Below, one piece after another: positions 1 to 64,000 of a stretch of 64,000 bases of DNA. The notes beneath the pieces are model-generated. The model was not told where the DNA came from, did no database searches, and saw nothing but the letters and a program-made list of their open reading frames with translations. Numbering within the stretch: the first letter of the stretch is position 1; each line of letters begins with the position of its first letter. This DNA comes from Amoebophrya sp. A120 (taxonomy: Eukaryota; Protista; Dinoflagellata): positions 2,461,151-2,525,150 of the forward strand of contig CAJINV010000007.1 of NCBI GenBank assembly GCA_905178155.1. The letters are read 5' to 3'. The translations under genes and the position numbers were made by a program.

Positions 1-961
1 CCACGATCGTTTTCTTGTTCAACTCGTGCGCATAGCAATAGCTTTAGCCAATACAGATCACGTCGTCGACGTCATTTGTCATTTTCTCTCAAGGCAGCAG
101 CCCCAGCCCCACATCGCTCGCAGGAGGTATAGAAGACAAAGCCGATGCTTTTTTTCAAAATTCAAATTTTTGGCAGAGGCTGTTCACTTCCATAAGCTGG
201 TCTTCCTCCATGCGCAACATCTGGTTCTTGATGCTTCAGTTTTTTCTTTGCAGCTTTTTGTACAGCTCACCTGCTTCTGTTACTTTCGAAAGTAGCCATA
301 TGCAGAAACATACTGTACAGATGAATCTTCTCAAACCAAAAACCATTCTACAAGTAAGGGAAAAACAAGCGGTACTAGACACATCAAACAATGATCCGAT
401 GAAAAAAACATTCATAAAGAAGGTAGTACGACTTCGTAGAAAAATTCACAAACATGTCAGCTGGTTGTAGTTGTAGGAAACGGAAGCACATACAGGCAAT
501 GAATAATGGCGAAATTATAGATGTCGAGGTAGTTCAGGTTCACGCTGACACAAGTCAACTCGAGCTCAAATGCGGATACACAAGAAACTCTCTTGATATT
601 GAATGTTGAAACAAAGACAAATTGAAAATCATCACTATTTTCTTTGCAAATACAAAAGGCAACAACCAAAAAAACTCCGACCCCGCGCCCCCTTTTGGTT
701 TCCATCTTAAATTTTTCCTTCCCAAATGATTTTCCGCTCTTCCAGTTTCTTGGCACTGCTGCCCTATGCAGTGCAAAATTATTTATAGAATTTCTCTTTT
801 CATCCTTGCCCGAAGTTTGTAATGCGCAGCTGCACGTGGGCGTGCGTACGCGTACATGTACAGGTACAGCAGTAGCTACCGTTACACTGGTGTTTGTACA
901 TTGTACCTATCTGCTTTCTATCATGCATTACAAACTTCTCTAGCTCTGCTCTAAGTGGCTT

Positions 962-3900
962 TTATGTTTCTTTAGATGATTTTGCAAGGCATATGCTCAG
1001 CAGGGCGTCCAGATACGCCGTGGCTGAGGCACTGGACTTCGACAAAGCCTTAGGCGCCATCTCCTGGTCGTACGAGTTGGTTCGGCTTAACGCGTTTTTC
1101 AAGTAGTCTTCCAGTTTTTCTTCTTCTTCTTCCCGTCCCTGCTTGACCTTCTCGCCCACCGCTTCCCGGACGAAGTACGAGCGCAGCACGATCTCGCAGG
1201 GGCGCCTGTGCGCCAACAAGTTCTGCCGTCGCTCCGGCGTCAGCTCCGCGTAGGGTTCTCCGCAAACCTTCACGATGTACTCTCCCTTCTGCACGCCGCT
1301 GGTTTCTGCCCACGAATCCGCGACGATGTCGACGATAAAGTGATCGCGAATGTGAAACCCGAAGCCGAGTTTCTCCACCCCGAAGGGCACCGTGACGGTG
1401 CGCTCTGTGTACAGGCGCTGCTCGATAGGCTATCAAAGTGAAAAAAGCCCCCACCCCATACCGGAGACGGAAGATGCGCGAATTTGTGATGCTGTATTTG
1501 AGTACACAAGTCGACTTGTATTGCTAGAAGGCCAAGAGACGAGGCTGCGGCCTAAATTGCAGGCAATCTGTCATGCTGTTTCCCACTTCCAGTTGCCTCC
1601 TGTCATCCTGGAGCTGCAAGGCTTTCCCACGCTAGACAGCACTACAGTCCGCATCTTTTGCCTTCTAGCATCACAAAGCTGATTTTTGACCACAAATCTG
1701 CATCACAGATTTTCGCCTTGATATGGGGAGGGGGGACTTTTCATTGCAATATAGGCGGCTTGATGTTCATCGACCCCGTCACCGCTCCTGTGCTCGGGCT
1801 GGAAAGAATTTCTGAAGAGGTCATCTTAGAATGCATCGCGGGAACGACCACCGGAGACTCTCCATCCGGGTGGTCCTCCTTTCCCTCTTCATCTGGCCCG
1901 CCGGAGGAAATTTGCATCCTCTCCGCTTCGTCGGCCCCCCGTTCCCCCTCTGCGTAGGCGCTGCTCTGAAAAAACGTCGGAGATTGCAGCTTCTGGTGGG
2001 GGTGGGGCTTTGAACTACCTGAGCTTTTTTGCTTTTCGTCGTAACGAAAATAACGAGATCGTGAACCAGAAGCTTTTTCTTGATCAACAAACGACTCCAC
2101 TGCGGCAGGAACTGAATTTTCTGCTGCAGCTGCTGCTACAGGCGCCGACTTCTCGAGGAGGGACGACAAAGAATCCCGCTCCTGTGTCGGTGCACCATCT
2201 TCAAATACACCACTATCCTCTTCCCCCTCGTCCCCTATTGCGGTACCGCCAGCAAAGGCTGCGAAAGCGGCTTCCATTTTTCTCTGTTTCGGCGAGAGCT
2301 TGGCCACCGGTTGTACCGCCGAAGCCTGTCCACCGCGTGGTCGTGGTGAGGCACTTTCTCCGGGAGTTTTTTCATGCAGGGTGACCTGGTCGACGTCGAG
2401 CTCGTCCACCGCGGCTGCGCTACTATTAAATACCGCAGCTGCGACGTCCTCTGCTGACTGATACAGCTGCGGAGTTGTGCTTGTGGTTCTAGAAACTCTT
2501 GGATTCGAAACCCAATGGTCGTGCACAACCCAAATATTCCCGGTTCCGGTCAACACGACGTAATTCGGATCATAGGTGTCGAAGCACCGGATGCCCGGGA
2601 CCTGAAATCCGCACAGGTGATTGCGATTCACCTGCATGTAGTCGCGAAGCTTGTACTTGCGCAGCAACCCCCGGCAGAAGAGACTCACCGGCGCGGAAGT
2701 TTTCCGCGAAAAGCACTTCGCCGTAATTCTGCAGTAGCTTTCCAGGTCCGTCAGCGTTTTGTTTATTTCCCCCGACAGCAAATCATGATTTTTCAAGCTA
2801 CTGCTGCTCGAGGTACTGTAGTTGCTGTAGTTGGTTGCAACGACCTGTCCTGCGAAAGAGAAGTCATCCGCCGACAGTGCCTCTACGGAAATTGGTGCAG
2901 TCGCGGCAGCGAGGAGACTATGCTTGAGGACAACCGAAGTGTCGGCGTCCAGACAGACGGCGGAGAGACTGCGGCTGCTCGTGCACACGAGCGAGATGGA
3001 GCGGTAGGTAGCGGGTTTTTCTTTTCTGGTTTCGTACGGGTTGGCCTTGATTTTCTCAGCTGCTCTTATTTCGGATGCTTCTGTTGTCGTGCTGCTGTTC
3101 ACGTACACCCTCAAGCTGGTCGAGTCAAAGGTCTTCGGCAAGCGATTCGAAGGCACTTCCAGCACGTTCAGACTCTTCCCCGCAGATCCATGCGGCCCTC
3201 CGCGTGGTGAGGTAATCGCAACGTCAAGGTGCCGGTGTCCTTCCTTGTTTGTTTCATCAGAGGAGTCACTCTTGTTGTTTTTCGGAGTCCTCTTGTTTTT
3301 CAGCTCATCAATAGGATCATCTCCAACAAGCCCAATGGCGGTTGCGATTCTGGCCAAAAACGGCGATGCCTCGTAGCTCGTCTTCGAGACTGCACTAGTT
3401 GGTGCTGGCGAAGCCCCGAGGCCTAGCGGCGGTTCTCCAAGTTTTTTGACATAGTCATTCGTATTCTGGCTTTCTCCATCTTGCGCTGCCGGCGGTGAAA
3501 TAAAGGAAGAGACTCTATCCTCAAAGATCCCTCCGTCAATCGACACCGGCTTGGCCAATTTCCGCCAGACCAGCAAGGCCGCCCCGAGGTCTAAATCCAC
3601 CTCTAGGATGGACGGCGCAGTTGGGGATGTGGCCAGCTGGTGCACAGCAACTCCAGCGGAAGTCGTAGCGCCGTAACCGCTGGCGCCCCCTGTTTCCGAA
3701 GCTGTAGCAGATCCTCTTAAGACCCGCCATTCAAAGTCCTCTCCCGCTCCGGAATAGTCGCCGTCCGTTAGGTCGCAGGCGAAGTTTAGCTTGTATTCCG
3801 GTAACAGAGGAATCTGCCCAACCGCGTTTCCGGACAGGGTAAATATGCTTTCCATGGAGGCATGCTGCTGTTGATTCTCGTGTGCTTGCGCACACACAAC

Positions 3901-6687
3901 AAGTGGTCCTACTTGCGCCGATGGTTCTTGCACCAGCACCTGCGCATTAGTCGCTCTCGTCGCACTCTGGCTTTGCTCTTGTTTTCCCGGACTGCTGACC
4001 AACCTGACGTCGCTGCCCACAGGGTTCAGCAATGGTCCGGTCCGGTTTTGGTCGGGGAACGTCGAGAATATTGGCTCAACGCCGGGAATCATGGGCTTTT
4101 GGACCTGATAAGATAAAGATGCATGGATCGATGTTGTCACAACCATAAATTCAATTGTGAGAAATATCCGCTTAGAACTTTAGGCTTCACTCCACGTGAT
4201 GAACACCTTTTATGTAAGCATGACGCTACACAAAAGACTACTAAACGACATCAATGCAGATAACCAAAATCGAACCCACCGCAGTACCGTCTTCGGCTGC
4301 TTCAGCCCCACCGTCCTACTGCCAGAGCCGGTGAATGACAGTGGCTTCGTCAGAAACGCAGACTCTTGCAACAACGGCGTGGTGTGCAATATAGAGCTGG
4401 CCGTGGCGGCGCTTAGCGGAAGTGCCCGGCTAGTGCTCTGCGATGTTGAAGGTGGATCCGCTAGTCCTGCGCCAGGCGGTGGTAGTCCAAGGGTCAAGTT
4501 CACTGGGGGCTGCAGATAGTTTACGCCGGTACTAGGTGTACTAATCATGCCCGTGGTCGTGCCGTGCTCGCCGCCTACGGGGGAGAAGTTTTGTTGATGT
4601 TGCACCATCCCCGATGTGACCGACGAGAAAAACACAACCCGCCCATCTGGCAAAATCGCGCTCGAGGGTGCGTAACGGATGCTGGTAGCTTTGTAGTACT
4701 GGGACTGAGTAGTTGGAGAGCCAGGGGGGGACGAAGAAGAAGACCTCTTTGCGGCCCGACTCCCACTCTGGATGTTCTCGTCCTCCTCTTTCGGACTCCC
4801 CGGTGCCGGCGGTGATTTTGTTACATTGTCCTTACTGTTTGTCTTTGTGCTGTTTTCTTCCCCCGCCGCGTGGCCGCCACCGGAACTACGAGCTAAAGCA
4901 GGACTCGCTGCGCTTGACAACGCCCCATTCACGACAGCCGCGCCTTCCTGTTGCGTCGCCCGGTTCACCGCGCGCTTCAATTTCTGCCGCGCGCCCTCGA
5001 CGACGAACTTCTTTCGCTCCTTCTCCCGTAGCGCCGCTGCCTGCTCTTTGTCCTTCTCGCTTTTGCTTTCAAAAAGCGACGCCATGGTCGGGCGCGCGTA
5101 GTGCGGCAACTCCTTCTGTTGCTCCTGCACTCTTTTCACCACGTCAGCGAAAGATTTCATCTTGGTCTTCCGTACTGGCTGCTCTACGTCTTGAGCAGAA
5201 TCTTCTTTATCATAACTGTTGGCCGCCGCCGCAGTCGGCGTTGCGGTTTGCGGTCTTCTTGTGGAAGAAGCAAACACCGGCTTGAAGCGTGACGGTACAG
5301 AACTATTTCCATTCGATGCAATATTTGTTTTCGTCGTTGCGTCCTCGTCGTACTTGCTCAACATGCTCGCATTTTCGTTTCCATTTCCTGACGCTGTCTC
5401 GTGCAGATCCACGCGAACTGTCGGTGTTTTAGCATGTTGTTGCTGATGCAGTTGCTGCTGGATGTTCTGTCGTACCACTGCCGTTGCGCGCCCTTCGGGA
5501 AGAGTTGTGCCCGCTTTAGTGGTCTCGGCGTGGTAATCGTTGCTGTTCATCGTATTGTTTCCTCCAGCATCGAAAACACTTACCCTTTCTTTCCGCTCCA
5601 TCTGTTGCAACAGACCCTGAACGAGCTGCAAACTCTTCCCCAAATTCTGTGGCGTTCTCAAATGTTACATTCTCAACTGTTACATGAATTTGTAATGCAA
5701 GAACGGCGAAAGTGAAAGGTGGAAGATTGCGCCTTTTGCATTACAGATTTGGCACAGATTTAGATGCTGTCTAGCCCTTCGGATATTTGTCATGCGAAGC
5801 AGCTTGATCGCGGCGATCTTGGTGGTGCATTTGCATCACAAATCATGTAACAGTTGAGAATGTAACAGTTGAGAACGCCATAAATTCAGACTGACCCGGT
5901 CCGCCGAACTGGCACTGGATACCCTAGAAGCCGTCCGGGCACCTCCGTGGTCGGCACGCACCGGGCCGGGGGGATGAAGCACTTTTTGGAATCGACCGTT
6001 CAGCGGATGACGAGAAGGAGCCCCGTTTTCTTGTTGAGCATGGTGGTGTAGCTCCAAAGTGGCAGCTGCGAACGCCCCGCTGGCCGTAGTCCTCTGCGCA
6101 ACACTAGACGCAGCTGTTTCTCGTTGATTTTGATGTAGCCCAGCATCCACTTCATTTTGATTATCATTATGATTTGTTTCGGTTAAATCACTCGTCACCA
6201 CGCCGTCCTGTCCAAACTGCCGCGGTGTCTTCACCGTCTCGAGGCGCACGTTTCGTAAAAAAGGTTCCGGAAACTTCGTGTTTTCGATCAAGCGAAACAC
6301 CTGCGGAAACGCCTTCCTCGACAAATTCAACGCGTCCATATTTCTCGCCACGTTGTCGGGAAGCGCTTTGCTGCCGTGGCGGGCCGGAGCGCTGGTGGCC
6401 TCAACGTAGTTTTTTGTACTACTATTCGGTGGAGGGACCGCAGAGCCTGAACCAGCAGAAGGTGAGCCACCCACGACTGGAGCCACGCTCGGTGACGAGT
6501 TTAATGCGTTCAGTTCTCGCAACTGTGACTGCTCGAGCACGCGTCTGGGCGTATTGCTCGGAACAGAACTCATCCGTGTCGCCAACGCCTCGGCGTGCAA
6601 CCGCATTTTCCGTCGGGTCCGCTCGGTCAAGTCGTGCGTGTCCATGATCCGCGGTGTTGTGGAACCAAAAACGGAAGACGACATCAT
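962..6687 (-). CDS. Large low-complexity protein with C-terminal PDZ domain (multi-exon)
   Basis: ORFs 5836..6687, 4210..5661, 1741..4146 and 962..1390 join in frame via introner 5648-5882 (RVSLN|LGKSLQ), a probable GT-AG intron ~4106-4285, and introner 1431-1751 (KPPI|EQRLY). Last ORF has a PDZ signature KLGFGF...SWAETSGVQKGEYIVKVCG. The 3' end may continue into small exons at <600. Confidence 0.65.
1431..1751. mobile_element. TIR introner, 321 bp, TSD TAGGC
   Basis: Left end tatcaaagtgaaaaaagcccccaccccata vs reverse complement of right end tattgcaatgaaaagtcccccctccccata. taggc at 1426-1430 and 1752-1756. Removing 326 bp restores frame. Confidence 0.85.
5648..5882. mobile_element. TIR introner family A, 235 bp, TSD AATTC
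   Basis: ~40-bp TIR t(g/a)tggcgttctcaa(a/c)tgttacattctcaactgttacatga. aattc at 5643-5647 and 5883-5887. Removing 240 bp joins two ORFs in frame. Homologous to 57393-57627 in opposite orientation. Confidence 0.93.
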
Positions 6688-7151
6688 ATATAATGCTGCG
6701 CGATCAAGAGATTTGTTTGGATTTGCTATAGTAAAAATCCGTCGATGAACACTACTTGTCGAGCATGGCGAAAGAAGATGCGAGTGCTTGAACTTGATTC
6801 TGATCCTCGTTGGCCAGTTTTGCTTTTGGCTCTACCAGGACCGGGACAGCAGGAAAAACCTCCACATAGGCGTAACTACTATACTCTACTGCCCTCCTTC
6901 TAAAAAAAAGCTGAAGCTACTAATAGAAAAATGGGAGCAAGTGGAATTCTTTGTGCAATAATGATGAATCGGAATCGCAAACGCAGTGGGCATTTGATAT
7001 ACTCCAGTAACCACTGTAGTTTCTACTTTCGGTTCTGTTGACTCTTCGTATCAATTTTTTACGATGTGAAAGCTGTACATCTTCATACAACGACTGAAAC
7101 GATTAATTACGATTTCATACCCACGACCACGAGGTTGATCAACATGACAAG

Positions 7152-7208
7152 TGGCTGCAAAACGATCAGATCAGATCAGATCTGATCGTTTTGTTGGCTG
7201 CAAAACGA
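7152..7208. repeat. Perfect 15-bp-stem hairpin plus short direct repeat
   Basis: caaaacgatcagatc (7158-7172) pairs with gatctgatcgttttg (7179-7193); tggctgcaaaacga occurs at 7152 and 7195. Confidence 0.75.
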
Positions 7209-8187
7209 CTCAGATTAGATCTGACAGATCTATCAGAAACCACATCAATAACAAAGGCAAAGGAGCCTTGAATACGATACCGAAGAATCATTCATCGACT
7301 ACAGAAAAGTTGCTGGATCATACCTCCTACAACAAAGCTTCACAAGCGAACAGATGCAGAGAAGAAGCCTAGACAGCACATTACATGTTTTTCACATCAA
7401 TTCCTCTCCGCAGTTTAAGTTTTCTTCTTTTGGAAAAAGTACAAATGCTGGGTGCATCAAACGCACCTTGTCAACGCCAGGTGGGGGTAAAAACTTGCTA
7501 TAGTGGTTCTCAACATGTCGCTCTTCTTATTGCCATCTTTTTTCAAAACTTACAGAATCTCGTCTGAGGTAGAAACGAATTTTCGCTAATTTGGATCGTT
7601 GGAACTCATGCTAGTAGGTGTAGAAAGTTATCGTCGGTATTTGGTTCTGTTTCTGTACTAGTAGCAAGTGTAATTTCATTAATTTGTGGGTTAGGACGAG
7701 CTGCCGCGTGCTTATATATAATGATAGGCACTTCTTTGGGTAGTTGACCAAATAACTTGCAACTGGGGCGGGGGGGGGCTGACGTCGACGCCAGGAACCG
7801 GTGTGCCTCCTGTTTCTCTGTCACCCATAAAAAAGTGTTTCGATGCAGTGCCAGCACGACCTCGTCCAGCCTGTACAACATGATCCACAGAGAGCCTCCA
7901 GGGGTGATCTTGAGGCTTATTTTTGTGGCTGTAAATAACTTGAAATTGATCAATGATGCAGTGGTCATTTACAACAATAGGGTTTTGGTACAATGAAATT
8001 TTCATCACTTGCATAAAAATGATAAAAAGTAACGTAACACAATGTCAAGGTCAACGTATACTTCTAGATGGTGCTCTTCACTGAGCACAGGTACAACAAT
8101 AATCCTCCGTTGAAGATGAGTTTCGATTTGAAAAATAATCACGATTCATCGTGTACTAGGTGAACACAGGAGGCGCCGCGCTGCGGA

Positions 8188-10918
8188 TTAGGCCGTTCCA
8201 CTTCCTGCACTGTGCTCCTCCCCAACCTTCTTGAAGTGCAGATCCCAATCGTACGTTCGCGCCCACTCCGGGGTGTGCGCCGAGTCGATCCACAGAGCTA
8301 AGTCGCGGTCCTCCTTGTGCTTGAAATCTGGGGCACGCGGGTTCCGCTTGTCGTTGCGGCAATCCAACCTGAGGTTGCAATTGATGCGTGCATCATAATG
8401 CATTCTCATGCTTCCTGACTGATTATTTGGACAAATGCGCGAACACGATGAAGCCGCACGGCATGTTGACAAGAATCACAAAAAAACCTCATACCAGTCT
8501 GCTCCTTCCATTTTCAAAGATTCCCACTTCTTCTCCACCGGGATGTACGGTTTTCGCTGGTAATTGTTTCGATACGGCGACCGCCCGAACGAGTTTCCAC
8601 CGCTTCGCGGGTAACTGTTGCTGAAAGATGAATGCTATACATTGCAAAAGTAGCATCCTTTGCTTTCCTATCCTCGTACTACTTTTAGTAGAAATAGCAT
8701 TACAGATTTTTCCAGAAGGGAAAATAGGATTTGTTGTGCTGCTTTTGCTATAGAGACGAGATATGTGTGTCATGCTGTAGTGCAATAGCAATTAGCACGA
8801 GTGCGAAGATACTTTTGCAATTCATAACCGCGGTTGCCCGTACTGCGACCGGGGCGGGAGACTGAAGAGCGTTTTGTTCGAGATTTGTAGTTCTTCATCT
8901 TCTGCTAGTCCTAGTGCGGGTAGTTCTATTAAATCCACAGTTTCTACATCAATGAGTCATGTCTTTGAACCATAACGTTTCGTTGCGTTCCTTTCGAGTG
9001 TTATCCACAATGATCACACACCCAAGCGGCCCATTGGACCGCGCCTATTCATTGGGGCTGGGCGAAGCAGGCCGTGCCTAGTGTCCCTAGCGGGGAACAG
9101 CCCACTCCACCACCTGCCCCCAGGCGGGCAAGACCCCCCCAGAACCCCACCTACGGTGGTTGAATGGGGGGAAACGCGCCAGCCCCAGCCCCACTTGCCC
9201 ACCAGGGGAAAACAGAAAACCCATCCACGGCAAACAGAGCAACCTTCCAACGCGGGCAAAAGTCGCTATAATCAGCAGCAGAGGTGGCTTCGCGTTACCT
9301 TATCCTTACCCGAAGGCCATCACAAAGGAACGTAGTAGAAGAAGCATAGACCATATTTGCAAGGAAAGTGCGCGAAGCGGCAGGCAGCGCCTCCTAACCG
9401 GTAATGAGTAAGAGAAGCAAAGCCCTTCCACGAAAGTAGAAGTAACACTCACTACACCCTAGCCAGCAAGGCCCTGAAGGCAACTCACATCCGCGTCTGG
9501 TGGAACAGCTAGCAACCAAGTAGCAAGGCCAATACCCGCACCATCCAACTGGAAATCCCCGAGTATCACCCGTGCAATATCCAATAAGCAGTACAGCGCC
9601 AGAGTCCCCAAGTCCACCCCCGCAAACGGAAGGAGCTGCCCAAAGGAGGACTCCCGCCCACGTCTACTGCAAAAGAAAGCGAAAGAGAGAGACTAATATA
9701 TATCCGGCGAGGCGGCAATACTGACGTGGCAAACCTACAGGCAGGAGAACAGCGCCGCCATGCACTCCGTCCACTGAGAAACGTCGCAGAGAACGGCTGC
9801 GGTGCCCCACAGGGGAGCGGACAAAAGCGCCGGAAGACCGAAAACTAGCCTAAACCTCCATTCCGAACAAGGCCCGCGGCCCCCTCCCGGGGCGAAGAGA
9901 TAGTTGCGCGCCCAAACGAGTTTCCACCGCTTCGCGGGTAACTGTTGCTGAAGGAGGACCGCGGTTGCCCGTACTGCGACCGGGGCGGCAGACTGGAGAT
10001 ACGTTTGTTCGAGATTTATAGTTTTTGCAGGTCTTCCTCTTCTGCTAGTGCGGGTACTTAGTTCTATTAAATCCAAAATTTCTACACCAGTGCCTCATAC
10101 TCATGTCTTTGAAAAGCTATGACGACTAAGAATACTGGTCAAATTGATCCACTTTGTAGCCTAACGCTTCCAACGCTGCTGCCATGTCCGGTTTTCCTTG
10201 GTAAACCTGAAAATGAAAAAATGGTGTGATCATGATCAACATATAAAAATTCGGCGGGACAAGAACTGTACAACTGTCATTTCGCGGGTGAAAAAAATGA
10301 CTTCACGGATGAGTGTACAGCTAGCATCGAAGTGGTCGAACTCACTGCTGCTGTTTCCTTGCATGAGCCCTGCTGTAGTATGCCGCTTGTAACTACTACT
10401 AGTCTTCTTGAGTTGTACATCGATCAATTCTTGAATAGTACCCTTTCCCGCATCAGCCACTGCTGATAATCCTTCGGCGTTTGATCAATTGCAATCCCCC
10501 GGTGCTTGCCGAAGCGCATCACATACTGCGGACGGCTCCCGTCACTTATGCAAGAGTTGCGCAAAAGTATCGCTATACCTATAGTCGGTATTGTACTGGT
10601 ACTAGTATAACATAAGCTGCAGCTAGAACTTTCCCAAGCTGCATGATGCTAGTTCAAGTAGAGAATGAAAAAATCTGTAATTATTGCCAGCGCCACGAGT
10701 GCTGCGATACTTTTGCAAAGAATAGCAGTTGTGTAGCACCGACTGGACGAGGCTGCGGTACAACTTGCGCCGCCCAGGAGATATTGAAACCTGCCTGCAG
10801 AACAGGATGTGTATGTGATGGGGACGGCTGCGCCACCAAGGGTTGCTAAATTTCGCCCTATCACTGATTGCACCTGAGGAGTCAGCGCTCCGGTGGTCGT
10901 GCGGGAAGCCACAAACAT
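8188..10918 (-). CDS. Putative organellar ssDNA-binding protein: DUF3820-like (FGKH.G) motif + OSB-type PDF motif (multi-exon)
   Basis: Manual splice gives MFVASRTTTGALTPQ|VSISPGRRKLYRSLVQSVLHNC|ISDGSRPQYVMRFGKHRGIAIDQTPKDYQQWLMRER|VYQGKPDMAAALEALGYKVDQFDH|LPPRSQYGQPR|SSFSNSY...EKKWESLKMEGADW|LDCRNDKRNPRAPDFKHKEDRDLALWIDSAHTPEW... GT-AG introns 10207-10441, 8862-10135 and 8369-8494; introners at 10555-10724 and 8636-8826. Contains an internal exon duplication. Confidence 0.6.
8636..8826. mobile_element. TIR introner family F, 191 bp, degenerate TSD (aatgc/accgc)
   Basis: tatacattgcaaaagta vs revcomp tatgaattgcaaaagta. Removing 8631-8826 gives CAA CCG CGG TCA TCT TTC, matching the uninterrupted duplicate at 9908-9992. 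Confidence 0.88.
9908..10113. repeat. Diverged duplicate of 8581-8969 lacking the introner (empty site)
   Basis: Blocks acgagtttccaccgcttcgcgggtaactgttgctgaa and accgcggttgcccgtactgcgaccggggcgg are adjacent here but separated by the element at 8636-8826. Similarity continues through the intron to catgtctttgaa. Confidence 0.9.
10555..10724. mobile_element. Decayed TIR introner family F
   Basis: gcaaaagtatcgc...gcgatacttttgc inverted pair; right end resembles that of 8636-8826; flanks gcaag/gcagt. Removal keeps frame (HNC|ISDG). Confidence 0.6.
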
Positions 10919-11908
10919 GGTTTTCGTTTAGCTTATGTCTTAAAACTGGGACGACGCGGACGTTAAGGTGTTTGTGATGTTAATGGTATATTGCGTTTTG
11001 GATTCGACGTAAGATGTGCTTGTGCGGGACCTGGAGGTACTAATGGTGCGCGCAGTCGTCTCGGTGTGCGTGTGTTCGCAATACAAATACTGCAACCACT
11101 GCTAGTAAAATTTGTGCAACGATTTTTGTACGAAAACCATTCGCTCACTCTGTAAATTCGGTGAGAAGTGCTCCTGGTCGGAAACTGCCCACGTGGTCCG
11201 TCGATCGGCATTTTGATGCACCAACGAAAGTCACCACGCTCTCCGCCCTCAATAAACTTTCTTCTCTCGTCTCTTCATTACGATGTCCTTTTGCGTGCAC
11301 TCCTTTCCCCCTACCCGTTTCTTTATTTTATCACGGTAATAAACACTTTCAATTTATATTTTTCATAAACCCAACGCCAATCTGAACCTCGGTGGTGGCA
11401 CGACTGGACCTTCTTGATGAAAGCGCCAGCACTTGTTCTACTCAGCGAGAAACAAACCTCCGGTGTGTGAAGCCGTGTGATTGGAAAACACGCAGACCTG
11501 TAGCTGGTGCGACGACACTACACAGGAGGCGCGGCAAATTACGCGCAAGATGAAATCGACATCGTCAAGAACCATTCATCTTCCACCGCCACCGAAAAAA
11601 TCCACTTTACTACAGGTACAACATTTGTATTCATTCCCGAGTCAGTCGTCGAAGAAATGTTATTTAGTTTCACTATTATTTCGCGTTCAACGGATGAGAA
11701 CTACTTACGTGCACAAATATTTCGTTCCCGCTTCCCCGGGTCCCAAAGAGATCTTCGCGAAGGTCCGTCTTATTTCTATGTCGTGGTCAAAAAAAATTTT
11801 GATGTCATCAAAAAGCCCATAGTACTTCGGAATGTCATGATGCGTGCAGCAGCAACACACCGGCATCTGAAGTAGCTGTGTTGTAGGAGCAGCTCCAGTT
11901 GTTTCTAT

Positions 11909-13874
11909 CTAATAAGAATCCTCCTCCTCGTCCTCGGACGAATTGTAACCACACGTGACGGGCTCGTCGTACTTGAAGGCCGGACACCGCAGCAGCATGC
12001 AGCTCATGTTCTTGACTCGTGCCGTGTCCCACGTGCTCAGATCCTGGTTGAAGCGCGTGCAGCCGCAAAACAAGTCCGACATGTCCTCGACTTTGGAAAC
12101 ATCCCAAGAGAGCATCGGCTGGTTGTACGCTTCGCACTGGGAGAACATGCCGTCCATCGTGAGCACGGAGCTGACATCCCACCCATCAAGATTCTGGTTG
12201 AACTTGAAGCACCTGTGGTTTGATTTTGCTCGTCAGCATCTTGTTCTGTAAGGAGGGATCGAAAGACTCGTCGTCCTGTAGGAACAGAAATTAAACATTT
12301 CCTTTCCTGTTCTTCAATATCAATGCACAAAAAACAAAAAGGTACGACATCGCAGCGTAATCAATACCATCCGAAGGTGTTCGACATGTCTGTCACGGAG
12401 CTCACGTCCCAATCCGAAATGTCGCAGTTGAACAGTCTGCACCAGCTAAAAGATCGCAGTAAAATCGTGAATCAGAAATAGGAAAGCAAGTTGTATCTGT
12501 CTACAGTAGTTCTCTTCGGCCTTGTGAAGATATGCTTTTATTCTGTTCTTGCAGGAGACCAACAGGGGCAGAATGGACTCACCCTCCGTAGCATCGATAA
12601 CGTAAAAACGCAGGAGCACAGTCACAGAGGAGTCCTCCCGGTGGTACGTGCACAAGCATACCATGCAGCTCACGACCTTCATCTCTTTACATACACAGGG
12701 CTTACTACCTAGGATCACGACCCCAATCTGACCCACAATTCCAATTCCTGCTCGATAGAAAACAGCTGTTGAGACTGGTCACGTTTGTCGTGCACCACCC
12801 ACTCACATCCGCGTGGAAACCCTGAAAGCCCTGGAAGAGCCGCGACAAATCGCCCACTTCCGACACGTCCCAGGCACAGTAGGGCCCGTGCCTCTCCTCC
12901 AGCAGCGCCAGCCTTTCCTGCCACTCCTCCTGCGTCAAGCCGCGCAAACTCGCGTCGATCCGGTTGGTCTTGCGGTGCAGGTGGTAGCCGTAGTCCGGCC
13001 GGGTCACGCGGTACAGCGCCTCCACCGCCTCGTTCAAATCCTTTCGCGTTTGGAAAGGCTCGTAGAACCGCTCGCTGTACTTGATGGCGTAGTCGGGAGG
13101 AGAAACTACACGTGCAGGATCTCCACGCTCAACATCGTAGTTCTTGTGCCGTCGAAGTGCAGCTCCACTTGCTGGGGAAGATTTATTATTCGAAAGCCCA
13201 CGGTCGGTAGAATGAGGCAGAACAGGACCTCCTTCATCATCAGATTCGTACGTGTAGTCGCTATAGTTGTCGGCGGAAAAATTGCTGTCGGTCTCCAAAT
13301 CAACACTGTCGTGGAGGCGTCGACTAAATCCAGTTGCAGTTCTTGTCTGTTCAAACAAATCTTCCTTTTGATGTTCTTCTTCTTCTTCACTACTACTACA
13401 GTCGCTGGTAGCACCTTCGGCGCCACCTCCATCTCCGCCCCGTCCTGCGAACCCGCTCTGTGCCAGCATCGCACTGTCAATGCTCAGCTCCGGGTCCACT
13501 AGCTGCAACCACCCCAAACCGGAGTCCCCGCCCGCGTTCTGCTTTAGCGCTCTCTGACCCAACTCCGATTTCTCGTCGACAAACACGTCCACGAGCTGCC
13601 AAGCTCGCGGTCGCTTCCGGTTCTTCTCGAACGCGATTTGTTTCGCGATCGAACGTTTAAGCTGCTGCAGAGTGATGCTGGCACAGGAGTTTGCTGTTGT
13701 TGAAATAGATGTGCTAGAAGTTGTACTGGCCTTCATGCAGGAGCAGGCAGTATTTTCGGAAGAAGTACAGCGTTGTATTCCAGATGCAGATTCTGTTTCT
13801 GTTGCTGACCGACCCGCATCTTCGCCGGAATCAAGTGAAACGTCGAAGGAAAGCGTATGGTCGTGCGAGACCAT
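11909..13874 (-). CDS. BspA-like / DUF285 leucine-rich repeat protein (3 exons)
   Basis: Repeats WDVSEVGDLSRLF, WCTTNVTSLNSCF, FNCDISDWDVSSVTDMSNTF, FNQNLDGWDVSSVLTMDGMF, FNQDLSTWDTARVKNMSCML. One introner-like intron 12447-12757 and one GT-AG intron. True start may lie upstream. Confidence 0.85.
12452..12757. mobile_element. Old, degenerate TIR introner (TSD taaaa/gaaaa)
   Basis: Ends gatcg.../...cgata with weak inverted similarity. Removing 311 bp gives SCF(R/S)WCRLFNCDISDWDV, restoring a DUF285 repeat; no GT-AG at the junction. Confidence 0.6.
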
Positions 13875-14990
13875 GCTGTAGACCGTGACGTTTTGCCCCA
13901 GGCGTGGTTGCAGCAGCTCCTGCGTAGTCTTCGCCGGCAGATGATGGTTCTGGTTTTGCTTTTCATTTGCAGCATCCTTTTCTTGTGCTCCTGCACCCCG
14001 GCAAAAGTTCTTTTCATTTTCCGCAAAGATGCCCGATGTTCAGTAAAGGAGGATTTTTTTTCCGTGCTCCCCCGGACCGTTGGAGTGCTGCTGGGGGGTA
14101 GCCGGCTCTCCTCGGTTTTCTTTGGGAATGCGGCGGGGACGCGGAACCGAGAGCACGGAGGCGCGGCCGTGGAGGTGGCGCTGCAGCCCTCCATGCAGTT
14201 CATTTGCCAGCAAAACGGGATCATCTTGAAGGACGAGAATTTATTTGTGGACGACGAGGCTTACTTGGACTCAAATTACGAGAACTCCTATACTTATCGT
14301 GATTGCAAAAGAAAACTGAGCCTGCGAAACCGAACAGAGAAGGGTAGGAGCGTCGAAATGCAAGATGGTAGACGATTTGTTCTTCGAACAAAATTGAAAT
14401 ATAGCCAGACGGAATTGCTTTCGGTTTAGAAAATGAAAATAGAATAAAAGCTCGCTCGCTCGACGAGGGTGCGATAGAGGAAATCGTTTCCGCTGCTCGT
14501 GGACATATGAAGTCTTTTCGCATATTAACAAAAGCAAAATGCAGCAATTTCCTCTTGGCATAGGCACTTCATCGTTGTGGTTTTTTTACTAAATCGCAAC
14601 AACTCGCAATGGATCCAATTGATCTGGCAACGCGTAGCTGCTTATTTTACCTGCTGCGAAAGCGAGATCCTCGTCAAGATTGAGTGAATCAGCTTCAGCG
14701 CACTAGATTAATACAACTATAACTAAGTAATATCTCAGCAACATCATCTCGCCATCTCCGTCTGAACACGACAACAGCTGCGCTGCATCTCCGTCTCATG
14801 TGAATGACACCACTGGAGAGTTGCTTTCCGCAGCAGGAGCTTCAGCGGTGATGTGTATGTTTCTGTATGTTGATAATTTGTCCGCAGAGGGGGGAGGTCT
14901 GCGGCGAGCGCGAGTGTACTTCTTACCATGAGGTCCGAAAACCAGCTGTATTGGTGCACGACGAGTGCGAAGCCGCACCAAGAACGACCC

Positions 14991-16712
14991 TCACGAATTC
15001 TCAGTAGAAGTCGCTGCTTTCAAGTGTTCTTGGAGGTTCCGATCCGCGTTGGATCTTGGTGGCGGTGAGAAGTCAGCGTCCTCATCCTCATCCACCTCCT
15101 CATCGTCGTCCACAAACTCGTCCTCCGCGGCTTTGGCCTCCTCTTCGGCCATCTTGTCCTCCGCGTTCGCGCCGTTTTGTTCCTTCTGGGTCATGAAGTA
15201 CTGCTTGCCGGTCACCGTGGAGAGTTTGTTCACTTTTTTCCGAAACTGCGCCATTTCCTCCTCAAACTTCGTCCTCCAATCGAGAAAGAGCTGGATGGTG
15301 ATTCGGCTCGACTCCGCGCAGAGCTCTTTTAGGTGCAAGCCGCGCCATTCCTCGTCTGCTGGCTCGCCGAGGTCGTCGTCGTCTGTTGGTGTTGATGTAA
15401 GTAGTGCTTTGCTTTGTAGTAAACGGCCTGTAAACGGTGTTACTTTGTAAAGAGATGAAACTAGTGGCGCCACCTGCAGGCAATTGTATGTAACTGTAAG
15501 TACAAGTCTTATCAACAAACATTATCGGAGGTAACACTGTACACGACGGTGCAGTAAGTGATATCACAAATAACCGCATGAAAAGCGTTTCACCATACCA
15601 TGGTGCGTAACTTTACGCACGATGGTATACTACGGGTCATTCACAAACGTCTTGCATTACCTTTGCGTGATAGCGTGGTGAATAACGTAATGCGCGATGG
15701 TGTACGACGTCTTTATGTCATGAACGACTAATCGCTCGCGCATAATCTTATACATGACGATACGACGGTGCTATGCTGTTTATTTTTTTTGGTAAACAAA
15801 AGCGCGCGCGAGGACGGAGCCCTTCTCCGATACAGTACCGCGAAAACTAGAATACAGTTAGTACCTTCCTCATCCTCATCGTCCTCTTCCCCGATATCGT
15901 CATCACCCTTCTTCGCCTTTTCTCGCAGCATCATCTCTTCGTGCATCGTCAGCTCCTTTTCGTTGTTTTCCCTAAGGAATTCCTGCAAAGCCTCTGCGAC
16001 CATGTAAATCATGGGCATGCCAGCGTTTTCCTCACTTGTCGCTGTTATCAGAGCTTGCACCTTGGCCATTTTGTCGTTGTTTAGTCCCTTCTTGTCCTTG
16101 ATTTCAATTTCCGGAAGAACTTCGGGGTAGGTGGAGGGATACCTGTTTCGATGATTGAAGACGTCTTCATGCTGGCAGCTGGAAGTTCTTGTATGTTGTA
16201 CATAAGGCTTTTTTTGTTCCGTCCCGACATGACAAACCACTTGTCGTGAAGCTTCCAGAAAAAAATTCAATCGGGTGCTCGCTTCTTCAGGCGAGCGAGT
16301 AACTGTTTAGCGTACTTTCTATGTTCCTGCTTGTAAATAGCTGGTGAATGGTGTTTCAACTTATCACCACCGGAGCCTGATGAAGCAAAACTCTTCTTAG
16401 CTGTGAACCAGTCAAGCTCGGGGAGTTGCCTGGGAGATTGTCAGCCGGAGCCATCAATCAGCCCTGGCTTCAGAAAGGCGCAATACTACCTCCTCATCTG
16501 AGCAAGAAACATCAAGCAAGAAGCCGCAGCGCTACAGCCGCAAAGTACCTTATTTCGAGCTTCACTTCGACGTGATTCTCTTCATCTTCTTCTGGGTGTG
16601 GCAAAAGTTTGAGGATAAAGTTATCCGGTGCGACTACTTCCAACTCGCCGTCGTGCACAAAAATGGACTGGAGCGCTTCCAGCTCCAGCGCTTGCTCTTC
16701 CTCGTAGTTCAT
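14991..16712 (-). CDS. RWD domain protein, RWDD1/Gir2-like (3 exons, GT-AG introns)
   Basis: MNYEEEQALELEALQSIF...YPSTYPEVLP (RWD YPxxxP motif)...GMPMIYMVAEALQEFL, acidic linker, then FLDWRTKF...VTGKQYF typical of RWDD1/Gir2. Confidence 0.9.
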
Positions 16713-17846
16713 TTTGGCCGCGTTACAAGTGCTGATGTCTCGATGTAGCACAGAACTTGGATGTTGCTCATGGATAAAATGTGGAAAAGAGATGTCGCTC
16801 GAAATTTCATCACAATGGGGAATCACGCAATTGAAAAAAGTATTCGCGGTCGTGGTCGAGTCAGAAGAAAGGGTGATAGTTTTTTCGGGCGGTATGGTTT
16901 ATAGTAGTACGACGTTTTGCTTTTGTCTACACGAAGAACTTCTACACAGATTACGAAGCTTGTCGCTGTAAATAGTGAGTTTCAGCAGGGGCAATTCAAA
17001 TTCTGAGCAATATACGTTTGCTCTAACGCAAGGAACTTTGTAGCAAGCCAAGTTTTGTTTGGTAATCACACAGATCCTCTCTTCACGAAATCAGGGTGAT
17101 CTGCGGCGCCATCAGCCAACGGTGCGGCAAGGTTCGTTACAATTGCGATCGTTTGGCATGATAATGATCGACATCAAAATAAGATCGTGCTGCGAGGGCA
17201 CGTGAGTATGATGCAGGGACGAGATCTTATCCGTGAGAGCAAACTCAAATGAAGTGAAGATCTTCTGCTCGAGGCGGTTCATCGCTCGAGCGACACGGTG
17301 CATCGATCGAACATGCACTGGTGAATGCGAAGCGGTTTAATAAATGTGCTGCCGTTTTTGTACCATGCATGCTCGTAGAAGTACTCAGCGTTGGACTTTG
17401 GCAGCCTTGATTTTGATTATGGTCTCAATAGTGTTAGTGACGCAGGTGAGTTGAAGTTGTCGCCCCCGCCTCAAGCAGAGCAGCAAGCGGCTAATTTTTT
17501 TTCCTTCACTATTTCCCCGGGCCGCTCGGCGTTCCTCCGGCTCCCACGCCGAGCAAGTTCAAATTTGGCGTAGTTGTTGTGCTGTTCGGTGTTCCGACCG
17601 TGTTTGCGGGAAGCCCGAAACCCCCAATGGCGACCGGTTTGTTGCGGAAAAAAAAGGGCGAATTCGGGTTTGCACTGCCTTGCTGTCCTCCCGCGATGGT
17701 ACTCGCACTCCCACCTCCTGCGGAACTGAAGAGAGAGCGACTCGACGTTGAAGTTGGGGTCGTCACCAGGTGACCACTTGTTCCGGCACCGGGTTGATGT
17801 TGCACACTGATTCCCGGCGACTGCACTCGATGCATTGGACTGGTCA

Positions 17847-19068
17847 TCAGCAAGGGCGGGCGCCAAGCAGCGGAGGACGTACTACTACCTCCCGACGCCC
17901 CGCCCGGCCGAGTTTGGTGCAGGGAACTCGGAGTGCCGAGCAGGCTCGTTGCGGCCGCGCCGAGATTTGGCGCGACAAAGGACTGCCCTTTGAGAGAGGA
18001 TCTTATTCCCTGAAAATTTTCATTTTTCCCCGGCCCTACTTATCACTTTTTACAAGACAGAAGCTGAAGCAGGCTCTTCGTCTTCTTCTTCTTCTTCATT
18101 TTTTGCATGACAGATTGGACTATGGGAGTGATAAATATAAATATAAATTTTCAGGGAATAGACTTGGTCAAGGGTGACTGAGCGGTGGAGGAAGACAGCA
18201 GACTGTGAAGACCCCCTCCAGAAGAGTGCTGCAAGAACAGCCCAGGCGACGCAGCAGTGGCGGAGCAACCTGTCGTGTTGAAAAGTGTGGCTCCACCTGT
18301 AGTCGTCCCGAGTCCACCTAGATGCACCTGTGTCAGCAAGCCTCTCGTGGAAGAGGTCGAAGCCGATAAAGGATGGTGCTCGCCGGTTGATAGGTCCTGC
18401 TGCGTTATTGCTGTAGCAGTCCCTCTCATGCTGGACGAAGAACTAACTTGTCGCGACGCGCCCCCGGCGCTGTTGATAGGTGGGGCCGCACCGCCGTTTA
18501 CATTTACACCAAGATGAGAAGAGGTTGCAGCAGCACCACCGGCAGCTAGCGAGGCGTCCTTTGCGGGAGCCGGTTTATTGGCCGCCTTAGATCCAAGAAC
18601 AGCGGCAGCGCTCGCATTAGTGGTTGTACCATTGCCTTTATTACTGTCAGGCGCAAGTGCTGCAGCGTCGGAAGTTTTAGCTGAGGTTGAGCTTGTTTTC
18701 ATCTGTGACAGTTGTTGCAAGCAGTGCTTCAAAAGTTCGTTTCCAGCCTGGTATTTCTTGTCGAAATCTGCATCTACTGCTTCGTTACATTCAGGATCAG
18801 CTGCTTCTGATGCGGTGTCCGAGCTACAACTTGAAGCATTTATATTTTCATTAGAGCTCTCCCCCGGCCTAAGATGCTCATCCATATAGTCTTCCTGCAA
18901 TTCACTTACATATTCCCGCAACATCGCCCGGACGTCTCGCCGGAGACTCTTGCACACCGCGTTTTCCTTCTTTCGCTGTTCGAGCTGGTCATTCTTCTTT
19001 TTCAGCATGGACCGCAGCCGGCTTTCGGGAGTCCGGGTCGCGGTCGTATTTGATGATGTCGCATTCAT
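17847..19068 (-). CDS. Hypothetical coiled-coil/low-complexity protein
   Basis: ORF 18151..19086 continues in frame (LTKS|SLKGQSFVAP) after removing introner 18004-18160 plus 5 bp. 3' end uncertain; may extend into ORF 17509..17853. Confidence 0.55.
18004..18160. mobile_element. TIR introner, 157 bp, degenerate TSD (gatct/gactt)
   Basis: tattccctgaaaattt at both ends in inverted orientation; contains gcatgacaga. Confidence 0.8.
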
Positions 19069-20075
19069 TTTTTTGTTTTGCAGCACGTCGGGCCGTTGTT
19101 AAGAAGTTGTGTGCAGCTTTGTTGAAGAAGGATACTATGTCTGTGTATGAATGTATTCAATCTCTTTATTTTCTAGAGGAAAACAGGGACTGTATCTGTA
19201 AGGGTAACGCGAACTACACTGTTCATCGATCTAGGTCTAGTAGCAGAAGGAGAAGAGAAAGAATCCTCGCTCAACCTTAAACACTAGCAAGTAAGCAGGT
19301 CGTGGACCTCCAGCTCATCTTCACTGTGGTAGAAGAAAGCGGAAGCAGGGCTTCGAGGGCTTCCTTAAAAAATGCTGCATTCATCAAGAACATGACGGAT
19401 TTTCTTTTGCTAGGACCGCTGAAATAACCGACTCTTGTTGAGTTGGACAGACGAGTCGCAAGCAGCAGATATCGAAGCCTGAGCTTGCCCGTGAGTCAAC
19501 AGCTTCAAGCAAATTTGCAGTTTGGGTTTTTCAGCAATGAAGACACAACTACTTTTACGTCGTCGTCACATCGACCCCACCAAGCACAGCGTCCGGCACC
19601 ATTCCATTTGCTTCTATCCTTCTTTCCCTTTCACTTGGTGAATCTACAGATAGCGTTCATCAACTCACCATAGTACACAGCTCTAGGAAAGCTGGCACTA
19701 CTTCTACTTCACCTGCCATCTCATTATCATAATGAAATTTTATTTTTCCAGCGCCCGGCTGCTGCTGCGGCTTGAACTTGATCATCAACAATAAAAAAAT
19801 CCTAAGCTGGCTCCTTCACAGAAATTTTATGTACCTATTCTTATTCAAATTCATCAATCTTACGCTGCGCGAAAGCTTTCTTCACCACCAACGAAACCTA
19901 CATCAGAAAACAAAAATTTCTTCTCAGTATCTCTGCGACGTCTTGATGCGGCTAATCTTATCAATTCAAAACTCGCCTCCCCCACCTCGGCCTCCACCCA
20001 TCATTGTGTGGTCCCTAGTACGCTGCTTCTACTTCGTTTGCCCACAGCACCACCGAATCCAAAGATCTCCTCGTC

Positions 20076-20650
20076 CTAGAGCGGAATCGCATGCTGCAGC
20101 TCCCCGCACTTTCCGTTGCCCGCATAGTGCAAGCAGTACTGGATCTTTTCCAGTGCGGTCTTGTGCCTCCGCTTCCCCTTCCGGTTCTTCCTCACCTTCT
20201 TCACGCGCTCCCGCTCCTTCTTGCGCTGTTTTTTCTCCTCCAGAAACTGTTGCTTCTTGGACTTCTTCTTTTTCTTCTTGTGTTTCTTACGCCCGGACTC
20301 GAGAAAGCCTGTCGCGGTTTTTGTATCATATGACTTGAATGTGTAATGAATTTAGCAGTATGGCGGATTGAAGATGCGCAACATTTTTGCGAGCTGTCGC
20401 AACTGTGTTGCAAATTGAGCAGTTTGCTGCTCCTCGTTACTTCTTTTTCATTTTCTTGTCACCTCAACCTCCTGCAGAACCAAAAGTGTTACTGATAATG
20501 TCAAACCAACGCAATGAATAAACATTTTTCATTTTGGCACAGAGTCAGTTACCTTGCGAATCCGAATTTTCCCCAGCTACATCGCCACCGTCGTCCCCCG
20601 ACGTTGCCACGGCTGTGGGCTTTTTCTTCTTCTTTCGACACTCCACGAAA
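20076..20650 (-). CDS. Lys/Arg-rich basic hypothetical protein, 3' exons
   Basis: GC3-rich exon GFLESGRKKHKKKKKK...LQHAIPL* preceded by a CAG acceptor; upstream exon ends in G|GTAAC. 5' end not resolved. Confidence 0.4.
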
Positions 20651-21927
20651 AAGTCAACGTTTGTCAGGTAAGCAGCGAGAAGAAAAAATAGCACGCCGAG
20701 GCGCCTCATGGTTTTCAATTGATTTGCGTCACTTCTGTGGTCGCCGTAAAATGACTTGCTGCATTAATAACCGCGGGATACGTTCGTCCCTCCGTGGTAC
20801 AATGCTGGCACTCTATGCTGGCGCTCTTTCCTCGTGTGCAGATATTGCAGAGTAAGAAAATCACTTTCTCTCTCTCTCCAAAACGTGAACCTTAATTTTT
20901 CCCTCATCTGTTGGATGGAGTCGCGAGTTCTGAAATTCATCTTCGTTCATACTGGATGTTCATCCTCCTTCATCCACACTATTTCTTACTCCATGGACGA
21001 ACTATTCATCTGCTCACCATTTTCGCTCCGACCTCAAGTACGGCAGGGGACGCACTACGGCGGATCACCCAAGTAGGAAAACGGAAAAATCTTCTGTCAG
21101 AAGTTGCAAGTAGCAATCTAGACCAGTTGGGCGCGAGCCTTTTGTTGCGATTTGATTTTTTTTCGTCGTGTTGTGCAAATGTAGGTGTGCTGATGTTTTA
21201 TTTGTGGTCTTCACTTAGTGAAGGAGGATGAAGATGTTGCTTTTCGTTTTCTTCGAAAATCTTCATCATATAAGCATTTCAATTGGATTTATTACTGTGC
21301 AATGAAACTATACTGAGATCACGCTCAGACAGGATCAGCATTAAGGTTCTTAAATTAGAATTTGGCAGACTGTACTGTAGTAAAATCGTCGGATAACGGA
21401 CACGAAAAGAACTGCACGGCTTCAGGGACGATGTCAAACGAAGAAGAAAGATTGCAACTCGAAGATCAAACGACAAAATCGGCGCGAAACCTTCTGACTC
21501 GCGAGCATCAGCTGATACTTCCGAGGAGACACAAGAGAGAGGTCGTCGATAAAGCGTTTTCACAAATGAGTTTTCTACTAAAGGAATACCAACTACATGA
21601 ATTCTCATCGTTTAATAAGTAGCCGCAACATGATGGCTGTACTGGTCCACCGTAAAGCTCCTGTGCTAATCGTGACCAATCAATCAAACTGCGAGACTAG
21701 ACGAGCAATTAAGTTGTACTAAATTTTCTTTATTCATCAGCTCGGGCTGGAAAGGGGGCGAGGAACAGCAGAGGGCTGTGCTTCGACCTCTTCGGACCCT
21801 AAAAGATAGTTATCAGCGGTTGTAGTTTCCCTTTCCACCACTTCCATAGCAATCGACTATTGCACTCCTCGGTGGAGAAAGATCTCCGAACTACCGTGAG
21901 GAAAAAGATCGACACTTAGCGGTTGTC

Positions 21928-23000
21928 TCAGCTGGACTTCTTGCCGTGCTTGGTTTTGCTCTCCGAGCAGCTCTGTGCAGAGGAAAACCTTCTTCTACAC
22001 TTTTCACTGTCAACATTTCTGCAGCTGCATTCTTGTGATGTATGCCAATAAACGTAGATGAGAGTGTTGAGAGCGAAGATCAGCTGCAGAGGATTTTTGA
22101 CTTTGATCTTATTCATGCATGTTGTAGTGCTACTTTCATCTAGATCTACTTCGCACCATCAGCTATTGTTATATTAGAGGGGTAGCAAATCGAATGCGAC
22201 AGATGAAACGTGAAAAGAAGTTTTTCCTTTCATAGGTCCTTCTCCTCTTTCTCGCTTTTCTTGGCCTTCTCCAGCTTTTTCTGCGCCGCCGCAACCTCGG
22301 CTTCTAACTCGGCCACCGATTTCTTTTCGTCGCTAGGATATCAGAACGAAATACTTTTTTTCCTTGGCTGCTAAAGACAGAGGCTGTCATGTTGATACTG
22401 AACTTCTACTCGGTAGCGAGTTGTCAATAAAAACGCATTATGCGTGATCTGGATGATCATGACCTTTCTACATGAAATTGTGCGCTTCTTGAGTAGACAT
22501 AAACAAAATCTACTTTCGTCTGATATTTTGGCGCTTTTGGAGGCGACAGCCTTTTTGGAAGAGGATTTTTTGGTCGACTTCGACTTCTTTTCCAGCAACT
22601 TCTTGTCCTCCTTAGCGGCTGCTTTCTTCTGCTGAGCGCATGCAGGGAAAATCTAAAGATCAAGAGTGAGCGCAAGCCGATTTTTTATACTTCTTCTTCA
22701 TTGCAAAAAGAAAACAGAACCAGAAGGGCTCCTTGGAAAATGAAAATACAAGTGAACCATCCATGCATCATTAAGATTTCGTGCATCTTCGTCCTGAAGA
22801 TGCAGCACAGGGCCAGAATTTCTGCTGGTACTACGCAAAACAAGCTCAGCTCGGGTCTTGACGGCTAAAAGTTTCCCGATTCGTAGGTTCTTCGGCAGCG
22901 AGACCCAACTGGCGGCGGAGGCGATCTCGACGCCTCCGAGGCTCGCCACGAGCATGCCCATTGCGCACCCAGCAATGCCGGGTAAGAACCGCTTCAACAT
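21928..23000 (-). CDS. Small Lys-rich protein with signal-peptide-like N-terminus (multi-exon)
   Basis: MLKRFLPGIAGCAMGMLVASLGG... followed by short exons KKAAAKEDKKLLEKKSK, DEKKSVAELEAEVAAAQKKLEK and SCSESKTKHGKKSS*. Junctions only partly resolved. Confidence 0.45.
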
Positions 23001-23947
23001 CTTGGAACGCTTCTTATTTGTCACAGTTTCTTCGAAGAGCAGCAACAAGCAGAAACGAGCTAAGGTTTTGATTTTTTCCTAACGCTTTTATTAACCAAGT
23101 AAAAACAAAAAGTCCCTTTCCCAGCAAACATCTTCATGGAGAGGCAGTCATCTCTTTCTGGTGTTCGTTGTTTTCAACTCGCTCGCAGTCCTGAGTACTC
23201 GTGTAGCTAGCCTTAGCGCATCAAAGAATCATCATGTTGCTTTTCTCTAATTAATATCCTTTGAACTGAGCGGAACAAGAAGAAGAAAGGCAATGACATA
23301 AAAAAACCACAACAGTAAGGGGCGAGGGGTATGTACATGTAGACGAAGCAAGAAAAGACTACAACTCCTTCGTGTGTGTATTTCTCGTCGCGGCGCGTAC
23401 TCATCGCTTCTCGCTGTCGCTCTCAGGGTGTATATATAATTAGAATGTGGAGGGTGGACCTGGCGCAACTTGTGACGCGTAGGCGTAGTTCCAAAGTATT
23501 ATCTATAAAGACGGCAGATTCAGCTGCTGGAGGTGAGGACGCACAACTTTTCATCTGCAAATGATGCAATGATCGGAACAACGTATTTCATCAGAGCTAC
23601 CCCCAGGTGCCAAAGCGTACATTCTGAAGGGCCCACTTCGCAACAAAATATCCGGCAGCTTCGGCTTGCGCAGGACGTGTCGTAAACGCAAAATTTTACG
23701 CTGCCTCTGCACTGAGCGGGTGCGGGCCGCAAAACAAACAGCAACTCATACGAAGAACATTTTCCTTTTTACGGAACATGATTTACGGTCTATGGCATTT
23801 GAAGTCCTGCTCAAACTCGCTAATTCATTCAAGCTCCCCACACGAGGAAAAATGACATTTCTTTGAAACTATCAGAAATATTACACGACGATCGCATTCT
23901 ACAAAAATCCGCATAATCCTTCTGATGAACCAGCAGAAATCTAAATC

Positions 23948-26900
23948 CTACAGAATCTCCGACAGCTTCCACTTCTTGTACCCGGGCCTCACCGCTCCGA
24001 CCTGTCTCTCCAAGCGTTTCCGGTATTTGTTCAAGAGGATCGACCCCCCGTCTTCCCGGATTGCGTCAAAACTGTTCGTCCGCGGCCAGTGGATGTCTTT
24101 CTCCACTTCGGATACCGTTTCCGGCTCCTGGTACGGCTTCCACTGCTCCCAAAGCCTTTTCATCTGCTGCTCCCCCTGCTCGAACCCGACCTTGTTCCAA
24201 AATGAAGTCCAGGAATCCGCTTCTTCCTTCTTTTCCGCAGCACCGTCCTCATCGGAGGTGGTTGATGATGATGTGCTTGTTCTTTTAGAGTGGTCTTTAA
24301 TACTATTTCCATCATTGTCCTCACTGCTACCTGCATCAATCTTCGGCTTTTTTGCTTTCCGGTCATCTATTCCCTCCATGACAAAAGTGTCGTCGTCCCC
24401 GGCCACGGTGTGACTCATTTTTTTCGCGATGTTCCCCAACTCATTTTCGTCGTCCTGGATGTGCGAGTCGCGCAGATATTTATCGTCCATCACCAACGCG
24501 TCCCTGCGCTGCGCCAAAATCGCGTCTTGCTCGAAACCCGGCTTGATGGGCGGCGGGTGCAGCTGAATCTCGCCCTTGGCCGTGGGCGTCATCACGTGGT
24601 CGGGCAACAGCCTTTGCAGCGCGTTTTTCTGCGTCGCCCGCCGCATCGCGATCTCGTACTTTTTTTCCTCAGATATCCGCTTCAGGGGGAGAGAAAACTC
24701 CGGCCCGCCGGTGATTTCATTTTCTAAGTGGGCCAATTGCTCCTCGACCTCCTCCTCGTCTGGCGGCTTTAAATTCCCGTACAACTCCTCCGACTTCTGC
24801 ATTTCTAGCAAAGCTTTGTTCTCCGCCTCCGCTTTCTCAGTCACGTCTCTCTCCAGTTCTTGGTCGTAAAACTCCTGCGACGCTTCGTCCCCCGCCTCCT
24901 TCGCACACTTCTCATACGCCGGCTCTTCTAACTTGTACCCCGCCTCGGGCGGCGGGTTCCCGCACTTCAAGTGCTTTCGCTCCGTCATCAGTTTCTCCCT
25001 TTTAAACTCCCTTTTCGCGCACTTGTTCCACTCATCTAGCACCGGATCGTGGGTGCCGGGAGAGTCCCCCGTTTCGCCCGCCGTTTCTCCCGTGGTCCCT
25101 TCCGCCGGTGTCGGCCGCGGACCGCATTCCTGCGTCACTGCGGGGAGGGACTCGTACCCTCCGTGGGAATTCATCTCTCCTGCGTCAGCAGCATCTGCTC
25201 CTGCTGCTGCGCCCCCTGCGTTCAAACTCGTCGGCGCTGGTTCTGCATCAGCCCCTCCTTCAGCAGGCTTCGGCTCCATCTTCCCCGGCCCCGGGCCCGG
25301 CGGGAAGCTCATCATGTTGTTGACCACTTGCATCGGGTGCCCGTACGGCTGCCAGCGGGAAGCGACCAAATGCGGCACGTCCCGTGGCAACATAGATTTC
25401 CCGCTCACCTCCCCGTTCGGGTTGATGTCGATTTTGTTGAACAGATCCGGGTCCAGCGTGACCCCGTTCGGGATCGGGTACCCGTCCTTGTACATTTGGT
25501 CTTTGGCTGTGGACATGATCACGTTCTGGTACTCGTTATCCACTCGGTCGATCCTCCCCGGATCCTGCAGCGGCTCTTCGATCGGCGGGGTTACGTCCTC
25601 GTTGTAGTCCCGGGACGGTTATCCACAGTAAATTTCCCGTACACGTACAAATGCGGTCTCTGCATCATCATCATCATCATCATCATCAAATGCGGTCTCT
25701 GCATGACAAAACTTGGCTTCGATCGTCCTAGTTTAGCATGACAAGTTTTACGCTCCAAATTGGCGAAATTTGTGATGCATCTTGTACATGTACGGGAAAT
25801 TTCAATTTGTATTGCATAACGGTTCGTACATGCCCATCAACCCCTTGACCACCCCCACCGTGTCGTTGATCGTTTTCTGCGCAATGTCCTTCACCATCTT
25901 CATTTTACTGTTATCAACTGTAAAAATGTCTGGGTCTGGAAACTTGTGATGCTGGTTGGCGTATCATGAGGCGGCCACAAGTGCTGGCTCAGCATGACAA
26001 GTTTCTGAGCTTCGAGGTGTTGCCTATTCTGCATGACAAACTGCGTTTCTGCATGACAAAAGCACGGGGCTCTTGGGTAACGTGCATGACAGACTTTGAA
26101 GTCATGCTGGCAGAGCATGACAGACCTTCCATTCTTCCAGACCCAGACATTTTTACAATCCATAACTGTTCACGGTTTTCCCCACTTGCTTTTTATCCAG
26201 CGGGATCCCCTCGCCCGCTTTCTTCTTCCACTCGTCGGCGTAGGTCGTGTACACTTCCTCGTCGAGCACTGGATTCGTCGGTTCAAACTGCCGCCCTCTC
26301 CTCATGGAGTAACGCCGGAAGAAGTCCGCCTGGGTTATCGGCGGATCCTTCTTCTATCACACGAAAAAGTGGTAACGTTAACGGAATTTGTGATGCTAAA
26401 ACAACCGCACCGACATTGCCATTGTCCATTATCACTGAGGAAGCAAGCCTCCGCAGGCGCTGGAGCGGCATAGGGTCAGAATGGAATTTGTGATGCAGGA
26501 ATGCATCAGAAAAGGTGCCAAAATTTGTATTGCGTAGCATGCATGGAAGGCAAAATTTGTAATGCATGACTGCCATCTGTGGAAACCGTTAACGTTAACA
26601 CTTTTTTGTTTGATATCTTCGCGGTGGACTTCAACATGTTGGCAATCCCGCCGAGCGCCCGCATGATCAAACCTCGCTTTTTCTGCTCCTGCTTCTTCAC
26701 CGTCGTCTCGGATTTCTCATCGCCGTTCTGCTCTAGAGTGGGCTCCGTGCCGCCTTTCACCTGCTTCAACGTGCCCGCCACGGCGCATTCGGGCGTTAAA
26801 GCCTGCCGCACGCCGGACTTGCAAGGGTCCCGGTACTTCCGAAAATCCCGCTCATACGACTGCACCTCGCCCTCCCGCGATTCCGGGTCGTGCTGTTCCG

Positions 26901-29060
26901 AGTTGACGCCGTTTTGGTCCCGCGTGACCCAGGGAATCGCCGGCTTCAAGTAGCTGGGCGAGACCTCGCCAACCGCTGGATGGGCGGTGTTGTCACGGTT
27001 CTTGAAAAAAATCCCAAAAGAGGTCGTTGGTTTCACGTGGCGATGGTTAATATCTCGATAGTGCTGCTGCTGCTGCTCCTCGAGATGATGGCTTACGTTA
27101 TAATTTCCTCGATGGGCGGAAGTGGAACAGGCACGGGCATGGAGGCAATTTTTATGGGAAAATGAGGAGGAAGACGACGTCGCCGGTCCTGTTCCGACAA
27201 CAACGCCAGCGTAGAAGCCCGTTGTGCACGGCCGCGCACTTGATGTCGATCCTTCAATCGTGGCGGTCAATCCATCTATTCCTGAAGACGTGTCGAGGAA
27301 AGTTGAAGTCGTGCTTCTTATCCGGTGTCTGTGACGCTGTGGGAGATTCCTGCTGGTGTCCCGAGAATAATCCGCCCGGTCTCTTACATATTCTTCGCCA
27401 GAAGAACTACTCCGATCAGGCGCACCTGTAGTTCGTTCTATCTCCAAAAACTCTGATTTTCCCAACTTACTGGGCTGCGTGTCCATTACCCACTTGGACG
27501 CGTACCAGCCTCGATGCCGGTTCAGATCCGACTCGCTGGTCGGCATGTCCGGCCACCACTTGCCCACACCGGTCATCGATGTCATGTTCACTAGCATCTG
27601 CAACTTCGGACCCCGGACGGAGCCGTTCTAATATCGATTTGTGGTTTAGCTTGAGACCACTTAGAGCAGGATACTGAAGTGCTATAATCATGTTATATAT
27701 TTCTTCTGTTTCTGATTCTCTTCCTTGCCTTTGGATGATAAGTGAGGGATGAAGATGACCAAAAAGAAAAAAAATCCTAGTATTATACCCGATCCGAACT
27801 CCCCATCGGGCGCAGCCACTCCCAAAACCGCTGCGCCGCTTCCCTCTGCAACCACCACGACGCCGGCGGGCTGGTGACGCCCAGTTTCGACTTCCCACTC
27901 CGCTCCGTGGTCCAGTACATGGGGGTTCCGGGGAAAGAAAAGTACGACAGTTTGTCCCCCGCGGTCACCGTTCCCGCGAATTTCCGGTCTTTGACCTCCG
28001 TGCCGTCCGGCTTCGCCATCAGCCCCGGTTCCGGGTACTTCTCCGCCAGTAAGCCGAGGTACTTTTGCTGGTTTTTCGCGAGCTTCTGGTACTTGACCGT
28101 TTCGGAGGAATTCAGGTTGGCGAGCTCCATATGGATTGCAAAAATGTCTGGGTCTGGAAAGTTGGAACTTGTGATGTTACCTTTGGACTCTAAAAAATTC
28201 TGTGTTGCATGACCAGCAAGAGGTGGAGTCCGGTTTGTGCTACGCGTGGAGGGCATTTGTCATGCGGAATAGGCATCAGGAAGGCCTCTGAAAATCTGTG
28301 ATGCTAGGGCTTCCATGACAGACATTCTGTGTCATGCAAAAACAGCATAACAAATTTCGGATTCTTCCAGACCCAGACATTTTTACATTTGATACTCCAT
28401 CGGGTTGGAAGCCACACGGGACGCGTCCTCCGCCACGTCTTTCAGCACTTCCAGCGACGGACGCTGCGGACCAAACAGCGTCCCGCCGGGCTCCAGCTCC
28501 GAGTTCAAATTCATCTTTACGGAGTTTTTGTTTGGAGTATGAATGGAAAACTGCAAAATGTTTCATACCTATATACCCCAAAAATGGGCCGCATATTTTC
28601 AAAATGGGCCGCATATTTTCGAAATTGGTCAACATAGGCACTTCTAGCACGCGGCAAACATCGGGGTTGCTTTTTTTGGCGTCCCCACTAGCACGGTCCG
28701 ACCGTGCTAGTGGGGACGCCAAAAAAAGCAGCCCAGCTGGTTGCCGCGTGCTTTTGGAACCTATGCGGGCCAGTTTCGAAATATGCGGCTCATTTTTTGG
28801 ATATATATTCACTTTTTCGCCCGCAGAGGTTCTAAAAGCGCGCGGCAACCAGCGGGGTTGCTTTTTTTGCGTCCCCGCTAACACGGTCCGACCGTGCTAG
28901 TGGGGACGCCAAAAAATGCAAAGAATGATCGCCATCGTGCTCGTAACCAGTGCCCGACCGTGCTAGCTAGTACTTTATAGGTATGAAACTTTTCTACATT
29001 TTCCATACCTAGTTTGGAGCCAAAGGTCGATGAAATACAATGTAGCGCAAGCTTCTTAAT
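23948..29060 (-). CDS. Large hypothetical protein interrupted by five introners and one GT-AG intron
   Basis: In-frame joins LAPN|KNSVK, SNPME|LANL, SSDR|NGSV (GT-AG), STAK|KDPP, KTVNS|KMKMV and MYEP|SRDY link ORFs 27783..28256, 26506..27603 and 23948..25543. No recognised domain; start not located. Confidence 0.7.
25620..25818. mobile_element. TIR introner family E, 199 bp, TSD ACGGT
   Basis: Inverted aaatttcccgtaca(c/t)gtacaa near both ends. acggt at 25615-25619 and 25819-25823. Internal (cat)n with duplicated aaatgcggtctctgcat. Confidence 0.88.
25912..26164. mobile_element. TIR introner family B, 253 bp, TSD ACTGT
   Basis: TIR core tgtaaaaatgtctgggtctggaa. actgt at 25907-25911 and 26165-26169. 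Frame restored on removal. Confidence 0.93.
26355..26615. mobile_element. TIR introner family C, 261 bp, TSD TCTTC
   Basis: TIR tatca.a..aaaaagtg(g/t)taacgttaacgg. tcttc at 26350-26354 and 26616-26620. Confidence 0.92.
28130..28394. mobile_element. TIR introner family B (reverse orientation), 265 bp, TSD CTCCA
   Basis: Same TIR core. ctcca at 28125-28129 and 28395-28399. Interior tttgtcatgcggaataggca is the reverse complement of tgcctattctgcatgacaaa in 25912-26164 (1 mismatch). Confidence 0.93.
28538..29011. mobile_element. TIR element, 474 bp, 8-bp TSD GTTTGGAG, with internal foldback
   Basis: TIR ta...atggaaaa...aaa.gtttcatacctata. gtttggag at 28530-28537 and 29012-29019. Long palindrome centred at 28699. 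Confidence 0.88.
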
Positions 29061-30235
29061 CTTAGTTCGTCGTCGATGAAATACAAATAACTACAGCCTC
29101 GTTACGACTTGACGTTGATCTGATGATCTATCAAATATGTAAGGTCTGCTCCTGTTTCTGTTATCTGCTTCAGTTTCTTTTATTTTTTCGTACCGACGGG
29201 CCGAATTGATGCGATCGACAAATCACATAATCTTTCATGCGGGAGTTTTTGGTTCTGATGCAGCGACACGACATCACTCGATTTCATCTCGCCTCAATCA
29301 TCTTCTCTGTCTCTCCAAGAAATCATGAATCCGGAAAACCAGAACGACGAGGACAAAAACGCTTCTATTGCTGTTCTATGTTTTGAAGTAAGGCGAACGC
29401 ATTGATTCCATAACGAGAAGCCAGTACTCCATCTGCTGATGTTGCAACAAATCTAGAGCCAATCCACTCCAATCCATTGGTGCTATGCCTATGTCGTCTT
29501 CGTTTTCTTTGCGTTCATTTCACATGTATTCTGCGTGTCGCATGCTGGTCGTAACCGTGGTTAGGACAATTCTTTGATGACCTTGGCTCGCGTTGCAACT
29601 ACAACGGGGCATCCTTATTAATATCCACCGCTCCTCGCCGTTTCCTTCTCAAAGCAAGATAATAGTGTTGATGCTATTCCCTAGATGTAAGTAGGCTTAG
29701 GCAGCGTTCTTTGATTTATGACAAATGCCTTTCTGACTGTGATTTTTCTCACTCTTTAGATACAATGTCGAACTTGAAAATTAATAGGCAAGGCCCTGCG
29801 TGGTTTCTACGAGGCAAAGGCAAAGAGCGCCAGGGTGTAGGGTCGCGCTTGCGTATGAAACGTCGGAAAATATCAACTGAGGCTAATTTTGCATTTACAA
29901 GCTAACTTTTGGTTCTTTCGTGGTGCTGTGTCAGTGACGACCACAAAAACTGTTTCAAGGATAAGCAGTCTGATAGTGATTTTTGCGTCTGAAGATTCTT
30001 AATCTTATAGACCGTCATAGTACTGTGATTCTCTAGGTGTCTGTGATTCTTAACTGAAGTTTTGTCTGATGTTGAGACTCTGCTGATGATGATTCTAAAC
30101 CGTTGTAACAATTGCTCGTCTCTCCTGAGAAGCCGAACGTAAAGAAAAGATTAAAAATTTTGTATCGCCTGCTGTCAAAGGTGGTCATCCATGACTAACC
30201 CGCCCCCGCCTTCTACCTCCTCGCCCCGGACCAGC

Positions 30236-32277
30236 TTAGTGCGGCTTTGAGGGATCATGGAAATGGAATTTCTCCACGCCCATCATTGGCATCAACGTAT
30301 CAAAGATACCGAACTGACCCGCAGTAAGCGTACCAATCATGACGCACCTGTTGTCGTCGTGATCGTGATTATACGGATCTTTCTCTTTGATGTGTATCGC
30401 TGTGCATAGCGTATAATGGCGAAAGGTTCTTGTTGTTCGTGGGTTTCGATTTGAATAAGAACTGCGCGGAGACTATTTTTCGCTCCTCTTTACGATGCGG
30501 GTGGATGTTGAGAGTGCAAGCATGAGATGAGGCAATAAAAGTAAATTCTTTACCTTGGCGCCAAGCCCGTCGTGAGCAGCTTCACCGGCCCGATCTCCGC
30601 CGCAATGCGACCGAGACGCGTAATCATACCACCCTCGCCGCCCGCACCCTTCTTGTTGATCTTGGACAAAAGGGTGTCTGTCAAATGTAAAAATGTCTGG
30701 GTCTGGAAGAATGCAAGTTGTGATGCTGTATTTAGATTCCAAAAAAAATCTGTATTGCATGAGTAGCAAACGGAATGCAATTTTTGCTACGCTGAGAAGG
30801 CATTTGTCATGCGGAATAGGCATCAAGAAGCCCTCAAAAAATCTGTATTGCTAGGGTGTGCATCACAGACATCATGGCTCACGCAAAACGTGCATGACAA
30901 GAGTCAGAATCTTCCAGACCCAGACATGTTTACAGTTGATAGTGTCTGCCGGATGACTAATGATCGCGGCGGCAACACCGGCAATGACACCAGATGCGAG
31001 GGAAACGCCGGTCTTTTGCGTCTGCGAAAGCGTGGCCGGCTGGCCGACCTGGAGAGTAATGTCAAAAAAAACGAGAATAATTTCATGCTACGATGCAGTT
31101 CGCGTTGGCTGCTTTGCACCTTTTTGCGGGGGCAGCTGCAGAAATTATACCAACCGCAAGAACTTGAATAATGCGCATCAATGCAGAAACTACACATGCA
31201 AAAAAATGAAATGTTGCAGCGAAAGGGAAAGGAACAAGGATCCACGCTCCTAAAGAACGATTGACATTACCGTCCCGTAGATCTGTTCCGCAGCCATTCC
31301 TTGCACCGCGAATTTTGCCATGGTGTAGGGCACCTGCTTGAACAAAATTGGAATGAAACCCGAGTACCACCCGGCGAAGCCCTCCATGGCGTAGAGTTTT
31401 CTTAGGGCCGCGATCGTGCCCTGGGCAAAGCTGGGGTCAGAGACCTGTCGGATCCGGGCGGCTTCGAGGGGACAAAGGAAAACGTCGGCGATGGTCTCGG
31501 CACAGGCGGAAGCCCCGAGGTAAATCTGGTTGCGGTACTGAAACCCTGGAATTGATAGAATTTTTTGTGAGCATGGCCATGACCGTGATGAACTACACAG
31601 TGCGATATTAAATGCTAATGCTAATCATAATCAATACGCGGGGCCAGAGGCACTGCTTGCAAAACTCGTAGAAGTATAATCCGGACATGACACCACATTC
31701 ATCACTATGAACAAGTCCAGCTCAAGTATAGCAAGTAAAAAGAGTCTGACGATGAGAATCTTGTTCAATTATACCTTTCTCGTCTCCTAAGCTCTTGGCC
31801 GCTTTGACCTTGAAGAGCTCAAAACCGCCGAACTTGAACCAGCCCTGGATGAAGTAGCCCATGGCCGTCGGGCCCAGCCCCGTGGCCAACGCGCCCACGC
31901 CCTCGTTGGCGACCACTTTCCGCATGCCGCCGATCAGCCCGGTGTTGTAGGTGACCGGGTCCAGCTGGATATCAAAAGAAAAAGTGTTAACGTTAACGGC
32001 TTTCACAGATTGCAGTCATGCATCACAAATGTAGCCCAATATGCATGCTATGCATTACAAATTTTGGCATGTTTTGTGATTGTGATGCACTGCTGCATTC
32101 CAAATTCCGTTAACGTTACCACTTTTGGGTGTGATACTGGATTCGTGTCTTGACCACATCCACGGGGCAGAGCGCGCCGTGTGTGGCGGAGCAGCAAATA
32201 CCCCCGCAAAGGGCGCCATTGAGAAAGTATTGGGTGTTGTAGGTGTCCCAGTTGTACAGAGACTTGCCGGGCGCCAT
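30236..32277 (-). CDS. SLC25A3: Mitochondrial phosphate carrier (SLC25A3/Mir1 family), 6 exons
   Basis: GGICCSATHGALCPVDVVKTRIQ|LDP, GLGPTAMGYFIQGWFKFGGFELFK, AETIADVFLCPLEAARIR, FKQVPYTMAKF, SHPADT|LLSKIN, RCVMIGTLTAGQFGIFD. Three GT-AG introns and two introners. Confidence 0.96.
30679..30941. mobile_element. TIR introner family B (reverse orientation), 263 bp, TSD GTGTC
   Basis: gtgtc at 30674-30678 and 30942-30946. Removing 268 bp restores the carrier motif HPADTLLSK. Confidence 0.95.
31970..32136. mobile_element. TIR introner family C (opposite orientation to 26355), 167 bp, TSD CTGGA
   Basis: ctgga at 31965-31969 and 32137-32141. Removing 172 bp restores KTRIQLDP. Confidence 0.95.
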
Positions 32278-33517
32278 TTTTGTTTTGTGTTTTTGGCTCT
32301 GGTTGGTGAGGAAAATGTAAAGGGGTCCTCGCGTGCTGTGGTTGTTTCCTCGCGTGCGGTGTCTGGGGCGGGTTTCTTTCTTAAACGACTATCAGGCGAG
32401 GAAGTAGGACGTGTTTATTGTTGATGTCAAGTCAATGGTTCCTTCATGATCTCCACAAGTGAGAAGGACATCATGAGGAGGCTGCATACGAAACTATAAC
32501 TAACTCGTCGCAGCCATTCTTAGACGAAGAAAAAAGACCGATGGACGTGCAACCGATAGGACTTCTGTCTTCCTTTTTGGTCGAAGAAACTTACATACTT
32601 GTGTCACAAAAAAGCAGAGTCACGCCCCCAGATGAAACACTTTTTAACTTTGTTCATCGTCCTCCTGCCCACTTACGTCATTGTCTGCAACTCATCTCAC
32701 AAGGACAGGCGCAAGCCGCGCCGTTCAACAAGTTTTTCAGTTTAACAGCACAAAACCACCTCCACCCAAAAAAAGAACAACTTTTCACGACCGACACCAA
32801 CTTCACAGGCTACTCGTCCTGCGCAGCGCTCTGGTAAAGCCCAAGCTGCTTGAATAGTGTCAGAATGTAGAGTCGTGGGATACTTGTTTGTTCTCGTGGC
32901 ATTGAAATCTCGATTCTGGGGGACTAGGCCTACAACTTTTCTTGGGGAGTCACAGATAAAATCCATAAGCTGGTCAAAACGAAATTGGCTCTCAATTCGT
33001 TTCGGCTTCGAAGTGAAGCTTGGCGCTCTGGAAAGGTAAAACTAAAGTTGCCAGGCTTGTGTTGCGAAAGTAGAAGGGTAAGGTAACGACTAGGGCTAGA
33101 TACAACGAGGCTGCTGTAACTGCTAAGAAAACAATACTGTAGATTTTTCTCCTGTGATCATTGTAGCAGCTCAGACATAGATGACTCCGTACTCGCACTC
33201 GCTCAGTGAGAAAATATCGACCCTGATGGTTCAAAAAAAGAAATCTGTCGTGCGCGTATGCCTATTGCGAAAAAAAAAAATGGTAGAGGACTGACATGAA
33301 AGAACAAAAAAACAAGTTGAAGCTTTTGCTCAGACTCAGGGATATGGACGAGTTTCTATGTCGAAAAAGAAGTACATAGTGTGTTTGTCTTTGTGTTCAA
33401 TAGCAGGAAACGAGAAAAATAAAAATCTATGTCCCAAATGGAAAGCTCAAGATAATAATTGTATCTTCTCAACAAGATATCATCTTCAGCTCCTGGGCTC
33501 ATGATCTGTTCGATCCA

Positions 33518-36500
33518 CTAGTGTCCCGCAGTCGGCGGCAGAAAGTTGAAATTTCGACTGGGCGTCACATACCCGCTCATGCCCATATTTCCGCCTCTTG
33601 GTGTGAAAGCATTTTCCACCGGCACCGGTCGTGGCGTGATTTGCCTCTGCAGACGCTCGCTATTCTGGTATTGGATGTCTCGCTCGATAGCCGCGTTTGT
33701 GTTGCGATCCCGGGCTTCGCGGCTGAAAATGCCGGCCTGCGCGTTTCGCATATCAGTCACGGACTGCTTGATGGCCTGTCGTGAGTATTTCCAAAAATGA
33801 GAAGCTGATCTTGAATCATCCGGCACACGAATGCGCGTAGTGATCCGCATTCGCATGCTCCTCTTCGATACTAGCTGTAGCTACATACATATTTATTACC
33901 TTAACCTTTACTCGTAGGAGTACGTGTACGAGTCACTCGTGCGCATAAGCGTCGTAGTGTCAGTGGTGCATCAGTAATGCTGGCATTGCTGATATTTTTT
34001 TCGTCAACATACTAGATGCAGATACACAGCATGCGCATCATGCTTTTTTGACTTACTACCGGTACCATGTAGGTGAACAAAAAGAAAAACCAATCATAAT
34101 CATTATTATACTCCATTTGCGGCTGAAATTTTGTAAGGGGTCCAGTTCGTCGCAATGCTCGTGGGCGTTTGAAAGGACCGCGGGACCACAGAGTCCAGGC
34201 TCTGACCGTACTCCAAACCCTTCGGCGGCTCGATAATCGGCGCTGTTTTCGTAAAGTTTTGTTTTTGCTTTACGCACCTTCGCACATCAAGTCGAAAATA
34301 ATGAGTCACATACCGGTATCTTGTTCATGTTCCGGTACATCATGATGTCATCATGAAACAACAGCACCATATAAAAGTTGTACAGCGACCACGCGAATAG
34401 CCTAGCGACCACGCGAATAGCCTGTAAGTACCTAGTCTGGGAGTGTCCGGCAAAGTCATCGATCCCTCTCGCTTGCGAAAACCGAGCGGCATGTCCCTCG
34501 GCGTGTTCACAACATCTCCCTCCCTGGCTGAGTTCAGGGCGGAGCGCGGCAGCGGCACGATGCCGTGCAGCTTCAGATCGAACTTTGGCGGCGCGCCCGG
34601 CGTGAACCGGCCCAGTTCCAGCGACTTGTGGGACTCCCGGTCGTGGTGCAACAAACCCGGCTCGTGGTGTTTGAAGATGAGAATGTCGTCCCGCGGCGTG
34701 TCGTGGCCCTGTTCGTGCAGTTTGACCGGAATCAACTCCGCCTGCGGCAAACACGGCCTGGCGCGCGCGGAAGGCAGCGGGTCATCGGACAAAAGCGGCA
34801 ACCGGGGGGACACCAGCGGCGAAATCGCCTCGTCGCCAAACAACGCGTGCTGCAGCTTCGGGGGCTGATTCAGATCGTTCGGCCGCGCCTGGATGTATTC
34901 TTTACTGTCCCGCTTCATCTCGCTCATGTCGAGTGTTCTTTGGCGGTCCGAGGGTTCCAAAAGTTTCGGGTTGGACCCGATGCGGTTCATCGTGATCGCC
35001 GAACTGGTTTCGTCCCCGCCAGACACACTGTTACTAGTATTAAAGGGCTCCTGCTCGTGCTGGCCCTCGCCCAGGTTGCTGTTCGTTTTCCCGACGGAAT
35101 TGGTTTCCTGGTCCAGCTGCTGCTGCTTCTCCTTCTCTTCCTGCTCCCGCTCCTTCTGCTGCTGCTGCATTTGTTCCTCCTCCTTCAGCATCTGGACGTG
35201 CGTGTTGACCGATTTCCGCCGGAACTCGTGGTAGTCGACCGAAGGCTCCCTTCGCGGCGTGGTCAGCGCCGTGCCGACAGACCCGAGCGTGTTGAACATC
35301 ACCAGCCCGGCGTTGGGCACCGGTCGTGGCGTCGGACTCGCGCCCCGTAGGGGGAACAGCAAATTGTTCGGGTCGCCGGGAGTCAAAGACCGCCCGCGGG
35401 CCGAGTTAATCGTTCCAGACCGCCCCCGCGGACTCGCCAAAGAAGATTCTTGCTCTGCGTTCTTGTTGAACATGTGGACGGAGGTTCTTTTCACCCGCGG
35501 GTCGAAATTTAAATTCGCTTTGACCGGTTGCGAGGGCAACCCGATCGCCATGCCCCGCTCGAAGTTGAAATTCCGCACCAAAATCGGCTGGTGGAGGGAG
35601 AACTTGTATCCAAGCCCGGAATTTCGAATCAGAGCGTGGTTGTCCCTCAACCGCTCCTCGTGCTTCTCCGCGGCTTCAATGTGGTGCAAGTGGTCGACCT
35701 CGTGCCGACGCGGGGAGTGAACCAGGTTCATCATGTTGGACTGGTGCATCAAACCGAACCGCTGGAACCCGACATTTGCGGTCTCCTCGACGTGGTTCAC
35801 CAGGTGGTCGTGCGGATCAGAAGAAGGAACATTATTCGCCGACGTGGTCCCATTGCCGACCAAATCGTTGTTGCTGCTGCTCGCCATCGTGTTGGTGCTC
35901 GGCGTGTTCGCGATCTTGTTCGTTTGCTCGTAGTTCTCAGAGAAATTCAGGTAATAATCCGACGGCGAGTGCTTCAACATCTGCTTGTTTGCATTTGTTT
36001 TCGGAACATTACGCGTCTGCACCGCTGGGGTCTTTCCCAGCGGGTTACTCGGGTGGTAGTCGCGGCGGTTCGCAAGCACTTCGTTCAAAATGTCGTCGTG
36101 ATTATCGTCTTCAGATTTTATGTTTTGTTTGCTGTTGCTCTCCATCTTCGTGTCCACTTCTTGAGGTTCTTGTTCCGCGGCGTTAGGGAAGTTCATGCGG
36201 CTGTCATTGTCTGAGTCTGTCATTAAAAAGGCGGACGGCGACTCCCGTTTCATCCCGTTCAGCTGTTTCTTTTCTTCTTCCTCCGCTTTTTCCGCCCTCG
36301 CCTGCTGAATCTCCGGGTGCCCGGGGGGTAACGGCGTGAGCCAGCCCGTGTGGCTGTTGAACTGGACACCGAACTGCTTGTTCCCCGACTCCATCATGGC
36401 CTTGATTTCCTTCTCGATATTCTGCACCGCTGACTCGTGGTTGTGGGGGGGAGTGAGAAAGCCCGCGGATCGGGGGGAGGAATCCGGGGTGAACCAGTGG

Positions 36501-36949
36501 GGAACGACCAGCTGGTGCTTCAGAGGTTGTTTCGAGTTGGAGAATAGACCACTGCTATTAGACGCTACACTCCGGGCGCTTTCGTCCCCTTGCCTGGTCG
36601 CGATTTTGTTCCTTGGACTGGAAGGGTTATTTGTAGTTCCAACAATTACGCGAGGCGTGTCAGTGACGGGCGTCCTCGCGGATAACGGAACTACGCCTTG
36701 CTGGTGGGGGCCACCACCTCGCGCCGACGGTAAACTCGGTTGCTCGATCTGCAAAGATAGAGCTCGGCGAGCTTGGTTGTACTGCGCGGCCTGGACTTGT
36801 TCCTGCTGAGCCTTCTGCAGAGTTTCCGAATCCAGTTTCAAATTCAACGATTTGGTCACGGAGAGGACGGCTTTAGTAGTCGGCTTAGTGGTGCTAGTCG
36901 TTTGCGGAACTTCTTCTTCCTCTTCTCTCAATGTGTCAAGTGTGGACAT
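33518..36949 (-). CDS. Hypothetical disordered protein rich in TPR/SPR/SAR tripeptides (probably 3 exons)
   Basis: 869-aa ORF with GC3 bias; plausible GT-AG joins to exons APIIEPPKGLEY...ANG and LVSKRSMRMR...PTAGH*. Confidence 0.6.
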
Positions 36950-37836
36950 AGTGGGGGAAAGGAATTAGAACCGTTCTTGTGAAAAGGAGCAAGGGCAGCT
37001 GTCACAAACCTTTGCTCGCATTTCAGAAGATGCTGATGTAGTCGTGGTGGTTTTCGTGAGTTTGAGTTGAGTTGAGAAGTAGTGTACTTTTTACGTTGGC
37101 TTTGGGTTAGAAGATTGATTGAAATGATGTTGGGGTGCTATCTTGTTTTTCTGAGACCTGTTTAAAACGAGTTACATCCAGTACCCATTTTGCGAAGAAA
37201 GATGACGAAACAACCAAAACGAGCGATATGCTTCACATAAAACAGACGAAGTAGAGGAGGACGAATATGAGACACTACATCGCAATGTTGTACGAACCGA
37301 GGACGACAAACAAAACGAAGAAGCTCCAGCTATGCTACGAGAACCGATCAAGAACATGGTGGAGAATTCAAAGCGACAAATGCACCAAAAACCGATTCTT
37401 TCTGTTGACGACGGACGTCCAAGAACTAGGACAGACTTTTTCTTTTTCAACCAAAACCAGAAGTAGGCAAAATCTGAACTGAGGACTACGTTTGATAATT
37501 CTTGGAGCAACAAGTTGTACAAGACCGAGAACATTTGGGGTAGTACGAGAATACTTCTATTTTCCGTCCACGACACTGGAAACATTGTTGCGGATGGTCA
37601 TGATGATCCTGGTCACGGAGATGGTGCTCCCCGCCGCCGCCCTCACAACAACTCCATCATGATTTGTTATGGTGTATTCTGATGTGTGTCTTTCTTATTC
37701 TTTGATGCGTCTACTCATTATCGCCACTTGAAATCCAATCATACAAAACTACGTTCGTCCTTCTGTGCAAAGAAAGTTAGGAAACTTAACAATTCAACTG
37801 GATCAAAACTAGTACTTACGTCCTCGAAGAAGTGAA

Positions 37837-40800
37837 TCATTCAATAAAAACCTGTGTTGCGGGCACAGCGACGATGCCGATGAGGAGTACGATCGGAAGG
37901 CCTAACCTTGGAAAATCATTGAACGAGTACCCGCCCGCCGCGAACGCCATCAAATTTGTCTGGTACGACACCGGGGACAGCATTTGGCACCCCGCCCCAA
38001 TCATCAGAATCGTGACCGCTCGGTGAACGGAAACGCCTAGGCTTTGCGCCGCGTCCAAGCACACCGGGAAGATGAGAATCACGACGGCCGTCGCGTGAAA
38101 GACGATTCCGAGCAGGACGGTGACCAGATAAATCCCGATCAAGAGCCCGGTTTCCCCGAACGGGGAAAGTGCCGTCGTCACTCCGGAGGCAACCAGCAAC
38201 GCGACCTTCGTCCGTCCAATCGCGTCGCCCAACCCGAAAGCGCCGACGATGGTAAGAACCGTCCGGAGTTTGACGGCCGCGATCGCCTGATCTTTCGACA
38301 AACACTTCGTCGCGACCAACGCGTAAGCCGCCGCCATGGACGCGGACAAAAGCGGGATTGTGTCGGTGGAGACGGAGAGGATCATAACTGCTAAAATCAA
38401 CAGAGACGCGGCTTGTTTCTGCTGTCGCTCGTCGTCGAAGAAGGTGCGAATTCTCGCCAGCAGCGAGGGCTGTTTCGAAGTCGATACAGAAAAATCTTCA
38501 CCCGCCTGCTCAAGTTGCTGCAGATTCTCCAAGGAAGATGCGGAGTGCTTCACTTCTAGGGCTCCTGCGTCGGATGTTGGGTCGTGCGCCTGATTTTCAT
38601 TCCTCTCGTCCAGCTTGTCCTCCGCGAGGAGGTCGCCTTTCAGCTTCACCTTGTTATAACTACCCTGCTCAACATTTTTGCTCTCGTCCACCCGGCCACC
38701 GCCTGCGTGAACAAGATTCTTTACTTGACTCGTCCGACCCGCACTGGTGCTCTTCCGCTTTTGTTCCTTTTTCGCTTTTTTTTCCAAACTCGTCGAGGAC
38801 TCAATCCCGCCGTCCAAGCTCGGCTGGTACAGTGCCCGAACGCCGAAAAACTCGGACGACCCGACATGCCGCTCCGCAAACCCCTCCCGGGCTAGCACGA
38901 GAAGCGTGTCGCCCAGCTGGAACTTCCGGCCCTTCAGCTCCATCGCGGCGAATTCCTGCACCGCCTTCGCGATTTTCGTTTTGTCCGGTGTCGGGCCGAA
39001 CAGGGCGCCGCGGAGGGACTCGGTTAGGTAGAGTGGTCGCACGGCCAACACCTTGGCACCGTAGTTCCGCCGGACCTGGTCGCTGCACATGGGCTGTTGC
39101 AACAGCGGGCAGGCGGCATCGAGGACGATTTCCGCGATTTCCATGGAGTCCGCGAGTCTGTGGACCACCGGGTCGCCGACGTCGCGGCAGAGCACGTGCA
39201 AGCCCGCGTTGCGGTGGATCGCGACAACCTGCGCGGCGGAGGTGTACATGTGCACAATGTCGTAGTACTGGAAAGTAAAAGACGATTGCTGTTGGGTCGT
39301 TTCTGTCGTGGGGGAAACGCCCACCGTGCCGGCAGTTGAAACGCCCCCGGCCCCGGCGGTGTGCTGCTGCAGTTGTCCTGTATTCAACGCACTAGATGAC
39401 GCGCCGGTGGTGGTATTACTAAAATTCACCTTCTGCCCCAGCCTCTCGACCTGGATGACCTCGTTCACCGATTTCAGGAAATCGCACTCTGCCAGCGTTT
39501 TCCCAAGGTACTCGGGGGAGGACATCTGCACTGAGAGCAAAAATCGCTTCGTGTCTTTCCGCTCACGCGGTGGAGGTGGTGGCGCTGCTGCAGCTCCTCC
39601 GTGGCTGGCAGTTGAATGCTTCTCCACCTGCTTTGCAGCGGGTTTCGAAATGCTCGCGGTCTCGTCCCGCTTATTAGAGGTAGTCGTGTCTCCTTTCGTA
39701 GCTGTACCGGAGCTCTTGAAGAATGCGTCAACGCCGGCTGCCATGCTGTTATCAAGTAGTGGCTGCTGCAACTGTGGTCCCGCCGTAGCGGCAACCACAC
39801 CTACCCGCCGGGCCTCCTCCTGTTGTTCCGCCGCGGCCATCAGATGATCCCCCGCTGGCGTTTTCAAATAATCCGACGGCGTTAGCATCTGGGTCGCAGC
39901 GTCGTCGTCTTCCACAGCAAAACTCGACGTTCCAGCGTCGTCGTCGCACTCAACCTCTGCCAAATCCGGGAAGAGCTTCTCCATCAATAGTAACACCGCG
40001 AGCAGGGTCACCGCGGTGGAGCACAGCGCGACCGGCGCGATCTCGAAGGTGCCGAAGGGCTTCTGGTTGTGCTCGATCATCAGACCCTGCGCGATCAAAT
40101 TCGACGAAGTTGCGAAAATCGCAACCGTTCCGGAAATCAACAACACGTAGGACAATGGCATCAGAAACATGTTCTTACTGATCCCGATTTGCTGGCTCCA
40201 CTTTTCCAGTATCGGCGTCAAAATCGACATCACCGCCGTGTTGCTCATCCCGACGTTGAGAACGATTGCGGGAAGTAACAGCCGTAGAGTGGCTTCCTTG
40301 AACTTTCCCTTCGGATTCCCCAACACGGTGGAAAAAATCCGCTCCACGCTGCCCGTTTGCTCCACCCCCTGCGCCACGACACCCAAAACCGCGACGGACA
40401 GAACCACATTGTTCGAAAATCCCGCCCACGCTTGCTCCAAGTCCAGCACCCCGACGAGGCAGAGCCACAGCGTTGCGAAAATCAGCGTGCCGTCCGAGGG
40501 CCAGCCGGTGACGAGTAGACGCAGAACCACCGCGGTGGTCCAAATCGTCAGCCAGGGCTTCCAGGAGGGAATGGGCAGATTTTTGTCTTCGGGGTCGAGT
40601 GGCTCTTCACCGGGAATGGCGACAAAGTCGGCATCTTCGACAAATAATTTGCACAAGTCGTTTTGCCAGCCAACGAAACAGAGAATCGCAGCCATGATGG
40701 GGAAAAGAACGTCGATGGAGAGGATTACGTTGAGAAACAAATCCTGTACGGTGGAGGAGAGGAAATAAGTACAACTGCTTGTTGACAAGAACTCTATCTG

Positions 40801-43497
40801 GTCACCAGCACCATACTCCTCATCGGTCAGCACAGATTCCTGGTACAACAGGACTTCGCCGGCGCGTGCTCTCCTTCTTGTCATGATTTCTTGTTGATTG
40901 TACAGCTCCACTCCTTCAAGAGCATCTGTAAAGTCAGTGGAACCTTGCGGAAGAATCTGTTGGTCCACCTCATCCTCGTCTGGCATATCCGCGATTTGAA
41001 AATCTGGTAAGATCTGGTCATTTACCGCAAACTGCGAGCGCGGGTCCCGCGTCGGCGGCCGCCAGTGCCACTTCTCCAGCAGTTTTGCAATCTGTGCGCC
41101 GGTGGTGCCGACTTTCGGTTTCTTGCTCGTAGTTGATGTTGTTGCGTCAGGAGGAATGGTTTGAAGGAGGTTGTTGACGCCGTTATTGTTGCTACTGCTG
41201 TTGTTGTTTACCAGTTTGCTCATCATTGTACTACTCCCTTGATGATATCCTGGCTGGCCGACTGTTGGCGTTCCCGGAACGGTTGTACTACCACCGGGCA
41301 CTGTAATGGTTTGGGTCGACAACCGTAGCGATGTCATCAGACTCGTCGTTTTTTGTGCTAGCAAGGTCAATTGCGGGACACCACCAGCGGGACCTCCTCC
41401 ATGCGGTTGAGGACCTTGGTCAACATCTGCCTGCTCCAGAGTAGTTGCGATTGCAGCCAAATCCATCGTCGAGGCCCGCTCGAGAAGTGGAGGGATTTCG
41501 GCTGCCCCAGCCCGATCTGAAGCGGGTGACTCTGTGCCCGGATTAGAATTACGTTTTCGTGGCAGCACGTTGGCGTCGTTTTTGCTCAGAATCTTTTCTC
41601 CTGCAGCTCCAGCTTCTGCATAAAAATTGTTGAGCAACAAGCCATTTGAAGACAAGTTCCCCAGTGAGTCATTGGGAACCAACGGCGCCCGGGGCCCTTC
41701 TCCTGCCCCTGTCGCGTCTTCGATTTGATTCGACGGCCGCGGAAAACTGGGACGCTTCGACGTGGTAGTAAACCGGTCTTTCAGTTTGTCGAAAACCTTC
41801 TTCGCCGCTCCTTTACCAATTTCTGTCGGCGTTCGCATGCCCGTCTTGCGGTGGTTTGGGTTATTTCTGATGTTGTACTCTCCAGCACCATTGTTGAGAA
41901 ACAACCTTGCGGCGGAGGGAACAGATTGAACAAGCTCTTTGAGTGGAAACAACCGCTGTTTCGCGCACCCAATCGCTGTCTTGCTCAAAGCGTCCAGGAC
42001 GTCTTTCTGGAGGCTGACAAGCTTGCTTTTGCTGGTCTTCAATTGTTTCTCTTTCTTGTCGTTGATGATGTTGTCCCCGTCATGTTTACTGTCTTCAAAA
42101 AGGTCCCGATCGAAACCGCTTTCGCTGCTATCCGTCGGCATTATGGACAGCGCTCCTACTACACTACCGGTGGGATTCTCAACACCTTGAATTGCTGGAA
42201 CCGCAGCCAGTTGGGACGATGAGCCCATGTCTGCAATGCTAAGATGCTCTACTTCTTGTGTGCCGGCTGCACTGCTACCTGCTCTACCACCAACATTCGT
42301 GATCGCGACTTGTTCCGTTTGCGCTTGCCTCCGCACCGCGAGGACTTTCAAATGCTCCCTTCTCGCGATTTCCTTGTCGAATTTCTTCAAGATCTTTCGC
42401 ACCGCGGTGCAGTTTGTCTCCGCAAACTTGATCAGCCGATCAATTTTTGCGCCAAGCTCGTGCCCGGCTCGTCGCGCGGCCTCGAGGTCTTTCGGGGAAA
42501 AACGGAAGAAACCGTTCGTGGCTGCTTTCACTTTCGAGCTGGAAAATGACCCTGCACCAACAGACGTGCTATACGACATTGAAAAATTTGTATCGTTGCC
42601 GTTATTGTTCCTCACTTCGTCGTGGTAGTAGTTCGCCAAAACAACACTACCGCTGCGCGCACGGGAGAGTTCGTGTGATGTGGAGGGTCTTTTATTCTGA
42701 TTGTTCTCTGCAGCAAAAACCCCCTCCTCCACGCTCACATTGCTCCCCCGCGGAGGCAACATCACACTGCTGGTGACCGTCAGTGCGCTGCCCAGGGCGC
42801 CGAACTCGTCCGCGCCACGTCGGCGCTCGCTGGAGGACCGGCCGAGGAGCGTTGTAGTACCATCATCATGGGTCGTAGTACCGGAGGAGCGAAGCGTCTC
42901 GAAGTTGTTGTAACCACCGGTGTGATGATGCGGATCTTCGTTGGAGGAGAGATAGAGATAATCCGCATCCGCAACTCCTGGTGGTGCACCAGTCCCACGA
43001 GTGGTGGATGACGAGTGCGGTCGCTTTTCAGAATGATCATGTTCTTGGTCTTGAACAGGTTCATGATTTGCCGAAACTACTGGGACCACATTGACATTGG
43101 TAGAAGTCGAGGTCGCGGCAAGGTGAGGAATTCCGGTCTCCCTTGTTGCGCCATCATGATCTCGATCACGCAGCTTTCGTTCTCCTTGCTCCTTTGCAAG
43201 AACATTATTCCCAACTAGCGCCGAAGTTTGTGGTGTCCTCCCACCTGCGGGGGCACCACCTGACCGCTCCAGCACCCGTGCCCATTTCGCGACACTGTCC
43301 AAAAGCCGGGCTTCTTGGTGCTCGTAAAATCTGGTGAACCGTAAAATGTTGTTGCCGAGTTCCTGAAGAAACCGCTCGTGGTAGGAGAGGTCGCGGACCA
43401 TCTCGCTGATGTAATCCTTGAGCACCTCATAGCTCACGTAGTAGGCGCGCCACTCGATCACCCGGTCGCGAACGAGTTGCTCGCCGAAGGCGACCAT
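37837..43497 (-). CDS. SPX domain + SLC13/DASS-type permease with TrkA-C-like loop, intronless
   Basis: N-terminal MVAFGEQL...EWRAYYVSYEVLKDYI and FAETNCTAVRKILKKFDK (SPX). Permease motifs AWAGFSN, MSNTAVMSILTP, LMPLSY...SSNLI and SPVSYQTNLMAFAAGGYSFNDFPRLGLP. Confidence 0.9.
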   Translation of the reverse strand: MVAFGEQLVRDRVIEWRAYYVSYEVLKDYISEMVRDLSYHERFLQELGNNILRFTRFYEHQEARLLDSVAKWARVLERSGGAPAGGRTPQTSALVGNNVLAKEQGERKLRDRDHDGATRETGIPHLAATSTSTNVNVVPVVSANHEPVQDQEHDHSEKRPHSSSTTRGTGAPPGVADADYLYLSSNEDPHHHTGGYNNFETLRSSGTTTHDDGTTTLLGRSSSERRRGADEFGALGSALTVTSSVMLPPRGSNVSVEEGVFAAENNQNKRPSTSHELSRARSGSVVLANYYHDEVRNNNGNDTNFSMSYSTSVGAGSFSSSKVKAATNGFFRFSPKDLEAARRAGHELGAKIDRLIKFAETNCTAVRKILKKFDKEIARREHLKVLAVRRQAQTEQVAITNVGGRAGSSAAGTQEVEHLSIADMGSSSQLAAVPAIQGVENPTGSVVGALSIMPTDSSESGFDRDLFEDSKHDGDNIINDKKEKQLKTSKSKLVSLQKDVLDALSKTAIGCAKQRLFPLKELVQSVPSAARLFLNNGAGEYNIRNNPNHRKTGMRTPTEIGKGAAKKVFDKLKDRFTTTSKRPSFPRPSNQIEDATGAGEGPRAPLVPNDSLGNLSSNGLLLNNFYAEAGAAGEKILSKNDANVLPRKRNSNPGTESPASDRAGAAEIPPLLERASTMDLAAIATTLEQADVDQGPQPHGGGPAGGVPQLTLLAQKTTSLMTSLRLSTQTITVPGGSTTVPGTPTVGQPGYHQGSSTMMSKLVNNNSSSNNNGVNNLLQTIPPDATTSTTSKKPKVGTTGAQIAKLLEKWHWRPPTRDPRSQFAVNDQILPDFQIADMPDEDEVDQQILPQGSTDFTDALEGVELYNQQEIMTRRRARAGEVLLYQESVLTDEEYGAGDQIEFLSTSSCTYFLSSTVQDLFLNVILSIDVLFPIMAAILCFVGWQNDLCKLFVEDADFVAIPGEEPLDPEDKNLPIPSWKPWLTIWTTAVVLRLLVTGWPSDGTLIFATLWLCLVGVLDLEQAWAGFSNNVVLSVAVLGVVAQGVEQTGSVERIFSTVLGNPKGKFKEATLRLLLPAIVLNVGMSNTAVMSILTPILEKWSQQIGISKNMFLMPLSYVLLISGTVAIFATSSNLIAQGLMIEHNQKPFGTFEIAPVALCSTAVTLLAVLLLMEKLFPDLAEVECDDDAGTSSFAVEDDDAATQMLTPSDYLKTPAGDHLMAAAEQQEEARRVGVVAATAGPQLQQPLLDNSMAAGVDAFFKSSGTATKGDTTTSNKRDETASISKPAAKQVEKHSTASHGGAAAAPPPPPRERKDTKRFLLSVQMSSPEYLGKTLAECDFLKSVNEVIQVERLGQKVNFSNTTTGASSSALNTGQLQQHTAGAGGVSTAGTVGVSPTTETTQQQSSFTFQYYDIVHMYTSAAQVVAIHRNAGLHVLCRDVGDPVVHRLADSMEIAEIVLDAACPLLQQPMCSDQVRRNYGAKVLAVRPLYLTESLRGALFGPTPDKTKIAKAVQEFAAMELKGRKFQLGDTLLVLAREGFAERHVGSSEFFGVRALYQPSLDGGIESSTSLEKKAKKEQKRKSTSAGRTSQVKNLVHAGGGRVDESKNVEQGSYNKVKLKGDLLAEDKLDERNENQAHDPTSDAGALEVKHSASSLENLQQLEQAGEDFSVSTSKQPSLLARIRTFFDDERQQKQAASLLILAVMILSVSTDTIPLLSASMAAAYALVATKCLSKDQAIAAVKLRTVLTIVGAFGLGDAIGRTKVALLVASGVTTALSPFGETGLLIGIYLVTVLLGIVFHATAVVILIFPVCLDAAQSLGVSVHRAVTILMIGAGCQMLSPVSYQTNLMAFAAGGYSFNDFPRLGLPIVLLIGIVAVPATQVFIE

Positions 43498-44204
43498 GGT
43501 TTTGTACTGGAGAAAAATGGGAAATAAAGGCTGAGGCCAGCAGCCACTCTGGGTGTAAACCAAACAACTGGCGAAACAGCAATAATTTTTTTTTGTACTT
43601 GTTTTCTGTAGTTCAGCCCGAAGGCGCCTCAACAAACTCATTGTCATAATTCGCAACCACACTCAGAGATGAAATAGACCAGCTCGAAGATCGCGTCTGA
43701 CACTGACACTCAGGCGTACTAGCTGTTACTTGTCAGAAGTTTCTCGCTCCATCAGGAAGTTAAGAAGTAGTAGTACTAAGGACGACACTTGACTCAACAC
43801 ACAAATGATATGCATCACGAATCACGTCTTCTTCTTCAGATAAAACAAGAGTTCGCTGAATGTGCAGAAAGTCATGACACATCAGAAGCCATCAATTTAT
43901 GATGATGAAGAGACGCGTGAGTGGTCGTAATTCATTGTACTTTATGTTATTTTCTCCACGGAGATGCGCAAAAAGTAGAGGCCACGCCGGCCGCCAGAGA
44001 TTCAGTTCGTTTCTTTATTCTCCATTTTGTGATTGCTCTTGTCGCAAATTCAACTTTTTATCGTATTTTGTCACTTCTAGTGATGAAGTAGGTTCTTGTT
44101 GTATGCTCTATGTTGACACGTGTCGCTATCTATCGAATGAAATCGAAATCAATCAGATCCAAAGCCGAACATCGGCCGCATGTTGAATGATGTCCATAGC
44201 CCTA

Positions 44205-47200
44205 CTACAGATCGTCGTCGTCATCCAGCCTTCTGATTTCCTGGTACTGCAAAAGCATCCCCGGCACGCGTGCCCGTTTTGCCTCCTCCTGCTGCTTCTG
44301 CAGTCGCATGGCCTCGTCCCGGGCCGCCCGCCACTCCTCCTCGGCGCCGCCGAAGACTTTTACTTCCTTCAAGAAATCCGAAACGTGGACGGAGAACTCG
44401 TTTGCCTGCTGGCACGTATTGAACAATCCGAGAACCATATCGCAAGAAAAAACTGCTTCACTGTGAACTTGTGATGCAGAAAATGGAGCACAGAACTATT
44501 TGTCTTGCTACACCTACAAGACACTGGATTTTCAAGCGTGTTTTCCCTTGGGAAACGCGCATGGCAAATTTTCTGTGTCATGTGTAGCAAACTTGTGATG
44601 CGATTCGTACAAAATCATCACAGTGAAGCAGTTTTTTCGTGGGATAGACAAAGGTTTCAATTTGCGTCTGGTTCAACGTATTCGGAAACGTATTCTGGAA
44701 GAAATCGACTAACAGCTGCATGCACTCCTTTATCCAGGAAAAAACACCCATCCCCATCCATGTTTTGCATGACAAATAGTGGACTTTATGCATGTTTTGC
44801 ATCACAAATTGGATGGGGATGGATGTTTTTTCCTGGATATCCTTCTGCGAGAACGCGAGCGGGTTTTTTGTCCTCGCACCGTCAGAAGGTACTAGGTTGG
44901 AAGAGGATGCAGCTGGGTCGTTGGTCAGCGAGAGAGCCGCTAAGCCGCCAGAACCGGGCTGCTGCGTGGACGCGAAGCCTCCTGGACCTAAGCCAAGTGG
45001 TCCTGCACCTGTGCTGTCGTGCGAAGCGTCGTGGCAGCCGCGAACCAATTCCAAAAAAATCTCCACCTGGTGTTTCAGCCCGCTGGTGTGCATGGTGTCG
45101 GTCAGAATCCCCAGAACCGCATTCAAAATCAAGGCATAAAACTCGCGAAAGAAGGGCTTCGACGCTTCCGGCGGTAGGGATTTTAGCACCTGCTGCAGAA
45201 ACTGCGAGAGAATCTGCAGTGCGGTTTGCGACACGACGGGATGTTCGTGCTTCATACCCCAGAGGAGGGAATTCAGGTACAACCGCATCATGTCATCGCG
45301 CAAGCTGAACAGAGAGCTGAAGCAGTCACGGTTCACGGCGGAAAGGAGGTCGAACCTGTCGTGATAGATCAGTGATATAATTTGTTTCGCAGGTGGACGC
45401 GTCGAAAACTCGAAAAGACAACGAAGCAAAGCTGCTGAAAAATTCGAAAGAACAGAAATTGGCAAAATGAAAATCTAGATCTATGTCTATCACTATCTAT
45501 CATGATTCCATCTGACTATCATTCCATCTAACAAATGAAGGACGAAGGTAGTACAATTTGATCCGATGGTCTGGGAAGCTCTGCATGTCGCTCTCCAGCA
45601 TCCGCAGCGTCGGCGCGACAATCATGTCGAAGATGCGCGGCATCTCCGTTGATATCGGCTTTCCCAACTGCGTCACTAACGTTGTCAGCAAATCCAGCAC
45701 TTCCGCGTCCCGCGCTTCCGGCACACCATTTTGGTAGTCCTGCAGCACCGGCTCGAGCAAAGGGGGGACGACGAAGGTCGCGACCTCCTGCTCCAAGGCA
45801 GCGGGATCTTGCTGTAATTGCAGGAACAGCTGCTGGGACTGCTGCGTGGTGTCGTTCGGGCCGAAGGTGTTCAGGTCGGCTTGCTGCTCTGCGGCTAGCG
45901 CGGTTGCGGAGCACTTCTTCAGGTACGTGGTCACCAGCCTTAGGGTTGCGCGCTTCGCGGTTCGCATCTGCCGGACGTTGGCGAGCTTCAAGGCATTCGC
46001 GCCGGAGTTGCTCATATTCGGGTGCATTTGTATCATTTCCGCGGTCTTCTGCCCAATGTACTGCGAGAATAGCTTGTAGAGCTGCAGTGAAGAGCTGTAA
46101 ACCGCGCGAAATTGCTTGGTGAAAGCTAGGCCGACGGTCCCGGCAACGCGCTCATTCAAACGGAGGTACTGAAATTTATTTGTGGTTTTTGATATTTCCG
46201 GACCCGGAGTTCTTTCTGCATTCTTTTATATCTAGCATGCGTCGTGAAGGAGAAGGACCCAAAGTCGAAGTTGTCAACTTGCAGCCAAGAAGCTGAACTA
46301 TTTACTGTCACTAACCAAGAAATTCTACGTTTAAGTTAATCCGACGCACCAGTTGTATCTATACCAACGCCGTTCGCTTGAGTTCGTCAATGTTTTCGCA
46401 GAGGCTTTTCCCTTGGTCAATCTGGATGTGCCGGATGGTATTGACGAAGATGTCGTTGAAGATAGAGAGCAGCTTTTCCACATACTGCTCCCGGTCCACA
46501 GGCCGCGCGGCGCCGATCATCATGCCAATGGACTCGTAGTAGGTGGTGATCAGCAGGTGGTCTAGGTCGTTGATGTTGGATTTTGTCATCTCCAGAAGTT
46601 CCACCAGAAACGGTTCCGCCGCGTCCGGCTGGGTCGTCACAAACTTTTTCTTGCACCTGATAACGTAAAAGTTCAGGAAAACAGTAAAGGTAATATGATC
46701 TATTTACACAGAAAAAAATTATTCATGACAGCACTGATAACTAAAAGTGCTATTAGTTTATCAGTAACGTCGTGATCCTGAATAAGGCAGCAGAATCGAA
46801 AGACATTGTCGCAGTGGAAGTGATAGCACGATTGAACAACAAGTTGCGCAGTGCTTTAGTAGCTGAATCAGTTATGTACTTTTGCGTGATCCGCAACAGT
46901 GTGTCCACGGCCATTTCCTGCACGCCCGGAAAGGACTCGTGCATGAACTCGATCAGCTTCAAGATCACGGTTTTCAGAAATCTCCAGTGCGCCCGCAAGA
47001 AGGACGGATACTGCCCCACCACGTACATGATGTTGCTGGCCACAATCGCTTTGTTTTCCTTCCCCCGCTTCAGATCGCACAAGGCCAGCAAGTCCTTGAT
47101 CACGGACACGAGAAACCGTTTTTCGTGGTTCTCAGAGAGAGCCCCCGAGACGGACCCGATCGCGTAGCACAAGCGGTTCAGGTTGCCGGGCGACCACCGG

Positions 47201-49366
47201 TTCCGCAACGGATTTTGGCCGCCGCCGCCGCCGGGTCCGGGCGAGGGCTCGCTGTTCATGCTGTGCGCCAACTGCGCCTCTTGGGAGAGTTTTTCCAGCA
47301 TCAGCTTGTCCATGTGCTCGGGATTCAGGTGGCAGAGGTACACCAAGATCCCCCGCATCATCTTGTACAGCGCGAGTTCGTCGGTGTCGTCCTCCGCCTG
47401 CCGGACGATGTGCCCCTCCTCGTTCTCCCGGATGGTGACCTCCGGCGGCTTTACCATGCGCAGCACGAGGAGTTCCCGCACCCGAGATAAGACCGGGGAG
47501 AACCGCTTGAGTTTGTTGTCGTTCAGCTCTGTGCGGATCACGTCCTGTGCGCTGTCGCGATGCTGCGTCCGCACTAGCATGCCGTTGATCATCGACATTT
47601 CGTCGTTTTGCAGCTCCGGGATGATGTTGTTCCCGTTCTGCTCGCGGAGCCACGCGTTGCGACCTGGGGATATAGATGAGCAAGATACATCCAAATGAAT
47701 CTATCAAGAGGTTGACATGCATACAAGAACCAACCATCGCAAGATTGCAAAGCAATGCACATAAAAAGCATCAAGTACTCTGTTCCCCGTGTAAATATAG
47801 CCTCCCCGCGATCAAGTCCCAAGATTCGACGCAAAGTTTGAAAATCTCTTCATCCGGCACCGCGGTGACCTCGACCAAAAAGTTCAAGGCCGTTGACAGC
47901 GAATCCCACCTTTCGTCCACCGCCTCAAAGTGGTGCTTCAGAAACGACGTGACCAGCAGTGCGCACTGCTGGATCATGTGTGTGCTGAATCCGTCCCCCG
48001 CTCGCACCTGGTCGAGAATACCGTTCGGCAGTGTGGTTGCGATCTTTCGAATGGTGGCCACAAAGCACTCCAGCAGCTTATCCCGGTATTGCGCGGACGC
48101 CGTTGTCGCACTCGCAACACCCGCAGAGGCGGACATAATGGCCGTAGTGCTACTAGAAGAAAGCCCTGGCGTGGATTCCGGCGTGAGAATCGCGATTTCG
48201 TTCAGGCACAAGATGCACTCCATCCGAAACTCTATCGGGTCCCAAAAATGGTTGAACAAGATCGGAATCAAATCCGTCTCAAACACGTACCCGAGCGGAA
48301 TCCAGGACAGAAATTTGCTCAGCGTCTGCAGCGTCGTCTTTACCAGCGACGGTTTGATCGTCCCGGGCGCCTGCTGCACGAAGACTTCGAAGACAAACAT
48401 ACAGAGTTCGAACACCTGCGTGAACTGCTGCGAAAGGCTTGTTTTCAAGGTCAAAACCCGCTTACTCACCATCGTTTTCTCCCCGAAATCAAACACGTCC
48501 TCGGAGAGCATCGCTAGGATCTTCAAGTTGTTTTCACAGAGCGTTGGGTCCACCTTCGAGGCGCCGACGATTTCCGGAATGAATTCCGGCCAGTTGTGGG
48601 GCCAGTCCTGCCGCACGATGCAAACCAAAACCTCGCTCAGTTTCGTGACAAACTGCTTTTCCCTCTGGACCACCTCTGCGTTTCGGGAAACTTTGATCAG
48701 CAGATCCGTGACGAAGGCCTTGATCTGCTCCCGCGGCAGGTCCGGCAGCCGCCACTTCGACTTGATGCACTCCTCCAGCAGATTCAGGGCGAAAAATTTG
48801 CTCGCGGGGTTCTGCGACTTCGCCAGAATCGTGTCCACCAGGCGCCACGCGTCCGGTCTGTCCTTCAACTGGTGAAGGATTTCGTGCGCGAATTTCACGA
48901 TCTGCTTCTGGTCCTGCTTCGTCAAAGTGTGTGGGTTGAACGAGGAAGCACCACCAGGGTTTATTTGATGCGCTGGTAAACCTAGAGCAGCACCGCCACC
49001 CTGACCAGATGAAGCAGAGGAGGAGCTTGCGCCGCCTATCTGCAAATTCCCGCTCTCCATCGCCTTCACGATGATTTCGACGCTCTGGCTGTACATGATC
49101 TCCACCATAACGTCCAAAAGCTGCACTCGGTCGTCCCCCCAGGGTGTGGTGGTGTCGAGCAGAACAGTAGGGTCAAACGGGAGTTTGGACGTCGCGGGGT
49201 TCGGTTGGTGCTGGTGGAGCTGTATGTTAGTCATCGAAGATGGGAGAGGTCCGGTGCTGGAAGAGCTCGCACCACCTGCAGAGTTGTTAGTCGTAGTACC
49301 GACCGCACCGGGTGGCAACGAACCACCCGGACCCCCGCTCGCCGCAGGAGGTGGAGGCGCCATCAT
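44205..49366 (-). CDS. XPO1: Exportin-1 / CRM1 (7 exons)
   Basis: [104 protein letters not shown]. Four GT-AG introns and two introners. Confidence 0.97.
44438..44646. mobile_element. TIR introner family D, 209 bp, degenerate TSD (aacca/gacaa)
   Basis: tatcgcaagaaaaaactgcttcactgtga vs revcomp tatcccacgaaaaaactgcttcactgtga. Removing 44433-44646 gives IETFVLGLF. Confidence 0.9.
44731..44839. mobile_element. Minimal TIR introner, 109 bp, TSD TCCTT
   Basis: 30-bp TIR tatccaggaaaaaaca(c/t)ccatccccatcca. tcctt at 44726-44730 and 44840-44844. Confidence 0.92.
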
Positions 49367-51175
49367 TGGTAGCTCTTCTTGTAGAAGTAGAAGTCGTTTA
49401 TACTATATTTTTACAACCGCATGGGAACTAGACGTACAACGTTCACATCGTCAGATAAGTTTAGAAGTTCCACAACACTTTAGCGTTACAATGTCAGTGA
49501 TGAGGCTTCCAGGGAGTCAAAATAAGATGGACACGGATCATCAAGAAGATGATGATCATGAAGGTTCACTTATGATGTCGCTTGGTGTCGCCTGTCATCA
49601 AAGCAGAAAAATGGGCAAAATCCTTTGCAGTAATGTGAAACAAACGATTCAAATTAGCATAAACTGATAAGATGATCGTCATGAGCTTCTGCTTCATCTT
49701 CTGGGTGTTTTTCGATGTATGGCTGCGGATCTTCTTGTTTTGGCTTTGGCACTGTTCATCCTCCTGCGTCTGTTTCTGTAACCACGTTCGTGGCGTCCCC
49801 AAAAATCTGCAACATATCAAGAGGACATTTGGATCTACTTGACGATAGCACCACCACTTGTCCGTTTTCTATTTTTTCAGCACTTCTGTCACGATTTCTT
49901 TTGGACCATTGGCATCGCGACAACTGGTACGAGAACGACACCAGGCTGCCTCTACTTGGATAGTTCTGTCACAAAGCTGCCAAAAGCGACTGAGCGTTCC
50001 TTTCGAGTTTGTGCAGCATCTCCTTCCGGAGGTGACCAATACGTTTACAACCATGATCCAGAACAAAGCGCTGACCATACTGTTTGCGAAGTTCTGTCCT
50101 GCTTAATAGGTCAGAAGACATTCAGTCGCGCCGACGTTTTCTTCCTGTTGGTCTTGGTTGCGTAAGTAGTGACGAGTAGAAGTAGAGCTCGCGACCACAA
50201 AATTCAGGAGGAGCAACTCTCAACGATTATGCTGCTGCTTGGGATTTGGTACATTTTTCTGTCGCGCGCAAGCAGGCCGCTTTGCTGTAGGTAGTTTGTC
50301 GCTATCATATCGTTCATCGGGACTACACAAGAGAGCTCTACTTTTCGTTTTTTTCCCAACATCTAAAATACCGCATGATTTTCCTACTGGCGGTAGTCGA
50401 TGCGTCATTTTGAAGATGCTCATCTCGGCAATTATACCTACAAGCTTCCAGGTGGAGTGATTCTGTCGTGCGAAGCTTCTCCTCCTGTACGAACAGAGAA
50501 AGCAAAGAGGTATTTTCGCTGTAGACTAATATTCTCAATTGTTTATTGTTTTTCGTTAGATTTCTCAAGGAGATGTCGCAATACTAGTGGTAATTTTATC
50601 TGGGTAGTTTCATCTTGGATCTGTATCATTGTCAAATTGTACATGAGCTAAGACTTCATAGAATTTTATGCAAGTCACAGTACTGGCAGCACTGAGGCTC
50701 CACCTACCAAGATTCGGGCGGAATCTGGTTTCGCCATACATCAAAAGAAGATATTCGTGTACATCAGTATCGCAGCAGATACAAAAAGTTTGTGTAGAAG
50801 AGTCGCGAGTAGATTGAGTTTGAGATTGAGAGTGTGAGTTGTGATCATAAAAATTTAAGTTTTTCAATTACATCCGAAGGATGGATGGTTGTTCATTCAA
50901 GATAATCTGCTTCGAGTGTTCAAATTCAACATGTTTCTTTCAAGAGGCGATGCGAGAGAACAAAGAAAGCTCCGAATTGCTGCTCGTCGTTTCCACAGCC
51001 ACAACGTTGGAAAGGCTGCGCCAGATGTCGTGGCTACAGCAAATGCTTTTTCTCGTAGTGGTATGCATTGCAAATGTGTCTTGGTCTGGATCATGCTAAG
51101 GAAGGTCGACACAAAGATTTGGCTCTGGATTGAATAACTACACAGGAAATAAGTAAGTAGGAGCCATCTCCACCA

Positions 51176-54100
51176 TCAAACTTGTGAATGTGTTGCTACA
51201 GCTCGTATTTCACATAATTCTTGTGGGTCATGCCAAAGCTGCATCGCAAATCTTTGCATCGTTCCAGACGGAGACCTATTTTTTGCAGTGGATAAGTAGA
51301 TGATTTTGGAGAAGATGCAGACGACGATGCCGAGCAGGGAAACGATCACCATCCCGTGAATATCGCAAGAAAAAATATGTTTCACTTTAAATCTGTAAAT
51401 GCAAAGGATCCTCCATCACAAAAGATGCCGCTGGGCTGTCGTGCTACACATGCAAAGCAATATAAATATAGCCGTATTTATTTCTCCTAGAGACAATGCT
51501 CGCATGATGATGTTGACACATTTTGATTGTCTTTGTCATGCGGAAGAGCAAGAAACCTGTGAAGATGCAGCAGCTACTAGCCCTGCTGCTACATCAACTT
51601 TGCTAAATCACTACAGTGAGACAGTTTTATTTTCGTGCGATAGTTCATCCAGCTCGTGTAAAACATTTGGCTTTCCGCGGCCCGTTTGATGGCATCCGTC
51701 TGCTCGGAAACCGACATCACCTTCTTGTCCGTCTTCGCGGCTTCTTGGGCCTGATATGAACGTAGTGGTAGTTTTTGATCTTCTTGTTGAGACAGCACAG
51801 GATGGTCATGGTCGCGCCTCTATCTTGTTAGAGTAAATTCATTCGAACCTTGGAAAGGAGTAGCACTAGGCAAAACTACATCATCTCAGTTCGTTCTATA
51901 CCGAGGTGGAAACCGTTGCCAGCTTCTGCGTGTCTTCTGCGCTGCTTGAGATCACGTTTTTGATACTTCCCATCTCCTGCCGAAGTTCGCGCAGTATGCG
52001 GTCTTTTTTGGCTTTTTTCTCCGCGGCGCTCATCTCAATACGCCGCTTCTCGCCTTCGTCTGTATTTGAGTTTGTTTCATCTGACGGAGTTGTAGATCGA
52101 CATCGATTTTTGCACTTAAATAATATCTGAGCATCACAGCTGACGTTCATCATGTCGTGACATTGGTGCAGACCACCATCTTCTATTCTGAATGAAAAAA
52201 CGAGATGAATTTGTTCTCAAACAGCGCTACTTCGTTCTATACCCAAGACGTAGTGGATTTCGTTCTTCAACTTGAGCGCGCTGGCTTCCATGTCCAGCAT
52301 TTGGGATTTCACGTGCAGCAGGGTCCTTGCCTGGCTCTCCTCCGTCTTGTGACTGCCCATCACGTACTGCTTCAGCATGCCCAGGATGCCATTAATCGCT
52401 TCCGTTTGCTCGCGCTGGTTCTCTATGCCCTGCTCAGGCGGAACGATTTCTTAGGTGGAACAAGGTCGTGGTCAAGCCGAACGCTGTCTCGTCTGAAAGG
52501 GAAAAGTCAAGTCTGAATCTGATGTGATTCATCGTTTGCTCCTGCCTATTTGCATTACAAACTTTACGCAGATCATTGTTCCAATGTGGTCGTTTGGAGT
52601 TGTCTTGGAGATCTTTTACTGCCATGCTGGACTTGTTCATGACAAATTCTTCCAGTTCAAATCGTTCCGTCTGAGGAGGCCATACTCTCAAACAAAAAGT
52701 TCTTTTTGTGAAGGTCTGCGTACATGTCCCGAATTTCCTCAGCGACACCGGATTATGAGAGTGCACAGAGCTGCTCCCGCCCTTCATTCATAACTTGCAA
52801 TTGCGAAATATTACTTGTTTCACTGCTACATCTACAGTCCACCGTGACTTGCGGAAGATTTAATTATCATGCGGAAGAAGCATCCTTTGTGGAGTGCTTC
52901 TCGTTCTCCTCTTGCTGCTCATGCATGATTCGAAATGAAAAGAGGGAGTGGAATCGTGCACTATCGTACAGACATCTCGGAGCCCACGGTGGCGAGGTTG
53001 TAGTTCCAGCTGTTGGATAATTTGGATCTTGATTCATTTATTCCTGCTTTGTAAACTAGGCACAGATTGTGAAGCCGTAGTAGTTGCAGGCGAGGGTGGA
53101 TGAACAAAATGCATATAGTTAGATGCAACATGGAAAAATCATCAGTAAAGTTTAAATTTTCTACGTGCGGATCTTTTTCACCGCCGCCCTGAAGTCGCCG
53201 GGTGCCTGTCCCGCGACTTTGGGCGTCCCGCTCCAAGCTGACCAGCCCATGTAGGTCCGCTTTGGGGGTTCGTAGTCTCTCAGCATGCAGACATGGCGCC
53301 AGTAGTGGGCATTGCGGTCGCTGGCAGCGCTCGTGCCCGTAGCCGCGAATCTGATTTTTTTTTATCAAAAATCAAAAAAAAATCGACGTTTCGCGTATAG
53401 CTATAGAATGCGAGTTGATAAACCACACAGGGAAGAAGTAGCAAGAAGGACGAGGTGGACGTCGAGCAGAGAGACATAGAGCTGTTCTAGCAAATAAGTA
53501 CATATTAAATTTTCGATCACAAATTATCTATAAATTTTACTTGTAGTCCACGCTGACAGATCCGGCTTTCACCCGCACTCGAACGTCCAGTGGTTGATTT
53601 CGAAAATCGATTTTCATTGCGTTTTTGTCCGGGAAATTCACACCCATCTGGAGTTTCTCTGAGCGCGGTGTTCTGGTACCTGCGGCGTTTGTTTCGTTTG
53701 TCAAAAAAGAACGAAGCGTTTTCACGCAATTACATCACAACTACCCGCCTGCTGCGTGGATGATGACTGCAAACAAAACCTATAATAGGGTGACTGATGG
53801 AGATGGTGAAGCAGAGTGGTAGGTGACATACAACATCACTACACAAAATTAAAACTGAGCACTTCTTCTATACAGCTCAAATTTGGGTTCACATTCCCGG
53901 TCTCATCTTCGATCGAGAAGATGAGGCCAAACCCCCGGAGCGTCGTGTCGTGGCCGAGGAAATCGTACCCCAAGTGCGCCAAATTGTCGTTCCAGTCGCT
54001 ATATCAAAAGTAAAAGTGTCTGGGTCTGGAAACTTGTGATGCTGGGTGGCGTCTCATGATGAGGCTACGAATACTGGCTCAGCATGGCAAGTTTCTGAGC

Positions 54101-55088
54101 TCCTAGGTGTTGCCTATTCTGCATGACAAACTGCGGCTCTGCATCACAGAAAAACGGAGCTCTTTCTGGGTAACGTGCGTGACAGATTTAAGAGTCATGC
54201 CAGACAAGCATGACAAAAATGAATTCTTCCAGACCCAGACATTTGTGCATTTGATACGCTATCAGCCTGGTTCATCGGAGAAGAGCCGACGATGTTTTTC
54301 GCGTTCAGCACCGACGTGACTTGAAAGTCCGTCAGCCAAAATGCCACGCCGACGTTCCGCGTCTTCGGGATGATGTTCAAGGCGGACACCTTTCAGGTAG
54401 TTGATGTGGGGACCGACGATGGGGGAGAGCAGGACGACGATAAATTTGTATTTGATGGAATACGGATAACAATTTCAACTTCTACACGTTCACATACTGT
54501 TTACTGCATGATCCAATTCCACCAAGTAATTATGATCAAAGCAGAAAGAAGAACCCACTCTAACTATACATCCAGTTGAAACTGCACTTCCCAGTTGTCT
54601 GTCGTTATCGCTTCCCGGTTCCACAGCTGGCCGCTCCTTTCCGTGACGTCGGTAAACAGCTGTATCTGATCCGCCATGGGTATCGCGCAGGATTCTAGTG
54701 ACCATAGAGCCAGCCCGTTGTCGGTTATGTTCCCGTCCCGGAACGTGTGGTGTACTAATTCTATCCATTTCACCCGCTCGCCCCTTCTCCTCGGCGTGTG
54801 CATAGTGTCATACGCGTATTGCGGGGGCTGGTTGGGCGGGGGTGGCGGGTTTTCCGTGGCAGAAACGCCTGGGATCATGTTGATCGAGGGGAGCAATACG
54901 AGGGAGGAAGATAGTATCGCTGGTATAATTGATGTTGCTAAAGCTCCTGCTGCGGTTGAGATTGCTGAGGAAGAGGTGGATGCCGCTGCACTACTAGAAG
55001 TACCGCCGTCGCTGAAGGGAAAGGGGGAAGTACTGGAGGAAGCGGCCAGGACGCCAACAAGGACGCCACCGGGTCGAACGATCACCAT
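51176..55088 (-). CDS. ERGIC-53/VIP36/Emp47-like L-type lectin with coiled-coil stalk and TM helix (multi-exon)
   Basis: IQLFTDVTERSGQLWNREAITTDNWEVQFQLDV, GVAFWLT, LRGFGLIFS, IDFRN, YMGWSAWSG, coiled-coil exons, TM GMVIVSLLGIVVCIFSKII. C-terminal tail uncertain. Confidence 0.75.
51361..51642. mobile_element. TIR introner family D, 282 bp, degenerate TSD (gtgaa/gttca)
   Basis: tatcgcaagaaaaaa... left end; ...ttttcgtgcgata right end. Removing 51356-51642 joins SWMN|GMVIV in frame. Confidence 0.82.
54002..54256. mobile_element. TIR introner family B (same orientation as 25912), 255 bp, TSD CGCTA
   Basis: cgcta at 53997-54001 and 54257-54261; interior colinear with 25912-26164; join QADS|DWND. 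Confidence 0.94.
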
Positions 55089-56838
55089 TTTGGCGAGTAG
55101 TGCTCCTGCGTCGTCGTTCTGGATTGGTTTCTTTATTGTTATTCACGTCCTCGCGCCGCTTGCGCTTCCTTATGCACAACTGCGAATAAATTTACGCCGT
55201 TCAGTCTCGGCTTCTACCTTTTATCAGATGAGCAGCCTTTTTAAAACGACTCCGAAATTTTCTTTGTCTCAGGGAATCGCTACAAGACCAGGGTCTATGC
55301 TTCAGCTGGTGGAGGTGAAGTACTTCGCTGGCTTGCGATGAGCTGCTAGCCCAGATAGTAGAATTTGTTGACGAGTGCGCTCGTTGCGAGATTTGGCGTC
55401 GATTTGCTTGTACTGGTTCTCGGTTCCCACTCGGACTTCTACCCGTACTAGCTTTTCAAGATGACGAGAGTGATGATCTCCTTATTTGTTGCATTTCACC
55501 ACGGTATTTTCAAGTGCGCCTCTGCGTTGCAGTCGGTGCCGGTTCTTGCCGCAACTTATCCAGCGCCGCGTCGTAGAAGTTGTACTATGGGCGGTTCAAC
55601 ACGTTTATTTTTCTTGCCCCGGCGGGTTGAAAGCAAGTAGAGGTGGATAATATAGGACGGCGCAATTATGACCGGAGCAGGACGGCAAATAAATTGCAAC
55701 AAAATTAGCTGCTTGCGGCACGACTTGCACTGCTGGTCCGAGGGCTCGGAAGAGCTACGGTGCGGGGCATGTTGGTTGTGTTTTTTGTGGAGTCTATCTT
55801 AGTTCCTCTTTGAACAGTGGGTGTGGGAGAACGAGTGGTGGTCGCGCCTGGACGACTACCACCTGCCTCCAATAAAATAGGCTCTTAGAGATTGTACGAA
55901 CAGGGCTCTATGTCGAGTGACCCATTCTAGTACCTTGTCAAGGCCACGGCGAAAAAGAAATTGTTTGAGAAATGAAGATTTCTTAGGGACACAGCAACAT
56001 GTGAAACAAATATCTAACTCGACATTAGCAAAGTACAAATTTTGGTGTGGCTGCTTTTTTCGCGGCTTCGAAATCGATGAAAAAGAAGCGATCGTTCTAA
56101 ATTAAAAGCCGCGGTCGATAATGAAGACAATACGATCTTCGCGATTTTTCGAAGGGCGACGAATTGTCTCCATATGCATCTCTCTAGCTCTGTGCATTGC
56201 GAGGCGAAACTAGAAAATTACGTTCTATCGAGGATAATCGATCTTGTACCGTATTCGATCTCGATCCCAAGGGAGCTACGTTTAAAAATGTCTTTCGACT
56301 GAGCAGCTACAGCATGTGTGATCTACTTTCCTACGCGGAGATCCTGCGCGCAGGACGAGGTCGCTCGCGTTTGGTGGAAAGGTGAGTATGGTACTAGCTC
56401 GGCCTCTCTAAGGAAAAGAGCCAGGAGCTCGAGCTTTCTTTATTTTTGCACCTAGTGGAGGTCTTCATCATGGAGATGACTTCTACTTCATGGTCCTTGT
56501 CTTCATCAAGTAATAGAATTACAAGCAGTGGACCGACAGCACGTTGTAGATCAAATTGGAGGCATCGACGTTCGCATCAATCGTACAGGTCATCGTTATT
56601 CAGGTCGTTGTCGTTGCGTTACAATTTGATTCGTGTAGAGGTTACAGTTGTTCATCAAGTTCTGAATCTGAGGTACAAACACTTAATTTGTTGCTTCATC
56701 ATACATCATGATCATCCGCAACGAATTTTTACAAAAGTTGAAGTTCGAATTCAATTCGATGCTCCTACACCAGGAGATGGGAAGACAAAGTCTTTGTCTT
56801 ACAAATCTTATCTATCATGCCTTCTTGTTTATTACGTT

Positions 56839-59800
56839 TCATGCCTGCGAAGAACCTCCAGCTGCGATTCCATCCGCCAGAACGTGCTTTACTTTTTTTG
56901 CCCACTGGTCCCGAACCTCTTCGCTGCGAAAAGTAAGCTCCAAAACAGGCGTGTTTACGCTGCTCCACCTGCCGTCGTTGAACAGCAGCACGATTTCCAA
57001 ATTTTGCGTCCGCTGGCCGTGCTGGTTCTCAAGGTAGATATGGATGTGTCAGAGTTGAAATCGACAAAGTTGAAATAATTTGCCATGCATAAAATGGATG
57101 CCAGTTGGAACCCAGTTTCCAAGTGGCGCATGACAAATTTCGGTGGTCCCTAAATCCAGTTTGTCATGCTGTTTAGGCAAAGAAGAGTGACTTTCTCATG
57201 CTACTTTAGCAGCTCGAGCTGTAGCCCTAAACAGGCTTACAATCGACCTCACTTGCCTGCTCTGCAACGCACGCGCCTCGGGTCATGCGTTTTATGCATT
57301 GCAAATTATTTCAACTCTGACGATTTCAAACCTGACGCTTCCATAGTAGATGGCGAGATCGTACACCTCTGTTTCGTACTCGTCGCTTTCGATATGGCGT
57401 TCTCAAATGTTACATTCTCAACTGTTACATGATTTGTCATGCAAAATTCCAATCAGAATCGATACGACCATGCTGCTTCGCATGACAAATTCCCGAAGGG
57501 ACAAACAGGATGAAAATCTGCGCCAAATCTGTCATGCAAAAGGCGCAATCTTCGCCCTTTCAGTTTTGCCATACTTGCATCACAAATTCATGTAACAGTT
57601 GAGAATGTAACAGTTGAGAACGCCATATTCGACGGGGTGCGTTTGAAGCTCTTCAGAACTGTCAAGAAAGGAGGTTTTCTTCATCGTCACAAACTTCGCG
57701 CCAGTCCCGCTGTTCATATATCCGCAGTAAATAAAAATTTACCGCACACATACAACTACAAATCAATGGGGTTTCGGCATGACAAACATTGCGCTCAGTA
57801 GCGGAAGCCTTACTTACAAGCGTTGCTATACATATCTAAGTAAGGTCTTTGTGATGCATTTTGTACGTGTACGGGATGAAATTTGCATTGCGTATCACAT
57901 ACCGGAGATTCACGAACGCGAATGGTGCGGTCTTCTCGCTGTTTGCAAGGAACAGCAACCCGCAGGACAGGTAGGCGAAGCAGATCTTGGTGTTATTTGT
58001 CTGGTTCTCCGTACTGCTGCCCTGCTGTTGGCCCCGAGCAGATAGCGGCTCGAAACTTGTACTGGATGAGAGAAGGGCCCTTGTAGGTTGAAACGCGGTG
58101 GCAATCTTCGTTGGAGAGGCCTCATGCGAGTCGAGGTCGAGGATGATGTTTTTCTCACCAGATGCCCCCGAAGAAGCAGCAGCACCATCTCTAGACGCAG
58201 AAGCAACCAGATCTATCGAAGTCCAGGACGCTGCAACTCCTACCGCTGACAAAGCATTTTTTGCTTTTGATTTAGAGGTTGTCCGTCCATCATCGAGCAA
58301 GTTGCTATTGGACGCGATTATTGTCGTACTACCTCCCGGGGTGCTAGAAGACCACCCTCGCATCATCGTGGACATCGTGCTGACAACCACGCGCTGCGAC
58401 TTTGCTGCTGCGCTACTTTTTGCATCTTTCATATCCCCTTTCTTCAGCTCATCCACCTTCGCCGTGGGAAAAAGCTGCATCGATGGAGCAGACGCTCGAG
58501 CGTTTTTCTGTTTTCCCTTCGCGCCACCAGCTGTGCTGTCCCCTTCTAAGTTTCTTCCGCTCGTCGAGGCACTGCTCCGAGCGGTGGTCGACGCCGTTGC
58601 GGCTGCAGAGGATCCTGACATCGCGACGTGTTCCCCCAACACAAACCCTAAATTCGCATACCGCGAGCTCCTTCTGCCCGTGGATTGCGCTCGTCCTGAT
58701 GTGGTACTAGTCCAGATTGTGTCGCTACTGCGCGCCGTGAAGTCCCCAGAACAAGTAGAAGCTCCTGCTTTGTTGATATCGTGCTGCGGAGAAACGACAT
58801 CTCTTGCCAACATGGGTGGACCACGAGGACCTTGTGTATCTGCAATTGATGCGGTCAAGGCGCCGCATGAAACTGTATCTGTAAATGCACTTCCTTCCGC
58901 ATAATTCAGCATCCTTGACGCAAACGCCTCGTCGTGCTCAAACACTGTGTTGTGACTTGTGAAATTCCCGGTGAAACTCCGCACCAACTCGTCCAGCGAA
59001 ATTTGGTTGAAGTTCGCGTCGCAGAAGTGGAGAATTACCGTTTCTGCGAGGACGTTGGCACTAGTTCCACTGCGGGGTTCTACTTGAAGCGACGAAGAAG
59101 TTGTAGTCGGCTTTGGTTCATCTTGTTCTACCGCTGGCACTAGTTGTGTAGCGCTAGTAGTCGCAGCAAAGCGCTCCAACAGTTCCACCACACTCTCCTC
59201 ATCTGTGAAGGCAACGATCCCGGCTTGCAACGCCGGAATCGGCTCAGCGGCAATCAGGTCGTAGAGTTGATGCAAGAACGGGGCTGCAGCGCTCTCCCCA
59301 TAAGTGTCCAAATCCCCAAATGTACTGTCAATGTTGCTGTTGAGACTGATCCACTCTTCTTTCCCCAATTTCCGATGCTGGATAGTTGTAAAAGTGCCCG
59401 GTGCGTCTCCTTCTACTTCCGCCGCGCCGGCAATCGTCAGCTTCGTGGAAGTTTCATCACTCTCACTATGCAGGTTGCAATGCAGCAGCACGCACGACGT
59501 CAGCAACCCGTACAACCCCTCAAAGCACTTCAATTGCTGCAACACCTCAATGCCCTCCGGTTCCCAGGCGTTGGGACGCTTGTTCGGTTCCTCGATGACT
59601 GGATTTATCTTGCTCGGCGACGAACCGGAGCCACCTCCTCGCCCTTGTTGCGCGTTCATCTGATGGCTTATTTGCACCGCATTGAACTTCCTTTCGCACT
59701 GTCGCCAGAATGTCATGGCGGTGTGGTACAGAATGCGGTCGTACGAAACGGAAAAACTTTCCCCAGCCCATTTTTCAAAAATTTGCATTCCCGTTTCTGA

Positions 59801-62069
59801 TAGCCCAGCTAGTAGAAAACGTTCAGCAGCCGGCGAAGGTGGCCCCCTGCGGATTGCCGGGGAAAGCCCGGGATTATGGAGGAGGCCCCGGGAATCATGG
59901 AGGAGGCCCGCGTGGGGCTGCGCGAAGACACCCGCAACGGGAGGGCCGAAATTCCGCATCACGAAGACATGACGCGGGAATGCGCCGCGTTTGGCGCGGA
60001 TGTGTTGGAGGGATTGAGAAAATGCATTGGCTTGATTTAGTGTTTTGCTAGTTTCGAAGAAAAAGGGGAAGCGTTCCGCTTCCAAGATTTTGGCTACCGG
60101 CGGCCACAAACCTGGCCCGCAAACGACTGGACTGTGGGCCTGGGGCCAGAAATTGTAATATGCCGACTCAGCCCGTGTTTCGGCTCATTACAATTTCTGG
60201 CCCCAGGTCCGCAGTCCAGGCGATATTTGGCTGGGGCCAGAAATTGTGTAAAGTCCCCAATTGTGGCTTCCTCGGCAGCAGCAATAGCTCCTGCTAGCTG
60301 CTCGAAAGCAAGGGCTTTTTCCGGCTATTCGTGGCCCGCGATCGCGTCGTGCTGATCCGGGCCTGAGCTACAATGCTGGGCCTGAGGTAACCAGGTGGAG
60401 CAGCGCGCTGCTCTACAATGCTGGAGACGGGAGAAGGGTTGGCTGGTGTTCTTCAAGAGGATGGTCGCGCGTCACCGGGCTTCCCCCGGCACTCGCCAAT
60501 CGGTCGCGCTCGCCTGGTGCCGAATGGTTTCTACGACCTGGACTACGCGGGCCGGGAGTGCAAATTTTTGAAAATTGGGCTGGGGGCAATTTTTTCGGGT
60601 CGTAGGTCGAGCTTTACCAAGTCCGGTGGGACCGCTAAGAAAGAGAAAACCCGCTGCAGTAAGCCGCAGACGCCGCAGTGGGACAGTCGGATGCTGTTGA
60701 TAAACTCCGCACGGAGGACACTGGACAGAGAGAAGGGCTCGGACAAAAACCACCCGACCTTGTCGCTGCAGATCGTGTTGCGCTTCAGAAACGTGGTCAA
60801 GGAGAGCGGGAAGTCCTGCACCACATTGGTGGCGACCAGGAAAGCGAGGCCGATGCCTGGGTCTTTGTTGAAAAACAGAATTCCAAGTTGGGCCAGTTCG
60901 GAACGAAATTTGTTCGTTGTCAACGCTGGTTTTCTCGGAACGAAAAACGGCTCGTAACGGGTGATATTGCTAGTTGCGGACGAGGATGAGTGATCTGCGT
61001 GTTCTTTGCGCTGCCGTCCTCTACTTGCGACCTGCTTCCGTTGATGTGGGAGATCTACTAGTTCCTCGTCTCCTATGTCATCAGTTTCATCGCTTTCATC
61101 TACTTGTGATTCATCTGCAACTTGTTCTCCAGCTGCGTTATTCGGGTACTGCGACGCGCGTCCGTGGATGACTAGCTGCGATTTATTGTTGCCTGTATTA
61201 TTTCGAGGATGTCCACCAGTTGTTGTAGTAGGCGAAACTGTTGCAGCATCCTGGAAGGCTGCGGCGGCACCGCGAGTTGCTGCTGATGTTGATGAACCGC
61301 GGCCGCGAGTTAGCTCCAACTCGTCGACAATGTCCTCGGGAAGATCTAGTAGAGCTGACGCACTGTTTGCTGTATTTGCTCCGCTGCTCGTGGTTCCAGC
61401 ACCGCCACCACTATCAGTGGTCAACGACAACAAGTTGGCGGCTTTCACGATCGCGTCGAGCAACAACCGTCGGAGCTGAGAATCGCCATCGGCCAGCGTC
61501 AACACGGTTTCTCCTTGGTTGGTTTGGGCGCGGAGAAGGGCGTTCAGCGTTTCTGCGTCCAGTTGCGCGGCGCCCTGTTCCAGCAACTCCTTCGTGACGC
61601 TGAGGCGCGAAACGGCACACGCGACGTGCAGCGCCGTCCAGCCAAAACGGTCTTTGGCGGTTAGGAGGGATGTTGATTGTGATTGTCCTGTCGTGTGGAC
61701 TTGGCTGCTGTTCGAAATTGTACAATTTGCTCCTGTTCTAGTTGAAGAGCACACCAGTAAATCCCGCACCGTCTGGACGCTTCCACAGCGACACACGACA
61801 TGCAGTGCAGTCGTCCCGTTCCAGTCTGTCACCATTGGATCCGCCCTCAGACACAGCAACCAACGGACCATGACGAAATTTTGCCCGGCCGCGAAGTGGA
61901 AGAGCTGCCGCTCCAACGTATTTTCCAAGTGGCGCAGCGTGTCGGGGAAGACATTGCCGGCCGGCGCGATCGTGGTCAAATCCAGTTCTCGGGTAATCTC
62001 GCATTCCCCGTAACACGAGGCAGTGCTGCCCTCCGGCTGGCACAGAGAGGTGATCAACGTGTTGCCCAT
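56839..62069 (-). CDS. Ankyrin repeat + Sec7-like + PH domain protein (ARF-GEF-like), 5 exons, all four introns introner-type
   Basis: ANK: DWNGTTALHVVC, DRFGWTALHVAC. Sec7: FFNKDPGIGLAFL, LAVPPDLVKLD|RIL, YGLLTSCVLLHCNLHS, FLHQLYDLIAAEPI. PH: CFAYLSCGLLFL...LELTFRSEEVRDQWAKKV. Confidence 0.85.
57039..57345. mobile_element. TIR introner, 307 bp, ~55-bp TIR, TSD GTAGA
   Basis: tatgga.g.gtcag..ttgaaatcg.ca.agttgaaataatttgc.atgcataaaa at both ends. gtaga at 57034-57038 and 57346-57350. Join DLAIY|LENQ. Confidence 0.92.
57393..57627. mobile_element. TIR introner family A (opposite orientation to 5648), 235 bp, TSD TTCGA
   Basis: ttcga at 57388-57392 and 57628-57632; join THPVE|SDEY. Confidence 0.94.
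57719..57894. mobile_element. Degenerate TIR introner family E (~181-bp intron)
   Basis: Ends resemble 25620-25818; flanks tcata/tcaca. Removing 181 bp gives NLRY(V/M)NSGTG in frame; exact ends uncertain. Confidence 0.65.
59742..60604. mobile_element. Long TIR introner, 863 bp, TSD GGTCG
   Basis: ~50-bp TIR tacga..c.gaaaaa.tt.ccccagccca.tttcaaaaatttgca.tccc. ggtcg at 59737-59741 and 60605-60609. Removing 868 bp restores the Sec7 KLDRIL motif. Confidence 0.93.
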
Positions 62070-62965
62070 AATTTTGATGTTGGTAAGATTTTTGTTTTTC
62101 TACTCTGGTGAAAAAGCGATAGTGATACCGAAGCGCCTCACAAAAGTCTGCATCAGGTCCCCCCTCTGCGTTGTATCTTTTACGACGGAAGCTGCTGCTG
62201 TGTGCGCCCTTTTTGGCGGGTTGCAAATGGGATGGAAAGTGAAACAAGAACCGATCTCGTAGCGCTAGCACGTTCTTTCGAGGCCGGGACTACAACAACG
62301 AGATGAAGTAAACGAGATAACGACTGTACCTACAAGAACGACATCCACATCAGACAATCGAACCATAAAATACACGATTTAATATTGGAGACGCGGCGAA
62401 GGCGGTTGCGATTGCGAAATGGAACCACTTCTGTGCTGTCGTGAGAACAAATCCCTCAACACATCGACGAAGACAGCGCATCCAAAAACGATCGAATCAC
62501 GATCAACTTTCGTTCAAAACGACCATAACAAGTGACGATTTTCCGTGTCGAAAGGGACCACGATGACGATGCAGTACAGATAAAAGTTTATCCGACGTCG
62601 CAAAATAGCAGCACTGTTTCAAGAAAAAACTGCAGTGGCAAGAAGTGCAATATTAAAGGCATACGCAATACGAGTACAAACTACTCCTTGCCCAGGAATT
62701 CTGTCGAAACTTGCTTCTAGCGACAGCATTGCTCGCATAGCCGGGATCAAACCAAGAGTGCTGTGTATCCAGGACGCTTTCGACAGGATGCGATGGAGGT
62801 GATGTTGCCCTTTTTAGAAAACCGCGTACGAGTTGTACATTTTTCGATTTCTAGCCGACGTTCGAGCGTCCGCATTTTATTCATGGTCGTCATATGGTCG
62901 TATTACGAAACATCGTGATAAAGAAAATAAAACAAGAACAACGCTGCGTTTCGTTTCGGTAGCTG

Positions 62966-63538
62966 CTATCTTGTCATGCCTTGCTGTCGTGGCACTCCCA
63001 ACGCCAGCTCTACTTCCGTTCGCGCGATTTGCTGGCCGTAATTATAATTCGGCCGCTGTAGCGTTCTGTCTATTTCTCCGCGGTTGTCGACGTCGATTAT
63101 TGTCAACATTTTCGTCCGCTTCCGCACACAACATTTACAACCACCGACAGGCTGATTTTGCTTTCCGACGGTGGCAATACGGAAGCAGCAACAAACGGGG
63201 TGCGTGAACAATGTAAAAGAAAAAACGTCCCTGTCATCGTCGAAGATGTCCCTCTTGGGCACGCCTCGCTCCTTCCAAAACGGGCAGCAGGTAGAGACTT
63301 CTACAGTGTCACTCGAGAACAACGGGACCCCGCCCTTGTCCTGCGCGACCAAACCCCCCGGATCGGTGGGTCTCTCGACAGAAAACCGCTTCCCACACGG
63401 ATTCACCGCGCACGCGTAGCGGATGGTGCAACATACCGGGTTGGGAATTTCACAGTGGGCAACGTTCTTCAGGTCGTGGCCACCGAAAGCGTGGTAGATA
63501 CGGTGTGCGTCGGCACGCGAGAAAGGAGCAGGAGGCAT
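62966..63538 (-). CDS. Cys-rich hypothetical protein
   Basis: ORF 62966..63655 with GC3-rich core from MPPAPF; no recognised family; 3' part may be intronic. Confidence 0.4.
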   Translation of the reverse strand: MPPAPFSRADAHRIYHAFGGHDLKNVAHCEIPNPVCCTIRYACAVNPCGKRFSVERPTDPGGLVAQDKGGVPLFSSDTVEVSTCCPFWKERGVPKRDIFDDDRDVFSFTLFTHPVCCCFRIATVGKQNQPVGGCKCCVRKRTKMLTIIDVDNRGEIDRTLQRPNYNYGQQIARTEVELALGVPRQQGMTR

Positions 63539-64000
63539 AGTATTTCTATGGTTGCCATTGGAAGCGTGTGAGTAATCTTGTCTAGGACTTGATGCGCATG
63601 GAGATGGATGTGTACTTCGAACAACAATTAGAATAGCATCTATTTTATAGACCACCGGGAAGATTCACCTTAAAAATCAACTCAACAAGGAAAAATCACT
63701 CTCAACTACGAAGCCACAAGAATCGTCCTCTCGGAGCAGGTGGATGTGAGGACAATTATTCAAGGGCATCAAGGGGGAGAAGTGAAAAAAAAAATCACAG
63801 CATGGTTCTTGTCCCCGGCGATACGAAATCATAATTTTTTGGACATTTGAAAAACGCCTCAGGCTCAGCCACAAAGAAAAAAAACACGCATCAAAAATTG
63901 TCCCTGCTTCAAGCGGCTCTTGTAGTGGTATCAACGTCGGGGCTCACCTCCGCACACGATGGCTTATCGAGCGTATTTTTCCCATTTTTATTGCCGTAAA

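Follow-up and report, generated by a model that had tools for sequence, protein, structure and literature searches.

The window, that is, the whole 64-kb stretch of DNA analysed, holds about ten minus-strand genes interrupted by 25 elements with terminal inverted repeats (TIRs) and 5-bp target site duplications (TSDs), which lie between positions 765 and 60604 and were curated using RNA joints. The host genes, all on the minus strand, include: (i) a gene for CRM1/exportin-1 (44208..49366), (ii) a gene encoding an ankyrin and Sec7 protein (56842..62069), (iii) a mitochondrial carrier gene (30290..32275, ends approximate), recognized by a Pfam Mito_carr match on one exon and, judging by its motifs, presumably encoding a phosphate carrier, and (iv) a transcript (50118..56065) with a weak legume-lectin-like Pfam match, for which one RNA contig lacks five elements and five GT-AG introns. 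In a protein comparison, exons of the first two genes matched protein records under the name Amoebophrya sp. A120 at 100% identity; the genome is therefore the introner genome of Farhat et al. (2021; PMC7789003).

Introner elements of A120 were described there as non-canonical introns of about 240 nt, occurring in repeated families and removed without GT-AG, as supported by RNA-seq; the published introner-type introns number tens of thousands. Their inverted repeats (IRs) have the consensus TAT, 7 nt and at least three A, direct repeats (DRs) of 3–5 nt lie at the exon/intron borders, and a hairpin bridging the exon borders was already proposed (PMC7789003). A120 introner families are also covered in the available part of Gozashti et al. 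(2025; PMC12130899), in whose dataset TSD lengths and site classes are mixed among the 22 of 58 A120 rows listed. The window elements and the related loci carry the same IR (TAT, about 7 variable nt, at least three A) and DRs of 3–5 nt, and share with the published introners the organism, the organization in families and non-GT-AG removal. Judged by sequence, the window elements are the published A120 introner elements and the system is already known; the link to Amoebophrya inverted-repeat introners drawn in the original prediction is thus stronger than claimed, extending to the same genome and the same elements. New here are the exact joints, at which the element and 5 nt are skipped, and a single cut register common to 8 informative joints. 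This fixed register was not found in the published texts searched, and Figures S19–S23 of Farhat et al. may show part of it.

The original prediction of about 21 TIR/TSD elements in 9–10 genes proved real and slightly too low. A search of the window (TIR score of at least 10, TSD of at least 3/5) gave 24 pairs, a count that includes overlapping calls, vs. 0, 0, 0, 2 and 1 in five shuffles; a TSD of 5/5 was present in 12 of the 24. The curated elements are 109–863 bp long (median 235, n = 25) and begin with TAT (21/25) or TAC (4/25), with TSDs identical over 5 bp in 14/25 and matching at 1–4 of 5 positions in the other 11. Copies recur within the window, with 70–94% matches in related loci. The elements are likely non-autonomous DNA transposons; no transposase was found in the window, and two reading frames that overlap or adjoin the 863-bp element had no Pfam match. 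Predicted elements (all on the minus strand) are located at 765..993 (TSD 4/5), 1431..1751 (5/5), 5648..5882 (5/5, 3′ end ACA; family of 57393–57627 in the opposite orientation), 8636..8826 (3/5), 25620..25818 (5/5), 25912..26164 (5/5; same family as 54002–54256), 26355..26615 (5/5), 28130..28394 (5/5) and, within the mitochondrial carrier gene, 30679..30941 (5/5, 3′ end ACA) and 31970..32136 (5/5).

Deletion of an element together with 5 nt restores, as had been stated, the motifs SHPADTLL (30679..30941) and KTRIQLDP (31970..32136) of the carrier, FVLGLF of CRM1 and KLDRIL of the Sec7/ankyrin gene. In the last two genes all six element junctions (minus strand) were found in annotated A120 proteins: those of 44438..44646 (TSD 3/5; FVLGLF) and 44731..44839 (5/5) in P0001 (CRM1), and those of 57039..57345 (5/5), 57393..57627 (5/5), 57719..57894 (4/5, 5′ TAC) and the 863-bp, GC-rich 59742..60604 (TAC...GTA, 5/5; KLDRIL; no RNA cover across it) in P0078 (Sec7/ankyrin). 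The observation that many lengths are not 3n was also borne out: the removed length is not a multiple of three in 14/25 elements, and the other 11 include 8 with stops in all three frames.

Among the RNA joints listed, the spliced RNA contigs lack the element and exactly 5 nt more in 9/9 elements. These joints cover 9 of the 25 elements; a further 6 fell within a compared region but not among the joints listed for it (15 of 217), and 10, among them the two of the carrier gene, fell outside the regions compared. The contigs, cDNA-derived and presumed to represent RNA, report majority forms only. The elements concerned (minus strand) are 18004..18160 (TSD 3/5, 162 nt skipped), 21974..22234 (2/5, 266 nt), 22339..22525 (1/5, 192 nt), 22639..22885 (5′ TAC, 3′ ATG; 1/5, 252 nt), 51062..51294 (4/5, 238 nt), 51361..51642 (3/5, 287 nt), 52424..52684 (4/5, 266 nt), 52754..52968 (5′ TAC; 3/5, 220 nt) and 54002..54256 (5/5, 260 nt). 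Element 22639..22885 was recognized via its RNA joint. In a raw-read run, the match was limited to a short arm piece. The same RNA contigs lose both the elements and GT-AG introns, which supports removal beside normal splicing in the same transcripts. In a DNA run, the depth was 0 at 9/9 of these joints, and DNA contigs are unbroken across 44810–54029 and 16469–24500. The elements are absent from spliced RNA to the base and present in DNA.

Excision from DNA in the transcribing stage, comparable to that of ciliate internal eliminated sequences, in which loss of the element and one repeat copy looks similar, is scarcely credible. Contigs drop rare variants, and a minor excised DNA form might exist, but the DNA depth of 0 and the unbroken contigs argue against excision from DNA, as do RNA-run contigs of element interiors and an arm asymmetry (described below) that follows the direction of transcription. 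It is also very improbable that the joints are reverse-transcriptase template switches over hairpins and direct repeats, with the true mRNA keeping the elements or being cut elsewhere. A hairpin with direct repeats is a known setting for this artefact in the available part of the literature, and all the RNA evidence is cDNA-derived; nevertheless, the joints are exact where TSD copies match at only 1/5 nt (22339, 22639) and hold one register, and CRM1 and the carrier would suffer frameshifts or stops if the elements were retained. In addition, lengths are evenly distributed among the three frames (98, 72 and 93 of 263), and one TSD copy joins the flanking frames in 22/23 testable cases.

The mismatched TSDs allowed the cut to be placed. 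The allowed cut sets of 8 mismatched-TSD elements intersect at 4 only (P = 0.003, cuts assumed independent and uniform); the cut lies 3–4 nt into the TSD at 21974, at 4–5 at 22339, 22639 and 52754, and at 4 or less at 52424, with the upper bound given by 2 elements and the lower bound by 3. An element-free paralogue of 8636 (about 9909–10026) retains the upstream TSD copy. A single position fits 8/8 mismatched elements, with one cut 1 nt ahead of the 5′ arm and the other 4 nt beyond the 3′ arm (N-TA...ATA-NNNN), whereas in the published description the splice sites vary in their position with respect to the hairpin and the border is left undefined (PMC7789003, legend of Fig. 3). Very probably, a single register applies, in which the intron is composed of the last base of the upstream duplication, the element and the first 4 nt of the downstream duplication. 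It places the arm TA at intron positions +2,+3, as in local GTA donors: 9/9 RNA-supported GT-AG introns start with GTA and 25/25 elements with N-TA. A GT-AG intron with decayed arms, G+TAT...ATA+TCAG (51751..51901, minus strand), has a register equal to that of the elements, being the only one of 9 canonical introns with decayed arms in register.

There is a vanishingly small chance that, as in classical introners, an ordinary spliceosome acts on GT/GC-AG sites that come from the duplication or from sequence close by. Three of the nine RNA-tested elements (52424, 52754 and 54002) do start with GT in register, and 51751–51901 is GT-AG in the same register, but at 0/9 of the RNA joints listed can GT-AG be reached by sliding, and such a pair is missing at 24/25 elements. 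The claim that sliding yields no GT...AG therefore holds for all but 18004–18160, where a pair lies 2 nt off and the RNA contigs use the element joint instead. Among 150 perfect TSDs of the related assembly, all 16 first/last base pairs are present, with G at +1 in 48 (flanks 39–48), AG at the 3′ end in 14, a possible GT-AG in register in 3, and a purine at the exon start in 86, i.e., no bias. Positions +1, -1 and -2 are thus unconstrained in the related assembly. Exact flush repeats measure 5 bp in 233/294 related loci and 6 bp in none, and scored family members occur in both orientations (25 and 20 of 45).

The arms are not conserved equally. A non-TA start was found in 1/202 at the 5′ arm vs. 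10/202 at the 3′ arm, and a changed third base in 11 vs. 2 (pooled Fisher P = 0.0006; related loci alone, P = 0.01), an asymmetry first spotted in the window and dependent on model-based strand calls, adjacent calls agreeing in 37/44. Eleven variant elements were left unassigned, and the one with a usable call of its own (L125) runs counter to the asymmetry. In the related assembly, conservation of the 5′ TA and of the A at -7 exceeds that of the bases with which they pair.

Strong end-to-end stems were predicted in 16/17 elements folded (12–30 expected arm pairs; exception 21974), vs. 0–8 expected arm pairs in 9 canonical introns. The earlier proposal of removal guided by the TIR stem and TSD stands as regards the arms, which are predicted to pair, but not as regards the TSD, which is not a guide, given exact removal at a 1/5 match. 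The predicted stems, the free positions +1, -1 and -2, the presence of both orientations and the ignored GT-AG pair at 18004 would suit a separate, spliceosome-independent route, the reading of the original prediction, to which we give a real but less than even chance: a nuclease would read the arm stem, cutting 1 nt upstream and 4 nt downstream of it, and the exons would then be joined by a ligase such as RtcB. Such a route would converge on euglenid nonconventional introns or on a precise form of SOS splicing. In the available parts of the respective texts, Euglena relies on a base-paired motif whose spacers are fixed at 3 nt and 5 nt (PMC12501133), Euglena introns are released as circles (PMC11282704), and SOS splicing is set off by paired TIRs and requires RTCB (PMC12779559). 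Against the nuclease and ligase are the register, which lays TA on the GTA donor, the 5′ TA kept above its pairing partner, the removal of elements whose ends have a broken terminal pair (21974, 22639), and the imprecision of SOS splicing, which leaves indels.

Removal by an altered spliceosome, positioned by the paired arms rather than by GT and AG, is the explanation we favour, with about an even chance of being correct. In the proposed chain of steps, held with similar confidence, N-U-A at the 5′ end would be recognized like the GUA donor but with a relaxed +1, the stem would bring the 3′ end alongside, the exon join would be fixed 4 nt past the stem, and the conserved A at -7 may serve as the branch nucleotide. 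Both the overlay of the fixed register with the GTA donor and the preferential conservation of TA at the 5′ arm would point to an altered spliceosome at least as much as to a separate route. The GTA and N-TA starts and the arm asymmetry are counted as spliceosome-like. Also counted for it are T at +2 in 18/18 of the commonest non-canonical pairs (Farhat et al., 2021, Table S4), the retention of U2, U4, U5, U6, Prp8, Slu7 and Prp18 in A120, in which U1 snRNA is undetected, the same IR/DR layout in 15% of A120 canonical introns (PMC7789003) and at 51751–51901, and, in the available part of PMC13326754, tunicate U2 spliceosomes with mostly non-GT/AG introns. Counted against it are the unused GT-AG pair 2 nt away at 18004, the predicted stem, which spans +2 onward and would need melting, the lack of a visible branch-point consensus (the internal GCATNACA motif is absent from the sense strand in 35/177 elements), and the decayed in-register arms in only 1/9 canonical introns. 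The free +1, -1 and -2 are a further point against it; known spliceosomes pair the first and last intron bases.

Because removal takes a complete copy of the duplication with it, the mRNA would stay unchanged wherever and in whichever orientation an element inserts, which would account for the spread through coding sequence. A bolder and rather doubtful extension is that most A120 introns obey a single, previously unreported code, exon/N-UA(Y)...[stem]...AUA-NNNN/exon, read by a spliceosome without G+1 and 3′ AG, the 3′ arm replacing U1 snRNA, the stem being the 3′-site ruler and the A at -7 the branch point; every element insertion would then be a working intron from birth. If the spliceosome is responsible, it would be one needing no particular terminal bases; if it is not involved, A120 would possess a precise, genome-wide second splicing system. 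With a fixed register, the ends to be assayed for lariats, circles and end chemistry are defined exactly and a candidate branch nucleotide can be named; junctions can be re-annotated correctly, and the system can be set directly beside the Euglena code and SOS splicing.

Among transposon systems, IS3EU/GingerRoot DNA transposons (PMC10045372) share TA..TA termini, occasionally TG..CA there, but their TSD is usually 6 bp, whereas it is 5 bp here. Classical introners (PMC9860276) are likewise MITE-like, with TIR and TSD and no net change of the mRNA, but they carry GT/GC and AG or co-opt them from the TSD, whereas in A120 no GT or AG is carried by the elements or selected at insertion sites. Fritillarid tunicate introns, in the available text of PMC13326754, are also transposon-derived and non-GT/AG on a large scale, ascribed to an altered U2 spliceosome, but they retain preferred terminal dinucleotides and U1 snRNA; inverted repeats and Amoebophrya are not mentioned in the text searched. 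Animal SOS splicing, as far as covered by the available part of PMC12779559, likewise rids mRNA of TIR-bearing DNA transposons that have no GU-AG ends; it requires AKAP17A, CAAP1 and RTCB and cuts at several sites, whereas here the majority form is the pre-insertion sequence, exact at 9/9 joints listed. The nonconventional introns of euglenids described by Nomura et al. (2025; PMC12501133, available in part) are likewise non-GT-AG and likely MITE-derived, have border direct repeats and GT-AG introns alongside, and show fixed short spacers, longer on the 3′ side, and a terminal stem joining the ends, here predicted only (16/17 folded). Their excision products are circular (PMC11282704, available in part) and their lineage is unrelated to Amoebophrya; in place of their signature, N3-CDG...CHG-N5-6 with a purine at the exon start, the A120 elements have N1-TA...ATA-N4 followed by any base.

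When the window was scanned for inverted ends with a 5-bp direct repeat on either side, 24 pairs (overlapping calls included) had an arm score of at least 10 together with a repeat match of 3/5 or better, versus 0, 0, 0, 2 and 1 pairs in five shuffles of the window under the same thresholds. The terminal inverted repeats (TIRs) and 5-bp target site duplications (TSDs) of the original prediction were recovered, in about 10 host genes, but the number of elements rose from about 21 to 25 after curation, in which RNA joints served as an additional guide. All 25 lie on the minus strand, are 109–863 bp long (median 235 bp, n = 25) and have TSDs that are identical in 14 cases and match at 1–4 bases in 11. 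The removed lengths, many of which had been said not to be multiples of 3, are indeed not so in 14 of 25 elements, and 8 of the other 11 contain stops in all frames; the elements therefore cannot remain in the message. Three decisions shaped the list: (i) a weak candidate at 19725–19929 (TSD match 1/5) was dropped, being kept in the RNA of all three RNA runs, (ii) 17986–18175 was superseded by the inner 18004–18160, as placed by the RNA joint, and (iii) 14400–14562 and 23089–23256, spanned by no RNA contig, were excluded.

The motif GCAT(G/C/T)ACA, possibly a transposase-binding site, has 53 of its 56 window matches, on both strands, inside the elements, which make up 10% of the window. An Rfam search of the window gave zero matches. 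The longest element (59742–60604, 863 bp) has a high GC content, carries an inverted repeat in its interior (60124–60222) and gave zero Pfam matches in the two frames examined. Some copy of it is transcribed, since run X1 contains an RNA contig, derived from a diverged copy, that aligns at approximately 59740–60330; the element offers a lead to a larger or autonomous relative. Outside the count of 25, a nested palindrome with internal direct and inverted repeats (28535–29011), whose outer arms begin TATG/TAGG, lies a short distance upstream of an ATG at about 28514. Short AGATC-type tandem repeats occupy intergenic positions 7140–7240. An uninterrupted 1,900-codon frame with SPX and citrate-transporter-family domains (37840–43500), presumably encoding a protein resembling a phosphate transporter, adjoins CRM1 and contains no element.

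Removal was followed in runs X1, X2 and X4, classified as RNA by an automatic guess and compared as assembled contigs (majority forms only); they behave as mRNA, because GT-AG introns are spliced in them. The comparison covered 43500–61500 and 14000–24500; ten elements, including the two of the mitochondrial carrier gene (30290–32275), lie outside both regions. In the first, five element joints are among the 15 joints listed of 217, and six further elements have no listed joint; in the second, the seven joints listed comprise four at elements and three GT-AG. All nine listed element joints omit the element plus exactly 5 nt, none can be slid to GT-AG, and a single RNA contig has five elements and five GT-AG introns all removed. 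It is very unlikely that such joints are reverse-transcription artefacts. Excision of the elements from DNA is likewise very unlikely: in the DNA run X6 the depth is 0 at all nine element joints and the contigs continue unbroken across them. A raw-read RNA run (X8) yielded, as its sole match, a 32-nt arm piece. One DNA joint (54257 to 54001) leads back 257 nt, from just past an element end to just before its start, and may reflect copies arranged head to tail, the junction of a circle or an artefact of the assembly graph.

The cut can be located by the bases kept at elements whose TSD copies differ. With k the count of upstream-copy bases that the mRNA retains, the sets permitted by the eight informative joints are {3,4,5}, {3,4}, {4,5}, {4,5}, {2–5}, {3,4,5}, {0–4} and {4,5}; the sole common value is k = 4, bounded from above by two joints and from below by three, and any shared k arises in 0.3% of trials if cuts are independent and uniform. 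The intron is then one base, the element and four bases, e.g., C-TAT...ATA-TTCA. A duplicated coding segment (8582–8895 and 9909–10026) lacks the 8636–8826 element in its second copy, which has a single repeat copy and represents a site before insertion or else a processed copy; this paralogue retains the upstream copy, consistent with k of at least 4. Removal is also exact at two elements whose copies match at 1/5 bases, hence it is not the repeat that guides removal. The statement that sliding offers no GT...AG pair fails at 18004, where such a pair at k = 2 would yield a product of equal length, but the RNA ignores it: the k 3–5 product is seen in three RNA runs (two samples).

Scanning one related public assembly with a single arm motif gave 150 partly overlapping loci (406 kb) without unique overlap with the window, and 294 distinct elements, of which 233 have an exact 5-bp duplication. 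The automatic caller, which recovered 16 of the 25 window elements with correct ends, depends on a TAT at one of the two ends, and a single arm family served to select the loci; the count of older elements is therefore too low. Strand was assigned by a coding model that called 25/25 window elements as minus (the window being partly its training region) and was concordant for 37/44 adjacent pairs in the loci; 183 elements received a strand (111 had no call) and, after six with TSD matches below 3/5 were dropped, 177 were counted. The removed lengths are evenly spread over frames, in 22 of the 23 cases that could be tested the flanking frames join when one TSD copy is retained, and members of one family occur in both orientations (25 and 20). 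A codon model applied to 25 mismatches to tell which TSD copy is exonic provided no usable signal. The composition of the duplications is flat, with no G excess at +1, no AG excess at the 3' end and all 16 first/last pairs represented; they give no sign of selection toward GT or AG at the sites of insertion. An internal GCATNACA motif was rejected as a branch signal, being equally common on the two strands (267 vs 294) and lacking from the sense strand in 35 of 177 elements.

In the window and loci pooled, TA is lost in 1/202 5' arms vs 10/202 3' arms, whereas the third base is altered in 11 5' arms vs 2 3' arms (n = 202). Thus, counting from the intron ends, +2 U, +3 A and the A at -7 are more conserved than their pairing partners; the asymmetry was first noticed in the window, the related loci alone give P = 0.01, and one contrary case occurs among unassigned elements.

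The elements would have inserted as non-autonomous DNA transposons, at target cuts staggered by 5 bp. As to their removal, folding predicts paired arms in 16 of 17 elements, much more strongly than in 9 canonical introns, and an altered spliceosome is the reading that we favor, at about an even chance. It is supported by the register, which puts TA exactly on the GTA that starts all nine canonical introns here, and by one window GT-AG intron with the same layout; a wider claim, in which decayed elements in register would account for most GT-AG introns, is unsupported (1/9 fits). Sterically, short-distance spliceosomal and group II introns make a branch at -7 plausible. Speaking against an altered spliceosome are the free bases at +1, -1 and -2, the ignored GT-AG pair at 18004 and the absence of a branch consensus, all of which fit a separate, spliceosome-independent route, a tentative alternative with less than an even chance. 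Of the original prediction of a second, structure-guided route, the pairing of the arms agrees with the predicted folds; the TSD is not the guide.

Among the canonical introns, GTATAG starts four of nine RNA-supported GT-AG introns, all within 51751–54569 in one gene, two of them sharing GTATAGAACGAA; they may be an old intron family. A repeat with elevated DNA depth (16263–16498) lies within the GT-AG intron 16143–16548 of an RWD-domain gene.

The window belongs to a published genome whose introns of this kind have been described, and our finding is therefore a rediscovery: the element system and its non-canonical removal are already known. One exon each of CRM1 and the ankyrin/Sec7 gene shares 100% identity with proteins labelled Amoebophrya sp. 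A120 (CRM1 of A25: 56% across the best stretch), and annotated A120 proteins contain all six junctions of both genes, although neither this annotation nor, possibly, our RNA runs are independent of the RNA-seq work of Farhat et al. (2021; PMC7789003). The motifs named in the original prediction are rejoined by removing the element plus 5 nt, but a wider conservation of FVLGLF found no support, as a regular expression did not match it in any of six CRM1 homologues, and that junction rests on the A120 annotation. The text of PMC7789003 describes 66,565 RNA-supported A120 introns, 65% non-canonical, including 29,850 repeated introner elements with inverted repeats (TAT start, seven variable bases, A-run) and direct repeats of 3–5 nt; it reports U1 snRNA as not detected in A120, proposes that a hairpin links the exon borders and that the mechanism is a distinct one, and leaves the border position undefined, with repeats 1–5 nt from the splice sites in the Figure S23 legend. 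The fixed register was not found in the literature searched, which included PMC11282704, PMC11453091, PMC12005148 and the Farhat supplement text and few subscription papers; Farhat Figures 3 and S19–S23 may already draw part of it. Together with the arm asymmetry, it makes the removal mechanism more directly testable.

Regarding insertion, the termini resemble those of IS3EU/GingerRoot (PMC10045372), whose duplication length differs, and integrase-like homology has been reported for a TIR family of A120 (Gozashti et al., 2025). As to removal, an altered spliceosome agrees with the T second in all 18 commonest non-canonical pairs of the published Farhat table, with the catalytic spliceosome core reported in A120 and with the precedent of tunicates (PMC13326754), while a separate route has its precedents in the Euglena spacer code (PMC12501133) and SOS splicing (PMC12779559).

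What the first reader, a model, noticed from the sequence alone, without database searches (positions are those of the whole stretch)
1431..57894. Shared multi-copy motif GCATNACA(A/G)A across unrelated introner families
Families with different TIRs typically carry several copies of gcat(g/c/t)aca(a/g)a or its complement t(t/c)tgt(c/g/a)atgc, usually on both strands. Examples lie in 1431-1751, 5648-5882, 25620-25818, 25912-26164, 26355-26615, 28130-28394, 31970-32136, 54002-54256, 57039-57345 and 57393-57627. Even the 109-bp element 44731-44839 keeps two copies. By eye it is rare in exons and GT-AG introns. Candidate binding site for the mobilising transposase or for a factor marking these introns for removal; its two-way presence fits orientation independence.
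Basis: partly seen in the sequence, partly recalled or inferred. Interest (0 to 1): 0.82.

Follow-up and report, generated by a model that had tools for sequence, protein, structure and literature searches.

The report
Shared spaced signal inside parasite introners
The jumping introns of a marine parasite carry a common 10-letter word, conserved and often spaced 32 bases apart across otherwise dissimilar families, which likely is the DNA docking site for the still unidentified machinery that spreads them rather than a signal for cutting them out of the RNA.

Summary
The window is Amoebophrya sp. A120. All 43 exact GCATNACARA hits lie in 22 TAT..ATA elements with 5-bp target duplications; none lie in the other 59 kb. 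In 504 kb of separately fetched loci, 22 of 23 element families carry it.

The motif is under selection: core columns change about 6% against 22% for the rest of the interior. Same-strand copies sit 31-33 bp apart far above chance in both data sets.

It shows no strand effect relative to the transcript (odds ratio 0.97), although the same test detects selection on the intron +2 T (1 vs 12 of 234). An element with no site of 8 bits or more is still removed from RNA.

Best reading (0.6): a DNA binding site for one shared mobilising machinery, likely integrase-type; no such protein was found. The families are not truly unrelated: they share ends, duplication length and this grammar. The introners are published; I did not find the motif or its spacing in the papers searched.

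The parts
765..993 (.). TAT..ATA element, duplication with 1 mismatch, 3 matrix sites (2 exact)
1431..1751 (.). Element, exact 5-bp duplication, 6 sites forming three 32-bp same-strand pairs
   Evidence: 10 near-full-length relatives in fetched loci, best 95%
5648..5882 (.). Element (TGT..ATA), 4 sites, same family as 57393; no 32-bp pair
8636..8826 (.). Older element (duplication with 2 mismatches), 3 sites; picked by eye
10547..10724 (.). Older element related to 8636, no site (best 2.7 bits); picked by eye
18004..18160 (.). Older element, 2 sites; picked by eye
25620..25818 (.). Element, 3 sites, removed from RNA with one duplication copy (by length arithmetic on one contig)
25912..26164 (.). 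Element, 6 sites (5 on +), pairs at 33 and 31 bp; removed from RNA
26355..26615 (.). Element, 5 sites (4 on -), opposite polarity to 25912 in the same transcript; removed from RNA
28130..28394 (.). Element, 8 sites, pairs at 31, 33 and 32 bp
30679..30941 (.). Element, 6 sites, two 32-bp pairs; RNA joint skips 268 = 263+5
31970..32136 (.). Element, 4 sites, one 32-bp pair; relative of 26355
44438..44646 (.). Element, 5 matrix sites, no exact word; RNA joint skips 214 = 209+5
44731..44839 (.). 109-bp element; both strong sites antisense in the transcript; RNA joint skips 114 = 109+5
44767..44808 (+). Example unit: two exact motifs (44767-44776 and 44799-44808) 32 bp apart
51062..51294 (.). Older element, 2 sites; RNA joint skips 238 = 233+5
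51361..51642 (.). Older element found from its RNA joint (287 = 282+5), 2 sites
52424..52684 (.). Older element, 2 strong sites, both antisense; RNA joint skips 266 = 261+5
52754..52968 (.). Older element found from its RNA joint (220 = 215+5); no site of 8 bits or more (best 6.5 and 6.1, sense)
54002..54256 (.). Element, 6 sites, relative of 25912; RNA joint skips 260 = 255+5
57039..57345 (.). Element, 5 sites, one 32-bp pair
57393..57627 (.). Element, 4 exact motifs, relative of 5648
57717..57894 (.). Degraded element related to 25620, 2 exact motifs; picked by eye
59742..60604 (.). 863-bp TAC..GTA element with exact 5-bp duplication interrupting an ankyrin-Sec7 reading frame; only one weak site (8.5 bits), a counter-example; not among the 22 counted

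Best explanation
The word GCATNACA(A/G)A is a conserved, regularly spaced sequence inside the non-autonomous TAT..ATA introners of Amoebophrya A120, and it likely is a double-stranded DNA binding site for one shared mobilising machinery, predicted to be an integrase-type DDE transposase or its DNA-binding partner. Shown: confinement to the elements, purifying selection on the core with a free N position, same-strand pairs 31-33 bp apart (about three helical turns), an outward-facing copy 30-34 or 38-42 bp from many ends, a weaker look-alike at positions 4-13 of the ends, a uniform 5-bp duplication, and no strand dependence. Inferred: the protein binds arrays of sites near the ends and brings the ends together, so copies with good arrays multiply; the rest of the inverted repeat (positions 14-30) is free to differ between families because it only has to match within an element. 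After insertion the host removes the element plus one duplication copy from the RNA, cutting one base before TAT and four bases after ATA; that step seems to need the first T (intron +2), not the motif.
For: Core changes 5.7-5.9% vs interior 20-25% in 301 homologues found by interior BLAST; in 9 of 9 subfamily alignments the core is less variable than the interior, and the N position behaves like the interior (private differences 8.7% vs 8.7%). Same-strand pairs at 31-33 bp: 11 in 16 window family representatives vs 1.27 expected (0 of 20,000 permutations, also after allowing any 3-bp window) and 11 of 60 pairs in 18 held-out representatives vs 1.47 (0 of 10,000; several held-out families are the same as window families). 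Outward site at 30-34 or 38-42 bp at 16 of 38 ends vs 2 of 38 inward-facing (distances chosen after seeing the data). Sense vs antisense core change 3.0% vs 3.2% for end-proximal sites, 6.6% vs 6.7% for others, odds ratio 0.97, 236 copies; positive control 1 vs 12 of 234 at the first T, p=0.003. End-proximal change (about 3%) is near the per-copy duplication clock (about 2.4%), as expected if sites matter before insertion and drift afterwards. 275 of 335 elements have exact 5-bp duplications and 0 of 335 read as 6-bp (the finder required 5 bp). A published A120 family of about 810 bp is noted as 'Ginger, 5-bp TSD, TA/TA termini' (PMC12130899 supplement row fam38) and its text reports LTR-element homology over part of a putative transposase.
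Against: No binding protein or autonomous element was found: longest duplication-bounded element in 504 kb is 1,104 bp, a regex for integrase signatures gave only 6 stray matches, and 10 frames from two long elements hit no Pfam family. Farhat et al. report two putative transposases in A25 and none in A120, and conclude against general transposase mobilisation (PMC7789003 section 16). 59742-60604 has the same ends and an exact duplication yet only one weak site. One family of 9 copies has no 30-34-bp pair. The fall of motif density with duplication mismatches is strong in the window (rho -0.66, n=22) but weak in the held-out set (rho -0.10, p=0.075), and cores did not decay faster than termini in mismatched copies. 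Helical phasing beyond the 32-bp peak is only marginal (period 10.75, p=0.035). The terminal look-alike is degenerate (6 of 42 ends above 6 bits) and prefers G where the motif has A.
Confidence: 0.6

Rival explanations
1. The site is bound on DNA by a host protein (chromatin, anti-silencing or co-transcriptional splicing recruiter) that the elements exploit; the mobilising enzyme reads only the terminal 13 bp.
For: Strand symmetry and 32-bp spacing fit any DNA-binding protein. No transposase is reported in A120. The word is shared by families whose inverted repeats differ beyond position 13.
Against: The word is absent from 59 kb of exons, canonical introns and intergenic DNA in the window, unusual for a host factor's site. 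Copies are tied to distance from the element ends. Removal proceeds without strong sites (52754).
Confidence: 0.2
2. The word is an RNA signal, a branch site or splicing enhancer carried on both strands so that either orientation splices. GCAU-N-A-C resembles the branch consensus (recalled, not from a call), and outward-facing copies are sense exactly when their end is the 3' end.
For: 162 of 236 copies have a sense site of 8 bits or more near the 3' end; U1 snRNA was not detected in A120 or A25, so an unusual recognition step is expected (PMC7789003 passages).
Against: The mirror count at the 5' end is the same (164 of 236) and 74 of 236 lack such a site; no sense advantage in conservation; no subfamily shows orientation bias (p 0.45-1.0); 18 of 191 elements have only antisense sites and 11 only sense (splicing of these not checked by RNA). 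44731 and 52424 have only antisense strong sites and are removed. The same test does detect the +2 T.
Confidence: 0.08
3. Functionless shared ancestry: families descend from, or swap, one internal segment or old element ends.
For: Short shared patches between families (a 19-bp match between 30679 and 1431); spacer identity between families 33% vs 29% shuffled; ends resemble the motif.
Against: Core conserved about four-fold over neighbouring bases within families; copies at many positions and both orientations; internal copies are not preceded by TAT (A two bases upstream in only 18%); dinucleotide shuffles of the elements give 0.34 vs 38 hits, so CpG decay does not explain it.
Confidence: 0.06
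4. Opposite copies pair in the pre-mRNA to extend the hairpin that brings the splice sites together.
For: In predicted folds, sites pair with other sites in several of 12 elements (for example 1431, 28130, 57039).
Against: Little or no site-to-site pairing in 25912, 44438 and 44731, which are removed from RNA; pairing needs neither one sequence across families nor same-strand 32-nt spacing.
Confidence: 0.04

Closest known systems
Introner elements (IEs) of Amoebophrya A120 (Farhat et al. 2021, PMC7789003; read: passages, sections 12 and 16, supplement part 2 of 5 and a term search of it)
   Same: These are the same elements: inverted repeats starting TAT, seven variable bases, then three or more A; 3-5-nt direct repeats; non-canonical introns; 29,850 repeated introns in 1,954 families.
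   Different: No internal motif, spacing rule or fixed cut position in the parts read; families are treated as separate and general transposase mobilisation is ruled out. Figures (logos in Figs 3, S19, S25) were not visible to me.
A120 introner families in Gozashti et al. 2025 (PMC12130899; read: passages and all 58 A120 rows of one supplementary table)
   Same: TIR DNA introners of about 105-320 bp; family 38 noted with 5-bp duplication and TA/TA termini and LTR-element homology.
   Different: Nearly all families are left 'Unknown' and described as diverse; motif strings gave 0 hits in the supplements searched (2 of 14 files not searched).
IS3EU/GingerRoot, IS481EU and Ginger2/TDD integrase-like DNA transposons (PMC10045372 and PMC2836005, passages)
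   Same: TA..TA (IS3EU, GingerRoot) or TNT..AYA (IS481EU) termini; TDD-4 and TDD-5 make 5-bp duplications.
   Different: IS3EU/GingerRoot duplicate 6 bp, IS481EU about 4, 15 or 25 bp, Ginger2 ends are TGTNR; no group has both TAT ends and 5 bp in the passages read, and no subterminal array is mentioned there.
Multi-site transposon ends: Mu, Tn7, Tn402/Tn5053; subterminal repeats of hAT and CACTA (recalled, no call)
   Same: Several oriented binding sites inside each end; 5-bp duplication in Mu and Tn7.
   Different: There the sites are family-specific; here one word and one spacing run across many families with different inverted repeats.

Membership tests
Amoebophrya A120 introner elements | Host is A120 | tested here: met
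   Exportin stretch 100% identical to a protein named Amoebophrya sp. A120
Amoebophrya A120 introner elements | Inverted repeat TAT + 7 variable + AAA | tested here: met
   Family-weighted columns: T 1.00, A 0.97, T 0.99; A 0.70-0.89 at 11-14 (first three bases were required by the finder)
Amoebophrya A120 introner elements | Removed from RNA as non-canonical introns | tested here: met
   8 listed joints skip element+5, 3 more by contig arithmetic; contigs only, one study
Non-autonomous TIR DNA transposons (MITE-like) | TIRs, fixed-length duplication, no coding frame, many copies | tested here: met
   275 of 335 exact 5-bp duplications, no target preference; families of up to 161 sampled copies (the largest was selected by the query)
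Non-autonomous TIR DNA transposons (MITE-like) | Autonomous partner with the same ends | tested here: inconclusive
   None in 504 kb plus the window; no whole genome held
IS3EU/GingerRoot | TA..TA termini | tested here: met
IS3EU/GingerRoot | 6-bp duplication | tested here: not met
   0 of 335; RNA joints skip element+5
Ginger2/TDD | TGTNR termini | tested here: not met
   TAT at 257 and 260 of 264 ends, TGT at 3 and 3; definition
Ginger2/TDD | 4- or 5-bp duplication | tested here: met
   5 bp as in TDD-4 and TDD-5
IS481EU | Duplication of about 4, 15 or 25 bp | tested here: not met
   5 bp; 2 of 335 also read as 4 bp; long duplications not searched
Any integrase-like superfamily | Encoded DDE integrase-type transposase | not testable with these tools
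Spliceosomal branch site or intronic enhancer | Acts and is conserved on the sense strand near the 3' end | tested here: not met
   with positive control
Transposase subterminal binding site | Direct protein binding | not testable with these tools
   needs pull-down or EMSA

The most novel reading that the evidence does not exclude
Most of the roughly 30,000 A120 introners are one superfamily driven by a single, still unrecognised protein that reads a universal 10-bp word in 32-bp pairs instead of family-specific inverted repeats, while a U1-less spliceosome removes them by measuring from the ends (N|TAT..ATA NNNN, needing only the +2 U). Mobility and splicing signals would be separated, letting the inverted repeats diversify freely into about 2,000 families.
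Probability: 0.3. Interest if true: 0.88.

Novelty: new variant of a known kind. Interest (0 to 1): 0.68.

Why it matters
A120 has the most extreme non-canonical intron invasion described, with two open questions: what moves about 30,000 elements when no transposase was found, and how they are spliced without U1. A shared, spaced, selected word gives a bait to catch the mobilising protein and a search image for autonomous elements. The fixed cut position with selection on the +2 T gives a direct test of the splicing route. It also suggests that the roughly 2,000 families are one system.

Tried and rejected
Paired-motif scan of viral contigs: 32 loci, none with BLAST similarity to the window, read as chance. 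No RNA holder was on record for 24000-33500; X1-X4 are guessed RNA and were accepted because their contigs lack GT-AG introns. Excision at DNA level was not excluded: the DNA run's joint table was cut to the best-supported rows. De novo EM also returned a loose TG-N5-CA pattern with higher likelihood; I read it as a mix of the motif and the TG/CA excess of the elements (CpG o/e 0.61), not followed further. Relic-terminus idea rejected. A 16-bp lattice did not survive removal of the 32-bp peak. No G preference at intron +1 (33%) and no AG preference at the intron end (23 of 264). Age test in the held-out set inconclusive. Exact cluster look-up of 4 window frames found none. Family search of the loci's records and the whole genome were unavailable, so the transposase search stayed shallow. 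Sister strain A25 was not examined. A likeness to the Sox-Oct composite site is recalled only and was not pursued.
Full report
Setting. A 412-residue stretch of the window's exportin is 100% identical to a protein named Amoebophrya sp. A120. This dinoflagellate parasite is known for about 30,000 repeated non-canonical introns with inverted repeats that begin TAT, continue with seven variable bases and end in a run of A (PMC7789003, passages and sections 12 and 16). No whole genome was held.

Observation. The word occurs 43 times against 1.08 expected. I assembled 22 elements: 15 from termini, inverted repeat and 5-bp duplication, 5 by eye and 2 from RNA joints. All 43 hits lie inside 18 of them (5,003 bp); none lie in the other 58,997 bp, in 11 RNA-supported GT-AG introns or in 17,895 bp of RNA-covered pieces. 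A matrix from the interiors gives GCA(T)N(A)CA(A/G)(A/G) with weak T flanks and a weak TG ten bases upstream.

Replication. They give 504 kb of unique sequence holding the same element families at up to 77-97% identity; whether this is the same strain was not determined. A finder blind to the motif called 335 elements, 275 with exact 5-bp duplications, in 23 families; 22 family representatives carry matrix sites, and the exception begins TGC and looks like an inner fragment of an element. Exact hits are 7.35/kb inside and 0.70/kb outside; 222 of the 292 outside hits are in uncalled homologues, leaving 0.18/kb. The largest family was selected by the query and was dropped, with four nested or doubtful calls, from the spacing test.

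The motif is under selection. In 9 subfamily alignments (8-105 copies) core columns have mean minor frequency 0.03-0.10 against 0.10-0.27 for the interior, and the N position evolves like the interior. In 301 homologues found by interior BLAST, change from consensus is about 5.8% for cores, 20-25% for the interior, 5.6-7.6% for repeat positions 14-30 and 2.2% for positions 1-3 and 11-13.

It has a grammar. Same-strand copies lie 31-33 bp apart 11 times in 16 window representatives (1.27 expected, 0 of 20,000) and in 11 of 60 pairs in 18 held-out representatives (1.47 expected, 0 of 10,000). The two sets share several families, so they are not fully independent. Eleven of the 12 multi-copy families have such pairs; one, with 9 copies, has none. 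Spacers between paired sites are only 33% alike between families (29% shuffled). An outward-facing site lies 30-34 or 38-42 bp from 16 of 38 ends against 2 inward-facing. Positions 4-13 of the ends are a degenerate look-alike: mean score -7.3 against -21.7 in background, and -9.5 against -16.4 for the seven middle bases when compared with other TAT-N7-AAA words. The published terminal consensus thus reads as TAT plus a weak motif copy.

How the elements leave the RNA. Contigs of guessed-RNA runs that have lost GT-AG introns also lack the elements. Eight listed joints skip exactly element+5 (the seven appear in 4 of 4 runs, 2 samples, 1 study; 8 further joints were not shown), and three more fit by arithmetic (273 = 5+88+180 letters). 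Five elements with mismatched duplications bracket one cut position: the intron is N-TAT..ATA-NNNN in the transcript. In 234 strand-assigned copies the first T is changed once at the transcript 5' end and 12 times at the 3' end (p=0.003; about three of the 12 look misaligned), as expected if it is the intron +2 U. Published tallies for three large families have T second in 892 of 1,322, 383 of 540 and 6,681 of 9,716 donor dinucleotides, which fits. They also have A first in 864, 375 and 6,598 acceptor dinucleotides, which my register does not predict unless many annotated introns are read from the other strand or in a mirror register (PMC12130899 supplement rows; sums are mine).

DNA or RNA signal. 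Host strand was assigned by a codon model (14 of 15 correct on window elements; 117 of 118 neighbouring calls agree). No subfamily prefers an orientation. Core change is the same in sense and antisense (3.0 vs 3.2% end-proximal; 6.6 vs 6.7% elsewhere; odds ratio 0.97), and a strong sense site near the 3' end is no commoner than its mirror (162 vs 164 of 236). Raw site counts lean slightly antisense (458 vs 524; sites not independent). 44731 and 52424 have only antisense strong sites, and 52754 has none at 8 bits or more; all three are removed. Contigs show presence of the spliced form, not efficiency.

Mechanism. The simplest account is a DNA binding site needed while an element is mobile. TA ends with a 5-bp duplication point to the integrase-like clan (IS3EU/GingerRoot, IS481EU, Ginger2/TDD; passages of PMC10045372 and PMC2836005), though no group matches on both counts, so I file it under none. 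One published A120 family of about 810 bp has these ends and LTR-element homology. Against: no protein was found; the genome paper found no transposase in A120; 59742-60604 has the same ends and an exact duplication but one weak site; the age trend is strong in the window (rho -0.66) and weak in the held-out set (rho -0.10). A host DNA-binding factor is the main rival.

Novelty. Searches: Amoebophrya + introner + inverted repeats + motif, + non-canonical introns + splicing, + introners + transposase, + A120 + intron + branch, introner + transposase binding + subterminal, MITE + subterminal repeats, and motif strings (334 papers, 20 listed; the one Amoebophrya paper listed, PMC6482013 on another strain, has one occurrence and was not opened). 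I found no description of the internal motif, its spacing or the cut position in the passages, sections and supplements read. Figures were not visible, two supplement files were not searched, and Roy et al. 2023 (seen only as a citation) and theses were not read, so prior mention is possible. Verdict: a real, selected, apparently unreported feature of a known introner system; new variant of a known kind; interest 0.68.

Noticed in passing
window 44433-54257 (RNA joints): All informative joints fit one cut position, one base before TAT and four after ATA; the first T is under transcript-polarised selection, and the 11 canonical introns begin GTA, so the non-canonical donor reads as NTA.
   Followed up: yes
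window 59742-60604: 863-bp TAC..GTA element with exact 5-bp duplication splits the Sec7 stretch of an ankyrin-Sec7 gene; it has an inner hairpin at 60127-60219, almost no motif and no relative in the fetched loci. Similar in size to the published 720-810-bp A120 families.
   Followed up: partly
window 28560-28989: Intergenic region of nested inverted and direct repeats without the motif; a different repeat type.
   Followed up: no
window 8590-8880 and 9910-10110: A duplicated gene piece, one copy with element 8636-8826 and one without it: an apparent empty site. About 900 bp of unusual sequence lies between the copies.
   Followed up: no
window 10917-11140: 11-bp inverted repeat enclosing two matrix sites (10971, 11078) but without TAT ends; possibly a decayed element.
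   Followed up: no
window 16140-16550: Apparent GT-AG intron with one matrix site (16227) and other motif-like words; perhaps a relic element inside a canonical intron.
   Followed up: no
window 28363-28394, run X7: 62 raw reads from a run that does not cover the window's unique DNA match this element end and continue into different sequence that carries a motif copy.
   Followed up: no
L033-L180 elements: Lengths cluster at 250-275 bp (152 of 335), 200-225 and 275-325; CpG is depleted in elements (o/e 0.61) but not in canonical introns (1.02).
   Followed up: partly
L051:505-1608, L105:7013-7984: Long elements with intact ends and motif arrays around unrelated internal DNA; the longest L051 frame hit no Pfam family.
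   Followed up: partly
window 44001-55860: One RNA contig of 8,542 letters runs across the exportin gene and its upstream neighbour.
   Followed up: no

Follow-up and report, generated by a model that had tools for sequence, protein, structure and literature searches.

Introduction

The closest described counterparts of the inserts studied here are the introner elements of Amoebophrya A25 and A120 (Farhat et al. 2021, PMC7789003), which that paper describes in its text as repeated non-GT-AG introns with inverted repeats and direct repeats of 3-5 nt. Its A120 repeats start with TAT, followed by seven looser bases and at least three A, and the removal of tens of thousands of non-GT-AG introns in Amoebophrya is left there as an open question. 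In its main and supplementary text, "orientation" concerns genes only. We found no paper giving element orientation for Amoebophrya; the figures of PMC7789003, the datasets of PMC12130899, preprint supplements or Huff 2016 may state it. The method used in a 2022 survey did permit opposite-orientation matches.

Introners present in both orientations, with near-canonical sites, have been described in Polarella glacialis and Aureococcus anophagefferens (Roy et al. 10.1101/2020.10.14.339549). According to the text of that source, they share with the elements analyzed here their nature as DNA transposons with terminal inverted repeats (TIRs), their use as introns either way, and the restoration of the exon by the target-site duplication (TSD). 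Euglenid non-conventional introns, as described in the text of PMC12501133 and PMC11282704, likewise have non-canonical ends, end pairing, junction direct repeats and a proposed MITE origin. In fritillarid tunicates the major spliceosome is reported to be adapted to non-canonical ends via changed U2AF and snRNA modification (PMC13326754), and according to the discussion in PMC7789003 these introns keep preferred end dinucleotides, whereas the acceptor appears free here. Finally, the text of Gozashti et al. 2025 (PMC12130899) describes an integrase-like, TIR-bounded introner from A120 itself (family 38), which carries ORFs, unlike the short elements reported below. Elements of this type and two-way introners as such are thus already in print.

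Results and discussion

Elements and host genes

The window, by which we mean the whole stretch of 64,000 nt of A120 DNA analyzed, contains TAT...ATA hairpin elements with a 5-bp TSD. The eight family copies named in a preliminary description of this DNA were located where it placed them, and all eight have TIRs and a perfect 5-bp direct repeat. Host genes, family copies and further elements are the following:

710..6339, minus strand, host gene of P0004: 1549 aa, weak PDZ match; holds A1, 1431 and 765
23951..28514, minus strand, host gene of P0001: 1135 aa, no Pfam family; holds B2a, C1, B1a, 25620 and one GT-AG intron
56842..62069, minus strand, host gene of P0003: ankyrin and Sec7; holds A2, 57039, 57719 and 59742
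5648..5882, minus strand, family A copy 1 (A1): 235 nt; TSD 5643-5647 and 5883-5887; P0004 implies a 240-nt intron
57393..57627, minus strand, family A copy 2 (A2): 235 nt; inverted relative to copy 1; P0003 implies 240 nt
25912..26164, minus strand, B1 element (B1a): 253 nt; P0001 implies 258 nt; P0002 ungapped over the junction
54002..54256, minus strand, B1 element (B1b): 255 nt; colinear with 25912; lectin-like gene; removal of element plus 5 nt restores the frame
28130..28394, minus strand, B2 element (B2a): 265 nt; interior reversed relative to B1; same gene as 25912; P0001 implies 270 nt
30679..30941, minus strand, B2 element (B2b): 263 nt; mitochondrial carrier gene
26355..26615, minus strand, family C copy 1 (C1): 261 nt; P0001 implies 266 nt; P0002 ungapped over the junction
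31970..32136, minus strand, family C copy 2 (C2): 167 nt; inverted; mitochondrial carrier gene; frame restored
765..993, minus strand, further TAT...ATA element: TSD 4/5; P0004 implies 234 nt and retains the upstream TSD copy at position 2
1431..1751, minus strand, further element: 326 nt implied; an opposite-orientation copy in L042 is 94% identical
8636..8826, minus strand, further element: TSD 3/5
25620..25818, minus strand, further element in the P0001 gene: 204 nt implied; P0002 aligns across
44438..44646, minus strand, exportin-gene element: TSD 3/5; P0005 implies 214 nt
44731..44839, minus strand, short exportin-gene element: 109 nt; P0005 implies 114 nt
52424..52684, minus strand, further element: TSD 4/5; frame restored
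57039..57345, minus strand, further element in the P0003 gene: 307 nt; 312 nt implied
57719..57894, minus strand, further element related to 25620: TSD 4/5; 181 nt implied
59742..60604, minus strand, TAC...GTA element: 863 nt; nested hairpin; without the strict internal motif; 868 nt implied
18004..18160, minus strand, degenerate element: TSD 3/5
51361..51642, strand not assigned, degenerate element: TSD 3/5; flanks not clearly coding

Three window proteins match entries labelled Amoebophrya sp. A120 at 100%, and exact mapping of P0001, P0003 and P0004 confirmed the earlier assignment of A1, A2, B1a, B2a and C1 to minus-strand genes. For C2 and B2b, the same assignment is borne out by Pfam Mito_carr matches on the minus strand of their gene. 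Mito_carr positions 3-38 and 33-90 flank C2, and removing the 30679..30941 element plus 5 nt yields HPADTLLSKINK, which we take to be the mitochondrial carrier signature; a PDB sequence search with a carrier exon gave no match. A minus-strand host for B1b is indicated, less directly, by an open frame, a coding score and a Pfam lectin-like match in an upstream exon.

The ends of the elements (25-50 nt) are identical in both directions, with paired arms averaging ~30 nt, and the base profiles of starts and ends do not differ between the strands. Family-weighted over 43 clusters, this profile is T.98, A.97, T.95, with A.80-.91 at positions 11-14; family A and element 57039 deviate from the A run. 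The TSD measures 5 bp in 73/98 anchored pairings, several of the remaining pairings being mispaired ends. The elements thus have the TIRs, fixed-length TSD, short size and lack of coding capacity of MITEs or non-autonomous TIR DNA transposons, and all five that were checked have stops in all three frames. A 5-bp TSD would be in keeping with a Copia-like integrase. Two viral-contig matches to a B arm lack the second arm and were taken as chance.

Measured against the text of Farhat et al. (PMC7789003), the window elements show no difference in kind: TIRs, the direct repeat, the A120-type end and non-GT-AG boundaries are all present. That text reports variable repeat lengths and splice positions, whereas here the TSD is mostly 5 bp and what is removed is the element plus 5 nt. 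The end consensus here, UAU-S followed by AAAA at 11-14, differs from the CAG and CTG motifs that euglenid introns carry close to their 5' and 3' ends, respectively (PMC12501133, PMC11282704).

Orientation of the elements

Interiors were compared by local alignment with the TIRs trimmed, setting the score in reverse against the colinear score, with the shuffle maximum as control. For family A the reverse score was 132 versus 18 (shuffle maximum 21), with 203/236 positions identical over the whole element in reverse, and for family C it was 90 versus 23 (shuffle maximum 30). The two families therefore occur in opposite orientations, as proposed in the preliminary description, and their interiors are not colinear. 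The corresponding proposal for family B holds in part. Because of its interior alignment scores, this family was divided into two subfamilies, B1 and B2, and the window copies are colinear inside each. Between B1 and B2, reverse scores of 37-44 versus colinear scores of 22-26 (shuffle maximum 26-29) were obtained, and the consensus interiors gave 38 versus 20 (shuffle maximum 26), with only 63% of cross pairs (n=4326) favouring reverse. The inversion of B1 relative to B2 is thus real but weak, as is the interior homology behind it. L014 was rejected as the orthologous site of 28130, as the flanks fail to align.

In exons of related contigs each B subfamily is itself present in both orientations (27:20 and 9:15), in line with the earlier claim, and both are seen in 11/12 of the clusters that have 2 or more calls. 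Opposite-orientation copies are up to 96% identical, providing natural controls. Work by Huff et al. in 2016 is said to be a further source on two-orientation introners. No orientation bias was detected at the sample size examined, whereas classes 6, 8 and 10 of Polarella/Aureococcus favour one orientation according to the text of Roy et al.

Evidence for removal

From deposited proteins, homologs and reading frames we infer that the inserts are spliced out in both orientations. The implied intron equals the element plus 5 nt at 13/13 element junctions in four deposited proteins, and the frame is maintained over six of these in the homologs P0002, P0006 and P0007. The independent homolog P0002 runs across both B orientations (B1a and B2a) inside one gene; at the B2a (28130) junction it stays in frame and has a gap of 2 residues close by. 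At 44438, P0006 and P0007 retain the F that the upstream TSD copy encodes. In related contigs, which supplied the orientation and frame counts, removal of the element plus 5 nt leaves a coding segment at 112/154 junctions, a test that resolves the removed length only modulo 3, compared with 12-17/154 in controls with plus 3, 4, 6 or 7 nt. Split by orientation, the flanking frames of family B agree after removal in 16/16 and 16/18 cases, and this agreement in both classes requires that selection on the joined protein has continued.

Splice register and proposed mechanism

The target site contributes no splice dinucleotide. None of the TSD positions differs from background (p 0.1-0.6, n=135), with G at position 5 raised only marginally (53/141, p=0.053), and no target-site preference was found in relation to element orientation. 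A GT-AG register is possible in 8/135 elements and a G[TCA]-AG register in 19/135. This differs from Polarella/Aureococcus, where the text of Roy et al. describes GT/GC/GA and AG sites drawn from element and TSD, and target motifs such as GHN6 or AGGH. The preliminary description had argued that removal both ways implies symmetric signals, such as the TIR sequence, the stem-loop or a two-way motif. Removal both ways, the lack of a splice dinucleotide in the target site and the strand-equal end profiles support placing the signals that matter in the symmetric part of the element (for the stem-loop and the motif, see below). The contrast it drew with directional spliceosomal signals was not borne out. 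Because the arms pair over ~30 nt, a linear donor, branch point or acceptor within them occurs in both orientations, and with ends identical both ways over 25-50 nt a directional spliceosome could still act. Insertion both ways is therefore compatible with a spliceosome and with a hairpin-guided enzyme alike.

The single directional constraint found concerns the first base of the element: among 186 strand-called elements, the RNA 5' end shows 0 changes of this base and the 3' end 8 (p=0.008, in a post hoc test of three positions with strand calls made within this analysis). The corresponding changes are 3:5 at position 2 and 4:2 at position 3, and 2/8 of the first-base changes at the 3' end are not wobble-compatible. 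Two 5' ends read TAG and three alter position 2, so UAY is not strict. This asymmetry would fit a donor N|UAY, and the non-element introns implied by deposited proteins begin with GTAY in 6/6 cases; only these six were used, since 34 GT-AG introns predicted ab initio did not reproduce known boundaries and were dropped. All 9 predominant A120 splice pairs in Table S4 of Farhat et al. (PMC7789003) start N+T, in positions that vary with the aligner's placement of slidable junctions. Imperfect TSDs place the cut after position 2 or later at 765, 44438 and 57719, and after position 3-4 or later at 8636, where a paralogous stretch near 9890-10030 lacks the element plus 5 nt and bears the upstream TSD copy; most imperfect TSDs in related loci are uninformative on the cut register. 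A cut exactly at the element edge would also be compatible with these data. No branch-point signal was identified.

We give even odds (probability about 0.5) to the reading that these are non-autonomous TAT...ATA transposons which a spliceosome-derived machine, reading only their mirror-image ends, cuts from the pre-mRNA along with one duplication. The elements lie within exons, facing either way and flanked by the 5-bp duplication. Pairing of the arms may bring the junctions together. The 5' cut would fall one base before UAU, making N|UAY the local GUAY donor with a free first base, and the 3' cut four bases past AUA, placed by distance and not by AG. As the ends are equal on both strands, a flipped element would look the same to the machine. 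Most spliceosome proteins and U2/U4/U5/U6 are reported to be present in Amoebophrya, with U1 not found, in the text of Farhat et al. (PMC7789003). More tentatively, and at rather less than even odds, A120-type cells may have a U1-less spliceosome needing only U at intron position 2 and an acceptor four bases past the terminal stem. On that reading, insertion of a TAT...ATA transposon with a 5-bp duplication would always create a scarless intron, whichever way it faced and whatever the target sequence, so that exons throughout the genome would be open to transposition. The results of this analysis narrow the question of how such introns are removed: neither interior direction nor target sequence matters, the removed length is fixed, a single base at the RNA 5' end seems to be necessary, and a specific register (N|UAY ... 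AUA+4) can be offered, which would also explain the free invasion of exons by unrelated families.

Alternative explanations

A separate, non-spliceosomal cut-and-join activity, of the kind proposed for euglenid non-conventional introns, could instead recognise the terminal RNA stem, cutting at fixed offsets from the stem base and releasing a linear or circular intron. On both strands, all eight copies are predicted to fold end to end, pairing 22-29 of their first 30 bases, no constraint is seen on donor, acceptor or target dinucleotides, U1 was not found according to the text of PMC7789003, and end pairing is reported in PMC12501133 to be needed for splicing of such introns in Euglena. There the pairing was tested by knock-in, whereas here it is predicted from sequence. 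The arms show no wobble signature of selection as RNA (G-U 137 vs A-C 147, p=0.59; private changes 41 vs 35 in arms and 105 vs 94 inside), so their pairing as RNA stays a prediction; an Rfam search of the window gave no match. In addition, the sole constrained base coincides with the U of the local GUAY donor, and the same genes hold GT-AG introns, so that a second machine would be required. We consider this activity possible but rather unlikely.

It is improbable that the internal motif GCATNACAAA, which occurs on both strands, acts as a two-way splicing signal (e.g. a branch site, U-N-A-C), the arms serving mainly for transposition. All 43 strict hits in the window lie within elements, which make up 8% of it; the motif is common to families whose arms differ, changes 2-3 times slower than the rest of the interior, and has its sense copy concentrated in the last fifth and its antisense copy in the first; the distance to the end is often 35-49 nt. 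However, the sense 8-mer is present in 128/153 exonic elements and missing from 25/153, as well as from 4/20 window elements, including two whose removal deposited proteins show. Sense and antisense copies change equally (3.1% vs 2.2%, p=0.39), as expected of a transposase-binding site, and arm blocks and motifs show no 5' versus 3' difference in conservation. Being absent outside elements in the window, the motif is also absent from the window's GT-AG introns. The two-way motif considered in the preliminary description thus exists, but its sense copy is missing from some elements, and no constraint particular to one strand is seen.

Precise DNA excision in some nuclei or life stages, as for the eliminated sequences of ciliates, would make splicing unnecessary, and we regard it as very improbable. 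Orientation independence, loss of one TSD copy and target indifference are all expected from a transposase acting on DNA, and the paralog of 8636 is element-free; yet duplication before insertion, or a processed copy, would account for this paralog just as well, the elements are still in the assembly, and the first-base constraint tracks the transcribed strand (0 vs 8), which excision does not predict. We know of no separate somatic nucleus in the Amoebophrya parasite.

The least probable reading is that the elements, in one orientation or in every copy, are never removed from the mRNA and that reverse transcriptase produced the reported junctions by jumping over the hairpin from one 5-bp repeat to the other: a strong hairpin between short direct repeats is a known substrate of template switching, and the deposited gene models may derive from such reads, but this reading is largely refuted by protein conservation, as the elements carry stops in all three frames where checked and interrupt conserved exportin and mitochondrial-carrier sequence, the homologs run continuously through the junctions, and frames agree after removal in both orientation classes.

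Family members occur in opposite orientations

Comparison of the window with itself recovered families A, B, and C at the positions first reported for them, and orientation was judged by aligning the interiors with the terminal inverted repeats (TIRs) trimmed.

5648-5882, family A (A1)
57393-57627, family A, opposite to A1 (A2)
25912-26164 and 54002-54256, family B, subfamily B1 (B1a, B1b)
28130-28394 and 30679-30941, family B, subfamily B2 (B2a, B2b)
26355-26615, family C (C1)
31970-32136, family C, opposite to C1 (C2)
59742-60604, further element of 863 nt ending in TAC...GTA, its arms long but imperfect and a hairpin nested inside (60124-60222)

The eight named copies end in TAT...ATA (the start is TGT twice, plus strand), carry paired arms of approximately 25-50 nt, and are each flanked by a perfect 5-bp direct repeat, the target duplication (TSD); 12 others bring the window total to 20 such elements. 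Because they combine TIRs with a 5-bp TSD, insertion was probably by a DDE/integrase-type transposase. The family A copies are opposite (interior score 132 reverse versus 18 colinear), as are those of family C (90 versus 23, with a large indel between copies). The preliminary description also held that family B occurs in opposite orientations. This stands between its two subfamilies, B1 and B2, whose homology is weak (interiors 37-44 reverse versus 22-26 colinear, shuffle maxima 26-29; consensuses 38 versus 20, shuffle maximum 26), but not within either, where the window copies are colinear. The two-way orientation of the elements is thus a real feature.

At family B ends, arm positions 4-10 alternate between a small set of variants (TATCAA, TATGGA, TATGCA), seen at either end depending on the copy (window and related loci L001-L151), and change as fast as the interior; this pattern suggests exchange between ends. 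The exon flanks beside the family A copies (5613-5647 and 57628-57662) are alike in reverse with a score of 22, attained by 10 of 20000 random flank pairs and borderline after multiple comparisons.

Both orientations are probably removed from window genes

Four deposited proteins (P0001, P0003, P0004, and the exportin P0005) map exactly to the minus strand, the strand previously given for the host genes. Their 19 junctions comprise 6 GT-AG introns and 13 elements, including A1, A2, B1a, B2a, and C1, and at 13/13 element junctions the implied intron is the element plus 5 nt. One gene carries B1a and B2a in opposite directions. Since deposited models depend on the original annotation, homologs carry weight: P0002 (40%-57% identical) gives an ungapped alignment over C1, B1a, and the element at 25620 and keeps the frame over B2a despite a gap of 2 residues, and P0006 and P0007 span both exportin elements. 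A mitochondrial carrier gene is interrupted by C2 and B2b, and removal of element plus 5 nt brings back both its Pfam match and its signature; for B1b the basis is the reading frame alone. Deposited proteins, homologs, and reading frames together imply that either orientation is removed, as had been proposed.

Related loci contain both orientations in exons

A 19-base query taken from the B arm matched at least 151 loci, 80 of them with long flanks (those listed nearly all from one record series), and none of these 80 shares flanks with the window. The loci contain 261 distinct elements, a set biased towards young B copies by the requirement for an exact arm match. Host strand was called with a coding model whose training used window exons first and the loci second; applied back to the window on which it had been trained, it gave the minus strand for 19/19 elements. 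A strand was assigned to 173 of the 261 elements, and a coding segment on that strand spans 137. When element plus 5 was taken out, a coding segment bridged 112 of 154 junctions, versus 12-17 for other lengths; this test resolves length modulo 3 only. The sense-versus-antisense count suggested earlier, run on these loci, found both orientations in exons (27:20 for B2 and 9:15 for B1, both indistinguishable from even). Both also occur in 11 of the 12 clusters with at least 2 calls, opposite-facing pairs reach 96% identity, and every window B copy has an opposite-facing relative 82%-90% identical. With flanks called separately, frames agree in 16/16 and 16/18 family B copies by orientation. Locus L014 (312-590) and window 28122-28402 hold opposite B2 copies with the same 11 target bases in unrelated flanks, and a changed end shifts one TSD.

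Recognition and removal of the elements

No TSD position departs from background composition, no general target preference was found, and GT-AG is possible in only 8/135 elements over all equivalent registers (G[TCA]-AG in 19/135). The target sequence contributes no splice signal. Because interior direction is irrelevant, the signal lies in the symmetric part of the element, as the preliminary description had it; its implied contrast with directional signals does not follow, since the first and last ~30 bases are identical either way. Both ends share one base profile (UAU, C or G, and an A run at positions 11-14; 43 clusters).

Our main reading, to which we give a probability of about 0.5 as a whole, is that a spliceosome-derived machine would remove the elements using these symmetric ends, with U at intron position 2 (U+2) as donor and an acceptor placed by distance. 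According to Farhat (PMC7789003), this machine would lack U1. A hairpin-guided non-spliceosomal activity, by analogy with euglenids, might act instead and is a lesser though serious possibility. A test for RNA-stem selection in element arms was null (G-U versus A-C, 137 versus 147). It is rather unlikely that a two-way internal motif provides a branch signal. GCATNACAAA is present on both strands of elements, and 43/43 strict matches in the window fall within elements. A test for strand-specific conservation of arms or motif was null. Excision at the DNA level is very improbable. Changes in the terminal base numbered 0 at the RNA 5' end and 8 at the 3' end (186 strand-called of 238 elements; p = 0.008, or about 0.02 when corrected for three tests; noticed first, then recounted with a symmetric finder), with 5':3' changes of 3:5 and 4:2 at positions 2 and 3; because this constraint follows transcription, it points to RNA-level recognition. 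An artefact, or one orientation remaining unspliced, is least probable of all given the proteins and frames described.

The element at 59742-60604, which may be related to a larger or autonomous element, is removed in P0003 despite the absence of the strict internal motif.

Cut register

Where TSD copies differ, the protein shows which is retained. At the elements starting at 765, 44438, and 57719, position 2 comes from the upstream copy (homologs confirm 44438), and in an element-free window paralog of 8636 positions 3 and 4 match the upstream copy; the cut therefore falls late in the upstream copy. We propose a cut after TSD position 4, with which every element would start N-UAY and the constrained U would be the second base of the intron; cutting after position 5 is a possible alternative. 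GTAY starts 6/6 GT-AG introns, and the nine predominant A120 splice pairs each start N+T (PMC7789003 Table S4, consulted in part), which aligner preference could cause. Among 21 elements with imperfect TSDs, position 4 mismatches are rare (1 versus 5-7 elsewhere; small numbers, one row mis-registered).

The gene fragment around the element at 8636-8826 is duplicated ~1.2 kb away at 9890-10030, where both the element and one of the TSD copies are missing; the window thus contains an empty site. A stop interrupts the shared frame in this duplicate, possibly a pseudogene or processed copy.

Comparison with known introners

Window exons used as queries matched proteins at 100% identity that their sources label Amoebophrya sp. 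A120, and the elements match A120-type introner elements on every feature testable from the consulted parts of PMC7789003. Introns created by insertion in either orientation are already described in other algae, where, in the portions consulted, Polarella and Aureococcus two-way introners take ordinary splice sites from element plus TSD (10.1101/2020.10.14.339549). The elements studied here do not, and are set apart because the target supplies nothing and GT-AG is so rarely available. A literature search found no statement of element orientation for Amoebophrya, including in the consulted sections and supplement text of PMC7789003 and the consulted parts of PMC9860276, PMC11282704, PMC12005148, PMC11453091, and PMC13326754. 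What gives the finding its value is that two-way insertion goes together with the lack of a target rule and with a cut register that can be tested.

Other features of the window

28540-29010, intergenic, with long nested hairpins clustered together with short tandem duplications and no resemblance to the TAT...ATA introners; a possible foldback element
37837-43662, one open frame of 1941 codons that matches SPX and the citrate-transporter family and in which no elements were detected; likely a phosphate transporter
8976-9900, ~0.9 kb of distinct composition separating the two copies of the duplicated fragment; may be a further mobile insertion
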